NCBI GenBank assembly: GCA_963711835.1
Contig: CAVQFQ010000004.1
Coordinates: forward strand, 320,001-384,000
Origin: an uncultured delta proteobacterium
GTDB taxonomy: Bacteria; Desulfobacterota; RBG-13-43-22
Direction of reading: 5' to 3'
DNA: 64,000 nucleotides
Below are positions 1 through 64,000 of this stretch, piece by piece. Position numbers and translations under genes: made by a program. Every line of letters starts with the position of its first letter. Position 1 is the stretch's first letter. The notes beneath the pieces are model-generated. The model worked only from the letters and a program-made list of their open reading frames with translations, did not search any database and was not told the origin of the DNA.

Positions 1-83
1 GCAATGCTCTTGATAAGCGCGGCGAGGCTGCGACCAAGATGCATACTCTCAAGGTCTATGTTGAGTTCCGTTCGCAGTACTGA
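1..83 (+). CDS. 3' end of an unidentified CDS running in from the left edge
   Basis: Open frame from position 3 (NALDKRGEAATKMHTLKVYVEFRSQY) ending at TGA 81-83, just before an attC-like site. Confidence 0.3.
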   Translation, partial: NALDKRGEAATKMHTLKVYVEFRSQY

Positions 84-106
84 CTGAGATCGGTCTGTGG
101 TTGAAG

Positions 107-165
107 GCGCAACAAATAAATCGAGCGGACGTACTGACGGCGCCGCTGAGTTGGTGGTGTATGTG
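107..165 (+). repeat. degenerate attC-like site
   Basis: GCGCAAC left core, AGCGG/CCGCT inner arms, degenerate right end (GTGTATGTG); lies just after a stop codon. Confidence 0.35.
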
Positions 166-316
166 GCGGAGAGTGAAAAGATCGATACATTCATAGTCGG
201 AGATAGGGCGCGTAGTTTTGGACTACCCACGATCGGTATCGCTACTTTCAGCCTGTGTACAAACGCGGTAAAAGGGGATATTGGTGCAGGAATTGCTTGG
301 GATGGAGTAAAATGAA

Positions 317-1328
317 ATGAGCTATAGACGCGTTATCATTACCGGCTTTGGCGGGCCGGAGGTACTCAAGCTGGTCGAGGAAGCCGCCTTGCCGGAACCC
401 AAAGCCCGGCGAGGTGCGTATCAAAGTGTTGGTCACCAGCGCTGCTTTCACGGATGTGATGATCCGCAAAGGGAAGTATCCCGACGTGAAGGAGAAGCCG
501 CTCTTCACCGCTACGATATGGTCGGTATCGTTGAAAAGTTGGGCGATGGCGCGACCCGGTTCAAAGCGGGGCACGCGAGTGGCGGATCTCACCGTCATCG
601 GCGCTTACTCGGAGTACCTTTGTCTCCCGGAAAGCCGTTTGACACCTGTGCCCGATGGCCTCGACCCGGCGGAAGCGGTCAGCCTTGTTTTATCTTATGT
701 GACTGCCTATCAGATGCTGCACAGGATTGCCAAAGTCAAGGGAGGCCAGCGCATCCTGGTCCACGGTGCGGGCGGGGCGGTCGGTACGGCTATGCTTCAA
801 CTGGGCAAATTGCTCGACCTGGAAATGTACGGAACGGCTTCCAAGTCCAAGCATGAATTGGTTGCCCGGCTGGGGGCAACGCCGATTGACTACCAAAGCG
901 GGAACTGGGTTGAGCGCCTGCGCCATCTGACAGGCGACGGGGTTGACGCGGTCTTCGATCCGATAGGCGGGAATAGTTTCGGGCGATCATTCAGTCTTCT
1001 TCGGCGGGGTGGCCTGCTGGTCGCCTATGGTTTTTACAACGCCGTGATGGGCAAAGGCGGCAGCATCCCGCTTGACTTCATCCGGCTTAAACTGTGGAAC
1101 ATGATGCCCAACGGCCGCTCGGCGACCTTCTACTCGATCGGCGCCTTGCGGAAAAAACAGCCCGATTGGTATTCCGAGGATTTGACGAAGTTGTTCGCTT
1201 TGCTGGCTCAGGGCCAGATCAAACCAGTCATCGCCGCCCGTATGCCGCTGGCCGAGGCCCGGCGGGCACATGAACTCATCGAGCAGGCAGGGGTGCAGGG
1301 CAAGATCGTGCTCTTCGTAAGTGAGTGA
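317..1328 (+). pseudogene. MDR-family (zinc-type alcohol dehydrogenase/quinone oxidoreductase-like) gene, frameshifted
   Basis: Family-like segments alternate between two frames: FGGPEVLKL (317 frame), PGEVRIKV (348 frame), YDMVGIVEKLG (317 frame), then the GAGGAVG Rossmann motif and GKIVL end (348 frame); about three frameshifts, real or sequencing errors. Confidence 0.75.
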
Positions 1329-1367
1329 TGCCGATCAGAAAACCCTGACGCCTCACATGCATAAGAC

Positions 1368-1432
1368 GGGACGTTCGTGCAGAGATTGCTTGAGGGCTTA
1401 TAGGGAATGAGTAAATAGATAATTATGCCAAG
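1368..1432 (+). repeat. GGGACGTTCGTGCAG element, left arm (copy A)
   Basis: GGGACGTTCGTGCAGAGATTGCTTGAGGGCTTATAGGGAAT...ATGCCAAG; related copies at 4243, 6158, 30903, 31722, 32860, 33595. Confidence 0.9.
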
Positions 1433-1488
1433 ATCAGGTGACGAATTGGCGTGTCTGTCAATTGCCAAGAACCAAACGGAGGGCGGAA

Positions 1489-3435
1489 ATGAGCAAGCTG
1501 ATCCATACGAAAAAGATCTATCTTATTATTGCAATCATCCTGGTGATCGCGCTCTTGTTGCTCTATAAAAAACAAGCTAAGCAGGTAAAAGTTTCAGCCT
1601 TTGGCCAGTATCAGGGTTATTCCGAGGCGATTTTTGATGGCACCCGGCGCACTTCCGATTTCTTAACGTTAGCAGACGGAACGCGGCTGGCCTATGATCT
1701 GATCCTTCCGACGAAAAATGGGGTTCCTGCCGACAAGCCCTTACCGGTCCTTTTCAAATATACCCCTTATGGACGGGCCTGGACCATTTACGATAAGAAC
1801 GGGAAGAACAATCTTGCCGAACTGGTAACCTTACCCTGGTATTACAAGCCTATGGTCCGGATTCGATCCTGGTTCAAAGGCAATGTGATGGATGCCCTGT
1901 CCAGAGCGGAATGGCTGAAGGAGATGGTGCACTCCGGCTACGCCGTGATCGTGGTGGATCGGCCGGGAACCGGGGCCTCCTTTGGAAAGATGTCTATGGA
2001 CCCCGAGGCAGGAGCCAAAGAAACCGACGAGATCCTCAATTGGATAGCAACCCGGAGGTGGTGCGACGGCCACATCGGGATGTTTGGCGACTCCATCCAG
2101 GCCCAAATCCAGTTCCAGGCTGCCGGCACCGGCAACCCGCACCTGAAAGCCATCTTGCCCGCTACCACCTGGATGGACAACTACAGCGCGGTCGTCTTCC
2201 CCGGTGGTGTCCTGAATAAAGCCATGACCCATTTCTATGTCCGGGTCAATAAGGCTTTTGACTCTCTGGCAACACCCGTTGACCAGGACAAGGATGGGAT
2301 CTTACTGGCCCAGGCGCGCGCAGAGCGCCACCGCCTGGCGGCGCTCGCGGAATCGGTAAAAGGTGTCTCGCAAGCGCCATACCGTGACTTCCTCACACCA
2401 AAGGGCAAAAACCCCTGGATAGATTATAACGCCCTTTATCCCCTTTTGGATCGGATCAACCGGTCAGGCGTACCGGTTTACTTGATTAACGGTTGGTATG
2501 ACATCTACGCGCGCGATAATTTCATGATCTATGCCAACCTGACTGGTCCCAAGCGCCTGCTCGTCCGCCCGACGGATCATGACGGTATCGAGGCTCCCGG
2601 ATCGGATATCGACTATGCGGCGGAAGCCCATCGCTGGTTCGACTACTGGCTCAAGGGGATCGACAACGGCATTATGAAGGAACCGCCCATCCACTATTAC
2701 CTCCAAGGCGTGGGCAAAAAAGAGGCCTATAAGATCACCGATGTCTGGCCCCTGAAAAACCAGAAAATTACCCGCTATTACTTCGGAGCAGGCACAACCG
2801 GTGGAACCGCCTCCCTCAATAATGGCACGCTGGCTCCTTCCTCACCCACCACCTCCAACGGATCCGATACCTATACAGTCGACTATACCACCACCACCGG
2901 CACTAAGCCGCACTGGACGGCCCTCGCTTCAGCCCACGAATACCCCAATATGCGTTCCAATGACGCCAAAGCCTTGACCTATACCACTCCGCTGTTGGAG
3001 GCAGCCGCACAGGTCATCGGACATCCGGTCGCGCATGTCTGGTTAACCGGTAAGGCCCCGGATCTGGACCTATTCGCCTACCTGGAGGAGGTGGATGGCA
3101 AGGGAAACTCGACCTACGTCACCCAAGGCAACCTCAGGGCTTCCCATCGAGTCCTCAGCCGGGCCCCGTTTGATAACCTGGGCTTGCCCTGGCACAATCA
3201 TTTCCAAAGCGAGGTCAAGTTGATCCCGACTGGAGAGCCAGTGGAACTGGTCTTTGATCTGCTGCCCACCGCCTACCAGTTTGCCAAGGGCAAAAGCATC
3301 CGTATTACCATCGCCTTCGCCGATGCCAACAACTTCGACACTCCGGTTATCGATCCGGCGCCAAAAGTGCAATTGTTGAGGGATAAAAATCACCCATCAT
3401 TTGTCGAACTCCCGGTTGTTCAGGGGCTACGGTGA
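1489..3435 (+). CDS. CocE/NonD family hydrolase (peptidase S15-like) with N-terminal membrane anchor
   Basis: DGTRL, YTPY, DRPGTGAS, GMFGDSI, GWYD, WFDYWLKG motifs and C-terminal jelly-roll domain; ATG 1489 follows GGAGG. Confidence 0.85.
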   Translation: MSKLIHTKKIYLIIAIILVIALLLLYKKQAKQVKVSAFGQYQGYSEAIFDGTRRTSDFLTLADGTRLAYDLILPTKNGVPADKPLPVLFKYTPYGRAWTIYDKNGKNNLAELVTLPWYYKPMVRIRSWFKGNVMDALSRAEWLKEMVHSGYAVIVVDRPGTGASFGKMSMDPEAGAKETDEILNWIATRRWCDGHIGMFGDSIQAQIQFQAAGTGNPHLKAILPATTWMDNYSAVVFPGGVLNKAMTHFYVRVNKAFDSLATPVDQDKDGILLAQARAERHRLAALAESVKGVSQAPYRDFLTPKGKNPWIDYNALYPLLDRINRSGVPVYLINGWYDIYARDNFMIYANLTGPKRLLVRPTDHDGIEAPGSDIDYAAEAHRWFDYWLKGIDNGIMKEPPIHYYLQGVGKKEAYKITDVWPLKNQKITRYYFGAGTTGGTASLNNGTLAPSSPTTSNGSDTYTVDYTTTTGTKPHWTALASAHEYPNMRSNDAKALTYTTPLLEAAAQVIGHPVAHVWLTGKAPDLDLFAYLEEVDGKGNSTYVTQGNLRASHRVLSRAPFDNLGLPWHNHFQSEVKLIPTGEPVELVFDLLPTAYQFAKGKSIRITIAFADANNFDTPVIDPAPKVQLLRDKNHPSFVELPVVQGLR

Positions 3436-3513
3436 GTTACGGTGATTTAATGAAACGGCTGGACATTTTCGAATAGTATTACAGGCTCTAAACCTCAACG
3501 ACCATAATAGACC

Positions 3514-4227
3514 ATGATTCCCTGGGAATTACTCGACAGCGCCCCGGTACCTGGAACCGCTCAGGAACTGGAGTTGTATAAGCGGGGTCAGGAGTTTTCG
3601 ATCCGAATGGGTGGCCGCGAAATCATGGGCAGCCGGGCCCATGGCTCAGAAGAGGCCCTGGCCGAACGGGCCTGTGCCCGGATCGCCGGCCGGCCTCGGC
3701 CCTGTATCCTGGTTGGGGGCCTGGGCCTGGGCTACACCGTTGCCGCGGCCCTGAGGCGGCTCGGGCCCGGGGGCCGGGTGATCGTAGCCGAACTGGTGCC
3801 GGCCGTGGTCCGATGGAACCGGGGCCCCCTGGCCCATCTGGCCGGTTATCCCCTTCAGGATCGGCGGGTCACCATCCTGGAAGGCGACGTCGTCCGAATC
3901 CTGCAGGCCCAACCCCGGGCCTTTGATGCCATCCTGCTGGACGTGGATAACGGTCCCGAGGACCTGATCCGGAAAGGCAACGACCGGCTCTACGATCGGT
4001 CTGGCCTGGAGGCCATCCGGGCGGCCCTGCGGCCGGGAGGGGTGCTGGGAGTCTGGTCAGCCGGCCCCGATCGGGCCTTCGTCCAGCGTCTGGAGCGCGG
4101 GGGTTTCCGGGTCGAGGAGGTCCGGGTCCGGGGTCCCCGGGGCGGACGGCGGCACACCATCTGGCTGGCTGCGATCCCGGATCGGCCCCGGATATCGCCG
4201 CCTCCTACCCGCCGCAGCCTGAAATAA
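3514..4227 (+). CDS. spermidine synthase-like SAM-dependent methyltransferase
   Basis: MIPWELLD start, LVGGLGLG motif I, FDAILLDVDNGP, LRPGG. Confidence 0.8.
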   Translation: MIPWELLDSAPVPGTAQELELYKRGQEFSIRMGGREIMGSRAHGSEEALAERACARIAGRPRPCILVGGLGLGYTVAAALRRLGPGGRVIVAELVPAVVRWNRGPLAHLAGYPLQDRRVTILEGDVVRILQAQPRAFDAILLDVDNGPEDLIRKGNDRLYDRSGLEAIRAALRPGGVLGVWSAGPDRAFVQRLERGGFRVEEVRVRGPRGGRRHTIWLAAIPDRPRISPPPTRRSLK

Positions 4228-4242
4228 ACAGCCCAATTAAGC

Positions 4243-4340
4243 GCGATGTTCGTGCAGAGATTGTTTGAGGGCTTATAAGAATAGGTTAAGCCGGCGTCAT
4301 GCCAAAGTTAGCAAGGTAAAATACTTCCTTGGTGTCCATG
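4243..4340 (+). repeat. GGGACGTTCGTGCAG element, long left arm (copy B)
   Basis: GCGATGTTCGTGCAGAGATTGTTTGAGGGCTTATAAG...CATGCCAAAGTTAGCAAGG...CCATG; colinear with the first ~100 nt of the copy at 31722. Confidence 0.9.
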
Positions 4341-4588
4341 CGTTTTTCGAGGGCGAGCGGGTTAAGTCGTTTCAGGGGTTTGAGCGGCAAGCCATGTTAC
4401 GGCTCGAACGGCTCCACGCGGCGGACCGTCTCATGGCTCTGAACACTCCCGGAAACCGGCTTGAAGCCCTTAAGGGTGATCGCAAAGGCCGGCACAGCAT
4501 CCGCATCAATGACCAGTGGCGGATTTGTTTTGAATGGCCGGATAACTCCCCGGGGCCGCTTAATGTGGAAATTGTGGACTATCATTAG
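4340..4588 (+). pseudogene. higB: HigB/RelE-family toxin, 5' truncated by the repeat
   Basis: PGNRLEALKGDRKGRHSIRINDQWRICFEW...VEIVDYH; native N-terminus absent, and the ORF-track start at 4265 lies inside the repeat. Confidence 0.75.
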
Positions 4589-4599
4589 GAGGATAAACT

Positions 4600-4914
4600 A
4601 TGGCAAGGATTATCATTCATCCAGGGGAACACCTGGCCGATGAATTAAAGGCGCTTGGCATGAGTGCCAACGAGCTGGCAAAAGAACTGGGCGTACCGAC
4701 AAACCGGCTTACTCAGATCATACGGGGCAAACGCGGAATTACCGGCGACACAGCCCTGCGTCTTGGCCGGTGGTTCGGCACGGGGCCGGATATTTGGGTA
4801 AATCTGCAAAAAAATTATGAGTTGCGGCTGGCAGCGATTGAAATAGGCGACGCGCTGAAAAAAATTCCTCAGCATTACGGCAAAGTGAAGACAAACGGCG
4901 CGCTACGCCCGTGA
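4600..4914 (+). CDS. higA: HigA antitoxin (HTH)
   Basis: IHPGEHL...ITGDTALRLGRWFG...WVNLQ; AGGAGG RBS; directly after higB. Confidence 0.9.
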   Translation: MARIIIHPGEHLADELKALGMSANELAKELGVPTNRLTQIIRGKRGITGDTALRLGRWFGTGPDIWVNLQKNYELRLAAIEIGDALKKIPQHYGKVKTNGALRP

Positions 4915-4962
4915 TATCAAACGACGGGATAGGGTCGCAAGCCACCGAAAAGTTATTCCGAA

Positions 4963-5108
4963 GGCCATGGGACGGGTGTGTGGCCTAGTATCCCGGGGTG
5001 ACGGGTGGACGTGTCTATCGAGATCCCGCAAACAAAATCACGGGATAGACACGAAGGCGTTATTGGAAAACGAGCTATAACCACATGCACCTGCTGCACG
5101 CACGTCCA
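4963..5108 (+). repeat. GGGACGTTCGTGCAG element, middle and right arm
   Basis: GGCCATGGGAC...ATCCCGGGGTGAC...CCCGCAAACAAAATCA...CTGCACGCACGTCC; matches 28706-28825 and ends in the near reverse complement of the left arm. Confidence 0.85.
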
Positions 5109-5146
5109 TTTTTCACAGAAAGCGCTGATCGAGAAAGCGAGGCGGA

Positions 5147-5623
5147 ATGACTAAGAAGAACCTGACCTTGGTGATGGAATGGCTTCGGCCGGCCGGCATA
5201 GGGCTGGCTATTTTTTTCGCCTATTATTTGGGCAAAGATGCGATAGCGCGATTTCACATTATGGGGCCGTTCGTGGTGATGCTCATGTCCGGCACAGTGG
5301 CTTTTGAATCGCTGTTCTTGGGCGAAGCGGCCTCCGAAAAAATTGGCTATAAGCCTGATCGCGCCTATCAAATTCAATCGGGGCTGGCCAATGCGGCCAC
5401 AGCCATCACGGCCTTGCTTGTTTATCTGCTGGATTGGGGGCGCTATGCGGATGCCGCCATAGTCACCGCGATGTTGCTGTTCTTTACTTTCTCGGCCGCA
5501 AATCATGCCGCCACAGCCATCATCGAACGGAACTTCAAGCCCGTCAATTTATTGCGTCCGCTGATGGCCTTGTTATTGATTGGCTTCCTGCTCCCCCACA
5601 TGATCCAAGCGCTGAATCAATAA
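5147..5623 (+). CDS. hypothetical multi-pass membrane protein
   Basis: 158 aa, about five hydrophobic segments, GAGG RBS. Confidence 0.7.
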   Translation: MTKKNLTLVMEWLRPAGIGLAIFFAYYLGKDAIARFHIMGPFVVMLMSGTVAFESLFLGEAASEKIGYKPDRAYQIQSGLANAATAITALLVYLLDWGRYADAAIVTAMLLFFTFSAANHAATAIIERNFKPVNLLRPLMALLLIGFLLPHMIQALNQ

Positions 5624-5654
5624 AGCTGCTGCGCGATAGAATAGGATTCGACCC

Positions 5655-6119
5655 ATGTTACATATTTATGTAGATGCCGATGCCTGTCCGGTGAAAGAGG
5701 AAGTTTACCGGGTAGCCGAGCGCCATGGGCTTCGGGTCATCCTGGTGGCCAATTCCTGGATGCGCATCCCGGCGGAGGACTGGATTGAACTGGTCATAGT
5801 CGATGATCAGTTTGACGCGGCGGATGACTACATAGTCGATCACCTTGAAACCGATGACATCGTAATCTCCGGGGATATTCACCTGGCCGCCCGGTGCCTG
5901 GCCTCTGGGGCCTATGTGCTTCGCCCGACAGGCCGACCCTTTACCGAAACGAACATCGGCGACGCCCTGGCCACCAGGGACCTCCTTTCCCGGCTTCGGG
6001 ATGCCGGGAGCCTGGCCGGCGGACCTCCGCCCTTCAAAAAGAAAGACCGTTCCCTTTTCCTGCAGCAACTCGATGAGATCATTCAGTCGATCCGCCGGAA
6101 AAGGGTCTCTCCCTCCTGA
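5655..6119 (+). CDS. YaiI/YqxD (DUF188) family protein
   Basis: IYVDADACPVK, DAADDYI, GGPPPF...DR motifs. Confidence 0.9.
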   Translation: MLHIYVDADACPVKEEVYRVAERHGLRVILVANSWMRIPAEDWIELVIVDDQFDAADDYIVDHLETDDIVISGDIHLAARCLASGAYVLRPTGRPFTETNIGDALATRDLLSRLRDAGSLAGGPPPFKKKDRSLFLQQLDEIIQSIRRKRVSPS

Positions 6120-6157
6120 TTGATTCAATTCGTTAGTGGAGCAGTAGCCGTTGAAGC

Positions 6158-6183
6158 CGTTCGTGCAGAGACTGCTTGAGGGC
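6158..6183 (+). repeat. GGGACGTTCGTGCAG element, short left arm (copy C); right boundary of array 1
   Basis: CGTTCGTGCAGAGACTGCTTGAGGGC just before a convergent gene. Confidence 0.85.
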
Positions 6184-6194
6184 AGACTCCCGAA

Positions 6195-7502
6195 CTAATC
6201 CGCTGGGAACACCCGGTCACTGAAACTGTTGCGGAAGAGACCCTGCGGATCGCAGGTCCGCCGCAGCCGGTTGAAGGCGTCGTAAGCCGGATAAAGCGCC
6301 CGCAGCTCCGTCTGGGTCCTCGAGAAGGTCTTGCCCCAATGGGGGCGTCCCTCATAGTCGCGCATCAGGGCCTCGAATTCGGCGAAATACCCTTTCGCCC
6401 ATTTGGGGCTGCCCACGTAGGCCCCAATATAGCAACTATCGCGACCGCTGGCCGGACTCATGGGGATGTCGTCTGAGGCGACAAAACGCACCTCCAAGGG
6501 AAAATTCACCCGGTAATCCGCTTTGAGCACCATCTGTCTGGTCTCGTCAATGGCCTTGGCCGCCTTCTCGATCGGTATGGCATACTCCGCCTCCTGGTGG
6601 ATAGGAATCGAGCTGCTGACCTTGATCACCCGGTCGCTGCGATCCACCCGCCGGCGGGGATGAAAATGAATAGTCTGAACCGAATTATGTAAAAAAGGAA
6701 TGGTTTGGGGGAAGAGGCGGCCCAGCCCCATGAGTCCGGTAAACAGGAAGCCGGAGATTCCGGTCCGGTCCATAAATCCCGGGAAGCCGAAGCCGCCCCG
6801 AGGTTTATCCGTCTTGTTGAAGAAGTACACCTGGACCTTGTCGGTGTAGGCCAACCAATGAAACTTGCAGTAGTCGTTGTCCCTAAGGTACCCTTCCAGA
6901 TCGGCCAGGGCGGTGTCGAAATCCACAAGCTCCAGCCGCTCCTCCAGATCAAAGGCCTCGACGCAGTTAAAGGTGATCTCGGTGACCACCCCCAGGCAGC
7001 CGAGATTGACCCGGGCCGCTGAAAAAAGTTCCGGCTCGTGTTGGGCATCGAGTTCATGGACCTGCCCGAGACCGTCGAGCATCCGGATCTTTTCGATGGC
7101 GGTTGATAGTATCCGGGTCCTGGCCCCGGTGCCGTGGGTGCCGGTCCCGATATACCCGCCGGCGGTCTGCAGGATAATGGAGCCGAAATTATCAAAGGCC
7201 AGTCCGTGCCGGGCCAGAACTTCATTGACGTCTTTTAGACGGGCGCCGGCCTGGAGCCGGATCAGGCGCCGATCCCGGTCCACCTCCAGCACCTCGGCCA
7301 TCCGGTCGAAGCGGACGGCGATCTCCGGCGAATCGTTAATGTCCGACCATGACAAAGCCGAGCCCAGGGCCTTGATGTGTTTGCCGTCTTCAGCAGCCCG
7401 CCGAATCAGCCCGGCGATCTCCCCTTCGGACCTCGGATAATGGATCTCTTTAGGTTCCCAGGTCCGGCTGCCGTCCCAATTTCGGATAATTTTTGAACTC
7501 AT
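6195..7502 (-). CDS. FAD-linked aldonolactone oxidoreductase (D-arabinono-1,4-lactone oxidase family)
   Basis: GGYIGTGTHG, LGCLGVVT, FPLEVRF, RPHWGK, DPQGLF motifs. Confidence 0.85.
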   Translation of the reverse strand: MSSKIIRNWDGSRTWEPKEIHYPRSEGEIAGLIRRAAEDGKHIKALGSALSWSDINDSPEIAVRFDRMAEVLEVDRDRRLIRLQAGARLKDVNEVLARHGLAFDNFGSIILQTAGGYIGTGTHGTGARTRILSTAIEKIRMLDGLGQVHELDAQHEPELFSAARVNLGCLGVVTEITFNCVEAFDLEERLELVDFDTALADLEGYLRDNDYCKFHWLAYTDKVQVYFFNKTDKPRGGFGFPGFMDRTGISGFLFTGLMGLGRLFPQTIPFLHNSVQTIHFHPRRRVDRSDRVIKVSSSIPIHQEAEYAIPIEKAAKAIDETRQMVLKADYRVNFPLEVRFVASDDIPMSPASGRDSCYIGAYVGSPKWAKGYFAEFEALMRDYEGRPHWGKTFSRTQTELRALYPAYDAFNRLRRTCDPQGLFRNSFSDRVFPAD

Positions 7503-7698
7503 GGCGATCTCCTTAACCCCTCCTAAAAATAAAAAACTCTATCCCTTTGAAATAGGAAACAGGGCTTTTCCTTTCTGCCAATCTTCCTCCGGTTTAGGTT
7601 AAACGGAAAAGTAAAAAGAGCTTTGCCTAGTTAGCCTTCCAAATAACATGGTGGTCGAGTGTTGTCAATAATTCAGCCATCCTGACTCGTTGATACTG

Positions 7699-8403
7699 CT
7701 ATTCCCTCTGCTTGGCCCGGCGGACAATCGCTTCGGCCAGGATCTGGGCGGAATCAAAGACCATCACGGGCACGTCGATGGCTTCCGCTATGATGGAAAG
7801 CTCCGTGCAGGCGATTACCAGCGCCTCGGCCCCCTTTCGGGTCAGCTCCTGGGCCGCCTCTTTCAGGACGGAGCTTTCCTTTACCCCGTACCGGCCGGTC
7901 TTGATAATTTTAATGGATTGCATGATCCGATCCTGGATTTCCGCTGAGGGAAACATTACCTCCACCCCCCGCCGCTTGAAGGGCCGGAGATAGATCTCAG
8001 TCAGGATGACCGCCCTGGAGGTCAGCAGACCGACGCGTTTCAGGAGGGAGTTTTTCTTGAGGACCCTTTCCACGGTCAGGTCAACCATATTAAGGACGGG
8101 AATGCCGGCGGCTGATCGGATTTCTTCATAGTAGCAATGAGCCGTATTGCAGGGCATGGCCAGGAAGTCGGCCCCGTAGGCCGCCAGGCTGCGGGCCATT
8201 TCCTGCAGGCAGGGGACCGGGCTCTCGCCGCTTCCCTCGATGATGGCTTTGATCCGGGAGGGGATTTTGGGGTTGTTGTCCACGATCAACCGGATGTGGT
8301 CCTCATCGTCCCGGGCCGGGGTGGCCCGGATCACCCGTTCCATGAGGTCCACGGTGGCTTCCGGCCCCATCCCGCCGATTATCCCGACGATTTTATCACC
8401 CAT
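7699..8403 (-). CDS. aspartate/glutamate racemase family protein (possible cysteate racemase)
   Basis: GIIGGMGPEAT, PCNTAH, ACTEL; start set at MGDKIVG because the ORF extension is a translated repeat. Confidence 0.85.
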   Translation of the reverse strand: MGDKIVGIIGGMGPEATVDLMERVIRATPARDDEDHIRLIVDNNPKIPSRIKAIIEGSGESPVPCLQEMARSLAAYGADFLAMPCNTAHCYYEEIRSAAGIPVLNMVDLTVERVLKKNSLLKRVGLLTSRAVILTEIYLRPFKRRGVEVMFPSAEIQDRIMQSIKIIKTGRYGVKESSVLKEAAQELTRKGAEALVIACTELSIIAEAIDVPVMVFDSAQILAEAIVRRAKQRE

Positions 8404-8408
8404 ATGTG

Positions 8409-8557
8409 TTAACCCAAAATCCGAAATCCGAAACCAAAATCCGAAACAAACACGAAGGTCCAAAATCCAAATGATCAAAATAAAAACGTTTTGGGATTTT
8501 GAAATTTGGTCATTTGAATTTGTTTCGGATTTCGATATTCGGATTTCGAGTTTAACC
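8409..8557. repeat. palindromic heptamer-repeat element
   Basis: Tandem AAATCCG-type units facing their complements (TTCGGAT); flanked by TTAACC direct repeats; related to 20077-20231 and 51455-51525. Confidence 0.85.
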
Positions 8558-8563
8558 TATACT

Positions 8564-9580
8564 TCAAATAGGTCCGGATGTATTTCCCAGCACGGCTTCC
8601 TGATACACATACAGGGCCGGCGAGCCGCCGGTATGGACAAAAAGAATCCGGCTATCCCTGGGGAAAAATCCCTTCCGGACCAGGTCAATCAGCCCGGCCA
8701 TGGCCTTGCCGGTATAGACCGGGTCGAGCAGGATCCCTTCGGTCCGGGCCAGGAGTTTGACGGCCTCGGCCATGCCCGGTGTTGGGAGGGAATAGCCGGG
8801 TCCCACGTAATCGTCAAAACAAGTCACCGCTTCCCGGGGGATATCGAAATTGAGACCGACATGTCTGGATGTTTCCCTGACCAGCCCATAAACCAATTCC
8901 TCTTGAGAAACTTTGGATCGGCTGACATTGATCCCGATCACGGGGATATTCATATTGCAGCCATAGAGTCCGGTGACCAGCCCGGCATGGGTGCCGGCGC
9001 TGCCGCTGGCGCAAACGATATATTGGATATCCAGACCCTCTTCAAAGATCTGGGCCTCGATCTCCTGGGCGCAGGCCACATAACCGGTAGCCCCCAGGGG
9101 ATTGGACCCGCCACCGGGAATGATATAGGCCCGTCGGCCTTCGGCGGCCAGGTCACCGGAAACCTCCTGCATGGCTTTCATCATGTTTGATCCGGCTGGA
9201 ACGACGGTAACTTTTTCCACACCGAGTAATCGATACAGGAAATTATTGCCGCTGGCTTCCGGATCATAGCTACCGGGTACCCTTTCTTCCAAGACGAGCC
9301 GGCATTTTAACCCTTCCTTGACGGCCGCGGCCAAGGTAAGCCGGCAGTGGTTGGACTGGATCGCCCCGCAAGTGATAAGGGTATCTGCCCCCTGGGCCAG
9401 GGCTTCGGCCACCAGGAACTCCAGCTTCCGGGTCTTGTTTCCTCCGGCAGCCAGTCCCAGGAGGTCGTCCCGTTTGATGTAAATTTGAGGACCCCCCAAA
9501 GCAGCGGAAAATTGCGGGAGCCTTTCAATAGGCGTCGGCCCTGCAGTGTAGCGCCTCCTTGGAAAACGGGCTAAATTCAT
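8564..9580 (-). CDS. dcyD: D-cysteine desulfhydrase family PLP enzyme (DcyD/CuyA-like)
   Basis: IKRDDL..GGNKTRKLEF, QSNH, SGSAGTHAG, LDPVYTGKA, HTGG. Confidence 0.85.
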   Translation of the reverse strand: MNLARFPRRRYTAGPTPIERLPQFSAALGGPQIYIKRDDLLGLAAGGNKTRKLEFLVAEALAQGADTLITCGAIQSNHCRLTLAAAVKEGLKCRLVLEERVPGSYDPEASGNNFLYRLLGVEKVTVVPAGSNMMKAMQEVSGDLAAEGRRAYIIPGGGSNPLGATGYVACAQEIEAQIFEEGLDIQYIVCASGSAGTHAGLVTGLYGCNMNIPVIGINVSRSKVSQEELVYGLVRETSRHVGLNFDIPREAVTCFDDYVGPGYSLPTPGMAEAVKLLARTEGILLDPVYTGKAMAGLIDLVRKGFFPRDSRILFVHTGGSPALYVYQEAVLGNTSGPI

Positions 9581-9623
9581 CTCAACCTCCTTTCTTATAT
9601 CGCGAGTTGTTATCCAGCTTAGA

Positions 9624-9703
9624 GCATCCGTTATCTGTCATCTGTCATCCGTCATCGTTTTTCCATCCGGCATCTGGCATCCGATATCCAGTATCAAGTA
9701 TCC
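9624..9703. repeat. degenerate 7-mer tandem repeat (CATCCGT/CATCTGT/CATCCGG)
   Basis: About ten imperfect heptamers between era and dcyD. Confidence 0.7.
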
Positions 9704-9707
9704 GCTT

Positions 9708-10610
9708 TTAGGTCTCCTCATACCCGAAGCGCCGGATCTGCCTCGAGTCCCGGCTCCAGTTCTTCTCCACCCGGACCCACAATTCCAAAAAGACCTTCAT
9801 CCCCAATAATCGTTCCATGTCCTGCCGGGCTTGCTGGGCGATGGTCTTTAACATCCCCCCCCCCTTGCCGATCAGAATCCCCTTCTGGGAATCCCGCTCC
9901 ACATGGATGGTGGCCTGGATATGAATCAAGGGTTTATCCTGCCGCTCTTTGAATGATTCCACAGTAACGGCCACGGCATAGGGGACTTCCCGGGAAGTCA
10001 GCCGAAAAATTTTCTCGCGGACGATCTCCCCCACCAGGAATCGTTCAGACAGATCGGTCACCATCTCCTCCGGGAAATAGGGGGGACCCTCAGGCAAGAC
10101 CTCGAAAATTTTCTGCTCCAAAATAGCCAGCCCTTCATTCTTCAAGGCCGACAGGGGAATAATTTCCTGAAATGAAAACATGTTGGCCATCCGGTCTATC
10201 AGGGGCAAGAGCTCCTTTTTATCTATCAGGTCAATCTTATTGATGATCAGAAAAACCGGGGGCTTTAGTCGGATCAGTTTTTGGGCCAGACCCTCGGGGA
10301 TGGGCGCCTGCCCCATGAAGGGTTCAATCAACAGCAGGACCAGATTGACATCACTGAGGGTTTTCAAAGCCGCCTGGACCAGGGCCTGGTTTAATAATCC
10401 CTTGGGCTCCAGGATGCCGGGGGTATCCAGAAAAACAAACTGCCCGCCCGGCACATGTTTGACCCCCACGATCCGGTTGCGTGTGGTCTGGGGCCGCGAC
10501 GAGACAATGGACAGCTTCTGCCCCAATAGGGCGTTCAGCAAAGTTGATTTTCCCACATTGGGCGCCCCGATCAGGGCGATAAAACCGGATTTATAGGCCA
10601 TAGTCACCAT
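9708..10610 (-). CDS. era: GTPase Era
   Basis: GAPNVGKST, PQTTR, DTPG, NKID, KH domain QKGILIGKGG; AAGGA RBS before ATG 10610. Confidence 0.97.
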   Translation of the reverse strand: MVTMAYKSGFIALIGAPNVGKSTLLNALLGQKLSIVSSRPQTTRNRIVGVKHVPGGQFVFLDTPGILEPKGLLNQALVQAALKTLSDVNLVLLLIEPFMGQAPIPEGLAQKLIRLKPPVFLIINKIDLIDKKELLPLIDRMANMFSFQEIIPLSALKNEGLAILEQKIFEVLPEGPPYFPEEMVTDLSERFLVGEIVREKIFRLTSREVPYAVAVTVESFKERQDKPLIHIQATIHVERDSQKGILIGKGGGMLKTIAQQARQDMERLLGMKVFLELWVRVEKNWSRDSRQIRRFGYEET

Positions 10611-11005
10611 TTTATCCTTAAAGACCTTCGGAGATAGGAGTAAATACATGAAAAAAACTCCCCTCTCCATATATGAATATTACACCCTGTAATCGCCAAA
10701 TTCGGTCGCTATTATTTTTGAGAACTTGTAGGTGCTATACGTAACATATCCAGTTTTTTCTCTTATTATTAGTTAGTTACGCTTTATTTCCGTCTACCCC
10801 TTAAAGAAAAGGATCTATTGAGATGCCCTGGTGGGACCGTCGCAAGTGGCCGGGTCCCTTTTCGAAAATAACAGTGGACTTTGGGCAACCGGTTCAAATT
10901 ACCGAGGCCAACTTTAGAGCGGCCTATGATTTGATCTCAAAATAGAATTGCATTTTACGGACCTCGCCCAGACAGGTGACGAAGGTCCTATCTTATTTGG
11001 CTTTC

Positions 11006-11491
11006 TTACCCCTGGGATTTTTTCTCGCGTTGTTTTTCGGCCAGCCGCAAATCCCGCCGGGCCTGGGCTTCACGATGGCGTCGCCTCTCTTCCTCGGTTT
11101 CCAGGATCAAAGGCGGAACTTCGGTGGGATGGCCCTGATTCAGAGCCACAAAGGTCAGGTAGGCCGAGGCGGTATGGCGAACCTCGCCGGTGAGGAAGTT
11201 TTCGGCCTCCACCCTGACCCCCACCTCCAGGGAGGTCCGGCCGACCATGTTCAGGCTGGCTTTGACGGTCAGCAGATCGCCGATAAAAACCGGGCTGTGG
11301 AAATCAAGCCGTTCAATGGAGGCGGTCACTACGTTGCGGCTGGCATGCCGGGCGGCTACGATGCCGGCGGCGGTATCAATGTATTTCATGACCACCCCGC
11401 CGTGGACGTTTCCCGAAAGATTGGCATCCTGCTGGGTCATCTGGTAAACCAGGGTGACGCTGCTGTCCTGGGCCTTTTTTCCTTCCATCAT
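11006..11491 (-). CDS. acyl-CoA thioesterase (hotdog fold, YciA-like)
   Basis: DANLSGNVHGG, VGRTSLEVGVRV, AYLTFVAL. Confidence 0.92.
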   Translation of the reverse strand: MMEGKKAQDSSVTLVYQMTQQDANLSGNVHGGVVMKYIDTAAGIVAARHASRNVVTASIERLDFHSPVFIGDLLTVKASLNMVGRTSLEVGVRVEAENFLTGEVRHTASAYLTFVALNQGHPTEVPPLILETEEERRRHREAQARRDLRLAEKQREKKSQG

Positions 11492-12705
11492 TATGATCCT
11501 TCCAAAAGCCGGTTAAGGGCAGGCCGGTTTATTTGAAGCCAGTGATCAAGTTCGGTCTGCAGTTTTTTCAAGGGGATTTTTTTCTCTCGGCTGATTTTTT
11601 TAAGATCATCGTATTCAATCGAAAAACTGGTCCCGTTTTTGGATGGGGTTTCGGGTCGCCTAACATATTTGACGACCACCTTGCCCCAGGGAGTGGTCAC
11701 CTGTTTTAGCATTCTTTTAAGGGAATAGCGGCTGATTTCATGGATTCGGACCCCCAGGGTGCTGGTCTCGGTGAAAAGAATGTCCCGGAGCGCCACCTGA
11801 TCCCCAGGCTTGGCCAATACCTGGAGCAAGGTCCCCGGCCGATTTTTCTTCATCTGGCAGGGGATCAGGGTTACATCCAGGGCCCCGGCCTCAAAGAGTC
11901 TCTCCATGGCCAGGTCGTACCATTGAGGGTTCATGTCATCGATGTTGGTTTCCAGGACCATCAGCCTCTCCTGGTTAAGGAGCGACGGTTTCTCTCCCAG
12001 CCAGAGCCTCAGGCAATTGGGACGATCGTCCAAGGGCTGCTGGCCAAGGCCGTAGCCGACCCGGGTCAGCGTTGCTGCCGGCGGGGGGCCAAAGGAAGCG
12101 GCGAAGGTTTTTAAAATAGCGGCCCCGGTGGGCGTGACCAGTTCTTTTTCAAGACCCGAGGGTATCAGGGGAACATTTTTCAGCAGGGCCAGTGTGGCCG
12201 GGGCCGGAAGCGGCAAGAGGCCGTGCTGGCTTTTGACCCAGCCCTGGTTGACCGGGACCGGTGAGGCCGTTACCTCCTGAACCTGAAAATAATGGAATCC
12301 GAGAGCCGCTCCGACAATATCCACGATGGTATCCATGGCCCCGATTTCATGAAAATGGACCTCCTCCATTTTTTTCCCATGGATCCTGGCCTCGGCCGCC
12401 GCCAGGTCCTGCAAGGCGGTCAGGCTGTCGGCCTTGATTTTTGTCTCCAGGCCGCTTTGCTCTATCAGGTGCTTGATCTCGCGATAGGTCCGGTGCCGGT
12501 GGCTGTGGCGCCTTTCTTTGACCTGAAGGGCGACTCCGGAAAGCCCGCCCCGTTCCTCCTGCCTGACGGATAATACCAAGTCGGGCAGGCTCATTTTTTT
12601 TAAGGTTTCCCGGAGAAGTTTCTGGGGAAGGCCGAGGTCCAAGAAGGCCCCCAGGACCATGTCCCCGCTGATACCGGAAAAGCAATCGAGGTAAGCTATT
12701 TTCAT
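11491..12705 (-). CDS. larC: nickel pincer cofactor biosynthesis protein LarC
   Basis: DCFSGISGDM, HFHEIGAMD, VTPTGAA, ETNIDD, MKKNRPG, ETSTLGVR. Confidence 0.93.
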   Translation of the reverse strand: MKIAYLDCFSGISGDMVLGAFLDLGLPQKLLRETLKKMSLPDLVLSVRQEERGGLSGVALQVKERRHSHRHRTYREIKHLIEQSGLETKIKADSLTALQDLAAAEARIHGKKMEEVHFHEIGAMDTIVDIVGAALGFHYFQVQEVTASPVPVNQGWVKSQHGLLPLPAPATLALLKNVPLIPSGLEKELVTPTGAAILKTFAASFGPPPAATLTRVGYGLGQQPLDDRPNCLRLWLGEKPSLLNQERLMVLETNIDDMNPQWYDLAMERLFEAGALDVTLIPCQMKKNRPGTLLQVLAKPGDQVALRDILFTETSTLGVRIHEISRYSLKRMLKQVTTPWGKVVVKYVRRPETPSKNGTSFSIEYDDLKKISREKKIPLKKLQTELDHWLQINRPALNRLLEGS

Positions 12706-12759
12706 CCTGGCCTCTCAGTAAGATGGTTGCCGGCCGTTTTCCGATCCCCCTGCCCTGGG

Positions 12760-15201
12760 TCAGCCGGCCTTTTTCTTTAGAGACAGCTTGCCCAGCGGCA
12801 GTTTTCGGACCAGGCCTTTTCGCCTGACCAGGGCCCGTTTGATGACTTCATCGATATCCTTAACCAGGACAAATTGAAGCCGCCGGCGGATATGAGGGGG
12901 AATTTCCATCAAGTCTTTTTTATTTTGTTCAGGCAGAAGAACGGTCTTAATCTTGGCCCGGAGGGCGGCCAGGACCTTTTCCTTCAACCCGCCTATCGGA
13001 AGGACCTTGCCCCGGAGGGTGATTTCCCCGGTCATGGCCACATCCCGGTTCACGGGAATTCTGGTCAGGGCCGAAATCAGAGAGGTCACCAGGGTGACCC
13101 CGGCGGAAGGTCCGTCTTTGGGGATGGCCCCGGCCGGGATATGAATGTGGATATCCAGGGTCTCATAAAAATTATCCCGGAGATGAAGGCTTTCGGCCCG
13201 GGAGCGGGCATAACTTAAGGCGGCCTGAGCCGACTCTTTCATGACCTCCCCCAACTGGCCGGTCAGGGTAAAATTTCCCTTGCCTTTCATGAGCATGGTT
13301 TCTATGGTCAGCACTTCTCCCCCGGTCTGGGTCCAGGCCAGCCCGGTGGCCACCCCCACTTCATGCGCGGACCGTATTTCATTGGGCAGGAAGTTGGGGG
13401 CCCCTAAAAAACGGTGCAGGTTGATCCGTGAAACGGTAAAAGGCCCTTTTTCTCCTTCGGCCACTTTGCGGGCCACCTTGCGGCAGAGTTTGCCCAGTTC
13501 TTTTTCCAGATTTCGCAAGCCGGCCTCTTCGGTGTATTCGTTGATGACCTTGACGATGGTTTGCGGGCCGATTTTAAAGAGATCCGGAGTCAGGCCGTGT
13601 TCTCGAAGCCCTTTGGGCAAAAGATAATTTTGGGCGATTTTCAGCTTTTCTTCCTCGGTATAACCCGGGATTTCAATGACCTCCATACGGTCGCGGAGGG
13701 CCGAGGGGATCGGGTCGGTTGTATTGGCCGTGGTGATAAACATGACCGGCGACAAATCATAAGGGAGGTTGAGGTAATGGTCGCTGAAGCCGAAGTTCTG
13801 TTCCGGGTCCAGGACCTCCAGCAAGGCGGCCGCCGGATTTCCCCTGAAATCGGAGCCGATCTTATCGATCTCATCCAGCATAAAAACCGGGTTGTTGGTG
13901 CCCACCTGCTTCAAGCCCTGGAGGATCCGGCCCGGCAGGGCCCCGATGTAGGTGCGGCGATGCCCCCTTATTTCAGCCTCGTCCCGAATCCCTCCCAGGG
14001 AAATCCGGATAAATTTTCGACCCATAGCCCGGGCAATGGAACGTCCCAGGGAGGTCTTGCCTACCCCTGGAGGCCCCACCAGGCAGAGGATCGGCCCTTT
14101 CATCTTGGGGTTCAATTTCCGGACGCTCAGGAATTCCAGGATCCTTTCCTTAACGGGTTTTAAGTCATAATGGTCCTGATCCAGGATTTTCTGAGCGGTT
14201 TTAACCTTGATTTTGTCCCGGGTCCTTTTATTCCAGGGCAGGGAAACGATCCAGTCCAGATAGGTTCTGATGATGGAGGTTTCGGCCGAATCGGGATGCA
14301 TCTGCTCCAACCGGGAAACCTGTTTAAGGGCTTCCTCCTCGGCTTCGGGAGGCATCTTGAGTTGGGTTATCTTGGTTTTATATTCCTTAAGTTCGGTATT
14401 CCGGTCATCGAATTCACCCAATTCCCGCCGGATAGCCCGCAATTGCTCCCGAAGAAAATATTCCCGCTGCCCCCGGTTCATTTCCTCCTTGGCCTCCGAA
14501 TGGATGCGGGCCTGGACCGTTGAGACCTGCACCTCTTTGATCAGGTAGTCGTTGATTTTTTCAAGCCGCAGCAAAGGATCAAAGATTTCCAGAATCGCCT
14601 GAGCCTCCTCGACCTTGAGGCGCAAATTGCTGGCCACCAGATCGGCCAGGGGTCCGGGTTCCTCCAAACCCTGTAAAATGGCCACAACATCCTGGGAAAG
14701 CATGCCCTTGAGCGAGAGGATTTTTTCACTTTGTTCCCGCACCGTCCGCATTAAGGCTTCCATTTCAATCTGGTCCCGGGAGGGGGGCGGCTCAACGATC
14801 ATCTCGAGGTCAACCTGCCTGATGGGACGCAGGATCGGAAAGGCCTTGATCCTGGCCCGGCCCACACCCTGGACCAGGATTTTCAGGCTCAAGTCGGGCA
14901 ATTTCAACATCCGCAGGATCATGGCCACCGTCCCGATGGAATAAAGATCATCCGGCCCGGGATCCTCGATCAGGGGATCCTTCTGGGCGGTCAGAAGGAC
15001 CAGGCGGTCTTCGGCAACCGCCTTCTCTACGGCCAGCGTGGATCCCTCCCGATTTACTAATAAGGGCAAGATCATATTGGGAAAAATGACAATATCCCTG
15101 ACCGGAATGAGGGGCAGGGTAGAGGGAATGGTGAGTTCCCGAAAGGGTTCTCCCAATATCCGTTCTGTTTCAAATTCAAAGTCCTGATTGGCCATGGGCA
15201 T
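12760..15201 (-). CDS. lon: ATP-dependent Lon protease
   Basis: [35 protein letters not shown]. Confidence 0.98.
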
Positions 15202-15519
15202 TATTCCTTAAAGCGCGCTATTGATAGTAAAACCAATTGGTTAACAGGGAGGTAATCCTAACCAGAAGTTGAGCGGGGACTTACCCTTTCCCCTGGGGTT
15301 TTTCAGGGGAAAACTCGGTCTTGAGGTCTACTTTAAAAGGTTCCCGGGGATACGTCAAGGGATTTAGGAGGATTCATCTGAAAGGGTTTGAACAGGATCT
15401 GATTTTACTTGACATTTGTCCTTATTTCCATAATTGTAACAGAGTGAATTTATTATTATAAGGATCAGATTAAGGGTATAGGGTTAATTTAGGTTCAAAT
15501 ACTTAAGAGGAGGCCAAGT

Positions 15520-16719
15520 ATGAAATTCGGCAAAGGGATGGTTTGGGTCGGTTGTTTCTTTTTTTTAATGGCCATGATGGGCAGCCCCGGACTGGGATCG
15601 GCTGCCGACACCATCAAGGTGGGGATCATTCTCCCCTTAACCGGTGAGAAGGCCAAATTCGGAGAAATTGAGAAGAACTCCTTCAAGATGGCCCTGGATG
15701 AGATTAATAAGACCGCTATAAAAGGAAAGAAGATTGAACTCTTGATTGAAGACGATACCGGTAAACCGGATATCGCCCGGGCAGCGGTTGAAAAGCTCGT
15801 CTCCAAGGACAATGTCGTTATGCTTGGGGGGGGCTATGGAAGCTCGGAAACCTACTCTATTGCCGGAGTAGCCCAGCAGAAGAAGATCCCCTTCCTGATC
15901 AATACCGGGTCGGCCGATGACATTACCGAGAAGGGCTGGAATTTTGTCTTCCGGCTCAATCCGGCAGTCAGTGATTATGCCAACGCGGCCGAATCCTTTT
16001 ATAAGGAAATAGCCAAACCCAAGACGGCCGTCATTCTTTTTGAAAACACCCTCTTCGGCACCAGCGGTTCCAAAGACGCTGAAAAGGGATTAAAAGAAAT
16101 GGGGATCCAGATCCTTCTTAAAGAGGGTTATGAACACGGGGCCGTGGATTTCAAACCCCTCCTGATTAAAGTCAAGAACGGTAATCCGGATCTGGTCTAT
16201 ATGATCTCTTATGTAATGGATGCCGCCTTAATCATGCGGCAGGCCATGGAGCTGGATATCAATCCCAAGATGTTCGTCGGCGGAGGGGCCGGCTTCACCC
16301 TGCCTGATTTCTATCAAAATACCGGTAAAGCCGCTGAGGGGGTTTTCTCGGCCGATCTCTGGGTACCGACCCTTCCTTATCCCGGGGCCAAAGAGTATTA
16401 TAACAATTATAAAAAATTATATGGCAAGGATACTGAATATCACGGGGCGGAGGCCTATGCCGCCTTGTACGTCATTGCCGATGTCTTGAAACGTGCTAAA
16501 TCTTTATCTCCGGATGACATCCGCCAAGCCCTGGCCACCACCGACCTGATGACCGTTTTCGGACCGGTCAAGTTTGTTTCCTACGGTAAAAAAACCAACC
16601 AAAATAAACTTCCAACGTATCTGGTACAATGGATCAACGGGAAGCTGGAGTGCGTCTGGCCCAAGCAATATGCCACCGCTCCCTATATTTTTCCCCATAA
16701 ACCCTGGAAAACTCGGTAA
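15520..16719 (+). CDS. branched-chain amino acid-type ABC transporter substrate-binding protein
   Basis: Signal peptide, IKVGIILPLTG, first gene of a liv-type operon; GAGGAGG RBS. Confidence 0.9.
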   Translation: MKFGKGMVWVGCFFFLMAMMGSPGLGSAADTIKVGIILPLTGEKAKFGEIEKNSFKMALDEINKTAIKGKKIELLIEDDTGKPDIARAAVEKLVSKDNVVMLGGGYGSSETYSIAGVAQQKKIPFLINTGSADDITEKGWNFVFRLNPAVSDYANAAESFYKEIAKPKTAVILFENTLFGTSGSKDAEKGLKEMGIQILLKEGYEHGAVDFKPLLIKVKNGNPDLVYMISYVMDAALIMRQAMELDINPKMFVGGGAGFTLPDFYQNTGKAAEGVFSADLWVPTLPYPGAKEYYNNYKKLYGKDTEYHGAEAYAALYVIADVLKRAKSLSPDDIRQALATTDLMTVFGPVKFVSYGKKTNQNKLPTYLVQWINGKLECVWPKQYATAPYIFPHKPWKTR

Positions 16720-16735
16720 GCATCACATTAGAAAC

Positions 16736-16763
16736 GAAGGGGCAGAATTTCTTCTGCCCCTTC
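16736..16763 (+). terminator. intercistronic hairpin after the binding-protein gene
   Basis: GAAGGGGCAGAA-TTTC-TTCTGCCCCTTC perfect 12-bp stem; no long U tract, so it may be an mRNA stabiliser. Confidence 0.6.
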
Positions 16764-16797
16764 TTCATCAATCCGAACTCCTTGAAGGAAAGCCGCT

Positions 16798-17673
16798 ATG
16801 GATGTTTTTACCCAAACCTTGGTTGCTGGCATTCTTATTGGAGGGCTTTACGCCCTGATTGGGATCGGTATGACTCTGATCATGGGCGTCATGGGGATCA
16901 TCAACCTGGCCCATGGGCAGATCATGATGATGGCCATGTACATCACCTTTGTCTGTTTCAAGTATTTCAGCATGGACCCCTATATTTCCCTCCTGGTAAC
17001 CATGCCGGCCCTGTTTTTATTGGGCCTTTTTATCGGCAAATACCTCCTCGATCCTTTAATCGGGAGGGAATCCATTTTACCCGAAAACCAGGTCCTGATG
17101 ACTGTGGGCATCGGTCTCTGCTTGACCGAGATCATGCGCTTTATCTTTAGCTCCGACTATCAGTCCGTTCGGATCAGCTATGGAAATAAAGTCCTTCATG
17201 CTGGGGGGTTCTCCTTTAATTTTCCCTTAACCATTGCCTTTCTTCTGGCCGTGGTTTTGACGGCCGGGTTATTTTTTTTCCTGATGAAAACCGATCTTGG
17301 GCGGGCCATTCGGGCCACGGCCCAGGACAAAGACGCGGCGACTTTGATGGGTATTCCCCAGAGGAAAATCACCTATTCCACCTATGCCCTGGGTTCGGCC
17401 CTAACTGCAGCGGCCGGCACTCTGCTCCTGCCGGTCTATTATCTTTTCCCGGATATAGGGGGTCCCTTTACCTTAAAGGCCTTTGTCATTACTATCCTGG
17501 GCGGCCTGGGAAGTACCGTGGGGGCCATCCTGGGAGGGCTGACCCTCGGCATTGCTGAGTCCATGGGTGCCACCTACATCTCCATGGGCTATAAGGATGC
17601 AGTGGGGATGGTCATTTTCCTTTTGGTCCTGATCTTTCTCCCCGGCGGTCTCAAACGACTGACTAAAATATAA
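16798..17673 (+). CDS. livH: ABC permease LivH-type
   Basis: [23 protein letters not shown]. Confidence 0.88.
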
Positions 17674-17686
17674 GGGGGAACAAGCC

Positions 17687-18649
17687 ATGAACACTAAGAA
17701 CAGAATCTGGGTCCTGATCCTCCTTATCGCCGCGGTGCTATTGCCTTTAGTCATAAACCATGATTATTATCAGCACTTGATGATCCTGGTGTTAATCTGG
17801 GTCGTCATCGGGACTTCCTGGAATCTCTTGGCCGGCTATACCGGACAGGTCTCCTTCGGCCATGCGGCCTTTTTCGGTATAGGGGCTTACACGGCCGGTA
17901 TCCTTCATAGCAAATTAAGCCTCTCTCCCTGGTGGGGGATGCTTTTCGGAGGATTTTCAGCCGTAATTTTGGGGCTGTTGATCGGCTACCTCTGCTTCCG
18001 TCTGCGAGGCCCCTATTTTGCCCTGGCCACCCTGGCTTCGGGAGAAATCTTGAGGCTGATTGCCAACAATTGGGTGGATTTTACCGAGGGCATGGTGGGG
18101 ATCCTGACTATTCAGACCTTCGGCAGCAAGTTGCCTTATTATTACATCGTCCTGGCCGTCGCAGCCGCCTGTATCGGCGCCATCTACCTGGTGATGAAAT
18201 CCAAATGGGGGTATTACTTCGTCTCCATTCGGGAGGACCAGGATGCCGCCGAATCGCTGGGTATCAACACGACCCTCTACAAAAACGTCTCTTTAATAAT
18301 CAGTTCTTTTTTTACCGGCCTGGCTGGGGCTTTTTATATGAATTATATGGGATTCATCGATCCTTCGGTGGTTTTTTCCCTCCACAATATCTCCATTCAG
18401 GCCATTTTGGTTGGGATCATCGGAGGGGTGGCCACGATCTGGGGACCCGCCATAGGGGCCCTGGTCATGGTGGGGATACAGGAACTTTTCCGGACCTCCA
18501 TCTTCGGGCTGGCCCCCCAATGGGTCAGCCAGGGTCATGCCCTGGCCTTTGGTCTCCTGGTGGTCTTGACCATTCTTTTCCTTTCCAACGGTCTGGTGGG
18601 GGACTGGGCCAAGATCAAAGGGGTTTTCATTAAAAAGCCTTCAATATGA
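17687..18649 (+). CDS. livM: ABC permease LivM-type
   Basis: GYTGQVSFGHAAF, LRGPYFAL, IREDQDAAESLG. Confidence 0.88.
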   Translation: MNTKNRIWVLILLIAAVLLPLVINHDYYQHLMILVLIWVVIGTSWNLLAGYTGQVSFGHAAFFGIGAYTAGILHSKLSLSPWWGMLFGGFSAVILGLLIGYLCFRLRGPYFALATLASGEILRLIANNWVDFTEGMVGILTIQTFGSKLPYYYIVLAVAAACIGAIYLVMKSKWGYYFVSIREDQDAAESLGINTTLYKNVSLIISSFFTGLAGAFYMNYMGFIDPSVVFSLHNISIQAILVGIIGGVATIWGPAIGALVMVGIQELFRTSIFGLAPQWVSQGHALAFGLLVVLTILFLSNGLVGDWAKIKGVFIKKPSI

Positions 18650-18659
18650 GGATTCGGCC

Positions 18660-19388
18660 ATGGACATTTTTGAAGCCCGCAATATCGTCAAATACTTCGG
18701 CGGATTATCAGCCGTTAACGGGGTCAGTTTCCAGGTCAACCAAGGGGAAATTTTCGGCTTAATCGGGCCCAATGGCTCCGGGAAGACGACTATTTTTAAC
18801 CTAATCAACAACTATTTCCCCCTGACTTCGGGAGACCTTTTTTTTAAAGGGCGGAGCATTTCCCGAATGAAGACTCACAAGATCTGTCATTTGGGGATTG
18901 CCCGGACCTTTCAAGTCGTCAAACCCCTGGCCCGGATGAGCGTCCTGGATAATGTTATTGCCTCGGCCTTTTGCCGGGTGAATACGATCAAGGAAGCCCA
19001 GCGGTTGGCTTTGGAAATCATTGAATTCTGCGGCCTCTCAGCCTATAAAGACCAGCCGGCCAAAAGTCTGCCGATCGGCCTGCGCAAGCGTTTAGAAATA
19101 ACCAGGGCCTTAGCCACCAAGCCCGACCTCCTTTTGCTGGATGAAACGGCTGCCGGGCTGACTCCCAAGGAGTCCGATTTGGCCATTGAACTGATCAAAG
19201 AGATTAACCGCCGTGGTGTGACCATTATCATTATTGAGCATGTTATGAAGGTGATTATGACGATTTCGAATCGGATATTGGCTATCAATCATGGCCAACC
19301 CATCGCTGCGGGGACACCGGAAGAGGTTTCCCAGAATCCTCAAGTGATCGAGGCCTATTTGGGAGAAGAATATGTTAAGGGTCAATAA
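18660..19388 (+). CDS. livG: ABC ATP-binding protein LivG-type
   Basis: GPNGSGKTT, GIARTFQ, VIEAYLG. Confidence 0.9.
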   Translation: MDIFEARNIVKYFGGLSAVNGVSFQVNQGEIFGLIGPNGSGKTTIFNLINNYFPLTSGDLFFKGRSISRMKTHKICHLGIARTFQVVKPLARMSVLDNVIASAFCRVNTIKEAQRLALEIIEFCGLSAYKDQPAKSLPIGLRKRLEITRALATKPDLLLLDETAAGLTPKESDLAIELIKEINRRGVTIIIIEHVMKVIMTISNRILAINHGQPIAAGTPEEVSQNPQVIEAYLGEEYVKGQ

Positions 19389-20076
19389 CATTGATGTTTC
19401 CTATGGGGATGTGCAGGTCCTCTGGGATGTCTCATTCGAGGTCAAGGAAAAAGAAATTTTAGTCCTGGTCGGGGCCAACGGGGCCGGGAAATCCACCCTC
19501 CTAAAAACCATTTCGGGGTTACTGCGGCCTTCCCAAGGTACCATTGAATTTAGTGGGACCCGTTTGGATCAAGTCCCTGACAATAAGATCGTCGTATTAG
19601 GCATCGCCCATGTCCCTGAGGGCCGCCGCCTATTTCCTGAGATGACCGTGGAGGAAAACCTGATCATGGGCTCTCTGGCCCCTAAGGCCAAGGCTAAAAG
19701 AAAAGAGACCATGAAATGGGTCTATCAATTGTTCCCCCGGTTGGAAGAAAGAAGGAAGCAGTACGCCCGGACCCTGAGCGGTGGGGAACAACAGATGTGC
19801 GCCATTGGTAGAGGGCTAATGGCTCTCCCCCGACTACTCCTCTGTGATGAACCTTCCCTGGGCTTGTCGCCTATTCTGGTCCAGGATATTTTCAAAATTG
19901 TCAAACGGGTTAATGAGGAGGGGGTGACCGTTCTTCTGGTCGAACAGAATGTCAAACAGACCCTGTCCATTTGCAATCGAGCCTATGTCTTGGAAAACGG
20001 GCGAATTGTCCTGACCGGGACCGGCCAGGAACTGCTTAACAATCCGCATGTCAAAGAGGCCTATCTGGGGATTTAA
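19372..20076 (+). CDS. livF: ABC ATP-binding protein LivF-type
   Basis: GANGAGKST, VPEGRRLF, LSGGEQQM, LVEQN. Confidence 0.92.
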   Translation: MLRVNNIDVSYGDVQVLWDVSFEVKEKEILVLVGANGAGKSTLLKTISGLLRPSQGTIEFSGTRLDQVPDNKIVVLGIAHVPEGRRLFPEMTVEENLIMGSLAPKAKAKRKETMKWVYQLFPRLEERRKQYARTLSGGEQQMCAIGRGLMALPRLLLCDEPSLGLSPILVQDIFKIVKRVNEEGVTVLLVEQNVKQTLSICNRAYVLENGRIVLTGTGQELLNNPHVKEAYLGI

Positions 20077-20231
20077 AAATCCTAAATCCGAAATCCGAAG
20101 CACGAAATTCGAAACAAGTTGAACTGTAGAAAATTCGAAACAAGGCGGAAAAAGGTAAAAATGTTTTGAACATTTGTTATTTGAATTTCATATTAATTGT
20201 TTCGGATTTCGATATTCGAATTTCGAATTTT
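20077..20231. repeat. palindromic heptamer-repeat element
   Basis: AAATCCGAAATCCG...TTCGAAACAA / TTGTTTCGGATTTCGATATTCG; same family as 8409-8557. Confidence 0.85.
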
Positions 20232-20240
20232 ATTGATTAA

Positions 20241-21290
20241 ATGGAAGCCATGATCCTGGCAGCCGGTGAAGGTACCCGGCTCAGGCCCTTGACCCATAAA
20301 CGTCCCAAGCCCCTCATCCCCGTCCTAAATACCCCGCTGCTGGAAATTACCCTTTCTTATTTAAAGGATTTCTCGTTCAAGCGGATCCTGATAAACAGCC
20401 ACCACCTGGCCGATCAAATCACCGATTTTATAGCGGGCCAGAAAAAAAGATGGGGGTTGGAACTTGAGGTTCAGTTTGAACCTGAAATCCTGGGAACCGG
20501 TGGGGGGATTGCCCGGAGCCGGGATTTTTGGCATTCCCGGACCTTCCTGGTCATCAATGGCGATATCCTGATCGACATCAATCTGACCAAGGTCCTGGAA
20601 TTTCACCTGAGCCATGGCGGACCGGTTACCCTGGTTATCCATGACTACCCGGCCTTCAATCAGATTACGGTGGATGCCCGGGGCCGTATTGAAGGCTTTC
20701 GAAGCGAGCCGGGGAAAGGGTTGGCTTTTACCGGGATTCATATCTTGAACCAAGAGATCTTCCACTATCTACCCCTCTCTGGGACATTTGATATTATTCC
20801 CGTCTATCAACAAATGATCGAAGAAGGTCAACCCGTCTGGGCTTTTATCAGCCGGGGGCATTACTGGCGGGATTTGGGCACTCCCACCTCTTATCTTAAG
20901 GTCCATGAGGAGATACTGACGAATGCCTTGGCAGCCACCTCCGGCCCTTCCTTCCCCCCTCTGTGGAAGAGATTTCGGCGAGACTTGTCGGCGAGCTCAA
21001 GACGCGTCGCTCAGTTGAGCCGGGGGAGGGAGGGGGGGAAGATTAATAAAACGTCGTTGGCAAATGGCTGGAGGGTCCTGATCCATCCTGAGGCAGAGGT
21101 TGAAGAAGGGGTGAAATTTACCGGATGGGCGGTAATTGGAAAAGGCTGCCGGCTAAAAAAAGGCTGCCGGATTGCCGATTCCATATTGTGGGAGAAGGTG
21201 GTCCTGGAAGAAGGGGTTTCCGTTGCGAATTCCATCGTGGGAGAAGGGGTTCGGGTGGATCACGATCTGATGAACAAGGTACTGGTCTAA
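20241..21290 (+). CDS. sugar-phosphate nucleotidyltransferase (MurU/mannose-1-phosphate guanylyltransferase-like)
   Basis: AMILAAGEGTRLRPLT..PKPL, LGTGGG, WRDLGT, C-terminal hexapeptide region. Confidence 0.88.
   Translation: MEAMILAAGEGTRLRPLTHKRPKPLIPVLNTPLLEITLSYLKDFSFKRILINSHHLADQITDFIAGQKKRWGLELEVQFEPEILGTGGGIARSRDFWHSRTFLVINGDILIDINLTKVLEFHLSHGGPVTLVIHDYPAFNQITVDARGRIEGFRSEPGKGLAFTGIHILNQEIFHYLPLSGTFDIIPVYQQMIEEGQPVWAFISRGHYWRDLGTPTSYLKVHEEILTNALAATSGPSFPPLWKRFRRDLSASSRRVAQLSRGREGGKINKTSLANGWRVLIHPEAEVEEGVKFTGWAVIGKGCRLKKGCRIADSILWEKVVLEEGVSVANSIVGEGVRVDHDLMNKVLV
20951..21041. repeat. nested REP-like palindrome in frame inside the nucleotidyltransferase gene
   Basis: CTTCCCCCCTC...GAGGGGGGGAAG outer arms; inner TCGGCGAG duplication and GCTCAA/TTGAGC stem. 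Confidence 0.65.
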
Positions 21291-22295
21291 ATGCGCTTGC
21301 TTTATTCATTTTTGCAGAGAAACCTCCCCGAGGCCGCCGGCTTTACGGGACGATTTCGGATACGGGCACTGAAAGGAGATGGTTCGGATCGAAAAGTATT
21401 TCGGGTCTTCACCGGCAAAAAGACCCATATTGCTGTGGCCCATCCCCAAGGCCGCCAAGGCCGGCCGTCGGAAAACGCTTCTTTTTTTTATATCGGGACC
21501 CACTTGCGCTCCAAAGGCCTGCCCGCCCCGGCCATCCTGGCCTTTGACCGCCGCCGGGGGTTTTTTTTACTGGAAGACTTTGGAGACCTCTCCCTTGAAA
21601 CCCGGGTAAAAGGATTGAAAGATCCGGAACAGGTCAAAGGTCTTTATCAGCAACTGATCACCCTCCTGATCAGGATCCAAAGGGAAGGGGCTGAAGGTTT
21701 TGACAGCCGCCGCTGTTACGATACCCCCTTATACAACAGCCGGTTTTCCTGGGAGCGGGAGTCGCGCTATTTTCTCGAGGCCTTTCTCAAAGACCATCGC
21801 CAATGGAAAAAACCCCTCCCGGGATTGGCAGAGGAACTCAGCCGCCTGGCCGCCCTGGTGGATGAGGAGAGATCCCGGGTTTTTCTCTACCGGGACTTTC
21901 AATCCCGCAATATCATGATGGCCGGGAACGGCTTCGGTCTGATTGACTTCCAGGCCGGTCGTCTGGGGCCGCCCCAGTACGACCTGGCCTCCTTGTTGAT
22001 CGATCCCTATGTAGATCTTTCCGAAGAACTTCAGGAAGAATTGTTGGATTTTTATATCAGCTCTTGGTCTCAAAAGATTTCCCTTGATCCTCCGGCATTT
22101 CGCCGCCATTATGAGATCATGGCCTTCCAGAGAAACCTGCAGATACTGGGGGCCTTTGCCGTCCTGAGCCGGGTCAAGGGCAAGGTTTATTTTGAAGCCT
22201 CGATACCGCCGGCCTTAAGCGGTCTTAAAAAGCGGGTCCAAGGAGACCTTTTTAAACCCTTCGTTGCCTTAAAACGTCTGCTGGAAGAATTATAA
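21291..22295 (+). CDS. aminoglycoside phosphotransferase family kinase (AmgK-like)
   Basis: GDGSDR, LLEDFGD, YRDFQSRN, IDFQ, YDLASLL; adjacent to the nucleotidyltransferase. Confidence 0.85.
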   Translation: MRLLYSFLQRNLPEAAGFTGRFRIRALKGDGSDRKVFRVFTGKKTHIAVAHPQGRQGRPSENASFFYIGTHLRSKGLPAPAILAFDRRRGFFLLEDFGDLSLETRVKGLKDPEQVKGLYQQLITLLIRIQREGAEGFDSRRCYDTPLYNSRFSWERESRYFLEAFLKDHRQWKKPLPGLAEELSRLAALVDEERSRVFLYRDFQSRNIMMAGNGFGLIDFQAGRLGPPQYDLASLLIDPYVDLSEELQEELLDFYISSWSQKISLDPPAFRRHYEIMAFQRNLQILGAFAVLSRVKGKVYFEASIPPALSGLKKRVQGDLFKPFVALKRLLEEL

Positions 22296-22312
22296 AAGGA
22301 AAAGGAGCCCCC

Positions 22313-23635
22313 TTGGGATATCTGGTAGCCATAGTCGGTGCCCCGAATGTGGGAAAGTCCACCCTCTTTAATCGCCTGATTCGAAGGAAAAAGGCCATTG
22401 TGGACGATCAGCCGGGGGTGACCAGGGATCGCAACTTTCAAGACGTAACCTGGGAAGGCAGACCCATCACCCTGGTCGATACCGGCGGCTTTGAATGGGA
22501 TGCCCACGGGCCGGTGGAAGAGGGGATGCGGGAGCAGATCGAACTGGCCCTGGAAGAGGCCGACCTGATCCTCTTTGTCGGGGATGGCCGAAGAGGACTC
22601 ACCCCCACCGATGAACAGGTAGTCCAGCGCCTTCGCCGGACCTCCAAGCCGGTACTCTATACGGTCAATAAAATCGATAGCCTCAAATTAGAGGAAGGGC
22701 TATCCGATTATTATCGTCTCGGGCTGGAGACCATCCTGCCCATTTCGGCTCTCCATGGAGCAGGGATAGAGGACCTGAAGGAGTCCATTGTCGAGAGACT
22801 GCCTCTTCCGGAAGCAGAACCGCAAGGAAAAGAGTCTCTACATTTGGCCGTCATCGGGCGGCCCAATGTAGGCAAGTCCTCCCTGGTCAATGCCATCTTA
22901 GGCTATGATCGGGTCTTGGTCAGTGCGATCCCGGGAACCACCCGGGATGCCATCGACACCCCCTTTGAATACCAGGGACAGGAGTATGTCCTGATTGACA
23001 CGGCCGGGATTCGGAGAAAATCCCGGATCGGCCAGCGCCTGGAGAAATTTGCCGTGGTGGAAGCCTTAAAAGGGCTGGACCGATGCGATCTGGCCGTCAT
23101 CCTGCTCGATGCCGCTCAGGGGGTAACGGATCAGGATGCCCACATTGCCGGCTTTGCCTATGAGAAGGGAAAGGGATGTATTATCGGTCTGAACAAGTGG
23201 GATCTGGTAGCCAAGACCATTAAGAATAAAAATAAATTTCTGGAAGAGGTCCGCTACCAGCTCAAGTATCTTTCTTTTGCTCCCATTATCCCTCTTTCGG
23301 CCACCACCGGCCTGGGCCGGGGAAACCTCATGAGGACTATCCGGGAGGTCTACCGCCAATACACCCAGAGGGTCGGGACCGGGCCTTTAAATCAGGCCCT
23401 GAAGACCATTCTGGCCGGACATTCTTTGCCCCTGGCGGGCGGGCAGCGGGTCAAGATCTATTATGGGACCCAGGTAGGGGTGAAACCGCCGACCTTTCTG
23501 TTTTTTGCCAATTATCCGGAAAAGATTCATTTTTCCTATCAACGGTATATGACTAATCAATTGCGGGAACATTTCGGCTTTGACCAGAGTCCGATCCGGA
23601 TTGTTTTTCGAAAACGGGAAAAAACGAACGGGTGA
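22313..23635 (+). CDS. der: ribosome biogenesis GTPase Der (EngA)
   Basis: Two G domains (PNVGKST/PGVTRD, PNVGKSS/PGTTRD), PPTF; TTG start after AAGGAG. Confidence 0.98.
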   Translation: MGYLVAIVGAPNVGKSTLFNRLIRRKKAIVDDQPGVTRDRNFQDVTWEGRPITLVDTGGFEWDAHGPVEEGMREQIELALEEADLILFVGDGRRGLTPTDEQVVQRLRRTSKPVLYTVNKIDSLKLEEGLSDYYRLGLETILPISALHGAGIEDLKESIVERLPLPEAEPQGKESLHLAVIGRPNVGKSSLVNAILGYDRVLVSAIPGTTRDAIDTPFEYQGQEYVLIDTAGIRRKSRIGQRLEKFAVVEALKGLDRCDLAVILLDAAQGVTDQDAHIAGFAYEKGKGCIIGLNKWDLVAKTIKNKNKFLEEVRYQLKYLSFAPIIPLSATTGLGRGNLMRTIREVYRQYTQRVGTGPLNQALKTILAGHSLPLAGGQRVKIYYGTQVGVKPPTFLFFANYPEKIHFSYQRYMTNQLREHFGFDQSPIRIVFRKREKTNG

Positions 23636-23639
23636 ACTT

Positions 23640-23920
23640 TTTTAGCCACAGACACACACGGACAAAGGCGGACTATTTTTTAGCCGGGCGACCAAGGTTC
23701 AGAACTGTCACCGGGGCAGGCTTGCCCGGCTAAAACCGCCAAGGCTGGCGAGAACAGATTTTTCCGCCATTAATTATCGGATTATTTGAATTAATGTTAA
23801 TAAAAAGGCCTTAAAAAAACTTTTTTACCACAGACAAAGACAGGATCCCGCTTATAGCGGGACGGGGACCTGCCGCCGCCCTAATCGTCCGCCTTTGTCC
23901 GTATGGTTCTGTGGCTAAAA
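23640..23920. mobile_element. MITE/REPIN-like palindromic element
   Basis: TTTTAGCCACAGA..ACGGACAAAGGCGGAC / GTCCGCCTTTGTCCGT..TCTGTGGCTAAAA terminal inverted repeats; nested hairpins; related copy at 25131-25319. Confidence 0.75.
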
Positions 23921-23995
23921 CGCCTTTAAAATTTTTTCCGAATTTTTCGGGTTGGGATATAGAAGCTGGAAAAATACAAGGGAGAGGAGCCTAAC

Positions 23996-25126
23996 TTGAG
24001 AGCAAGAATGAGGGCGATTATCTGGGGAGTGGCATTATTATTTTGTCTTCCGGCAATGGCCTGGGCTCAGGATGCCATTCGGATAGGGGTTTACCTGCCG
24101 ATGACCGGCGGAGTGGCCTCCTTCGGGCAGATGGAATGGGCCGGGATTCAGACGGCCCATTCCCTGAAGCCGACCCTGATGGGGAGAAAGGTGGAGCTGT
24201 TTCTGGTGGATACCAAAAGCGACAAGATCGAGGCCGCCAATGCCGTCAGCCGATTGATTGAAAAGAACAAGGTCCAGGCCATCATCGGTGAGGCCATCAG
24301 CGGCAATACCCTGGCCGGAGGACCGATTGCCGAAAAAGCCAAAATTCCCATGGTTTCCCCAACGGCCACGAACCCCCTGGTTACCCAGGGGAAAAAATAC
24401 GTCTTCCGGGTCTGCTTCGTTGATACCTTCCAGGGAGAGGCCGCAGCCAAGTTTGCCTTCCATAATTTCAAGGCCCGCCGGGCGGCTGTTTTAACCGACA
24501 AGTCTCAGGATTACTGTGTCGGCCTGGCCGAATATTTTAAGAAGGCCTTTATCAGAATGGGGGGCAAAATCGTAGCCGAGACCTTTTGTCAAAGCGGGGA
24601 TCAGGATTTTTCAGCCCAGCTTTCCGTGATCATGGCCGCCAAGCCCGATGTCCTCTTTGTGCCGAATTACTATACCGAAGATGCTTTAATGGCCCGCCAG
24701 GCCAAAGAACTGGGACTTAAGGTGCCCATCTTTGCCTCCGACGGGGCCCAGACCCCGGAACTGATCCAGATCGGCGGCGAGGCGGTGGAAGGCATCCACT
24801 TTATCGGGCACTTCCACAGCAAAGGGGCAACCACGCCCCTGTCTCGGGAATTCCTGAAGGCCTTTCAGAAAAAATATCCCAAAGAAAAAGAGGTCAATGC
24901 CTTTCACGCCCTGGGGGCCGATGCCTATTTTGTCCTGGTTGACGCCATGGAGCGGGCCAAGTCCCCTGAAGGCCAAAAAGTACGCCAGGCCCTGGCCGGC
25001 ACCAAACAATTCAAGGCCGTTTCCGGGACGATGGATATCGGGGAAGACGGCAATGCCGTCAAGAGCGCCGTGATCCTGATCGTAAACAAAGGGGAATTCG
25101 GTTATTTGACCACCATCAATCCATAG
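23996..25126 (+). CDS. orphan branched-chain amino acid ABC substrate-binding protein (LivK-like)
   Basis: Signal peptide, IRIGVYLPMTG, PTATNP, FRVCFVD..QG. Confidence 0.9.
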   Translation: MRARMRAIIWGVALLFCLPAMAWAQDAIRIGVYLPMTGGVASFGQMEWAGIQTAHSLKPTLMGRKVELFLVDTKSDKIEAANAVSRLIEKNKVQAIIGEAISGNTLAGGPIAEKAKIPMVSPTATNPLVTQGKKYVFRVCFVDTFQGEAAAKFAFHNFKARRAAVLTDKSQDYCVGLAEYFKKAFIRMGGKIVAETFCQSGDQDFSAQLSVIMAAKPDVLFVPNYYTEDALMARQAKELGLKVPIFASDGAQTPELIQIGGEAVEGIHFIGHFHSKGATTPLSREFLKAFQKKYPKEKEVNAFHALGADAYFVLVDAMERAKSPEGQKVRQALAGTKQFKAVSGTMDIGEDGNAVKSAVILIVNKGEFGYLTTINP

Positions 25127-25130
25127 GCTT

Positions 25131-25319
25131 TTTTAGCCACCGACCCACACGGACCCCGCCTCGGTTTCCTCCGCGGGGCAGGCAGTCATCGCTGGCGTGA
25201 GAAAGATACTCACTATTTTCATAGCTCTTGGCAAGGCACTGTTTTTAACGCCCGAAGGGCCTGCCGGGAGCATGGCGGCAGGTCGCCGCCATGCGGTCTG
25301 TGTGTGTCGGTGGCAAAAA
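25131..25319. mobile_element. MITE/REPIN-like palindromic element (second copy)
   Basis: TTTTAGCCACCGACCCACACGGACC / GGTCTGTGTGTGTCGGTGGCAAAAA; internal GCATGGCGGC/GCCGCCATGC hairpin. Confidence 0.7.
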
Positions 25320-25347
25320 TCTTTTCCGAATTTTTAGGGTTAGGAAA

Positions 25348-27600
25348 ATGGAAGAAGAAAAAAACAAGGAATTGGAACAGGCCAGCCTGTCCGTAGGCGG
25401 CATGAGCTGTGCCGCCTGCGTGGTCCGGGTGGAAAAGGCCCTGGGAGGGCTGGAGGGGGTAGAGAAGGCCGCGGTGAACTTTGCCACCGAAAAGGCCCAG
25501 ATAACCTATGACCCGAAGCGGGTCGACTTGGAAAAATTCAGGCAGGCCATCGAGGAGGCCGGCTACCAGTTTCGGGGAGTGGCCCGGGCCGAGCTTCGGG
25601 ACCAGGAGCGGGAAGAGCGCCAAAAAGAATTAAGCCTGCTCAGAAAAAAATTGGTCTTCAGCATTATCCTGGGCGCGGTGATTATGGTCCTCTCCATGCC
25701 CCACTTCATCCCCTATTTAAAGGACGTTCCCCATCAGATTCTTTTTTACCTCCTGTTTGTTTTGACCACGCCGGTCCAGTTCTGGGCCGGCAGACAATTT
25801 CTAACCGGGGCCTGGGGGGCGGCCCGTCACGGCAGCGCGGATATGAATACCCTGATCGCCGTGGGCACTCTGTCGGCCTATCTCTACTCTACCATAGCAA
25901 CCTTTGCCCCGGCCTTCTTCCATCAAAGCGGCCTCACCCCGACAGTTTATTTCGACAGCGCGGCCATGATCATTGCCTTGATCCTCTTGGGCCGTTTGCT
26001 GGAAGCCCGGGCCAAAGGGCAGACTTCGGAGGCCATTCGAAAATTAATGGGCCTGGCGCCCAAAACAGCCCGGGTGGTCCGGGAGGGCCAGGAAAAGGAT
26101 GTTCCCATAGAAGCGGTTCAGAAAGGCGATCTGATCCGGGTCAGGCCCGGGGAAAAGATCCCCGTGGACGGCCGGATCCGGGAAGGCCATTCGGCCGTCG
26201 ATGAATCCATGCTGACCGGAGAGAGCCTGCCGGTGGACAAGAACCCCGGCGATGAAGTCATCGGGGCCACCTTGAATAAGAGTGGCAGCTTCCTCTTTGA
26301 AGCCACCCGGGTGGGGGAAGAAACGGCCCTGGCCCAGATTATCCGCCTGGTGGAGCAGGCCCAGGGCAGCAAAGCCCCTATCCAGCGCCTGGCCGATAAG
26401 GTGGCCGGCATCTTTGTGCCGGTGGTCATGGGGATCGCCGTGCTGACCTTCCTGGTCTGGTATTTCTGGGGACCTTCCCCGGCTTTTACCTTCAGCCTCT
26501 TGAATTTTGTGGCCGTCATGATCATTGCCTGTCCCTGCGCGCTGGGTCTGGCTACCCCGACGGCCATTATGGTTGGAACCGGCAAAGGGGCCGAGAACGG
26601 CATTCTGATCAAGGGCGGCGAGAGCCTGGAATCGGTTCATCGGTTAACGACCATCGTCTTTGATAAAACCGGCACCCTGACCCGGGGCCAGTTAACGGTA
26701 ACCGACATCGTTCCCGGAAAAAGCGTTTCACCGGAGGAGCTCTTGTCTCTGGCCGCCGGGGTGGAAAGATACTCCGAACATCCCTTGGGGGAAGCCATTG
26801 TGCGCCAGGCTAAAGAAAAGAATCTGGACCTCAAGGGCGTGGAAAATTTTCAGGCCATCGCGGGCCAGGGCGTCAGGGCTGACCTGGAAGGAAAAACCCT
26901 TTGGATCGGCAATCGGCGACTGATGGAAAATCAGGGATTTGATCTTAGCCCTTTTCTGGAATCGGCTGAAGGTTTGGCCGCCCAAGGCAAGACCTTGATG
27001 TTTGCGGCCCGGGAAGGGACGGTCATCGGCCTGCTGGCCCTGGCCGATACCCTGAAGGATTATTCCAAAGAAGCCGTGGCCGACCTGAAACAAATGGGGC
27101 TGGAAGTGATCATGCTGACCGGGGACAACCGGCAGACCGCCCAGGCCATCGGCAGTCAATTGCAGGTTGACCGGGTCATCGCCGAAGTGCTGCCCCAGGA
27201 CAAGACCGAGCAGATCAAAAAACTTCAAGGGGAAGGCAAAAAAGTGGCCATGGTCGGGGACGGCATCAACGATGCGCCGGCCCTGGCCCAGGCCGATGTG
27301 GGGATCGCCATCGGCTCCGGCACCGATGTGGCCATGGAAGCCTCGGACATTACCCTGATCCGGGACGACCTGCGGGTGATTGTAACGGCCATCAAGCTGT
27401 CCAAAAGGACCATTCGAACCATCCGCCAGAATCTTTTCTGGGCCTTTTTTTACAATATCCTGGGCATTCCGATCGCCGCCGGAGTGCTCTATCCCTTCTG
27501 GGGGATCCTGCTCAATCCCATCCTGGCCTCGGCGGCCATGGCCTTCAGCTCCGTGTCCGTGGTCAGCAATTCCCTACGCCTTCGGCGGTTTAAGGCTTGA
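25348..27600 (+). CDS. copA: Cu(+)-translocating P1B-type ATPase
   Basis: GMSCAAC HMA domain, TGES, CPC, DKTGT, SEHP, GDGIND, YN and MAFSS; start set to MEEEK because the upstream extension is repeat. Confidence 0.93.
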
Positions 27601-27632
27601 TTTGCAGTCAGTTAATTCGAACTTTTAGGCCA

Positions 27633-27707
27633 ATGACCAGCGATCCTGAATTTAAGGCTGTAGAAAAATTGGTTCCCGTGCAATGGATAACCGGCCGGAA
27701 AAAATAA
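27633..27707 (+). pseudogene. C-terminal remnant of a VapC/PIN-like toxin
   Basis: Hand translation TSDPEFKAVEKLVPVQWI resembles the VapC C-terminal TGDPEF..VE...I.W pattern. Confidence 0.45.
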
Positions 27708-27766
27708 TCAGAGTTTTTGCCACCCTTGTCGATTATGACAAATTCGTGTCGAAGAGGTCAAACCCC

Positions 27767-27829
27767 ACCTAACGAGCGCGTCCAGCCAATCGCCGAAAAA
27801 ACCGGCTCTGGCTGACGCCCGTGTTGCGC
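27767..27829 (+). repeat. integron attC site
   Basis: ACCTAAC ... GTTGCGC cores, 63 bp; imperfect palindrome GCGTCCAGCCA..GCCG/CGGC..TGGCTGACGC with unpaired bases. Confidence 0.8.
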
Positions 27830-27855
27830 GTTGAATAGCCAACCAATAATAACGC

Positions 27856-27884
27856 TTGACAATAATAACGTCTCCCGTTAACAT
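27856..27884 (+). promoter_or_regulatory. sigma70 promoter and operator of higBA
   Basis: TTGACA-17 bp-TAACAT; overlapping palindrome TAACG-N5-CGTTA; ATG 6 nt downstream of the -10. Confidence 0.75.
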
Positions 27885-27890
27885 CTATTC

Positions 27891-28172
27891 ATGCTAAAGA
27901 GCTTTCGTTGCAAAGAAACTGAGAAGGTCTTTCTACGGCAACGGTCAACTCGATTCCCTACTAATGTTTACCGCATCGCTCTACGGAAGCTACTCTTGCT
28001 TGATGCCGCGGAGAAATTGGAAGACTTACGTATTCCACCAGGGAATCGCTTGGAGAAACTTACAGGCAATCGCCAAGGGCAACATAGCATTCGCATCAAT
28101 GACCAGTGGCGTATCTGTTTTCGCTGGTCAGAGGGGGATGCCTATGAAGTTGAAATCGTAGATTACCATTAG
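27891..28172 (+). CDS. higB: HigB (RelE/ParE family) toxin
   Basis: MLKSFRCKETE, PPGNRLEKL, HSIRINDQWRICF, EIVDYH. Confidence 0.93.
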   Translation: MLKSFRCKETEKVFLRQRSTRFPTNVYRIALRKLLLLDAAEKLEDLRIPPGNRLEKLTGNRQGQHSIRINDQWRICFRWSEGDAYEVEIVDYH

Positions 28173-28184
28173 GAGGTCATCACT

Positions 28185-28493
28185 ATGAAGACAAAAATAC
28201 TCGCGCCTATCCACCCAGGTGAAATTCTTATGGAAGAATTTTTGAAACCGCTGGGGATCAGTCAGTATAAATTGGCTAAAAACATCAATGTCCCAGCCCG
28301 TCGTATAAACGAGATCGTTCATGGCAAACGTTCCATTAGTGCCGATACGGCTTTGAGGCTATCTCGTTATTTTAACCTTTCAGAACGGTTTTGGTTGAAC
28401 CTCCAGGCACGATACGATCTAGAGATGGAAAAGGACAAATTTAAGGGGCGCATCGAATCTGAGGTAAAAGTACTTGAACTGCAAAGCGCCTAA
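28185..28493 (+). CDS. higA: HigA antitoxin
   Basis: PIHPGEIL.EEFL, RINEIVHGKRSISADTALRL, FWLNLQ. Confidence 0.93.
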   Translation: MKTKILAPIHPGEILMEEFLKPLGISQYKLAKNINVPARRINEIVHGKRSISADTALRLSRYFNLSERFWLNLQARYDLEMEKDKFKGRIESEVKVLELQSA

Positions 28494-28552
28494 CGAGTCG
28501 CTCAAGAGGAATGCGGCAAAAAGCCGCCGCTCCCCTTAGCCTTGTCTTATAT
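28488..28552 (+). repeat. integron attC site (right core degenerate)
   Basis: GCCTAAC overlapping the higA stop; GCTCAAGAGGA..GCGGC-AAAAA-GCCGC..TCCCCTTAGC stem; right core reads CTTATAT rather than GTTRRRY. Confidence 0.75.
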
Positions 28553-28570
28553 GACGAGGAGGTTGTCCAA

Positions 28571-28717
28571 ATGGACACATTTATAAGCTATTCATCTGAC
28601 ATCAAGAAAACGGCTGGAAAAGTAAAGGCTTTCCTGGCTACCTACGGATTCAATTGTTTCTTAGCTCACGAGGATATCCCACCCCAGACTGTCTGGCCAG
28701 CTGAAATCCTGGGGTGA
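28571..28717 (+). pseudogene. TIR-domain protein, N-terminal fragment truncated by the repeat
   Basis: MDTFISYSS...GFNCFLAHEDIPPQTVWPAEI is a TIR_2-like start; GAGGAGG RBS; frame enters the repeat at 28706 and stops. Confidence 0.75.
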
Positions 28718-28825
28718 CCGATGGGCGGGTCTGTCGAGGTCCCGCAAACAAAATCATGGAATAGACACAAAGGCGTTACTATAAATAGCGGGCTATATCC
28801 CATGCACGTTCTGCACGAACGTCCC
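28706..28825 (+). repeat. GGGACGTTCGTGCAG element, right arm (copy D)
   Basis: Ends CTGCACGAACGTCCC, exact reverse complement of the 15-nt left end; colinear with 4990-5108. Confidence 0.9.
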
Positions 28826-28854
28826 TTTTTTCATGGAAATGGAGGTATTGAAAA

Positions 28855-30036
28855 TTGATGAAAAAAAAATTCACTTTCCCCTGTTATTTTTTTAAGACAA
28901 ATTATGCCGGTATAATAAGCGAGAGGGTAACGATTTTATTATTAACAATAGTATTAATATTATCATCTTCGATACCATTACCTTTTATTAGTCCCGTTAA
29001 TGTCCATGCCGAAGTTTCTTTTGTCAAGCTACCCGATCCGGCATCCTTACCGCCGGACCCTGGAGTTGGCGTCGCCTTCAGTCCCGATTCCCAATACATG
29101 GCAGTAGCCCATTTTACTTATACTACCTCCACCAATATCACCATATACAAGAGAAGCGGCGATACATTCACCAAGCTGCCCGACCCCTCGGATCTGCCCG
29201 CTGGCAATGGACTTGGTGTGGCCTTCAGCCCCGACTCCACCTATCTGGCGTTGGCTCATGCCGAGAGCCCCTTTGTTACCATATTCAAAAGGAGTGGTGA
29301 TACATTCACCAAGCTGACCAACCCCATGGACATACTGCCGGATGGCTATGGGTATGGAATTGCCTTTAGCCCCAACTCCGCCTACCTGGCGGTAATTCCC
29401 TGGAACGGTACCTATATAAATATTTACAAGATTGGGGCCGGAGACACATTCACCAAATTGATTAACCAGCCAGATATACTGCCTAGTTCCAATGGACGTT
29501 ACATAGCTTTTAGTCACGACTCCACGTATATGGCGGTAACCCTTGAGAGCAATCCCAATATCACCATGTACAAAAGGGCCGGTGATTCCTTTACCAGACT
29601 GCCCATACCGGCACTGGGCGGTCGTGGACAAGGTGTAACCTTTAACCACGATTCCATCTACCTGGCAGTAGGAAGTGATAGTGAATATGGTAGTCCCGTG
29701 ATTACTGTATACAAGAGAGACGGCGACTCCTTCACCACGCTGCCCGGTCCGGCATATCAGCCTCCTGGCACTGTTGAGGGTGTTTCTTTTAACCCCGACT
29801 CCAGCTATTTGGCAGCTTCACATAGTGGCATACCTTCTATCTCTATATACAAAAGAAGTGGAGACACCTTCACCAAGTTGGCAGACCCGGCGGGGTCATT
29901 GACCTCTAACACCGGAACTGGCATAGCCTTCAGTCCTTTATCTCAGTACCTGGCAGTGGCTCTATATTTCACCCCATATATCAACATATACAAATACTAT
30001 GTTGAGATGTTTCTCCCGCTGGTTCTCAGGAATTGA
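28855..30036 (+). CDS. secreted beta-propeller repeat protein (WD40/lactonase-like)
   Basis: N-terminal hydrophobic segment; about seven ~44-aa repeats GVAFSPDSxYLAV...IYKRSGDTFTKL; ends FLPLVLRN. Confidence 0.8.
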   Translation: MMKKKFTFPCYFFKTNYAGIISERVTILLLTIVLILSSSIPLPFISPVNVHAEVSFVKLPDPASLPPDPGVGVAFSPDSQYMAVAHFTYTTSTNITIYKRSGDTFTKLPDPSDLPAGNGLGVAFSPDSTYLALAHAESPFVTIFKRSGDTFTKLTNPMDILPDGYGYGIAFSPNSAYLAVIPWNGTYINIYKIGAGDTFTKLINQPDILPSSNGRYIAFSHDSTYMAVTLESNPNITMYKRAGDSFTRLPIPALGGRGQGVTFNHDSIYLAVGSDSEYGSPVITVYKRDGDSFTTLPGPAYQPPGTVEGVSFNPDSSYLAASHSGIPSISIYKRSGDTFTKLADPAGSLTSNTGTGIAFSPLSQYLAVALYFTPYINIYKYYVEMFLPLVLRN

Positions 30037-30118
30037 GCGAGTGATTTAGGCAAAACTGCTGATATCAGTAAAGCTGATCTGCATCGACCTCGTTGAATGA
30101 TAGAGAAGGAGGATTGCC

Positions 30119-30892
30119 ATGAGTGAATACCGAGGGGTTGCCATCGTGACCGGATCATCAAGGGGGGTTGGGTCGGCAACGGCAAGATTGCTTGCCAAGG
30201 AAGGCTTTGATGTCGTCGTAAATTATTCGAAGAGCGAAGGAGGAGCGAAGGAAACGATTGCCGCCTGCGAAGCCCTTGGAGCAAAGACCCTGCTCTGTCA
30301 GGCAGATGTCTCGCAGGACGCTGATTGTCGCCGCATGGTCGCGGAAGTGGTAAAAAAGTGGGGAGGCGTTGATGCCCTGGTGAACAACGCCGGGATCACG
30401 AAATTCTGTGCTGCTGATAATCTCGAAGGTCTCAGCAAGGAGGATTTTCTCAATATATATGCCGTCAATCTGGTTGGCCCTTATCAGATGATAAGGGCGG
30501 TAGCCCCCCACATGAAAGAGAAGGGGAAAGGGGTTGTCGTCAATGTCGCATCCGTCGCCGGGGTGACTGCGATCGGAAGTTCAGTTGCCTATGTCGCCTC
30601 GAAGGCAGCCCTGATCGCCATGACGAAAGCCCTTGCCCGGGCCCTCGGCCCGGAAATCCGCATAAACGCCGTCTGCCCGGGTTTCATCCAGGGTGAATGG
30701 CTGAAGGAGGGCATGGGCGAGGCGTTCTATGAGACTGTAAAGAATTACCTGGAAAGCACCTTACCGTTACGCGCCACATGTACATCGGAGAAGGTAGCGG
30801 AAGCCATCTTCTTTTTTATACGGGGAGCCGATCTCGTCACCGGTGAAACCCTGCTCTTCGACGGTGGTCAACACCTGGGAAAGCTTATGTAG
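30119..30892 (+). CDS. short-chain dehydrogenase/reductase
   Basis: TGSSRGVG, NNAG, YVASK, INAVCPG; AAGGAGG RBS. Confidence 0.92.
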   Translation: MSEYRGVAIVTGSSRGVGSATARLLAKEGFDVVVNYSKSEGGAKETIAACEALGAKTLLCQADVSQDADCRRMVAEVVKKWGGVDALVNNAGITKFCAADNLEGLSKEDFLNIYAVNLVGPYQMIRAVAPHMKEKGKGVVVNVASVAGVTAIGSSVAYVASKAALIAMTKALARALGPEIRINAVCPGFIQGEWLKEGMGEAFYETVKNYLESTLPLRATCTSEKVAEAIFFFIRGADLVTGETLLFDGGQHLGKLM

Positions 30893-30902
30893 AAAATAAT
30901 AG

Positions 30903-30943
30903 GGGACATTCGTGCAGGGATTGCTTGGGAGCCTATAAGAAAT
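30903..30943 (+). repeat. GGGACGTTCGTGCAG element, left arm (copy E)
   Basis: GGGACATTCGTGCAGGGATTGCTTGGGAGCCTATAAGAAAT, 10 nt after the SDR stop. Confidence 0.88.
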
Positions 30944-31005
30944 GTTCACATGGCAAGTGCTGCGGCTGCGTTGCTGGCCTTGCTATCTGAATGGAAATAG
31001 AAGAC

Positions 31006-31070
31006 CGATAACCAGCGGTTGCACCGGATCGGCCATGAAGCGGGCCTCCCGGCGACCCGCGATGTTGAGC
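31006..31070 (+). repeat. integron attC site
   Basis: CGATAAC ... GTTGAGC cores, 65 bp; GCGGTTGC.CCGG..GGCC / GGCC..CCGGCGACCCGC imperfect stem. Confidence 0.75.
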
Positions 31071-31118
31071 TCAAGACGGATTGGGTTCACCTGCCCTCGT
31101 TGCTGGTCAGGTTTACTA

Positions 31119-31156
31119 TTGACATCGCCTGGTGCTACACGTATAGTACACGTATA
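31119..31156 (+). promoter_or_regulatory. sigma70 promoter and operator of the TA operon
   Basis: TTGACA-17 bp-TATAGT; tandem TACACGTATA repeats overlapping the -10. Confidence 0.75.
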
Positions 31157-31168
31157 AGGAGGCATGCG

Positions 31169-31399
31169 ATGCAGAAAAAGCTAACCATAACCGTGGATGA
31201 AGTAGTCTATGAGGGGCTCCACAAGACAATCGGTCCTCGCAAAATAAGCAAGTTCATTCAGGAATTGGTCCGGCCTCACGTCATACGGCCCGATCTCGAG
31301 TCGGCTTATGCCGAAATGGCTAAGGACAAGAAGCGGGAGAAAGAGGCCATGGAATGGGCTGAGGTTACCTTCAAGGACATAGTTCATGAAAAGGTGTGA
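31169..31399 (+). CDS. antitoxin of the PemK/MazF module
   Basis: [10 protein letters not shown]...YAEMAKD..RE.EA.EW; AAGGAGG RBS; overlaps the toxin start. Confidence 0.8.
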
Positions 31400-31709
31400 G
31401 GTTTGGTGGGTTAACTTTGACCCTTCAATTGGTGGTGAGATCAGAAAGAAGCGGCCTGCCGTAATTGTAAGTAATGACACGTCTAATAGGTTCCTTAACC
31501 GAGTTCAGGTCGTCCCTCTAACCAGTAATGTAGATCGCCTCTATCCCAGCGAGGCAGCGGTCGTCTTTGAAGGGAAAGAAAGCAAGGCTATGGCAGATCA
31601 GTTGGCGACTGTTAGCAAGGAAAGGCTTTTCCAACGAGCCGGCGTTCTGTCCCAGAAGGATATGTGTAAGATCGAGGAAGCCATCAAGGTCCAACTGGAT
31701 ATTCATTAG
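31386..31709 (+). CDS. mazF: PemK/MazF family endoribonuclease toxin
   Basis: [33 protein letters not shown]. Confidence 0.9.
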
Positions 31710-31721
31710 AAAACCGTAAAA

Positions 31722-31863
31722 GGGCACGTTGGTGCAGGAAGTGCTTGCGGGCTTATAGGGAATAGTTAATTGCCAACCATGCCAAAGTGAGCAAGGTTAA
31801 ACACTTCGTGGGGGCCATGGGACAGGTTGAGAGGCGTGTTATCCCGGGGTGACCGATGGGCGT
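31722..31863 (+). repeat. GGGACGTTCGTGCAG element, left arm plus middle (copy F)
   Basis: Runs from the left-arm sequence into ATCCCGGGGTGACCGATGGGCG, which is shared with the right arms, linking both halves. Confidence 0.88.
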
Positions 31864-31918
31864 TTCGACCCAACAAACTCGTGGCAGGGGTCAACGCCGC
31901 ATTATGCGAGGATGAGGA

Positions 31919-32287
31919 ATGGAATTCGACAAAATCAACCTTTTGGAAAAGTTCGCAAAGCTGCCCGCTGGCGACTATGCAGTGGGGCTGATCGCCAAGA
32001 TGAATGACTATGAGTTCAAAATCGTGAAATTCAAAGGCGACTTCGTCTGGCACAGTCACCCTGATACAGACGAGACATTTATCATCATAGAGGGAACGCT
32101 TGTAATGAACTTCCACGACCGAAAGGTGGAAGTTCAAACTGGAGAGATGATTGTCATCCCGAAAGGTCTCGAACATAAGCCTTCTTCTGAGAACGGATAC
32201 AAAGCCCTCCTCATTGAGCCGGAGGGAGTGCCCAATACCGGTGATGTTCAGAGCGAAATGACCATCGCAAAGGTTGAATGGGTGTAA
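31919..32287 (+). CDS. cupin domain protein
   Basis: GDFVWHSHPDTDE, GEMIVIPKGLEH, PNTGD. Confidence 0.88.
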   Translation: MEFDKINLLEKFAKLPAGDYAVGLIAKMNDYEFKIVKFKGDFVWHSHPDTDETFIIIEGTLVMNFHDRKVEVQTGEMIVIPKGLEHKPSSENGYKALLIEPEGVPNTGDVQSEMTIAKVEWV

Positions 32288-32389
32288 AAGTGATGATCGG
32301 GCCAACCCCGGTTTGGATCGACACCATCCATTCGTTTTAGCCGTTCAGCTGTCCTAATTCATTGCAAGGTTTGTCGAAAGGACTTTCCG

Positions 32390-32737
32390 GTGAACCTTAT
32401 CGAGAAAATAGCCAATGGCATAGCACAAACGAAGTTTGCAAGCAAAGCCATCAATGAACGTGCAGACCTCAGTGCATTCAAGCAGAAACCAACAGTACAG
32501 AATACTTTTGGAATATTTCTGATGTGTTGTAGTTACATCATTGGCTGGCCAGCGGTAGGGTTGACCGGAGCTTTATCGATTTACTGGAGCCAGCCTTTGC
32601 TAATTATCATAGGAGCACCCATCTTCCTTATAACTGCCCACCTGGTTTTTTTACTGGGAATGTATTTAGCTGGGGGCAGATATGTCATGATACTCCTTAG
32701 ATGGGTCACACGGGTCACGCTTGAGAAGCTGATGTGA
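32390..32737 (+). CDS. hypothetical membrane protein
   Basis: 115 aa with 2-3 hydrophobic segments; same orientation as the array. Confidence 0.65.
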   Translation: MNLIEKIANGIAQTKFASKAINERADLSAFKQKPTVQNTFGIFLMCCSYIIGWPAVGLTGALSIYWSQPLLIIIGAPIFLITAHLVFLLGMYLAGGRYVMILLRWVTRVTLEKLM

Positions 32738-32859
32738 GGAGAGACGGTCTATCGTCATCCCGTTGAAGGGGACGTAGCTCCGATAATTCCGTTAATATTT
32801 TTCTCTCTCTTCTTGGCCCAGGTTTTTAAGCAGAGTTTGTAATGAGCAAATCATAAAAG

Positions 32860-32903
32860 GGGACGTTCGTGCAGAGATTGCTTGGGGGCCTATAAGAAAT
32901 AGG
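32860..32903 (+). repeat. GGGACGTTCGTGCAG element, left arm (copy G)
   Basis: GGGACGTTCGTGCAGAGATTGCTTGGGGGCCTATAAGAAATAGG. Confidence 0.9.
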
Positions 32904-32916
32904 CCGCATTAGGGCT

Positions 32917-33591
32917 ATGATTATGGGACAGGAATTAAAAAACATAGAGCGGATGTACGATACAGTAGCCAAAGAATATTCGGATACATTTTCTGGTGAA
33001 CACGAAAAAAAACCGAAAGATCAAGAAATACTCCACAGATTCTCGCAAGAGATCGGGGGCAGAAGGCCGGTTTGGGATTTCGGCTGTGGTCCCGGTCAAA
33101 CTACAAACTACCTGAAAAACCTTGGTATTGAAATCTCAGGGCTGGATCTGTCAGAAAAAATACTGGAACAGGCAAGAACAATTCATCCAGAGATACACTT
33201 CCGAAAGGGAAATATTCTTGAACTCGAATTTGAAAACGACTCAATAGGCGGTGTTGTTGCTTTCTATGCTATTGTTCACTTTACAGAAGAACAAGTAGAA
33301 ATAGCCTTTCGTGAAGCATTTCGTGTATTACAGCCGGGTGGATTATTCCTTTTCACATACCACATCGGTGAGGAGACAATCCACTTAGACGAGTTTCTCG
33401 GTAAGAAAATCGATATAGATTTCATGTTTTTCACTACTGATTTCATTTTCAGTTGTCTAAAGGCCAGTGGATTTGAAAAGATAGAGATAATTGAGAGAGA
33501 CCCATACCCCGGGGTGGAGTACGAAAGCCGAAGGGCTTATGTGTTTGCGATAAAGCCAGTCGTGCCAAAATCGCTCAACCCTGCGTTATAA
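32917..33591 (+). CDS. class I SAM-dependent methyltransferase
   Basis: DFGCGPG, GLDLS, RVLQPGG. Confidence 0.88.
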   Translation: MIMGQELKNIERMYDTVAKEYSDTFSGEHEKKPKDQEILHRFSQEIGGRRPVWDFGCGPGQTTNYLKNLGIEISGLDLSEKILEQARTIHPEIHFRKGNILELEFENDSIGGVVAFYAIVHFTEEQVEIAFREAFRVLQPGGLFLFTYHIGEETIHLDEFLGKKIDIDFMFFTTDFIFSCLKASGFEKIEIIERDPYPGVEYESRRAYVFAIKPVVPKSLNPAL

Positions 33592-33594
33592 AGC

Positions 33595-33629
33595 GGGACG
33601 TTCGTGCAGAGATTGCTTGAGGGCTTATA
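33595..33629 (+). repeat. GGGACGTTCGTGCAG element, left arm (copy H); right boundary of array 2
   Basis: 35 nt identical to the start of copy A at 1368. Confidence 0.92.
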
Positions 33630-33645
33630 CGGCTGGATGAAACGC

Positions 33646-33879
33646 TCAGTTTTCTAATAGCTTCTCGATTTCTTCCTGGTTGAATCCGACCAGAAACTGT
33701 TCTCCCTTCTGAATCACCGGCACCCGTTTCTGGCGGGTCAGTTTGAGCATGCGGACCACGGCGGCCTGGTCCTGGGAGAGGTCAACCTCCTGAAAGGCGA
33801 TTTTTTTCTGACGAAGGAACTCCTTCGTGGCCAGGCACTCCGGTCAGGATGGCAGGGAGTAAACCAGTGGTTCTTCCAT
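33646..33879 (-). CDS. selenocysteine-containing glutaredoxin-like protein (UxxC)
   Basis: Hand translation MEEPLVYSLPS(U)PECLATKEFLRQKKIAFQEVDLSQDQAAVVRMLKLTRQKRVPVIQKGEQFLVGFNQEEIEKLLEN; TGA at 33844-33846; hairpin at 33811-33828; GAGAGGA RBS. Confidence 0.85.
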
Positions 33880-33913
33880 AATCGTCATTCCTCTCTTGCC
33901 CTCTTTAAGGGAC

Positions 33914-34906
33914 TTAAAAGGCTCTTTCCGGACCCTTGGAGTACAAGGCCAAATCCTTTTCGACCATTTCCCGGATCAGTTCCTCAAAGCTGACCCTTGG
34001 CCTCCAACCCAGGACCCTCTCCGCCTTGGAGTAATTGCCCATCAGGACCATGACTTCCGAGGGCCGGTAAAGGGTCGGGTCGATATCCAGGTAGTTTCGA
34101 AAATCCAATTCCAGCAAAGCGAAGGCCTTCTTTAGAAAATCTTCAACGGAATGGCATTGTCCGGTGGCAATGACATAATCGTCCGGCTTCTCTTGCTGGA
34201 GCATCAGCCACATGGCCTGGACATAATCCCGGGCGTGTCCCCAATCTCGTTTGGCCTGAATGTTTCCCAGTTTGATCCGCTTTTCCCGGCCTAATTTAAT
34301 TAAGGCGGCCTGAGACGTTATTTTACGGGTGACAAATTCGTGCCCCCGGCGGGGAGACTCGTGATTAAATAATATGCCGCAGGAAGCATGCAGGTTATAG
34401 GCCTCCCGGTAATTGCGGGTCAGTTCAAAACCGGCCACTTTGGAAATGCCGTAGGGGGAACGGGGATGAAAAGGGGTATTTTCATCCTGCGGGGTCTCCC
34501 GGACCTTTCCAAAGGTCTCGCTGGAAGCGGCAAAATAAAACCGGCAGCGGGGGGCCTTTTGTTTTATGGAGGACAGCAAATAATGGGTGCCGTTGATATT
34601 GGTATTGATGGTCGAAAATTCATCTTCAAAGGAATAGCTGACGAAGCTCTGGGCCGCCAGATGATAACATTCATCCGGTTGAACCGCTTCGATAACGTTG
34701 AAGAGGCTGGGGTAACTTTCCATGGAACCGGCGTGCAGGGTAATTTTATCCAGGATATGGCGCAGCCGCCAAAGGCGATGGAGAGGATCTTCCAGGGCCA
34801 TGCGGCGGACGATGCCATGGACCTCATACCCCTTGGAAAGTAAAAGTTCGCTCAAATAACTTCCATCCTGACCTGTTATTCCGGTAATCAAGGCACGTTT
34901 CATCAT
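33914..34906 (-). CDS. gmd: GDP-mannose 4,6-dehydratase
   Basis: ALITGITGQDGSYL, LAAQSFV, PRSPYG.SK, FNHESPRRG, RDWGHA. Confidence 0.96.
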   Translation of the reverse strand: MMKRALITGITGQDGSYLSELLLSKGYEVHGIVRRMALEDPLHRLWRLRHILDKITLHAGSMESYPSLFNVIEAVQPDECYHLAAQSFVSYSFEDEFSTINTNINGTHYLLSSIKQKAPRCRFYFAASSETFGKVRETPQDENTPFHPRSPYGISKVAGFELTRNYREAYNLHASCGILFNHESPRRGHEFVTRKITSQAALIKLGREKRIKLGNIQAKRDWGHARDYVQAMWLMLQQEKPDDYVIATGQCHSVEDFLKKAFALLELDFRNYLDIDPTLYRPSEVMVLMGNYSKAERVLGWRPRVSFEELIREMVEKDLALYSKGPERAF

Positions 34907-36079
34907 TCATCCATTTCGATTTAATTTTTGAACTATGGTTTGGAGTATGCGCTCTTTAAAGATTTCCCGGTCGAATTGAAGGGCATGGTCCCGGATCCTG
35001 GCCGGATTCAAGAGATGGGCGTGTTGCTCGAGTCTGGCCACCGCCTCCCGGAGCGCGGCCTCGGTCTGTTCCTGGAAAAGGACCCCGCTGAAAAAATCCC
35101 TTCGCCCTTCCAGGTAGTCCTCAAGGGGGACCACCGTTTCCAGGACCCCTCCCCGGCCGTAGGCCACCACCGGCCGGCCGGAGGCCTGGGCCTCCAGCGG
35201 CGTGATCCCGGCGTCTTCTTCACCGGGAAAAATCAAGGCCCGGCATTCGCCGTAAAGTTGTTTTAAGTTTTCATCCGACTGCCAGCCCAACCAGGAAATG
35301 TTCCGGCCGGATTCTTTTTGCAAAGAGGCCATCAAAGGCCCGCTGCCGGCGACCCGCAGCGGTTTTTTGCTCCGGTTAAAGGCCGAAACGGCCAGATCAA
35401 TCCGTTTATAGGGGGCCAGGGCCGTTACCATCAAATAATAGTCCCGGGGTTGAAAAGACAGGTCGAAGTGCTTCGTGTCCACCGGAACCGGGATGACCTC
35501 GGCCTCGCGGCGGTAGTATTTTAAAATGCGCCGGCGAACATTTTCGGAATCAGCCAGGAGATAGTCCACCTTCCGGCTGGTGCGCACGTCCCAGCGCCGG
35601 AGTATTCCGGCCAGAGCGGGCATGGCCATTTTGACCAGAAACCCGGCCGAGGAATTCCTGCCGAAATAACTGTCGTACATGTCCCAGATATAGCGTATGG
35701 GAGTAAACACATAGGAGATATGGAGCGTGGGAGGATGGATACGAACCCCCTTGGCCACACAATGACTGCCGGACAGGACCAGGTCATAGCCTCTTAAATC
35801 CATACTCCGGACGGCGAATGGAAAAAGGGGGAGATAATGGCGATACCTTTTTTCAACCCCGGGAAGGTGCTGGGCCCAGGTAGTCAGGATCCGGTGCCGT
35901 TCAATAGTCGGCGAAACAGACCCCTTGACATGGAGGAGGGTATAGAGGTCGGCCTGGGGAAAGATTTCGCAAAAGCATTCCAGGCACTTTTCACCGCCGC
36001 GCATACCGGTCAACCAGTCGTGGACCAGGGCCACCCGCAAAGAGGAAAGAGAGGTTTTATTTCGCCGGATTTGGGTCAT
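34907..36079 (-). CDS. glycosyltransferase family 4
   Basis: VHDWLTGMRGGE, EDAGITPLEAQASG. Confidence 0.9.
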   Translation of the reverse strand: MTQIRRNKTSLSSLRVALVHDWLTGMRGGEKCLECFCEIFPQADLYTLLHVKGSVSPTIERHRILTTWAQHLPGVEKRYRHYLPLFPFAVRSMDLRGYDLVLSGSHCVAKGVRIHPPTLHISYVFTPIRYIWDMYDSYFGRNSSAGFLVKMAMPALAGILRRWDVRTSRKVDYLLADSENVRRRILKYYRREAEVIPVPVDTKHFDLSFQPRDYYLMVTALAPYKRIDLAVSAFNRSKKPLRVAGSGPLMASLQKESGRNISWLGWQSDENLKQLYGECRALIFPGEEDAGITPLEAQASGRPVVAYGRGGVLETVVPLEDYLEGRRDFFSGVLFQEQTEAALREAVARLEQHAHLLNPARIRDHALQFDREIFKERILQTIVQKLNRNG

Positions 36080-37167
36080 TTTTTTAGGGTGCGGCCCAGG
36101 GTCTTATAGGTATTTAGGACGATGCGGGTGGTTTTCTCCCAGGAATACTCCTGGGCCCGCTGAAGCCCCTGGTGCCTGAGCTCCCGGGACAGGCCGGGAT
36201 CATCAAGGACCTGTTTGATTCCCCGGACAATGGCCTCGACCTGAAAGGGGTCCACCTGGATCCCGGCCCGGCCGACGATTTCCGGCAGGGAACTTCGATT
36301 GCCTACCAGCACCGGACAGCCGCAGGCCATGGCCTCCAGGACGGGCAGGCCGAAGCCTTCATAAAGCGAGGGGGCCAAAAGCAATTGGGCCCGGGAATAC
36401 AAGGCGCGAAGCTCTTCATCGGAACAATGCGGAAAATTGATGATCCGGTCAGCCAATTCAGGCGGGATGGCCTGAAGGGTCAGCCCGACCACCACCAGCT
36501 TCCCGGGATAGGCCTGTTCCCGGACCAGCTTTTGGAAAGCGGACACGACCCGGATGCTATTCTTATGGGGTTTCGGATTGCCCACAAAAAGTAAAAATCC
36601 AGAACCCTGGCCACCGTCCGGGGAGAGGAGGGGGGGTTCCGGCCGGGGGAACCAAAAAGAATCAATTCCGTTGGGAGTAACCGTGATTTTATCCGGGTTT
36701 CCCTTGAGATAAAGCTGAATATCTTTCCTGGAATGGTCGGAGACCGTAAACACCTGAAGGCAGCGGGCCACGGCCGGCCGGAGAACCATCCTGTAATAGA
36801 TCCGGTGAAGCGGGCTGTAGTCCTTGGGAAAAACCAGATGGATGAGATCATGGATCGTCAGCAACCCCTTTCGAACAAAGGCCAAGGGGAGGGTATAGGT
36901 GGGGGAATGATAGAGATCAAATTTCTCTCTCCGTAAAAGAAGAGGGAGCTGCCATTGTTCCTGGAGGGAGTAGAGGGGTATAGGGGTGCTGATCCAGCGC
37001 GCTGTCTCAGTCCGGGGCAAGGATTCTTTCCTTCCCTCCGGACCGGTCAGGATGAAGTATTCATTTTCAAGGTCCTGGGACAGCAGGCCGTCGAGAAGGC
37101 GGCCGGCATAACGGGCTATGCCGTGCATCTGAGCTCCAAGAACCCGGGCATCAAAGAGGATCCTCAT
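36076..37167 (-). CDS. glycosyltransferase family 4 (mannosyltransferase-like)
   Basis: TIHDL, PHKN, PSLYEGFGLPVLEAMACG. Confidence 0.9.
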   Translation of the reverse strand: MRILFDARVLGAQMHGIARYAGRLLDGLLSQDLENEYFILTGPEGRKESLPRTETARWISTPIPLYSLQEQWQLPLLLRREKFDLYHSPTYTLPLAFVRKGLLTIHDLIHLVFPKDYSPLHRIYYRMVLRPAVARCLQVFTVSDHSRKDIQLYLKGNPDKITVTPNGIDSFWFPRPEPPLLSPDGGQGSGFLLFVGNPKPHKNSIRVVSAFQKLVREQAYPGKLVVVGLTLQAIPPELADRIINFPHCSDEELRALYSRAQLLLAPSLYEGFGLPVLEAMACGCPVLVGNRSSLPEIVGRAGIQVDPFQVEAIVRGIKQVLDDPGLSRELRHQGLQRAQEYSWEKTTRIVLNTYKTLGRTLKK

Positions 37168-37173
37168 GGAACC

Positions 37174-38331
37174 TTACCCCTGGCCCGGGCCGGAAGAAGA
37201 GTGGCTGCTGACCGAACGATAAACCTCGAGGGTCTTGCGGGCCGCTTCTTCCCAGGAAAACCGGGTGGACTGTTCCAGGCCCAATCGGCTCAGGCGCATT
37301 CTTTCTTCCGGGTTTTGTAACAAGGCCACGATCCGGTCAGCCAGGTCCTGAATCCGGGTCGGATCCACCAGAACGCCGGCCGAACCCACAATTTCCGGGA
37401 TGGAGGAACGATTGGAAGAGATGACCGGCGTTCCGCAACTCATGGCCTCCAGGACGGGCAGGCCAAAGCCTTCATAAAGAGACGGGAAAACAAAAAGCTC
37501 GGCCCCGTTCATAAACAGGGGGATGTGTTCCATAGGAACATAGCCGGTAAAAAGGACCTGGTCCCGTACGGGATAATTTTTCAGATAATGGCTCAAGGCC
37601 CGGGTCAACCACCCTTTCTGGCCGCTGACCACTAATTGATATTCATTCCCCAGCTCGCGACAGACCCGGGTGAAGGCCTCCAATAAAACGATCAAGTTTT
37701 TTCGAGGCTCGATATTGCCCAGGTGATAGATAAATTTTTTCGTAATGCCATAGCGCTCTTTTATCCGGGCTTGAACCTCCTTTTTATCATGGGAACGAAA
37801 GATCGGGGAGGGGGCCTCATGAATCACGACAATTTTTTCCGAAGGCACCTCCAATATTTTAATCAAATCCTGACGGGTGTGATAAGAGACCGCAATGATT
37901 TTATCGGCTTTCTTCACCGCCTGTCTGAGCAAGTAGCGCATATAAGCCCCATATTTCAGAGGAATCGTTTCCGGAAAAAGGAAAGCGACCAGGTCGTGGA
38001 TGGTTACGACCAAACCATAATGATCTTTTCTGAAGGGGATCAGGGAAGCGGGGCCGTGAAAAACATGGATGCCCATCTTTTTCAACCGAACAGGTAAAAT
38101 GAAATGTTCCCAAAAATCACTCAAGGGGTGATTCTCATGGGAAAACAGGGTAAGAAAGGGGTTCTGTTCCCGGGCCAGATGCCCCAGAAGGGGCAAATTT
38201 TTCTTCTGGGACAGGAAATAATAAATCGGTCCCGGATCAACCTGTCTCAAGTTTTGTATGAGGTTCAGGACATAGTTCCCCACCCCGGAACGGTTGGGCA
38301 GAACGGTCCGGACATCAATCGCGATTTTCAT
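37174..38331 (-). CDS. glycosyltransferase family 4 (mannosyltransferase-like)
   Basis: TIHDL, EPRKN, PSLYEGFGLPVLEAMSCG. Confidence 0.9.
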   Translation of the reverse strand: MKIAIDVRTVLPNRSGVGNYVLNLIQNLRQVDPGPIYYFLSQKKNLPLLGHLAREQNPFLTLFSHENHPLSDFWEHFILPVRLKKMGIHVFHGPASLIPFRKDHYGLVVTIHDLVAFLFPETIPLKYGAYMRYLLRQAVKKADKIIAVSYHTRQDLIKILEVPSEKIVVIHEAPSPIFRSHDKKEVQARIKERYGITKKFIYHLGNIEPRKNLIVLLEAFTRVCRELGNEYQLVVSGQKGWLTRALSHYLKNYPVRDQVLFTGYVPMEHIPLFMNGAELFVFPSLYEGFGLPVLEAMSCGTPVISSNRSSIPEIVGSAGVLVDPTRIQDLADRIVALLQNPEERMRLSRLGLEQSTRFSWEEAARKTLEVYRSVSSHSSSGPGQG

Positions 38332-38369
38332 GGCTCAAAACGGGCAAGGTCTCGGGTTATCATGTTAGG

Positions 38370-39824
38370 TTAAAGGCCTTCTTCCGCGTCAGCGGAAGAA
38401 AAGCGCAGCATTCTTTTCAGCAGTTGCCAGTCTTCCCGGGTTACCAATCCGAACAGGAGCAGGCCGGCCAGATAAATGCTCAAGGCCAAAGGCCAGACCA
38501 GCCCCGGCGGCGAATTTCTAAAGGCCCAGAGCGGCCAGGCCATGCAGCCGCCGCAAAGAATAAGCCGGGCCAGGCTCCGGAGCCAGGGAAGGCGGAAGAA
38601 AACCCGCTGCAAGTGCCAGAGATAAAACCCGGACAGGAGTATTTCGGTCATCACGGTGGTTACACTGGCCCCCAAATAGCCGTAGGCCGGCAGGATGAAC
38701 CAATTGAGCCCCAGGTTAAAAAGGACGGCCGCCCCACTAGCCCAGGCTATCATTTTTTCCTGGTTGATGGCAATTAAAGTATGAAAAAAGACATAATTGA
38801 TAAAAATAAAGGGAATGACCCAGATCAAAATTTTCATGGCCGGAACCGAGGGAGAGAAGGAGGGGCCGAATAGGAGAACCAGGAGAGGGTCGGCCAGGAA
38901 GATGGCGGCCAGGACCAGGGGAACGGCCGCTACGGTAAGATAGGTAAGGGTCCTTTGATAGGCCTTTTTCAGGCTCTCTTCGTCCCGGTTCTTTAAGGCC
39001 GTAAATATGGGAAAAACGCCAGCCATGATCAGGTAGGGGAGGAGGGAGACCATTTCGACGATTTTTACCGGGATGGAATACCAGCCAATTTCAGCCGAAG
39101 AAAATTTAAACAGGGAAAGGAGGACGATATCCATCCGAAAATAAACCGTCATGAAAAGGGCCGATACCCCGAGAGGCAGTCCGGAACGAAGGACTTTTTT
39201 CCAGAAAGGAAATTCCCACCGGGGGGGAAAGGGGGTTATTTTTTTCCAAATGATCCGGCCCGATACGAGACAGCTCAGGCCATAAGACCCTACCAGGGCC
39301 AGGAGAAATCCCTCCAAACCGTATCCGGCCCAGAGGACGCCCAGGGGCAGGGCCACCACCAGGACCTTGGACAAGCCTTTAATGAGGAGCTCGATTTCCA
39401 TTCTTTCGATACTATTGGTGACGGCCACCATGAAATCCAGCAGATGATTACCCGACAGATAGAGGAGGCTCAGAAAAGTCAGGAAAATCATTTCCCGGGA
39501 ATAGCCCAGGAGCCAGAGGAGCAAAGGACCCAGGGCCGAGAGTCCCAAAAGGAATAAGCCCTTGATGGAAAGGATATTTCCGGCGTAGCGTCCGAGGATG
39601 GAGGGTTGGCGGGAGACCTCCCTTATTAAAAGGGCATTCAGCCCCCAGTCGGAAAAAATGGTCAGAATCCCGGCCAGGTAATAGGCTAAGGCGTACTTCC
39701 CGAAGGCCTGGTCGCCTAAGATGCGGGCCGAAAAAATAACAAAAAAGAAGGCCAGGGAGCGAACCAGGACCTCGGCTATGAACTTGAGCAGAATGTTTTT
39801 TCGGGCCCGGTGAAATAAATTCAT
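38370..39824 (-). CDS. polysaccharide flippase (Wzx-like)
   Basis: Many TM segments, ARILG...FG.Y, LNWFILP.YG.LGA; adjacent glycosyltransferases. Confidence 0.88.
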   Translation of the reverse strand: MNLFHRARKNILLKFIAEVLVRSLAFFFVIFSARILGDQAFGKYALAYYLAGILTIFSDWGLNALLIREVSRQPSILGRYAGNILSIKGLFLLGLSALGPLLLWLLGYSREMIFLTFLSLLYLSGNHLLDFMVAVTNSIERMEIELLIKGLSKVLVVALPLGVLWAGYGLEGFLLALVGSYGLSCLVSGRIIWKKITPFPPRWEFPFWKKVLRSGLPLGVSALFMTVYFRMDIVLLSLFKFSSAEIGWYSIPVKIVEMVSLLPYLIMAGVFPIFTALKNRDEESLKKAYQRTLTYLTVAAVPLVLAAIFLADPLLVLLFGPSFSPSVPAMKILIWVIPFIFINYVFFHTLIAINQEKMIAWASGAAVLFNLGLNWFILPAYGYLGASVTTVMTEILLSGFYLWHLQRVFFRLPWLRSLARLILCGGCMAWPLWAFRNSPPGLVWPLALSIYLAGLLLFGLVTREDWQLLKRMLRFSSADAEEGL

Positions 39825-39886
39825 GGCTAAAAGCCCTTCGAGGAGCAGGAGATGCGCCGAGAGGAAACGGGAACCGATCGTTGATC

Positions 39887-41479
39887 TCAGATAAGATCCA
39901 GATTAATGCTTATCTTGGCTTTTTCCCGCAGGGAACGGGCCCAGTCTTCGAGAAGGGTGGATCGCTTCTGCTGCAGAAGGGCCTGGGAAAAGCGTTCCTT
40001 GTCTTGTTGAAAGCCGTCAAGAGGCGCGGCCCGGTATTCCTTGAAGACCAGGATTCCCCAATCCGGTCCCACCTGAAATGGTTTCTTGACCACCGGGCTC
40101 GAAGGGCCTAAGGAAAACAAGGCCTGTTGGGCTTCGGGGGAAGAGGCCCAGGAAGGGGTGTTTTTAAAACGGGAATAAAACCCGGTCTCTTGAAGGGATA
40201 GATTTTTGGCCCGGGCCTTTTCCTGAAGGTCCTTCCCCTGGGGTATGGTTTTCAGGAAGGCTTCGGCTTCCGAGAGGGCCAGTTGCCCGGCTTTTTCTTC
40301 CAGGTAATCCTGCCTGACCCTGGCTTCGGCCTGCTCGAAGGGCATGGTCTGGGGGTCTTTTCGGTCTATAGCCTGGAGAATGGCAAAGCCTCTCTTGGGA
40401 CCCAGATCCAGGATCGGTCCCAACTCCCCTTTCTTTAGGGCAAAGGCCTTGTCCTGGAATTCCTTGATCCCTTCCAGCCCCGCCCCGGATTGGCCGAACA
40501 GCATCCAGCCGCTCTCTTTTATCGGGGCCTTGGATTCCCGCCCGTAGCCGGTCAGGTTGCCTTTGGACAGAATCCGGTCATAGAGTTCTTCGGCCTTCAG
40601 ATGGGCTTTTTCCTGGGCCTTCTCCTCTTTCAAGGCGGTCCGAATCGAATCCTGAACCTGGTCCAGGGCCCGGGGTTCTTTTGTTTTAGGTTCGGTAAAT
40701 TTTTGAAGGTTCTGCTGATAGTAGGCCTGGATTTCCTTCTCGGTTACGGCTATGCCGGCCTCGAACTCGCCGGGATTGATCTCCAGATAGGCCACCCGCA
40801 CCTGCAGGGGGGTCCGGTAACGGGATTGATTTTGCGTGTAATAGGTCTTCAGTTGCCCGGGATCGAGGGGGACTTTATTTTTGAAGTCTTCCTTTTTAAA
40901 AAAAATGACCTGGGCATTGATCTCATCCGAAAGATAAGCGTAAAACTGGCGGATCTCTTCGGTCTCCACTTTTATGAAATCATTGAGGAAGACCCTGACC
41001 CTCTCCAACATCAGGTTGTCGGTCTGCTCGGCTTCAAAGTCCTGGGGGGTAATCCGGTTCATCTCCAGGATCTTTTTATAGCGATAGGAATTGAATTTTC
41101 CATTTTCCTGGAAAGCCGCCATCTGCTGTATGGACCGGGAAAGCTCGTCCGGAGTAGCCTGAAAGCCCAGGGTCCGGCCCAAATCCAAAAGTAATTTCTT
41201 TTCAATGATCCCGTCCAGGATCTTTCTTTTGAATTCCGGGGTATAGAGGGTCTTGTCATCCAGTTGCTGGCCGTAAAGGGAGCGCATCCGGTCGGTCATC
41301 TGGCGGTAGGCTTGCTGGTACTCAGCGACCGTGATGACCTTGCCGTTTACCTGGGCGACCCGCGAGGCCCGATCGGACCGAAAGCTCCCCACCCCCCAAA
41401 AGACAAAGACGATGGCGATAATGAAAAGGGCGCCCTTAATAAGCCAGGATTGAGCGTGTTTGCGCATTAAACTTAACAT
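39887..41479 (-). CDS. SurA N-terminal domain/PpiD-like periplasmic folding chaperone
   Basis: MLSLMRK...FVFWGVG anchor, VAQVNG, FQENGKF. Confidence 0.85.
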   Translation of the reverse strand: MLSLMRKHAQSWLIKGALFIIAIVFVFWGVGSFRSDRASRVAQVNGKVITVAEYQQAYRQMTDRMRSLYGQQLDDKTLYTPEFKRKILDGIIEKKLLLDLGRTLGFQATPDELSRSIQQMAAFQENGKFNSYRYKKILEMNRITPQDFEAEQTDNLMLERVRVFLNDFIKVETEEIRQFYAYLSDEINAQVIFFKKEDFKNKVPLDPGQLKTYYTQNQSRYRTPLQVRVAYLEINPGEFEAGIAVTEKEIQAYYQQNLQKFTEPKTKEPRALDQVQDSIRTALKEEKAQEKAHLKAEELYDRILSKGNLTGYGRESKAPIKESGWMLFGQSGAGLEGIKEFQDKAFALKKGELGPILDLGPKRGFAILQAIDRKDPQTMPFEQAEARVRQDYLEEKAGQLALSEAEAFLKTIPQGKDLQEKARAKNLSLQETGFYSRFKNTPSWASSPEAQQALFSLGPSSPVVKKPFQVGPDWGILVFKEYRAAPLDGFQQDKERFSQALLQQKRSTLLEDWARSLREKAKISINLDLI

Positions 41480-41496
41480 AGGTTTGCCTCTGAAAT

Positions 41497-41527
41497 AAAA
41501 AAGGGCCTTACCTGAGCAAGACCCTTT
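41497..41527 (-). terminator. rho-independent terminator of the hdr-flx operon
   Basis: AAAGGGTCTTGC-TCAG-GTAAGGCCCTTT plus a short T run on the minus strand, ~20 nt after the stop. Confidence 0.7.
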
Positions 41528-41546
41528 GAAAAGATAACGTTACCAA

Positions 41547-42857
41547 TTATTCCTCTTCTTCTTCCATCTCCTCCAGGACCACCCCGTCCCGTTCGAACTG
41601 GGTGTCTCGCAGGGCCGTGGCTTGGGCGATTTCCTCATCACTCCAGGGTTCGATGACGATGGATTCGGCCAGAAGTTCCCAGAGATACATGGTCTCAATG
41701 GGCAATTGATATTCCTTGGTCAGGCCCTTCATGATCTGGTCCCGGCAGTTGTGGCAGGGGGCGACCACCAGTTCGGCCCCGGTGTCCCGGATCTGTTTAG
41801 CCTTGACTCGGCCGTAGTAGATCCGTTCCTTATCATACGGCATGGCCCAGGCCCCGCCGCCGGCCCCGCAGCAATAATTGTTCATGTCGACAGGATACAT
41901 ATCCACGTAATTATCCACCAACTGCTGGGTGATCCAGCGGATCTCCGGGCCGTAACTTTTGCCCAAGACCATCTGGCTCTTACGGGTGTAGTTGCAGGGA
42001 TCATGAGCCGTGGTCAATTGCGGATGTCTGGATTTGTCTATCGTCACCCGCCCGCTCTGGATGTATTCGATCATTAACTCAAAGACATTGATTACTTTAA
42101 ATTCCTTAAAGGCTTCCGGAAACCAGTTTTGCAGACCAACACGGGTCGCAAAGTAGGCGTGGCCTCACTCCGGTAGGAGGAGGGTTTTGCATTCCAACCT
42201 CCTGGCATTCTCCAGAACGCGACCCACCTGTTCCTTCCAGGCCGGATCATCTCCTGAAAAAAGGCCCCAGTTGACCCCTTCCCAGTTGGTGGAGGAAACG
42301 GTCCAGTCTTCCTTGGCGGCATAGAAGATCTTCCACCAGAACTTCATGTCGTCCGGCTCGCCGAAAGGTTCTTTGGAGTTGATGGTGGTAATGACATTGG
42401 CGCCTTTTTTATCCACCGGCACGTAAAATCCGGGGCATCCATCGTGGGCCAGTTCCTGGCCCAAATCGGCCAAGAGGCCCAGGAAGTCATCCCGGGGTAT
42501 GCCCAGGTTGTTGCCCCGCTGCAGGTTCATCATGGTCCCTTTGTGAATCGGGCCGGGAACCTTGTCCCGTTCGCGCAAACCCCGGGCCTTGCGGAAGGTT
42601 TTCATTAGATTGACCCCCATGGGACACTGGTTCTCACAGCGGCCGCAGAGGGTACAGATCCAGGGCCAGCGGGAATTAATCAGTTCATCGTCCAGTCCCA
42701 GGGCGGCCATGCGGATGGCTTTACGGGGATCAAAGCCGTCTATCCCGGTCACCGGGCAGCCCCCGGCGCAGGTGCCGCAGGTGAAACAGACATCCGCCAT
42801 CTTGGCATCTACGGCCAGCTTCCTATTTTTTTTGTTGACTCTCAAAGGTTCGGCCAT
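41547..42857 (-). CDS. HdrD-like Fe-S/CCG-domain oxidoreductase, selenoprotein
   Basis: ORFs 42165-42857 and 41547-42074 are in frame across one TGA (LLPE-U-GHAY, the ECGH position); two 4Fe-4S motifs, HDPC, CCGAGGG, CHNC; hairpin at 42128-42152. Confidence 0.88.
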
Positions 42858-42926
42858 TACTAAACTCCTTTGTATATTCTTAAGCTCATCAAAAATAATA
42901 ACTTGTTTTGATCACCGAGGCAAGTA

Positions 42927-43769
42927 TTAATATTCCTTGGGCAGGCTATTTAACTTGGCCAGGGCGAAGACCGGTCCGTCCTTGCAGACGAACTCCGGGC
43001 CCACGCTGCAGCGGCCGCACATGCCGATGCCGCACTTCATCCGGTTTTCCAGGCTCATGATGATCCGTTCCGGCGAAAATCCCAACTTTTCCAGCACCGG
43101 CTGGGTGAATTTGATCATAATGGGCGGGCCGCAGACCAGGGCATAGGCGTCTTCAGCGCTGGGGGCCTTTTTTTCGGTGATAGCCGGAACGAAACCCACA
43201 TTGTATTTCCAGTCCGGGTCGTCGGTGCCGTCCACGGTGATGTGCATTTTGATGTCGTCCCGGGCTTCCCAGGCCGCCAGTTCGTCCTTGTAGAGCAGCA
43301 TGCCCGGTGAGCGGGCCCCGTAAACGACCGTAATATCCTGAAAACGGGCCCTGTTTTTTGGTTCCAGAAGATAGATAATGGTGGAGCGCAGGGTGGTGAA
43401 GGCAAAACCGCCGGCCACGATAACAATGCTTTTCCCTTCCATCTCCTCCAGAGGATACCAATTGCCCAAGGGCCCCCGGACCCCCATGACCTCCCCTTCC
43501 CTCATGTTATGGAGATAGGAGGATACCAGGCCGACTTTATTGACCGTGAATTTAATGAAGCCTTGTTCCGTGGGAGAGGAGGCGATTCCGATGGGGATTT
43601 CTCCCTTGCCGGCTATGGATAATTCGGCAAACTGTCCGGGATGGTAGGCAAAGCGCGGTTCATCCTCCGGGTTCAGAAAGACAAACTTGAAGGTCTTCAG
43701 GTTCCGGTCTTCAGTCTCGGTAATGATCTGATCGATTCGGACCGGGTAGGGTAAATAGGGATTGATCAC
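42927..43769 (-). CDS. flxA: FAD/NAD(P)-binding oxidoreductase FlxA
   Basis: PGQF, VRGPLGN, CGPP, MKCGIGMCGRC..CKDGPVF; GTG 43769 after GAGGGGG. Confidence 0.85.
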   Translation of the reverse strand: MINPYLPYPVRIDQIITETEDRNLKTFKFVFLNPEDEPRFAYHPGQFAELSIAGKGEIPIGIASSPTEQGFIKFTVNKVGLVSSYLHNMREGEVMGVRGPLGNWYPLEEMEGKSIVIVAGGFAFTTLRSTIIYLLEPKNRARFQDITVVYGARSPGMLLYKDELAAWEARDDIKMHITVDGTDDPDWKYNVGFVPAITEKKAPSAEDAYALVCGPPIMIKFTQPVLEKLGFSPERIIMSLENRMKCGIGMCGRCSVGPEFVCKDGPVFALAKLNSLPKEY

Positions 43770-43782
43770 GAAAACACCCCCT

Positions 43783-44826
43783 CTAATTCGCCTCAAAGGC
43801 GTTCATAAGACGGCAGACCTGCCGAATATCGATATTGACCGGGCAGAACTGGACACATCGCCCGCAGCCCACACAGGCCACCCCGTTTTCATATTTATCC
43901 ACATAATATTTCAGTTTGTGCATAAAACGCTGCCGGACCCGCTGTATCTTATGCTCTCGGGGATTGTGTCCGGAGCCGTGCAGGGTGAAGAGGGGAAACA
44001 TGCAGGAATCCCAGTTGCGCATCCGGATCCCTTCCATCCCGAAGACCTCGTCCTGGATGTCGAAACACCAGCAGGTAGGGCAGAGGTAGGTACAGGTGCC
44101 GCAGTTAATGCAGGAGAACTGGACCTCGTCCCAAAAAGGGGCGTTAAACAGTTCCAGCAGGGGCCGGCTTTTCAGACGATCAACAGGCACCGCCTCGCTA
44201 AAGGATTCCTGAGCGGTCTTTTCCAGTTGGGCGGCTTTTTCCTTGTCGGCCGGCGAGGGCTCAGAGCCCGCGGCCTTGGAAAGCAAGGCCTGACCTTTTT
44301 CGTTCAGGGCTTGGGCCAGGAACCGTTCTCCTAAATCGGTCAGCAGGATATCGAGGCCGGCACTGTCAAAAGGGCCGCCGCCCACGGAATGACAGAAACA
44401 GGTGGAACAGGGGTTATTACAACCCAAACCGATCAGAGCCAGGCTTTCCCGGCCCTGTTTCCACCAGGGATCGGTATATTCCGGGGTGGTAAAGTTGATC
44501 TGGACCAGATTTAAAGCCCGGGCGTCGCAGGGACGGACTGCAAAAAGCAGTCGGGGGTTATCAACCGCCGGTAATTCTTTGAGGATATGGGCCTCCGGGT
44601 CGGCCTGATCCAGGGTGAACTGGAACATCCGCTCCGAGGGGGGCTGGACAAAGGCCTTGGGGGAAAGCCGGGTGTTCTGAAAGGATAGATCCGGTTCAAG
44701 ACCGTCCTTCAAAGGGGTAAAGTTGACCTGCTCCTGGTCCCGGACCGGTCCATAAACCTGGTAGGATTTACCCAACTCCTTCAGCCAGGGGGTAAGATCC
44801 TTTTTTAAAATAATTTTTTCGATCAT
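43783..44826 (-). CDS. flxB: 4Fe-4S protein FlxB (AsrA-like)
   Basis: RPCD, CSTCFC, CINCGTCTYLCPTCWC, CVGCGRC...CPVNID. Confidence 0.82.
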   Translation of the reverse strand: MIEKIILKKDLTPWLKELGKSYQVYGPVRDQEQVNFTPLKDGLEPDLSFQNTRLSPKAFVQPPSERMFQFTLDQADPEAHILKELPAVDNPRLLFAVRPCDARALNLVQINFTTPEYTDPWWKQGRESLALIGLGCNNPCSTCFCHSVGGGPFDSAGLDILLTDLGERFLAQALNEKGQALLSKAAGSEPSPADKEKAAQLEKTAQESFSEAVPVDRLKSRPLLELFNAPFWDEVQFSCINCGTCTYLCPTCWCFDIQDEVFGMEGIRMRNWDSCMFPLFTLHGSGHNPREHKIQRVRQRFMHKLKYYVDKYENGVACVGCGRCVQFCPVNIDIRQVCRLMNAFEAN

Positions 44827-44926
44827 AACACAAGTCCTTTTTTAATTGCCGGCCGTCAGCGCCCGGCGGCCGGCTTTTCCTTGGTGGAAGATTTTAAGCT
44901 CTAAGCTGATGGACGAACACCGGCAG

Positions 44927-45877
44927 CTATTTTATAAATCCTTCCGGATCATCAGGGAGGTAAACATCCAGGGGCGGGCGGCCTTCCGGAATTACACCGG
45001 CTTCGAAATGATACAGTTCCCAGATGTCCTTTTCCAGTTTTTTGGTGAACTGACGGACCTTGATACCCACCGGGCAGGCCCGTTCGCAGGCCCCGCAATC
45101 GGTGCAACGGCCGGCACAATGATAGGCCCTGAGAAAATGAAAGGTCCGGATATCCGTTTTATCCAAGCTCTTGCCGACCCATTGTGGTTTGGATTCATCG
45201 ACAAAACAGTAAGGGCAATAACAAAGAGGGCAGGCATTGCGGCAGGCGTAACAGCGGATACAGGGGGCTATCAGGTCCTCAAAGTATTGCCAGCGGGCTT
45301 GGGGATCCAGGGCCTCAACCGCCCGGACGTCCTCGTAACGGTCCACATCGGTCTGCTCGGGAACCGGGTCGGCCAACAATTCGTCGTAAATGACCGGATT
45401 TCGATGGATGCAAATGGCGCAATTATCCTGGAGGAAATCTTTCTTTTCCAGGGTTTCCGTGAAACCCTTCCCTCCAACCGTAAGCTGGGTCTCCGATTCA
45501 TGGGCCTGGAGGATATCCTGCTGGCTGACCCTGGCCCAGATCTTTCGCCGGTCGACCATCCCCCGGCAGGGTGCACCGATGATATGGATCTGCTCCCGGG
45601 TTACCTGTCCTTCCTGGAGGTGGACGACGATATTCCGGCTGTCACAGCCCTTGGCTACTACGGCCAGCTTTTCTTTCGATTTGCCTATGTAGTTGGCCAG
45701 GTTTACGCCGCAAAAGGAGTCCCAGTAAAGCTGATCGGTCTTTTCCGGGTCCCGGACCAGGATCGGCTCGTTCATCATGGGAACGCTCCCGCGGCGATAG
45801 CCGATGACGGCGTCCACTTTTTTATCGGTCAAGAGTCTCTTGGCTATTTCCCGGATCTTTTGGGTATATTCCACCAT
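44927..45877 (-). CDS. flxC: 4Fe-4S protein FlxC
   Basis: KGCD, CIRCYACRNACPLCYC, CTDCGACERACP; lies between flxD and flxB. Confidence 0.8.
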   Translation of the reverse strand: MVEYTQKIREIAKRLLTDKKVDAVIGYRRGSVPMMNEPILVRDPEKTDQLYWDSFCGVNLANYIGKSKEKLAVVAKGCDSRNIVVHLQEGQVTREQIHIIGAPCRGMVDRRKIWARVSQQDILQAHESETQLTVGGKGFTETLEKKDFLQDNCAICIHRNPVIYDELLADPVPEQTDVDRYEDVRAVEALDPQARWQYFEDLIAPCIRCYACRNACPLCYCPYCFVDESKPQWVGKSLDKTDIRTFHFLRAYHCAGRCTDCGACERACPVGIKVRQFTKKLEKDIWELYHFEAGVIPEGRPPLDVYLPDDPEGFIK

Positions 45878-45878
45878 G

Positions 45879-46313
45879 CTAAGCCACCTCAGGCATTCTC
45901 TTAATGTAATGTTGGGCCGGCCCCAGCGCCTTGACGGCCCCGGTAACTTCGGTTACCACCTGCTGAAATTTTGTCGCTTCGGCTGAAGATACCCAGGAAA
46001 AATGCAGGCGCCCCGGTTCAATGCCCATGTGCTCCAAAAGGCCCTTCAAGACAGCGAATTTGCGCCGGGCATAATAGTTCCCGGCTATATAATGGCAGTC
46101 GCCGGGATGGCAGCCTGAAACCCAGACCCCGTCGGCGCCATGGCGAAATGAAGCCAGAACGAATTTCGGATCCAACCGGCCGGAACAGGGAATCCGGACC
46201 ACGCGGATGTTCGGGGGGTACTGTAAGCGGCTCACACCGGCCAGATCGGCCCCTCCGTAACTGCACCAGTTGCATAGAAAGGCAATAATTTTCGGTTCGA
46301 ACGGTTCACTCAT
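45879..46313 (-). CDS. mvhD: MvhD/FlxD 2Fe-2S protein
   Basis: FLCNWCSY.GAD.AG, PCSGR, GCHPGDCHY..GN. Confidence 0.92.
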   Translation of the reverse strand: MSEPFEPKIIAFLCNWCSYGGADLAGVSRLQYPPNIRVVRIPCSGRLDPKFVLASFRHGADGVWVSGCHPGDCHYIAGNYYARRKFAVLKGLLEHMGIEPGRLHFSWVSSAEATKFQQVVTEVTGAVKALGPAQHYIKRMPEVA

Positions 46314-46334
46314 CTAAAAACTCCTTAAGAATTA

Positions 46335-46411
46335 AGGGTCAAGGATTCAAGGGTTCAAGCGACGGGATTTGATTTCCCGTGAAGCCTGGACCCCTTGACC
46401 CCTGGGACCCT
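46335..46411. repeat. palindromic octamer-repeat element
   Basis: GGATTCAA/GGGTTCAA units facing CCCTTGAC-type units; related half copy at 57090-57126. Confidence 0.65.
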
Positions 46412-46417
46412 GTTTTT

Positions 46418-49400
46418 TTAGGCCGCCTCAATCATAGCGAAAATTTGCCCCTGATCAAAACCTTTCAAGGTAATGGCCCCGGACCGGCAGGAGGCCACAC
46501 AAAGGCCGCAGCCCTTGCAGAGGACCGGATTGATTTCGGCCTTCGCGGTTTTCTCGTTCCAGCCGGGCGCCGAGTAAGGACAGAGGGCCAGACAAACCCC
46601 GCATTGGCTGCAAAGACTGGGAATGGTCTGGGCCACGGTGCCGCTTACTTCGATCGTTAATGCTGAAAGCAGGGTGACGGCCCGGGCAACGGCTGCCTGG
46701 GCCTGGGCAATGGATTCATCCACCGGTTTGGGGTAATGGGCCAACCCGCAGAGAAAGACCCCATCGGTGGCGAAGTCGACCGGCCGCAGTTTGGCATGGG
46801 CTTCCACGAAAAACCCGTCGTCATTCAAGGGAACCTTGAAGAGCTGGGCCAGTTCATGGTCCTTATAGGAAACGATGGCCCCGGCAAGACCTAAGAGGTC
46901 GGCCTGGATCTGGACTTCCTGACTGAGGATATGATCCAAAACGGTTATCTTCAAGCCCTCTGGTTCAACGGTCACCCGGGGTTTGTTGTCTACCGTGTAA
47001 CGGATGAAGAGGATCCCGGCCTGGCGGGCCTGCTTGTAGAGGTCTTCCCGTTCCCCATAGGTTCGCAGGTCGCGATAAAGGATATAGATGTCCCGGTCGG
47101 GGTTTTCTTCCTTGAGTTTCAGGGCCGAGTGAACCGAGTGGGTACAACAGACACGGCTGCAATAAGGCCGTTCCGGTTCACGTGAACCCACGCATTGAAT
47201 AAAGACCACGGACTTGGCTTTTTCCACCAAGGGATCTTTTCCGGCCATCTTTTGGTCCAGCTCCAGATGGGTCATTACCCGGGGATCCTGCCCATAGGTG
47301 TATTCCTCAGGTTTGAGTTCCTGGGCCCCGGTGGCGATGACTACAATGCCATGTTGGATGGAGGTTGGTTCAGAACCGTTGTCGACCCGGACGAGCCGGG
47401 TCGTGAATTGGCCTACGAAGCCGCCCGCATCGAGGATTCGGTGTCCGAGGTAAGTTTTGATCCGGGGATGTTCCTCCACTTTCTTGACCAGATCAAGCAG
47501 ATAGGCCTGGATGTCTTCTCCCCGCCAAGTGGTGTTCAGATGAAGGGCCTGGCCGCCAAGCTGTGAGGATTTATCCACCAGGTAGACCTGGAAGCCCTGG
47601 TCGGCCAATTCCAAAGCGGCGGTAAGTCCGGATATTCCGCCTCCAACCACCAAACCCGAATGGGTAACCTCCACCGAGGTATCCTGCAGGGGTTCCAAAA
47701 GCGTAGCTTTGGCCACAGCCATCCGAACCAGGTCTTTGGCTTTGACGGTGGCCGCCTCCGGGTCATTGGCGTGGACCCAGGAATTCTGGTTACGAATGTT
47801 GGCCATTTCAAAGAGATACTTGTTCAAGCCTGAATCAATCAAGGTTTCCTGAAAGAGTGGTTCGTGGGTTCGGGGGGTACAGGCCGCCACCACGATTCGG
47901 TTCAGCCGGTTGTCCCGGATAACCCCTTTGATTTTTTCCTGGGTATCCTGGGAACAGGAAAACAAGTTCTCTTCTACGAATTCCACATAGGGCAGGGACT
48001 TGGCGTATTCCACCACCTCGGGCACCCGAACTACCCCGGCGATATTGATGCCGCAGTCGCAAACAAAGACCCCGATTCTGGGCCGTTCCCCGGCCACTAC
48101 TCGGGGCTTGGGGACCTGTTTCTCCCTGGTCAGGGTATTCCGGACCGACGCCAAATTGCGAGCCGCGGCGCAGGCGGCGGCGCTGGCCTCCATGACCGAT
48201 TGAGGGATGTCTTTCGGGCCCTGCACCACCCCGCAGGCATAAATCCCGGGGGCAGAGGTTTCCACCGGGGTGAAACTGCTTTTTTCCACAAACTGGTTGG
48301 CATTAACCCCGATCCCTAATTTCTGGAAAAGGTCCAAACTCTCTTTGGGGGTTTCCAGGCCCACGGACAGGACGACCATATCAAAATCTTCGATGACCAC
48401 CTGACCATTTTCGGTGGCATAGGTGATGCGCAGGTCGTTGCTCTCGGGTAACGGATCCACCGTATGGATCCGGGATCGGATAAACCGGATCCCCTGATCC
48501 TTGGCTTTGTTGTAATAGCGTTCGAAGTCCTTGCCGTGGGATCGGATATCCATAAAAAAAACGGTGGCCTCCAAAGCCTCTTTACTGTGTTCCTTGGAAA
48601 TCATGGCCTCTTTGATGGCGTACATGCAGCAGACGGCGGAACAGTAGCCGTGGTCGCAGTGATTGATGTCCCGGGAACCCACACACTGAAGCCAGGCGAT
48701 TTTTTTCGGTTCCTTATGATCGGAAGGCCGAACCAGGTGTCCCATGTAGGGACCGGAGGCGGACAGGATCCGTTCATATTCCATGGCCGTAACCACATTG
48801 GGCATCTTGGCGTAGGCGTAGGTGTCATACAGGGTGGGATCGTAACATTTGAATCCTGACGACAGGATGATTGAGCCCACGTTCAGGCTCAATTCCTTGG
48901 GTTGTTCCTGAAAATTTACCGCCTGGGTGGGGCAAAACTTTTCGCAGGCTCGGCACTTGCCTTTGAGAAAATAAATACAATTTCCGGCGTCGATGACGTA
49001 TTTCAGGGGTACGGCCTGGGCATACTGGACATAAGCCGCTTTGCGGGGCGCCAAGCCCTCGTTATACTCGTCCTTAACTTTCTTGGGGCACTTTTCGGCA
49101 CATAGACCACAGGCGATACATTTGTCCATGTCGATATAGCGGGGTTTTTGCAGTACCCGGACCTCAAAGTTGCCCTCTTCACCGGAGATGGCGGTCAGTT
49201 CCGCCATAGTGAGTAATTCGATGTTGATGTGTCGGCCGACCTCGACCAATTTGGGGGAGATAATTCACATGGCGCAGTCATTGGTAGGGAAGGTCTTGTC
49301 CAACTGGGCCATACCCCCACCAATCGAGGCGGATTTTTCCACCAAGTAGACATAAAAACCGGAATTGGCTAAGTCCAGGGCGGCTTGCATGCCGGCGATA

Positions 49401-49465
49401 CCGCCGCCGACCACCAAGACCGCTCCTACCTGATCACTCATCGATTTTTTTTGTTGCGAAGCCAT
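46418..49465 (-). CDS. hdrA: heterodisulfide reductase subunit A (large, internally duplicated), selenoprotein
   Basis: ORFs 49265-49465 and 46418-49249 are in frame across TGA ([19 protein letters not shown]); two GGGIxG FAD sites, two QCVGSR motifs; hairpin at 49232-49249. Confidence 0.92.
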
Positions 49466-49613
49466 AGGATCTCCTGTTTACGTTGACGAACTCCTTCGCC
49501 TGATATCCCCTCCAACCTCGGGATCAGACGGGTGAGTAAAATTAAAGCTGAGGATGTTACAACCTATAAGTATTCCGTAGAATCTTAGGTGCGGGGGTTT
49601 TGGTTAATAAAAA

Positions 49614-50165
49614 TTAGACACCGCTTCCTTCTTCGATAACCACCTGATCTAACTGTTCTAATTCTTTAAAGGCCACATTAACCCGTTCGCCGGGCCGGGT
49701 GTTGATTTGGATGCCGATGTAATCGGCGCAAATGGGCAGTTCCCGGCCGCTACGATCGACCAAAACGGCCAGGGCAATACGACGGGGCCGGCCGAAATCG
49801 ATCATGGCATCCAAAGCGGCCCGAACGGTCCGGCCGGTATAAAGGACATCATCCACCAGGATGACGATTTTATCATCAAGGGAAAAGGGAAGATCCGTTT
49901 TCCCTATGATGGGCTTGTGATTAATACGGGTCCAATCATCCCGGTAGAGCGTAATATCCAGGACGCCCAGAGGGACCTTGTGGGTCTTGGCCTGATTAAT
50001 TTTTTCCCGGATCCGATTGGCCAGGAAGGCCCCGCCGGTCCGAATTCCGATCAGGACCAAAGCTCCGGTATCGGAATAATCGGCCAAGATCCTGGCCACC
50101 ATTTGGTCCAAGGCCTCAGCCATCCCCTGGCCGGATAAAACCACTTTGGTCTTGCCTTTTTTCAT
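49614..50165 (-). CDS. pyrR: PyrR regulator/uracil phosphoribosyltransferase
   Basis: LDITLYRDD, LVDDVLYTGRTVRAALD, RELPI. Confidence 0.95.
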   Translation of the reverse strand: MKKGKTKVVLSGQGMAEALDQMVARILADYSDTGALVLIGIRTGGAFLANRIREKINQAKTHKVPLGVLDITLYRDDWTRINHKPIIGKTDLPFSLDDKIVILVDDVLYTGRTVRAALDAMIDFGRPRRIALAVLVDRSGRELPICADYIGIQINTRPGERVNVAFKELEQLDQVVIEEGSGV

Positions 50166-50404
50166 AGGGATCTTAAAAAAATGAAATAAAAATTGGAAAT
50201 TAACATAGGGGCGGATATTGGTCAAGAAAAAATGTTCTTTTTTTCTCAAAGCCTTGGGAAGGGGTTTATTTTTTATAGCTGCTTGAAAATTCTAATAAAA
50301 AAGGTTAAGATGGTTGAATCGAACCTTTTTTAACTCTCAGGCCTTCCAGGCCTGGTCTTTAAACCGGTTTATGGAAAGGGTGGGCCACGGTGAAAGGGGA
50401 TTTA

Positions 50405-51115
50405 ATGTTGGGGAATCGGAAAGAGACCGGATTAAGCGAAGTTCAAAAGAATATTGCCTATACCTTTCAGGATCCTTCCCGGCTGGAGCAGGCCTTAACC
50501 CATCGCTCTTTCACCAATGAACACCCAGAATTACAGGGGAAGAATAATGAACGATTGGAATTCCTGGGAGACGCCGTCCTTAATTTATCGCTCAGCCATC
50601 TTTTAATAGAACAATTCCCGGATCTCCCGGAGGGGGATCTTTCCAAGATCCGGGCCGGGTTGGTTAATGAGAGCCACCTGGCGGACCTGGCCCAGGAACT
50701 GAAACTGGGAGATTATTTATTGATCGGGCGGGGTGAAGAGATAACCGGGGGGCGCAAAAAACCTTCGATCCTGGCCGACACCCTGGAGGCGGTCCTGGGG
50801 GCCGTTTATCTGGATGGCGGTTTAGACCCCGTCTCCGAATGGGTTTCCCGGTTTTTTAAATCCACCTTAGCGGATCAAGAGGGGCTTCCAAAAAGTGATT
50901 TTAAGACCCTGCTCCAGGAGTATTGTCAGGGAAAATTGAAAATCACCCCAGGCTATACCGTCTTTCGGGAAGAAGGACCGGACCACAAAAAAGTTTTCTT
51001 TGTGGAGGTCAGGATTCAGGATCAGGTCGTTTCTCGGGGCAAAGGGAAAACCAAGAAGGAGGCCCAGCAGAAAGCGGCCCAAAAGGCCCTGGAAGGGCTA
51101 ACCAAAAATATTTGA
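50405..51115 (+). CDS. rnc: ribonuclease III
   Basis: ALTHRS, NERLEFLGDAVL, dsRBD (GPDH, KKEAQQKAA). Confidence 0.97.
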   Translation: MLGNRKETGLSEVQKNIAYTFQDPSRLEQALTHRSFTNEHPELQGKNNERLEFLGDAVLNLSLSHLLIEQFPDLPEGDLSKIRAGLVNESHLADLAQELKLGDYLLIGRGEEITGGRKKPSILADTLEAVLGAVYLDGGLDPVSEWVSRFFKSTLADQEGLPKSDFKTLLQEYCQGKLKITPGYTVFREEGPDHKKVFFVEVRIQDQVVSRGKGKTKKEAQQKAAQKALEGLTKNI

Positions 51116-51190
51116 ATTTTTGGGATAGTCCCAAAGTTACGTGATTCTCAAACAGAAGGAGTAGCCTCTTAAAATATTAAATCACCCCAA

Positions 51191-51407
51191 AGGGCTTCAG
51201 GGGTCTTGATTTCAAGGATTGTCCGCCAAAACGCCAGTAGCCTGAACCCGGGCAGGAAGTTTATAATGGGGTTTAGAAACAGGCCAACACCAAAGTCCCG
51301 CCTCGGCGGGATGAATGCCCGGCTCCCAACCCACTTAGGAATTCGGGCCGGATTGGGGCTACGGATACCCTTTCGGACAACCTTGAAATCAAGACCCCTG
51401 AAGCCCT
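51191..51407. mobile_element. ~215-bp MITE-like element (copy 1)
   Basis: 27-bp perfect inverted ends AGGGCTTCAGGGGTCTTGATTTCAAGG; body colinear with 61283-61498. Confidence 0.85.
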
Positions 51408-51454
51408 CGACGAATGGAGTGCTTAAAAATCACGTAACGTTGGGACGAACTCCG

Positions 51455-51525
51455 TTTTTGTTTTGATTATTTGGACGTTTGACCTTCGTGCTTGTTTCGA
51501 ATTTCGTGCTTCGAAATTCGAATTT
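51455..51525. repeat. half copy of the heptamer-repeat element
   Basis: TTGTTTCGAATTTCGTGCTTCG is the reverse complement of sequence within the 20077 element. Confidence 0.7.
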
Positions 51526-51543
51526 ATTAGTTTCGTGTTTGTT

Positions 51544-52620
51544 ATGGCTCAACTTTCTAGACGAAGCTCCCCATTTATTATTCCCATTTTCCTGCCCCAA
51601 TGGGGCTGTCCTTTTCAATGTGTCTACTGCCGGCAGGAGAGCATAACCGGCCTGCAAAGGGACTCTATCGATTTTAAGACCTTGTCTGCGCTGGTGGAGG
51701 CCGGCCTGGCCTCCAGGAAAAGAAAGCCGGGACAGCAGACTGAGATCGCTTTTTATGGCGGAACCTTCACCAGTATTGAAACAACCGCGCAGGAGGCCTT
51801 GTTGGAATGGGGCAGCCTCTACGTCCGGCAGGGCCGGGTGGACGGCCTGCGGCTTTCCACCCGGCCGGATGCCCTTCCCCCGGAGATTGTTAACGGGCTT
51901 TGGGTGAAGGGGGTAAAAACCATTGAGCTGGGCGTCCAATCCCTAAATGACCAAGTCCTAAGCGAGGCCCGGAGGGGCCATACAGCCCGGGATACCTTTC
52001 GGGCCTTCGGGCTTTTAAAAAAATGGTCTTTTAATATCGGCGCTCAGATCATGCTGGGGCTGCCCGGTGATGACGGACGGGCCTTCAGGGAGACGGTGGA
52101 GAGGCTTCTAATTTTGAAACCCGACAGGGTTCGGATTTATCCCACCCTGGTTTTACGGGGAACCACCTTAGCCCACTGGTATGAAGAGGGACGTTATGAA
52201 CCCGTGTCCCTGGATGAAGCCGTGGCCTTAGGCGCCTGGGCAGTTGAGCTATTCGAAGCAAAGGGCATCCCGGTCATAAGAATCGGCCTCCAAAATCAGA
52301 ACCAAATGAAATTGGGACAGGATCTGCTGGCCGGCCCTTTTCACCCGGCCTTTGGAGACCTGGTGCGCCGGGAAATTTTCCTGAAAAATCTAAAACATTT
52401 TTTAAAAAACAATGTTCCTTTATCATCCGTTATTGAATTGACGGTTTCGGACCGGGATGAGAGCTTCCTTACGGGTGAAAATAGGAAGGGTTGGCGACAG
52501 CTTATGATGGAATTGGGGATCACTATTCGTTTAAAGAAAGATGGGGGGTTGTTTCCCGGCTCCTGGATTTGTTCACAAAAAAATCACTCCAGGGGCATAA
52601 TGAGGACAATAGGGCCATAG
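51544..52620 (+). CDS. radical SAM protein (Elp3/YhcC-like)
   Basis: GCPFQCVYC, AFYGGTFT, STRPD, IELGVQS, RIYPT, AGPFHPAFG; downstream of rnc. Confidence 0.88.
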   Translation: MAQLSRRSSPFIIPIFLPQWGCPFQCVYCRQESITGLQRDSIDFKTLSALVEAGLASRKRKPGQQTEIAFYGGTFTSIETTAQEALLEWGSLYVRQGRVDGLRLSTRPDALPPEIVNGLWVKGVKTIELGVQSLNDQVLSEARRGHTARDTFRAFGLLKKWSFNIGAQIMLGLPGDDGRAFRETVERLLILKPDRVRIYPTLVLRGTTLAHWYEEGRYEPVSLDEAVALGAWAVELFEAKGIPVIRIGLQNQNQMKLGQDLLAGPFHPAFGDLVRREIFLKNLKHFLKNNVPLSSVIELTVSDRDESFLTGENRKGWRQLMMELGITIRLKKDGGLFPGSWICSQKNHSRGIMRTIGP

Positions 52621-52710
52621 GAGACCGCCATGATGGGAGCCGGTTGAAGTTAACCGTCCCTTGGTCATCCCCCAGTCAAATCCCTTCCCTCACCCTTTCT
52701 CCGGAATTGG

Positions 52711-53469
52711 TTATCCGTAGCGGCCGGTGATGTAGTCGTTGGTGCGGTCGTCCTTGGGCTTGGTGAAGATCTGGCCGGTAGGACCGAATTCGAGCAGTTC
52801 TCCCAGGAGCATGAAGCCGGTCTCGTCCGAGATGCGGGCCGCCTGCTGCATGTTATGGGTGACAATGACGATGGTGTAATCCTTCTTCAGGGTCAGCATC
52901 AGACTTTCAATTTTTTCCGTGGCCATGGGATCCAGGGCCGAGCAGGGTTCGTCCATCAGAACGATCCGGGACTGAAGGGCCACAATCCGGGCAATACACA
53001 GACGCTGCTGCTGTTCCAGGGTAATGGACAAGGCCGACTGGTTCAGCTTGTCTTTCAGGGTCTCCCACAGCCCGACCGCCGAGAAGGCCTTCTCGGCGAT
53101 CGCCACCTGCTTGTTCCTTTTTGACGGCAACTGGCCGTGGACCTTCAGGCCGAAGGTGACATTTTCCAGAATCGACAGAGGAAAAGGGTTGGGCCGCTGA
53201 AAGACCATACCGGCTTCTTTGCGCAGTTCGATTAAATTGGTGCCGGGGGCATAGATATTTTTTTCCCCGATAATCACCTCGCCTTCGATCCGGACCCCGT
53301 CAATCAAGTCATTCATCCGGTTGAGGCAGCGCAGCAGGGTGGACTTGCCGCATCCCGATGGCCCGATCAGGGCCGTGATGGTCTTTTCCTTAAAGTAAGA
53401 GTTAACCCCTTTCAGGGCATGAAAAGACCCGTAATACAAATTGAGATTTTTAACGGTAATGGCAGGCAA
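52711..53469 (-). CDS. pstB: phosphate ABC transporter ATP-binding protein
   Basis: GPSGCGKST, NRMND, MVFQRPNPF, DEPCSALDP, YITGRYG. Confidence 0.92.
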   Translation of the reverse strand: MPAITVKNLNLYYGSFHALKGVNSYFKEKTITALIGPSGCGKSTLLRCLNRMNDLIDGVRIEGEVIIGEKNIYAPGTNLIELRKEAGMVFQRPNPFPLSILENVTFGLKVHGQLPSKRNKQVAIAEKAFSAVGLWETLKDKLNQSALSITLEQQQRLCIARIVALQSRIVLMDEPCSALDPMATEKIESLMLTLKKDYTIVIVTHNMQQAARISDETGFMLLGELLEFGPTGQIFTKPKDDRTNDYITGRYG

Positions 53470-53480
53470 GCCGGCCCCTC

Positions 53481-54233
53481 TTACCCGAATCTTCCGGAGA
53501 CATAATCTTCAGTCCGCTTTTCCTGAGGATTGGTAAATAGCTGTTCCGGTGGTCCGACTTCAATCAGTTCACCCAGGAGAAAAAAAGCCACCTTGTCCGA
53601 GATGCGGGCAATCTGTTTGGTGTTATTGCTGACTAGGATGATGGTATAGTCCTTTTTTAAATTCCGCAAAGCCTCTTCTACCTTGGCGGTTGATATCGGA
53701 TCCAGCCCGGAGGTCGGTTCATCCAGCAGGATGACCTCGGACTGCATGGCCAGGGTCCGGGCGATGCACAATCGTTGCTGCTGCCCTCCGGACAATTTCA
53801 AAGCCGATTCGAAAAGACGATCCTTCACCTCATCCCAAAGAATGGCGGCCCGTAAACTTTCCTCCACCCGCTGGTCCAACAGGTATTTATCCTTGACCCC
53901 GTGGATGCGAGGGCCGAAGGTCAGGTTTTCATAAATCGTCCGCGGCAATGGGATCGGCTTGGCAAAGACCATCCCCACCCGGGCCCTCAGGCTGTTGACG
54001 TCACATTTAGGTAAAAGGATATCTTCCTCGTCTAAGAGTACCCGCCCCCGGATCAAAATAGTCGGGATAAGATCTGTCAGCCGGTTCAAGATGCGCAACA
54101 GGGTGCTCTTGCCGCTGTTGGAGGGTCCCATGATGCCGGTAATCCGTTTTTCCGGGATAGACAGGTTGATGGATTGCAGGCTCGGTTGTTCCCCGTAAAG
54201 GACCGTTAAGTTGATAATCCGGATCTTGTCCAT
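53481..54233 (-). CDS. pstB: phosphate ABC transporter ATP-binding protein (second copy)
   Basis: GPSNSGKST, LSGGQQQRLCIAR, DEPTSGLDP, YVSGRFG. Confidence 0.9.
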   Translation of the reverse strand: MDKIRIINLTVLYGEQPSLQSINLSIPEKRITGIMGPSNSGKSTLLRILNRLTDLIPTILIRGRVLLDEEDILLPKCDVNSLRARVGMVFAKPIPLPRTIYENLTFGPRIHGVKDKYLLDQRVEESLRAAILWDEVKDRLFESALKLSGGQQQRLCIARTLAMQSEVILLDEPTSGLDPISTAKVEEALRNLKKDYTIILVSNNTKQIARISDKVAFFLLGELIEVGPPEQLFTNPQEKRTEDYVSGRFG

Positions 54234-54239
54234 GGTGGG

Positions 54240-55079
54240 TTAGGTATATTTTTTGATAAAGCGCCTCATGATCAGGTAGGCGCTCATATTAATCACCAGA
54301 ATCAGAAGCACCAGGATGGCCGCCGTCCCATAGGCCATGGGCATGGAGATCCCTTCCCGGGCCAGGATGTAAAAATGCACGGCCATGGTTCGGCCGGATT
54401 CGAAGATGGAATTGGGGAAGCGCAGGGATGACCCGGCGGTGAAGATGATAACCGCCGTCTCCCCGATGGAACGGGCGATGCTCAAGACCAGGCCGGTGGC
54501 AATCCCCGGCAGGGCGCTGGGCAGAACCACCAGGGTGATGGTCCTCCATTTCCCGACCCCCAGCGAATAAGCCACCTCCCGGTATTCCTGGGGTACCGCC
54601 AGGATGGACTCTTCCGAGGTCCGGATGATGGTCGGCAGCAGCATGACCGAGAGGGTTAAGCCCCCGGAAAGCAGACTCCAGCCCCAGCCGAAGGCCATGA
54701 CAAAGATGGCAAAACCGAACAGACCCAGAATAATGGAAGGAATGCCGGCCAGGCACTCGGTCCCGAAGCGGATGAGGCGGGTCATCAGACCTTCATGGGT
54801 ATATTCGGTCAGATAAATGGCGGTCCCCAGGCCCAGCGGGGTAGCAAAGGCCAGGGCGATGACGATCAGATAAAGGGTACTGACAATGGTGGCGAAGATA
54901 CCGCCGGAACGGCCCATATCCGCCGGGTTGGTGGAAAGAAAGGTCCAGGTCAGTTGGGGAAGACCATGGAAAAAGATAAAAACGATAATGAAGATCAGGA
55001 CGCCGATCGTCAACCCGGTTAATATCCAAAGCAGGATCTTCATCAAGGTCTGTCGCCCGGGGGCGTTTAGAAGGATCAT
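54240..55079 (-). CDS. pstA: phosphate ABC permease PstA
   Basis: AIYLTEY, LAGIPSI, ARSIGETA. Confidence 0.92.
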   Translation of the reverse strand: MILLNAPGRQTLMKILLWILTGLTIGVLIFIIVFIFFHGLPQLTWTFLSTNPADMGRSGGIFATIVSTLYLIVIALAFATPLGLGTAIYLTEYTHEGLMTRLIRFGTECLAGIPSIILGLFGFAIFVMAFGWGWSLLSGGLTLSVMLLPTIIRTSEESILAVPQEYREVAYSLGVGKWRTITLVVLPSALPGIATGLVLSIARSIGETAVIIFTAGSSLRFPNSIFESGRTMAVHFYILAREGISMPMAYGTAAILVLLILVINMSAYLIMRRFIKKYT

Positions 55080-55912
55080 TTCTTTCGCATCAGGGTACTG
55101 GCCAGGATATTAAGGCCCATAATAAAAATGAACAATACAATACCGGCGGCGAACAGGGCCGTCCGGTGATCTCCCGAGGCGTAGCCCATCTCCAGGGCAA
55201 TGGTGCTGGTCAGGGTCCTGACCGGGTCGAGCGGGGAGGTCGGTATTTTGAGGGCGTTTCCGGCTACCATAATCACGGCCATGGTTTCTCCAATGGCCCG
55301 GGCCATACCCAGGATGATGGCGGTCACCACCCCGGATCGGGCCGCCGGCAGCAGGACATACCACAGGGCTTGCCAGTGCGTGGCCCCCATGGCCAGCGCC
55401 CCTTCCTTGTACAGGAGCGGCACGGCCTGCAGGGCATCAATGGAAATGCTGGTGATCGTCGGCAGAATCATAATGGCCAGGATAATAGAGGAAGCCAGCA
55501 GGGAGAGCCCGGGGCCGCCCAGATAATCGCGGATAATCGGCACCAGCAGGATCACACCCAGGAAACCGAAAACCACCGAGGGTATGCCGGCCAGCAGTTC
55601 GATGGTCGGTTTCAGGATCAACAGCCAGCGGCGGGGACAGAACTCGGCCAGGGTGATGGCGCAGGCCAGGGCCAGGGGCACCCCCAGGATGATGGCCATA
55701 ACCGTTACGGCCAGGGACGAAATGATCATCGAGAGGATGCCGAAATGGCCTTTGGTGGGGGCCCATTGGTCGCTGAAAAGAAAATTTGACAGGCCGACCT
55801 TTAGAATTACGGGCAGACCCTCCCTGAAGATAAAAATGGTGATCAGCAAGAGAAGACCGATGGCCGAAAAGGCCAGGATCATCAGGATCTTTTCAATGAT
55901 CTTTTCCCGCAT
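55076..55912 (-). CDS. pstC: phosphate ABC permease PstC
   Basis: IELLAGIPSVV, ARAIGETMAV.MV.GN. Confidence 0.93.
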   Translation of the reverse strand: MREKIIEKILMILAFSAIGLLLLITIFIFREGLPVILKVGLSNFLFSDQWAPTKGHFGILSMIISSLAVTVMAIILGVPLALACAITLAEFCPRRWLLILKPTIELLAGIPSVVFGFLGVILLVPIIRDYLGGPGLSLLASSIILAIMILPTITSISIDALQAVPLLYKEGALAMGATHWQALWYVLLPAARSGVVTAIILGMARAIGETMAVIMVAGNALKIPTSPLDPVRTLTSTIALEMGYASGDHRTALFAAGIVLFIFIMGLNILASTLMRKK

Positions 55913-55913
55913 C

Positions 55914-56756
55914 TTAATGAACCCCTACCAGTCCCTCCTGTTCCAGGATCCCCTGCCCTTCCTTGCTCAGGACAAAATCAATAAATTTTTGGATGGGTAG
56001 GGAGGGCTGATCGAGGGTAACGAACAGAAAGGGCCGGGTCAAGGTATAGGTGTTGTTCTTAATGGTCTCCAGGTTGGGCTGGACTGAATTCACGGCCGCG
56101 GCCTTTACCTGCCGGTTAACTACGCCATAGGAAATATAGCCGATGGCTTGCGGGTTGCTGGCCACGATTTCCCGGACCGCTCCGTTCGAATCCTGCACCA
56201 GGGCCTCATCGGATATGGGGGTTTTTTTCATGACCAGATGCTCGAAGGCGTCCCGGGTGCCGGATCCTTCCTCCCGGGTAACAAAGTAAATCGGCTTGGG
56301 CAGCCACCCCAGGCCATCCCAGGTCGCGATCTTTCCGGAAAAGATATCCCGCAACTGCTCCGTCGTCATATTCCGGACCGGATTGGCGGGATGGACGATG
56401 ATGGCAATTCCGTCCCAGGCAATAATGATCCTTTTCAGGTTCCTTTCGTCCGACCTCAGTTCCCGGGAACAGGTTCCGATTTGGGCCGCCTTTTCCTGGC
56501 AGGCCTTAATGCCCGCGGTTGATCCACCGCCCTGAACATTGATAATCACCTTATTGGAGTTGATTTCCATGTAGATTTCCGCCAATTTCTCGGCAAAGGG
56601 CTGGACCGAGGTCGATCCGGCAAGGGTCAGGGATTCGACCTGGGAGGAACTTTGAGGGAAACAGCCCGGGAGAAAAAGGCCGAAGATAAACCAAAAAATT
56701 CCCCAGAAGGCTGTTTTCTTTTTCAGAAATGGTCTCACTTCACTGGGATCCATCAA
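55914..56756 (-). CDS. pstS: phosphate ABC substrate-binding lipoprotein
   Basis: LPGC lipobox, AGSTSVQP, GGGST.G, REEGSGTR. Confidence 0.92.
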   Translation of the reverse strand: MMDPSEVRPFLKKKTAFWGIFWFIFGLFLPGCFPQSSSQVESLTLAGSTSVQPFAEKLAEIYMEINSNKVIINVQGGGSTAGIKACQEKAAQIGTCSRELRSDERNLKRIIIAWDGIAIIVHPANPVRNMTTEQLRDIFSGKIATWDGLGWLPKPIYFVTREEGSGTRDAFEHLVMKKTPISDEALVQDSNGAVREIVASNPQAIGYISYGVVNRQVKAAAVNSVQPNLETIKNNTYTLTRPFLFVTLDQPSLPIQKFIDFVLSKEGQGILEQEGLVGVH

Positions 56757-56868
56757 TTCGTATCAGGCGGCAATGATGAAACCTTTCACAAACACCCCCG
56801 AACCTGAACGGCTTCATTCAGCAGGGAATTTACATTTCAGGTGATACACCTTAAGAAGGGATGCCGAC

Positions 56869-56945
56869 TGGTGCGCCCGGCCCGACTCGAACGGGCGGCC
56901 TGCGGATTCGAAGTCCGACGCTCTATCCAACTGAGCTACGGGCGC
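56869..56945 (-). tRNA. tRNA-Arg (anticodon UCG)
   Basis: GCGCCCGTAGCTCAGTTGGATAGAGCGTCGGACTTCGAATCCGCAGGCCGCCCGTTCGAGTCGGGCCGGGCGCACCA; 77 nt cloverleaf with encoded CCA. Confidence 0.97.
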
Positions 56946-57234
56946 CTTCGCCGTAAAGTAATAGCAAAAATTTTTCTTAAATTCAAGTAAACCTCGGACT
57001 GGCCTGAAAATCGGAGGCTAAAGGTTTTTTGCTGAATACAGGTTGATCTTAACAGCCAAGGCTTTAACTCTTTTTAGTTTTTATGCCTTCCCCTCGAATC
57101 CTTGACTCCTTGACTCCCTGAACCCTGGATCATCGCCAACTTTTTTGGAGATGATCTTTTTTTATTCTTCCCCTTGAATCCCCCGCTGGTCTGTGTTAAG
57201 GAATACTATCTTATTTTCCTGAAAGGGTGCCCGG

Positions 57235-57531
57235 ATGTTTGTGTTCGGAAATTTGTTAATAGCCCTGGCCAAGATTCTGGATATCCTCCTCACGGCCTAT
57301 ACCTGGATCATCATAGCCCAGGCCGTCATCTCCTGGGTCAAACCCGACCCCTATAACCCTATCGTCCGTTTTCTTTACTCCGTCACCGAACCCGTTTTGA
57401 GGCCCATCCGGCAGCGCCTGCCGGTGATCTGGGGCGGCTTCGACTTTTCCCCCTTGATCCTTTTGCTGGCGATTGTCTTTTTGCAGGAGTTTTTAATCCG
57501 GAGCCTGATGCAATTAGGTTTTCGAATGTGA
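57235..57531 (+). CDS. yggT: YggT family membrane protein
   Basis: ISWV.PDPYNPIV.FL..TEP.L.PIR, DFSP. Confidence 0.92.
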   Translation: MFVFGNLLIALAKILDILLTAYTWIIIAQAVISWVKPDPYNPIVRFLYSVTEPVLRPIRQRLPVIWGGFDFSPLILLLAIVFLQEFLIRSLMQLGFRM

Positions 57532-57884
57532 CCAAAGCCCGCCCCCTGACGACCTCACCACCCGGTTCGGATACCCCCCTCCCCTCCACCCTTAAAGAAA
57601 CCCCTCAAGGAATCTCTCTGACTATTTTGGTTCTGCCCAAATCCAGGAAAACAGGCTGGGAGGAACCCAAGGAGGCTGTCCTGCGGCTCAAGGTCCAGGC
57701 TCCCCCGGTCCATGGGGCTGCCAATCAGGCCTGCCTGGCCTTTTTGGCCGGATGGTTTGGGTTAAAAAAGTCCGCTGTGGTCCTGCTCAAGGGAGAGCGA
57801 TCCCGCCAAAAGGTCTTTTTATTGAAGGGGCTGGATCTTAAAAAAGGGCTCACCCTTCTCCCGGACCGAAATCGGTATCAATAG
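57528..57884 (+). CDS. DUF167 (YggU) family protein
   Basis: LKVQAPPVHGAAN, GERSRQK; follows yggT. Confidence 0.85.
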   Translation: MTKARPLTTSPPGSDTPLPSTLKETPQGISLTILVLPKSRKTGWEEPKEAVLRLKVQAPPVHGAANQACLAFLAGWFGLKKSAVVLLKGERSRQKVFLLKGLDLKKGLTLLPDRNRYQ

Positions 57885-58074
57885 GGGCAAAAGACTGGGG
57901 ATAATCTTCAAAGCCTTCCTGATCAAACCACTCTTGTTTGGCCAAGGCACATCGGATGTTTAGTCCACAATATTTTAAGCAGAGCCGGTCATGGCGATTG
58001 AATTGACTAAAACACTCAAAGCGACCCTGCAACTGATCGGCGGTAAATTGGGTGATCATAAATTCCTCCATCAT
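57850..58074 (-). CDS. small Cys-rich hypothetical protein
   Basis: CFSQF...CLKYC.LNIRC with an acidic tail; start uncertain. Confidence 0.55.
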   Translation of the reverse strand: MMEEFMITQFTADQLQGRFECFSQFNRHDRLCLKYCGLNIRCALAKQEWFDQEGFEDYPQSFAPIDTDFGPGEG

Positions 58075-58299
58075 TTTAATCGGTTAGTGTTTTGCGGGGA
58101 TCTTACTGCGAACTTTCCTGGGGAAAACCCTCATGAGTTAAAGGGGAATTGTAAAACGCTGTCTTAAAAACAGGGAGTGATTTAGCCGGAATCATATCTT
58201 AGACCGGCCGGATTGTCCAGACAAAAGAAGGCCCCGGTCCAAGAGAGGATCCATTAATTTTAACTTATTATTTTTATTAATAAATACGATACTTGGGGA

Positions 58300-59078
58300 T
58301 TACCGGTTCAAACGCAGGAGGTTTGTCAGGGCAGGATGGATCAGCCCATTGCTGGCCAGGATTTCTTTTTTAAAGATGTTATACGGTCCCCCCTTAAAGT
58401 CGGTCACCTTTCCGCCGGCCTCCTCCACAATAAGGACCCCGGCGGCCGTATCCCAGGGCTTAAGCTGTTCTTCCCAAAACCCATCGAATATGCCCTGGGC
58501 TACCCAACAAAGATCCAGGGCCGCGGATCCGGGGCGGCGCACACCTTGGGCCTGGGTGGTCACCTGACGAAACCGTTCCATAATCGGGCCGGAGGCTTTT
58601 CGGATGGAATAAGGAAACCCGGTTGCCAGCAGACTCCGGGAGATCTCTTTTACCGAAGAAATCCTGACCGGCTGCCCGTTGCAGTAAGCCCCCTTCCCCT
58701 TTACGGCCCAATAGGTTTTTTTTGATTCCGGGTTATGAACCATACCGAGAAGAAGGTCGTTTTCCTGTACCAGGGCCAGGGAAATGCAATAAAATGGAAA
58801 GCCGTGGACGAAGTTGGTGGTCCCATCCAGGGGATCCACTACCCAGTAGGGTCCGGAAGGTATCTCCGGGTTAGGGGTTTCTTCGGCCAGGAAGGCCCGC
58901 TTGGGAAAGCTGGACTTCAGGCGGGAAATAAGGTGTTCCTGGGACTTCAGGTCCCACTCGGTGACCAGGTCGATGGCGCCCTTTTGCTGATAGGACGGCC
59001 TGCTGCGAAAACCCTTTCTGAGAATCCGGCCCGCTTCCTGAACCGCTGCCCAGGCCGCCTCGAATGATCGGGTGCTGT

Positions 59079-59082
<4 letters not shown>
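58300..59082 (-). CDS. suhB: inositol monophosphatase
   Basis: DLVTE.D, WVVDPLDGTTNF, GSAALDL, WDTAAG. Confidence 0.92.
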
Positions 59083-60104
<1,022 letters not shown>

Positions 60105-60117
60105 GGTCTCCTCCCGG

Positions 60118-61098
60118 TCACGTGTCCATTAAGGAAAGGATGGAGGTGATGATGATCTGGCCGGCAAACAATAGGGCCCGAATCTCATCCTCCTCCCAAT
60201 GATTTTCCTGATAGCCGATTAAATTCATGACCCCGTAAACCTTCCTGAAAAAATAGAGGGGCAAGCCCATATAGGATTGAAAGTGCATACAGGGGTCCTC
60301 GGGGAAAAAGACATACGAGGTGTGCTGCCTGGGCTTCATAACCGGCCTGACCAGGGGTTTTCCCTCCCGAATCACCCAGCCCGTCAAGCCCATATCCACC
60401 CCCAGATGGGTCTTTTTCAGGGGTGCCCGAAGCTTTCCTTCGGAGGCCACTACCTTATAGCGGTCGCCTTTCTTGGGGACCAGGGCTATGAAGGCCGCAT
60501 CGGTATTGGAAAATTCCCGGCAGCGTTTAAGAACCTTCAAATAATAGTCGGGCAAGGGAGGCCCTTCCATGGAGAGGTCGTTTATGTGGTAAAGAAAATC
60601 AAGAATTCGCGTCTGGCGCTTTTCCCGTTGAGAAACGCCTTCACTCTCCAGGGCCATCAGGACGATCAAGGAAAAATCCTGAAGTATTTTCTGATGCTTC
60701 TCGGTAAAGATATAATTTCGCTTACTGTCGATACACAGGACCCCGTCCTCCCCCACGGGAACGGCCAAAAAGGCCTTGATCCCTTCGTCCCGCCGGTATA
60801 GTTTTAAGTTCCGGGTATCCCGGTCGAATTGGGCGATATTAACCGGCCGCCTGTTCTTGGCCACCCAGCCAATCAGGCTGTCTCCGACCTGCATCTCGGT
60901 ATCAGGATTTATATTCAGGCTTAAGCTGTGATAACAGGTTAAGGTAAGCCGGTCTCGGCTGGCATTATACAAAAAAAGGGCGGCTGTAAAAGCCTCGGTT
61001 ACATTGCTGATGAGCTGGATGATTTCCTGCAGCCCTTTTCGGGAGGTTCTTTCCAACCGCAGCGAAGCCGGTGAACTCAAATATGGATTAAAATCCAT
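60118..61098 (-). CDS. tandem GAF domain protein
   Basis: Two GAF-like segments (LIGWV..FLAVP; LTGWV..MGLP); no output domain seen. Confidence 0.78.
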   Translation of the reverse strand: MDFNPYLSSPASLRLERTSRKGLQEIIQLISNVTEAFTAALFLYNASRDRLTLTCYHSLSLNINPDTEMQVGDSLIGWVAKNRRPVNIAQFDRDTRNLKLYRRDEGIKAFLAVPVGEDGVLCIDSKRNYIFTEKHQKILQDFSLIVLMALESEGVSQREKRQTRILDFLYHINDLSMEGPPLPDYYLKVLKRCREFSNTDAAFIALVPKKGDRYKVVASEGKLRAPLKKTHLGVDMGLTGWVIREGKPLVRPVMKPRQHTSYVFFPEDPCMHFQSYMGLPLYFFRKVYGVMNLIGYQENHWEEDEIRALLFAGQIIITSILSLMDT

Positions 61099-61282
61099 TG
61101 CATAATGGTCTGATAAAAACTATAGTAAATTTAGATTAGGACCCAGGGCACTGAGTTCATTTTCTACCGTAGTTGCTCTGAGTTGTCAATTTATTTCCTG
61201 TCCCGAAAGAGGAACAATCCTGGTTTCAACCAATCGGCATGGTTCAAAAGTTTGGGCATACTATTTCTGATTCCCGTTGGAA

Positions 61283-61498
61283 GAGGACCGGGGGTCTTGA
61301 TTTCAAGGATTGTCCGCCAAAACGTCGGCAGCCTGACCCCGGGCAGGAAGTTCATAATGGGGTTAAGAAACAGGCCAACACAAAAGCTATTTATCATCGT
61401 GGGTGAATGCCCGGCTCCCAACCAACTTAGGAATTCAGGCCGGGTTGGGGCTATGGATTACCCTTCGGACAACCTTGAAATCAAGACCCCCGGTCCTC
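61283..61498. mobile_element. ~215-bp MITE-like element (copy 2)
   Basis: GAGGACCGGGGGTCTTGATTTCAAGG / CCTTGAAATCAAGACCCCCGGTCCTC inverted ends. Confidence 0.85.
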
Positions 61499-61561
61499 CA
61501 GTCAGGCCATAATGCGCCCGTGCCGAAACTTTTGCAACATCGAGGCAACCAATCCGGATCC

Positions 61562-62662
61562 ATGAAAAAAGATAACCCAAAAAAATTGGATTTAATCGCT
61601 CCCCGGAGAAAAACCCGGCCCATTTCGGTCGGGGGAGTTCTCATTGGAGGAACGCATCCGGTGGTCGTCCAATCCATGACCAGCACCGATACCCGAAATG
61701 TCCCGGCTACCTTGAGACAAATCAGAGGGCTTAAGAAGGCCGGTTGCGAGTTGGTCCGGGTAGCCGTCCCTGATCAGGGGGCACTGGAAGGGCTGGCGGA
61801 AATCGTCTCCAAGTCCCCGTTGCCGGTCATAGGGGATATTCATTTCGATTATCGCCTGGCCCTGGAAGCCGTGAAAGCCGGGGTGGCCGGGATCCGGATC
61901 AACCCGGGCAACATCGGCGGGACCCGAAAGATTCGCCAGGTTATTGCCGCGGCCCGGGACCAGGGGGTCTGCATCCGGATCGGGGTAAATGCCGGGTCCC
62001 TGGAAAAGGATCTGCTCCCTTTTCCGCCCCAGCGCCAGGCCGAGGCCATGGTGACCTCCGCCTTAAGGCATATCGCCGTATTCGAGCAATCCAATTTTAA
62101 AAACCTGAAAATCTCCCTGAAATCCTCCGATGTCCTGCAGACCGTCCGGGCCTACCGTCTGCTGGCCGGCCAGGTTCCTTATCCCTTTCACCTGGGTATT
62201 ACCGAAGCCGGCAGCCTGATTTCGGGAACAGTCAAATCGGCCCTGGGCTTGGGGCTTTTGCTGGTTCAGGGCCTTGGGGATACCCTGAGGGTCTCTTTAA
62301 CGGCCGCGCCGCGAGAGGAAGTCCGGGTAGCCTACCAGATCCTGCGGGCCTTGGGTTTGCGGAAAAGGGGTATTGAGATCATTTCCTGCCCCACCTGCGG
62401 CCGCTGCCAAATCAACCTCATGGCCCTGGTGAAAAAAGTCGAACGGGCCGTCCGGGAGGTGGCCGCCCCCCTGAAAGTGGCTATCATGGGCTGCATCGTC
62501 AACGGCCCGGGGGAGGCCAGGGAAGCCGATATCGGAATCGCCGGCGGCAAAGGCTACGGTCTCCTCTTCGCCGGAGGCCGCCGCCTTAAAAAAATACCGG
62601 AGCAGCAGTTGGTGCCGGTCTTGCTCGAGGAAATCGAAAACCTGGTCAAGCAGAAAGGATAA
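61562..62662 (+). CDS. ispG: (E)-4-hydroxy-3-methylbut-2-enyl-diphosphate synthase
   Basis: [41 protein letters not shown]; the upstream ORF extension begins inside the MITE. Confidence 0.96.
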
Positions 62663-62664
62663 GC

Positions 62665-64000
62665 ATGCGCTACTCTCAGACTTATATTCCCACCCTTCGG
62701 GAAAAACCGGCCGAGGCCGAAATCATCAGCCACCAACTTATGCTGAGAGCCGGCCTGATCCGCAAGCTTTCCTCCGGAATTTACAGTGTTCTGCCCCTGG
62801 GCCTGCGCTCGATCCGAAAAATGGAGACCATTATCCGGGAAGAGATGGAGCGGGCCGGGGCTCAGGAAGTCCTTCTCCCGGCCTTACAGCCGGCCGAACT
62901 CTGGCAGGAAAGCGGCCGTTGGGACAAATACGGCAAAGAGCTTTTCCGCTTCCTGGACCGCCACAACCACCCCTACTGCCTGGGACCCACCCATGAAGAG
63001 GTGATCACGGATCTGATTCGCTATGAGGTCCGCTCCTACCGCCAGCTCCCGATCAATCTGTATCAGATCCAGACCAAATTTCGGGACGAAATACGCCCCC
63101 GCTTCGGCTTGATGCGGGGACGGGAATTCGGCATGAAGGACGGCTACAGCTTTGACCGGAACGAGGCGGAAGCCGAAAAAACCTACTTCACCATGTTTGA
63201 AGCCTATACCCGGATTTTTCAACGCTGCGGTTTGCTGTTTAAGGGGGTGGAGGCCGACAGCGGGACCATCGGGGGAAGCTTTTCCCATGAGTTTATGGTC
63301 CTGGCCGAAAGCGGCGAAGATGCCATCCTGGCCTGCCCGGCCTGCAGTTACGCCGCCAATGTGGAACGGGCCGAATCGTTTGACCTGTTCCATATTGACC
63401 CGGAAGAGATTGAAAGACCCGGCCGGAAAAAAAATACCCCCGGCCGGAAAACCGTTGCCGAGGTAACCGGCTTCCTATCCCTTCCGCCCCAGCGTCTGGT
63501 GAAGACCTTGATCTATCAGACCGAAAAAGGTCCCCAGGCCGTTTTAATCCGGGGGGATCAGGAAGTCAATCCAACCAAATTGGCCAGGCATCTGGATGTC
63601 CAGGAATTGACCCTGGCCGAAGGACCTCTGGTGGAAACCCTGACCGGGGCGCCCGTCGGCTTCGCCGGAGCCCTGGGTTTAAAGCTGCCCCTCTGGGCCG
63701 ACCAAACCCTCCAGGAACTTAAAAATTTCGTCATGGGGGCCAATGAAGCCGACACCCATTTTATTGATCTCAATTGGGGCAGGGACCTTCCCCGGCCCTT
63801 CTGGGCCGATCTGCGCCAGGTCTTCCCGGAAGAACCCTGCCCCCGATGCCGAAGCCCTTTAAAGGCCTATCGGGGAATTGAAGTGGGCCATGTCTTTAAG
63901 TTGGGCGACAAATATTCACGGTCCTTGAAGGCCGCCTATCTTGACGAGCAGGGGAAGGAACAGCTCATGATCATGGGCTGCTACGGGATCGGGGTGGGAC
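62665..64000 (+). CDS. proS: proline--tRNA ligase (partial, runs off the window)
   Basis: Hand translation [30 protein letters not shown]..., [39 protein letters not shown]. Confidence 0.97.

What the first reader, a model, noticed from the sequence alone, without database searches (positions are those of the whole stretch)
1368..33629. A ~240-bp inverted-repeat element punctuates, truncates and terminates two integrase-less cassette arrays: candidate gene-capture system
Seen: seven left arms (1368, 4243, 6158, 30903, 31722, 32860, 33595; consensus GGGACGTTCGTGCAGAGATTGCTTGAGGGCTTATA) and two right arms (4963-5108, 28706-28825, ending CTGCACG(A/C)ACGTCC). All have the same orientation, and I found them only in the two accessory arrays. 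Copy F overlaps the right arms, giving a ~240-bp consensus with 15-bp terminal inverted repeats, yet no copy is intact. Arms sit mostly a few to ~40 nt after stop codons, or are fused to truncated genes (higB, TIR, a 3' tail at 30944). Both arrays end in a left arm facing a convergent gene. Known: integron arrays are co-oriented and separated by attC sites. Inference: this repeat acts as a second, polar recombination or cleavage site that adds and deletes genes alongside attC, with the enzyme supplied in trans.
Basis: partly seen in the sequence, partly recalled or inferred. Interest (0 to 1): 0.85.

Follow-up and report, generated by a model that had tools for sequence, protein, structure and literature searches.

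The report
Mini-TIRtron ends shuffling accessory genes
The repeat is a gutted, ~250-base copy of a named but never bench-tested jumping gene (a TIRtron, whose single-strand-cutting enzyme is still intact elsewhere in this genome), and related strains show a 1.4-kb gene block present or absent starting exactly five bases outside its left end, so these ends likely help add and remove accessory genes, although a dedicated integron-like capture system is not shown.

Summary
The repeats are real, but they are pieces of a known kind of element. The ~250-bp unit is an internally deleted TIRtron: left inverted repeat, decayed promoter, first ~25 codons of a TIRYT (HUH/Y1 transposase) gene, last ~33 codons, right inverted repeat. 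Intact minis exist on another contig and in a metagenome relative. An intact 329-aa TIRYT between near-identical repeats lies elsewhere in the genome. In the window, one complete mini carries higBA inside it. Four contigs from related strains lack window 4237-5646, which starts 5 nt outside the left repeat, runs ~530 nt past the right one, holds no attC and has no target duplication. Tandem end duplications share at least 5 nt of outer flank (34 of 46). In 20 relatives, TIRYT genes lie near attC ten times more often than chance and are co-oriented (18 of 19), unlike DDE or IS110 controls. But only 3 of 23 arm loci in this genome are near attC, array 1 has no convincing attC, and other junctions scatter over 5-19 nt. 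The scan has reported TIRtron minis, the ~5-base cut and cassette neighbours on other DNA before. Verdict: new variant of a known kind.

The parts
269..328 (+).
   Evidence: 43/57 identity to the C14 mini, positions -5..52
1362..1437 (+). Left end: 5-nt outer flank, TIR, decayed promoter region and TIRYT start codon with the first codons
   Evidence: 67/76 identity, mini positions -5..70
4237..4340 (+). Left part of a complete mini-TIRtron (positions -5..97); 4237 is the first base of the block absent from relatives
4341..4963 (+). Passenger inside the mini: 5'-truncated higB and higA; the same 5-nt motif stands at both joints
4964..5114 (+). Right part of the same mini (positions 92 to right TIR): decayed 3' end of a TIRYT gene plus right TIR
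5115..5646 (+). DNA beyond the right TIR (DUF6790 gene 5147-5623) that is present or absent together with the mini
6146..6183 (+). Terminal, eroded left arm of array 1, facing the convergent ALO gene
   Evidence: a contig of run X9 keeps more interior before 6189
27767..27829 (+). attC site
   Evidence: structural heuristic; model hit 40 bits (model seed)
28571..28708 (+). 5' part of a TIR-domain gene fused to the mini interior; the longer (frameshifted) gene precedes the intact mini on C14
   Evidence: 196 bp, 100% identical to the end of C14
28706..28832 (+). Right part of a mini; in L169 the same beta-propeller gene follows an intact mini
30897..30944 (+). Left arm 10 nt after the SDR stop codon; a contig of run X1 joins the beta-propeller flank (30065) to a left arm at its -5 base, without the SDR gene
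   Evidence: (table 5c)
31006..31070 (+). attC site
   Evidence: seen by eye; model hit 44 bits (model seed)
31717..31884 (+). Longest left copy (positions -5..~183 of the mini)
   Evidence: 146/168 identity
32854..32903 (+). Left arm; the methyltransferase start (32917) sits 58 nt from the TIR start, where the TIRYT start codon would be
33589..33641 (+). Terminal left arm of array 2; its outer TAA is the methyltransferase stop; faces the convergent glutaredoxin

Best explanation
The arms are the ends of non-autonomous, internally deleted TIRtrons, and a TIRYT HUH/Y1 transposase encoded elsewhere in the genome likely nicks single-stranded DNA about five bases outside each inverted repeat and joins that end to new DNA one end at a time, which would add, carry or delete neighbouring genes and stack co-oriented left ends in accessory islands. 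SHOWN: the element's anatomy and ancestry; an intact enzyme with matching repeats; a strain polymorphism whose left edge is 5 nt outside the left repeat and whose right edge is ~530 nt beyond the right repeat; no target-site duplications at the intact copies or at that insertion; end duplications sharing at least 5 nt of outer flank; enrichment of TIRYT genes near attC in relatives. INFERRED: the cut position and the 5'-phosphotyrosine joining chemistry (by analogy to TnpA-REP, PMC8266576); that this enzyme made the window's junctions; whether the 1.4-kb block was gained or lost; why left ends outnumber right ends. The irregular inner-side breaks are probably ordinary deletions or imprecise ends of transfer.
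For: Ancestry: the C14 mini's first 116 nt align to TIRtron left ends (interior z 6-19 against shuffles in 9 of 9 parents) and translate to TIRYT residues 1-25 (iE 1.7e-5). The right ~130 nt are 79% identical to the 3' end of a TIRYT gene plus TIR in L239. Enzyme: C17:331826-332815, 329 aa, Pfam Y1_Tnp above cut-off plus DnaA_C-like HTH below cut-off, HFH and YIHLNP motifs, between 18-bp inverted repeats one base from the mini's. A frameshifted copy with the mini's exact TIR core is on C15. Polymorphism: contigs of X1 and X9 join 4236 to 5647 with 2 letters between, X10 joins 4230 to 5647 with 8, and L168 shows the same. An X4 contig bridges the filled left joint, 4181-4340. The block has no attC hit at E<=1. 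X1 joins 30065 to 32854, again the -5 base of an arm. End duplications: 34 of 46 share 5-13 nt of outer flank, 12 share 0-2, none 3-4; null 1.2%. Left ends: A at -4 and -3 in 81%, TAA at -8..-3 in 19 of 36 versus 3 of 36 further out. Shuffling around the mini: same upstream gene with different downstream (window vs C14), and same downstream gene with different upstream (window vs L169). attC link: 19 of 130 TIRYT loci within 5 kb of an attC, 1.9 expected, 18 of 19 co-oriented; controls DDE_Tnp_1 3 of 148 (1.65 expected) and IS110 1 of 80 (1.0 expected).
Against: Arm-less homologues of outer flanks stop aligning 5 to 19 nt outside the repeat, not at one base (21 of 22 rows; many rows are redundant and two carry an arm-like motif; one GC-rich row ends at +3). 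Shared flanks in duplications reach 13 nt, and the 46 pairs are not independent, with several per locus. Only one clean empty/filled case was found in the window, it cannot be polarised, and the 2019 sediment runs may be one campaign. Only 3 of 23 arm loci of this TIR family in G000 lie within 5 kb of an attC (0.84 expected, P 0.048), and only 1 of the 81 loci scanned held an attC (many of those loci are chance pattern matches). Inner breaks show microhomology (the same 5 nt at both higBA joints; 3 nt at the TIR-gene joint), as ordinary deletion gives. I found no biochemical test of any TIRYT in the papers read.
Confidence: 0.58

Rival explanations
1. Passive decay. Minis inserted as whole units in dispensable accessory regions, where they are tolerated; later deletions and recombination between copies left partial arms and shuffled flanks, while the genes arrived by other routes.
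For: Microhomology at inner joints; breakpoints spread over 5-19 nt; 20 of 23 arm loci in G000 are not near attC and lie on both strands; window vs C14 vs L169 flank swaps are what crossing-over between two minis would give.
Against: Random deletion does not predict two independent joins at exactly the -5 base, the gap at 3-4 nt in end duplications, or 8 left ends against 2 right ends, all on one strand.
Confidence: 0.25
2. Dedicated second cassette system. Left arms work like attC: the segment from one arm to the next is excised as a circle by TIRYT and re-inserted at another arm, in concert with integron cassettes.
For: Co-oriented arms separate genes; joins fall at the -5 base of existing arms; TIRYT genes are enriched and co-oriented at attC in relatives, including inside a complete integron (G013:C174); several joins fall inside attC sites (C14 mini; L190; window 4236 against L168).
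Against: The one mapped block does not end at an arm. Inner remnants vary from ~35 to ~185 nt and abut truncated genes. No reordered unit was seen. Arm promoters are decayed: no promoter-like site at the four arms scanned. Most arms are away from attC.
Confidence: 0.1
3. Passenger model. TIRtrons and minis ride inside integron cassettes or are reshuffled by IntI (at attC or attG sites) or by an IS91-type enzyme; co-orientation merely follows cassette or replication-strand orientation.
For: TIRYT genes lie between attC sites in relatives. IntI inserts cassettes at short GWT genomic sites (10.1101/2022.09.11.507474), and the TIR core contains GTT. An IS91-type Y2 transposase lies ~4.4 kb from the C14 mini.
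Against: No integron integrase over the cut-off in G000, only fragments (genome 89% complete). The 4237-5646 block carries no attC. The joins map outside the TIR, not at its GTT.
Confidence: 0.07

Closest known systems
TIRtron / TIRYT (Di Nocera, De Gregorio, Rocco 2013, PMC3733652) = TnpA-REP subclass 2.1 (Quentin 2018, PMC6006769) = RAYT group 1 (Bertels 2017, PMC5581495)
   Same: HUH/Y1 gene with C-terminal DnaA-like HTH between terminal inverted repeats carrying GGGGWSAS; derived TIR families occurring as singles, dimers and clusters.
   Different: The passages I read describe no internally deleted ~250-bp minis, no passenger genes, no cut site, no empty/filled alleles and no link to attC arrays.
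REPtron / REPIN with TnpA-REP (PMC8266576)
   Same: Related enzyme family; 5'-phosphotyrosine cleavage and strand transfer on single-stranded DNA; non-autonomous repeats acted on in trans.
   Different: REPs are GTAG-tagged hairpins cut at CT or CA; here each end is a non-palindromic GGGGAC repeat with an A-rich outer pentamer.
Subclass 2.1 tnpA-REP beside prochlorosin clusters (10.1101/2020.03.09.984088)
   Same: Same subclass; full and truncated copies interspersed with variable gene clusters; proposed diversifying role.
   Different: Those genes face procA, the authors found no inverted repeats, and their post-submission note withdraws causal support. Here the ends are co-oriented with the cargo.
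CALIN / SALIN integron remnants (10.1101/2022.02.28.482270; 10.1101/2022.09.11.507474)
   Same: Array 2 has two attC sites and no integrase nearby.
   Different: Most gene boundaries are TIRtron ends rather than attC; array 1 has no convincing attC.
IS91/ISCR one-ended rolling-circle capture and MITE-flanked composite units (recalled, no call)
   Same: DNA beyond one end can travel with the element; ends can be used in trans.
   Different: IS91/ISCR use Y2 or Y1 rolling-circle enzymes with ori/ter ends; classical MITEs use DDE enzymes and leave target duplications, which are absent here.

Membership tests
TIRtron (TIRYT, subclass 2.1) | Y1/HUH transposase with HUH and Y---NP motifs | tested here: met
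   C17 parent: Pfam Y1_Tnp 31.5 bits, cut-off 23; HFH at 60 and YIHLNP at 119. NCBIfam REP_Tyr_transpos 62 bits, below its cut-off of 80.
TIRtron (TIRYT, subclass 2.1) | C-terminal HTH / Bac_DnaA_C-like domain | tested here: met
   PF08299 E 4e-5, residues 260-307, below the gathering score
TIRtron (TIRYT, subclass 2.1) | Gene flanked by terminal inverted repeats with GGGGWSAS | tested here: met
   18-bp repeat at C17; GGGGAC-type repeat pairs also at the other full-length TIRYT genes of G000
TIRtron (TIRYT, subclass 2.1) | Window repeat descends from such an element | tested here: met
TIRtron (TIRYT, subclass 2.1) | Placement in the subclass 2.1 tree or profile of Quentin 2018 | not tested
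   Assigned by domain order, length and repeat motif only
TIRtron (TIRYT, subclass 2.1) | Enzyme binds and cuts these repeats | not testable with these tools
   Needs biochemistry
REP / REPIN | GTAG-tagged palindromic ends | tested here: not met
   Ends read GGGGACGTT and are not self-complementary; the whole mini folds only through its two TIRs (z -3.1)
Classical (DDE) MITE | Target-site duplication | tested here: not met
   None at the C14, L169 or C17 copies or at the 4237-5646 block
CALIN | At least 2 attC sites, no integrase (IntegronFinder 2.0): array 2 | tested here: met
   27767 and 31006 (both seeds of my own model); no IntI over cut-off in G000
CALIN | At least 2 attC sites: array 1 | tested here: not met
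   Only 107-162 at E 0.98
Structured RNA families | Rfam match | tested here: not met
   Only a tRNA at 56872 in window plus L002

The most novel reading that the evidence does not exclude
TIRtron ends are a second, HUH-driven gene-shuffling system in Desulfobacterota accessory islands. TIRYT nicks 5 nt outside the repeat, prefers existing left ends and the unpaired parts of attC hairpins as targets, and so builds and erodes cassette arrays without an integron integrase.
Probability: 0.2. Interest if true: 0.75.

Novelty: new variant of a known kind. Interest (0 to 1): 0.4.

Why it matters
TIRYT (subclass 2.1) is the second largest TnpA-Y1 subclass, in 14.9% of strains (PMC6006769), yet I found no cut site or activity for it in the papers read. 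This locus gives a ready test set: an intact enzyme, its matching ends, a 250-bp mini, a cargo-loaded mini, and an empty site that predicts the cut. If the ends do move neighbouring genes and favour attC arrays, they would help explain how integrase-less arrays keep changing.

Tried and rejected
IS1111/IS110 ends or a group II intron remnant: my first guesses from memory, dropped once the TIRYT parent was found; no Rfam match. Arms as promoters for downstream genes: full TIRtrons have a TTGACA-type promoter behind the left repeat (read by eye), but no promoter-like site was found at the four arms in 30700-33900. copA-glutaredoxin empty site: 0 of 13 relative copA loci had the glutaredoxin or any tested array-2 gene within ~1.5 kb, so this was uninformative. 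The mini's middle and 3' interior did not match 8 of 8 first-choice parents and were resolved only by L239. An exact left-arm pattern found 0 stretches in genome contigs; the 16-mer scan covered 5 of 64 parts and included many chance GC-rich hits. No TIRYT relative in viral contigs, no mini in plasmids, no PDB sequence match. My note that ~9 of 11 attC sites lie near TIRYT remnants mixed several repeat families; the strict test gave 3 of 23. Excised circles and split reads could not be tested: only assembled contigs were served, none holding more than 0.19 of the words. The C14 contig ends in the 196 bp shared with the window, so a strain mixture or repeat at that spot is not excluded (contamination 6.4%).
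Full report
OBSERVATION. The window is G000:C4:320001-384000. An eighth, worn arm lies at 269-328. The right parts and the 15-bp inverted repeat are as described. Three statements fail: intact copies exist, the repeat family is genome-wide, and array 1 has no convincing attC.

WHAT IT IS. A genome search found an intact 251-bp copy at C14:56554-56304 and a 1,078-bp element at C17:331768-332845 with near-identical ends. The long element encodes a 329-aa protein with Pfam Y1_Tnp above cut-off and a weak DnaA_C-like HTH, and HFH and YIHLNP motifs. Di Nocera et al. named such elements TIRtrons and their enzymes TIRYT, with the repeat motif GGGGWSAS (PMC3733652; passages; section 16; figures and supplements not seen). 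Quentin et al. equate them with subclass 2.1 and RAYT group 1 (PMC6006769; abstract, passages and section 31). The mini's first 116 nt are a TIRtron left end with the start codon and codons 1-25. Its last ~130 nt are 79% identical to the 3' end of a TIRYT gene and right repeat in L239; eight other parents did not match that part. So the unit is an internal-deletion derivative. G000 holds several full-length TIRYT genes, each with its own repeat pair, and 19 of 20 family genomes have the protein. The same repeat flanks TIRYT genes in other Desulfobacterota, sometimes as stacks of truncated left ends (L111, L118, L162).

ANATOMY IN THE WINDOW. 4237-4340 covers mini positions -5..97 and 4964-5114 covers 92 to the end, so higBA sits inside one complete mini, with the same 5 nt at both joints. 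The right part at 28706 is fused to the 5' part of a TIR-domain gene; on C14 the longer gene precedes an intact mini 746 bp further on. In metagenome contig L169 the same beta-propeller gene follows an intact 240-bp mini with different DNA upstream. On C14 the mini sits between the left part of one attC-like sequence and the remainder of another (read by eye).

STRAIN EVIDENCE. Contigs of runs X1 and X9 join 4236 to 5647 with two letters between, X10 joins 4230 to 5647 with eight, and L168 shows the same join. A contig of X4 bridges the filled left joint and stops aligning at 4340, where higB begins. The 1,410-bp block starts at the base 5 nt outside the left repeat, ends ~530 nt beyond the right repeat, has no attC hit at E<=1 and no target duplication. 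In array 2 a contig of X1 joins 30065 to the -5 base of an arm, without the SDR gene, and X1 and X4 hold ~60-bp repeat dimers. These are related strains (0.11-0.19 of words), all 2019 sediment runs that may be one campaign; joints were read at 85-88% likeness; gain versus loss cannot be told.

CUT POSITION. Left ends of 36 TIRYT starts show A at -4 and -3 in 81%, T at -5 in 58% and G at -6 in 53%; 21 right ends show a weaker bias. Of 46 tandem end duplications, 34 share 5-13 nt of outer flank, 12 share 0-2 and none 3-4, against 1.2% for random pairs; several come from one locus. This fits a nick at least 5 nt outside the repeat, with the end joined to variable 3' ends, as TnpA-REP chemistry allows (PMC8266576; passages). 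Against a single fixed base: arm-less homologues stop aligning 5-19 nt outside the repeat in 21 of 22 partly redundant rows.

LINK TO attC. I built a covariance model from 14 attC-like sites. In 20 family genomes, 19 of 130 TIRYT loci lie within 5 kb of a listed attC (1.9 expected) and 18 of 19 are co-oriented. I dropped G000 rows and adjacent fragments of split genes; 32 protein and 73 attC rows were not listed by the tool; one attC was a model seed; three contigs contribute two loci each; kin are not independent. Controls: DDE_Tnp_1 3 of 148 (1.65 expected) and IS110 1 of 80 (1.0 expected), both dominated by expansions in a few genomes. One TIRtron lies inside a complete integron (G013:C174). 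Against: in G000 only 3 of 23 arm loci of this repeat are near an attC (0.84 expected, P 0.048), and 1 of 81 wider loci held one. Co-orientation could also follow from shared replication-strand bias or from neighbouring genes tending to run one way (my knowledge, not tested). G000 has only integrase fragments. Array 2 meets the two-attC CALIN definition (10.1101/2022.02.28.482270; passages); array 1 does not.

MECHANISM. Most likely (0.58): TIRYT in trans nicks about 5 nt outside each repeat and joins ends singly, so minis, solo left ends and adjoining genes are inserted, carried or deleted, and left ends stack in one orientation. Rivals: passive decay (0.25), a dedicated attC-like cassette system (0.10), passengers of IntI or IS91 (0.07; attG sites per 10.1101/2022.09.11.507474, passages).

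NOVELTY. The class is named. Nine full-text searches found no paper describing TIRtron minis with cargo, a cut site or an attC link; the library lacks most subscription journals and I read no supplements. The nearest report is subclass 2.1 genes and fragments among prochlorosin clusters (10.1101/2020.03.09.984088; whole main text; supplements not seen), whose authors later found no strong evidence for causation. Bertels et al. call group 1 among the most IS-like RAYT groups (PMC5581495; passages). The scan's own notes hold 2,252 findings with the word TIRtron, including minis at strain-variable borders and a cut about five bases outside the repeat; these are unchecked AI notes and not support, and I read them after reaching my reading. 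Verdict: new variant of a known kind, interest 0.4; novel case 0.2 probable, 0.75 if true.

Noticed in passing
window 33646-33888 (-): Glutaredoxin gene with an in-frame TGA where the first cysteine of CxxC would be; likely a selenoprotein (Pfam Glutaredoxin E 1e-13 when read through). No SECIS search done.
   Followed up: partly
window 6135-6147; L168:1474-2310: The last codons of an OmpA-family gene appear to remain just before the terminal arm of array 1; L168 has the whole gene before an arm.
   Followed up: partly
G000:C5:298848-299072 (L008, L177): An integron-integrase C-terminal fragment ends against the left repeat of an intact TIRtron; a second fragment lies at C5:91684-92004.
   Followed up: partly
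L003:18053; window 32765-32844; L003:10775 and 11958: Ends of at least three other TIR families also border accessory genes: one opens array 1 upstream of the window, one lies inside array 2 (91% to C8), and a GGGGTC-type pair sits with remnants of another Y1 gene and weak attC hits.
   Followed up: partly
L169:552-1340 (-): The 3' end of copA is duplicated around a nucleotidyltransferase-like gene pair, like the ends of an integrated element.
   Followed up: no
L002:5926-7902: Tyrosine recombinase (frameshifted) plus IS91-type Y2 transposase ~4.4 kb from the intact mini.
   Followed up: no
L004 near C15:170640; L186 near C5:130634; L168:340-400: Arms that lack the outer GGGG are fused to a short GTAG-type palindromic repeat, hinting at a second join point inside the repeat.
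   Followed up: no
window 51191-51446 and 61283-61498; 23640-23920; 8411-8554 and 20076-20230: Other inverted-repeat and short-repeat families unrelated to the finding; earlier scan notes describe hairpin MITEs in this genome.
   Followed up: no
window 348-1328; L003:18200-20000: The dehydrogenase and the long gene that opens array 1 look frameshifted; decay or assembly error not told apart.
   Followed up: no
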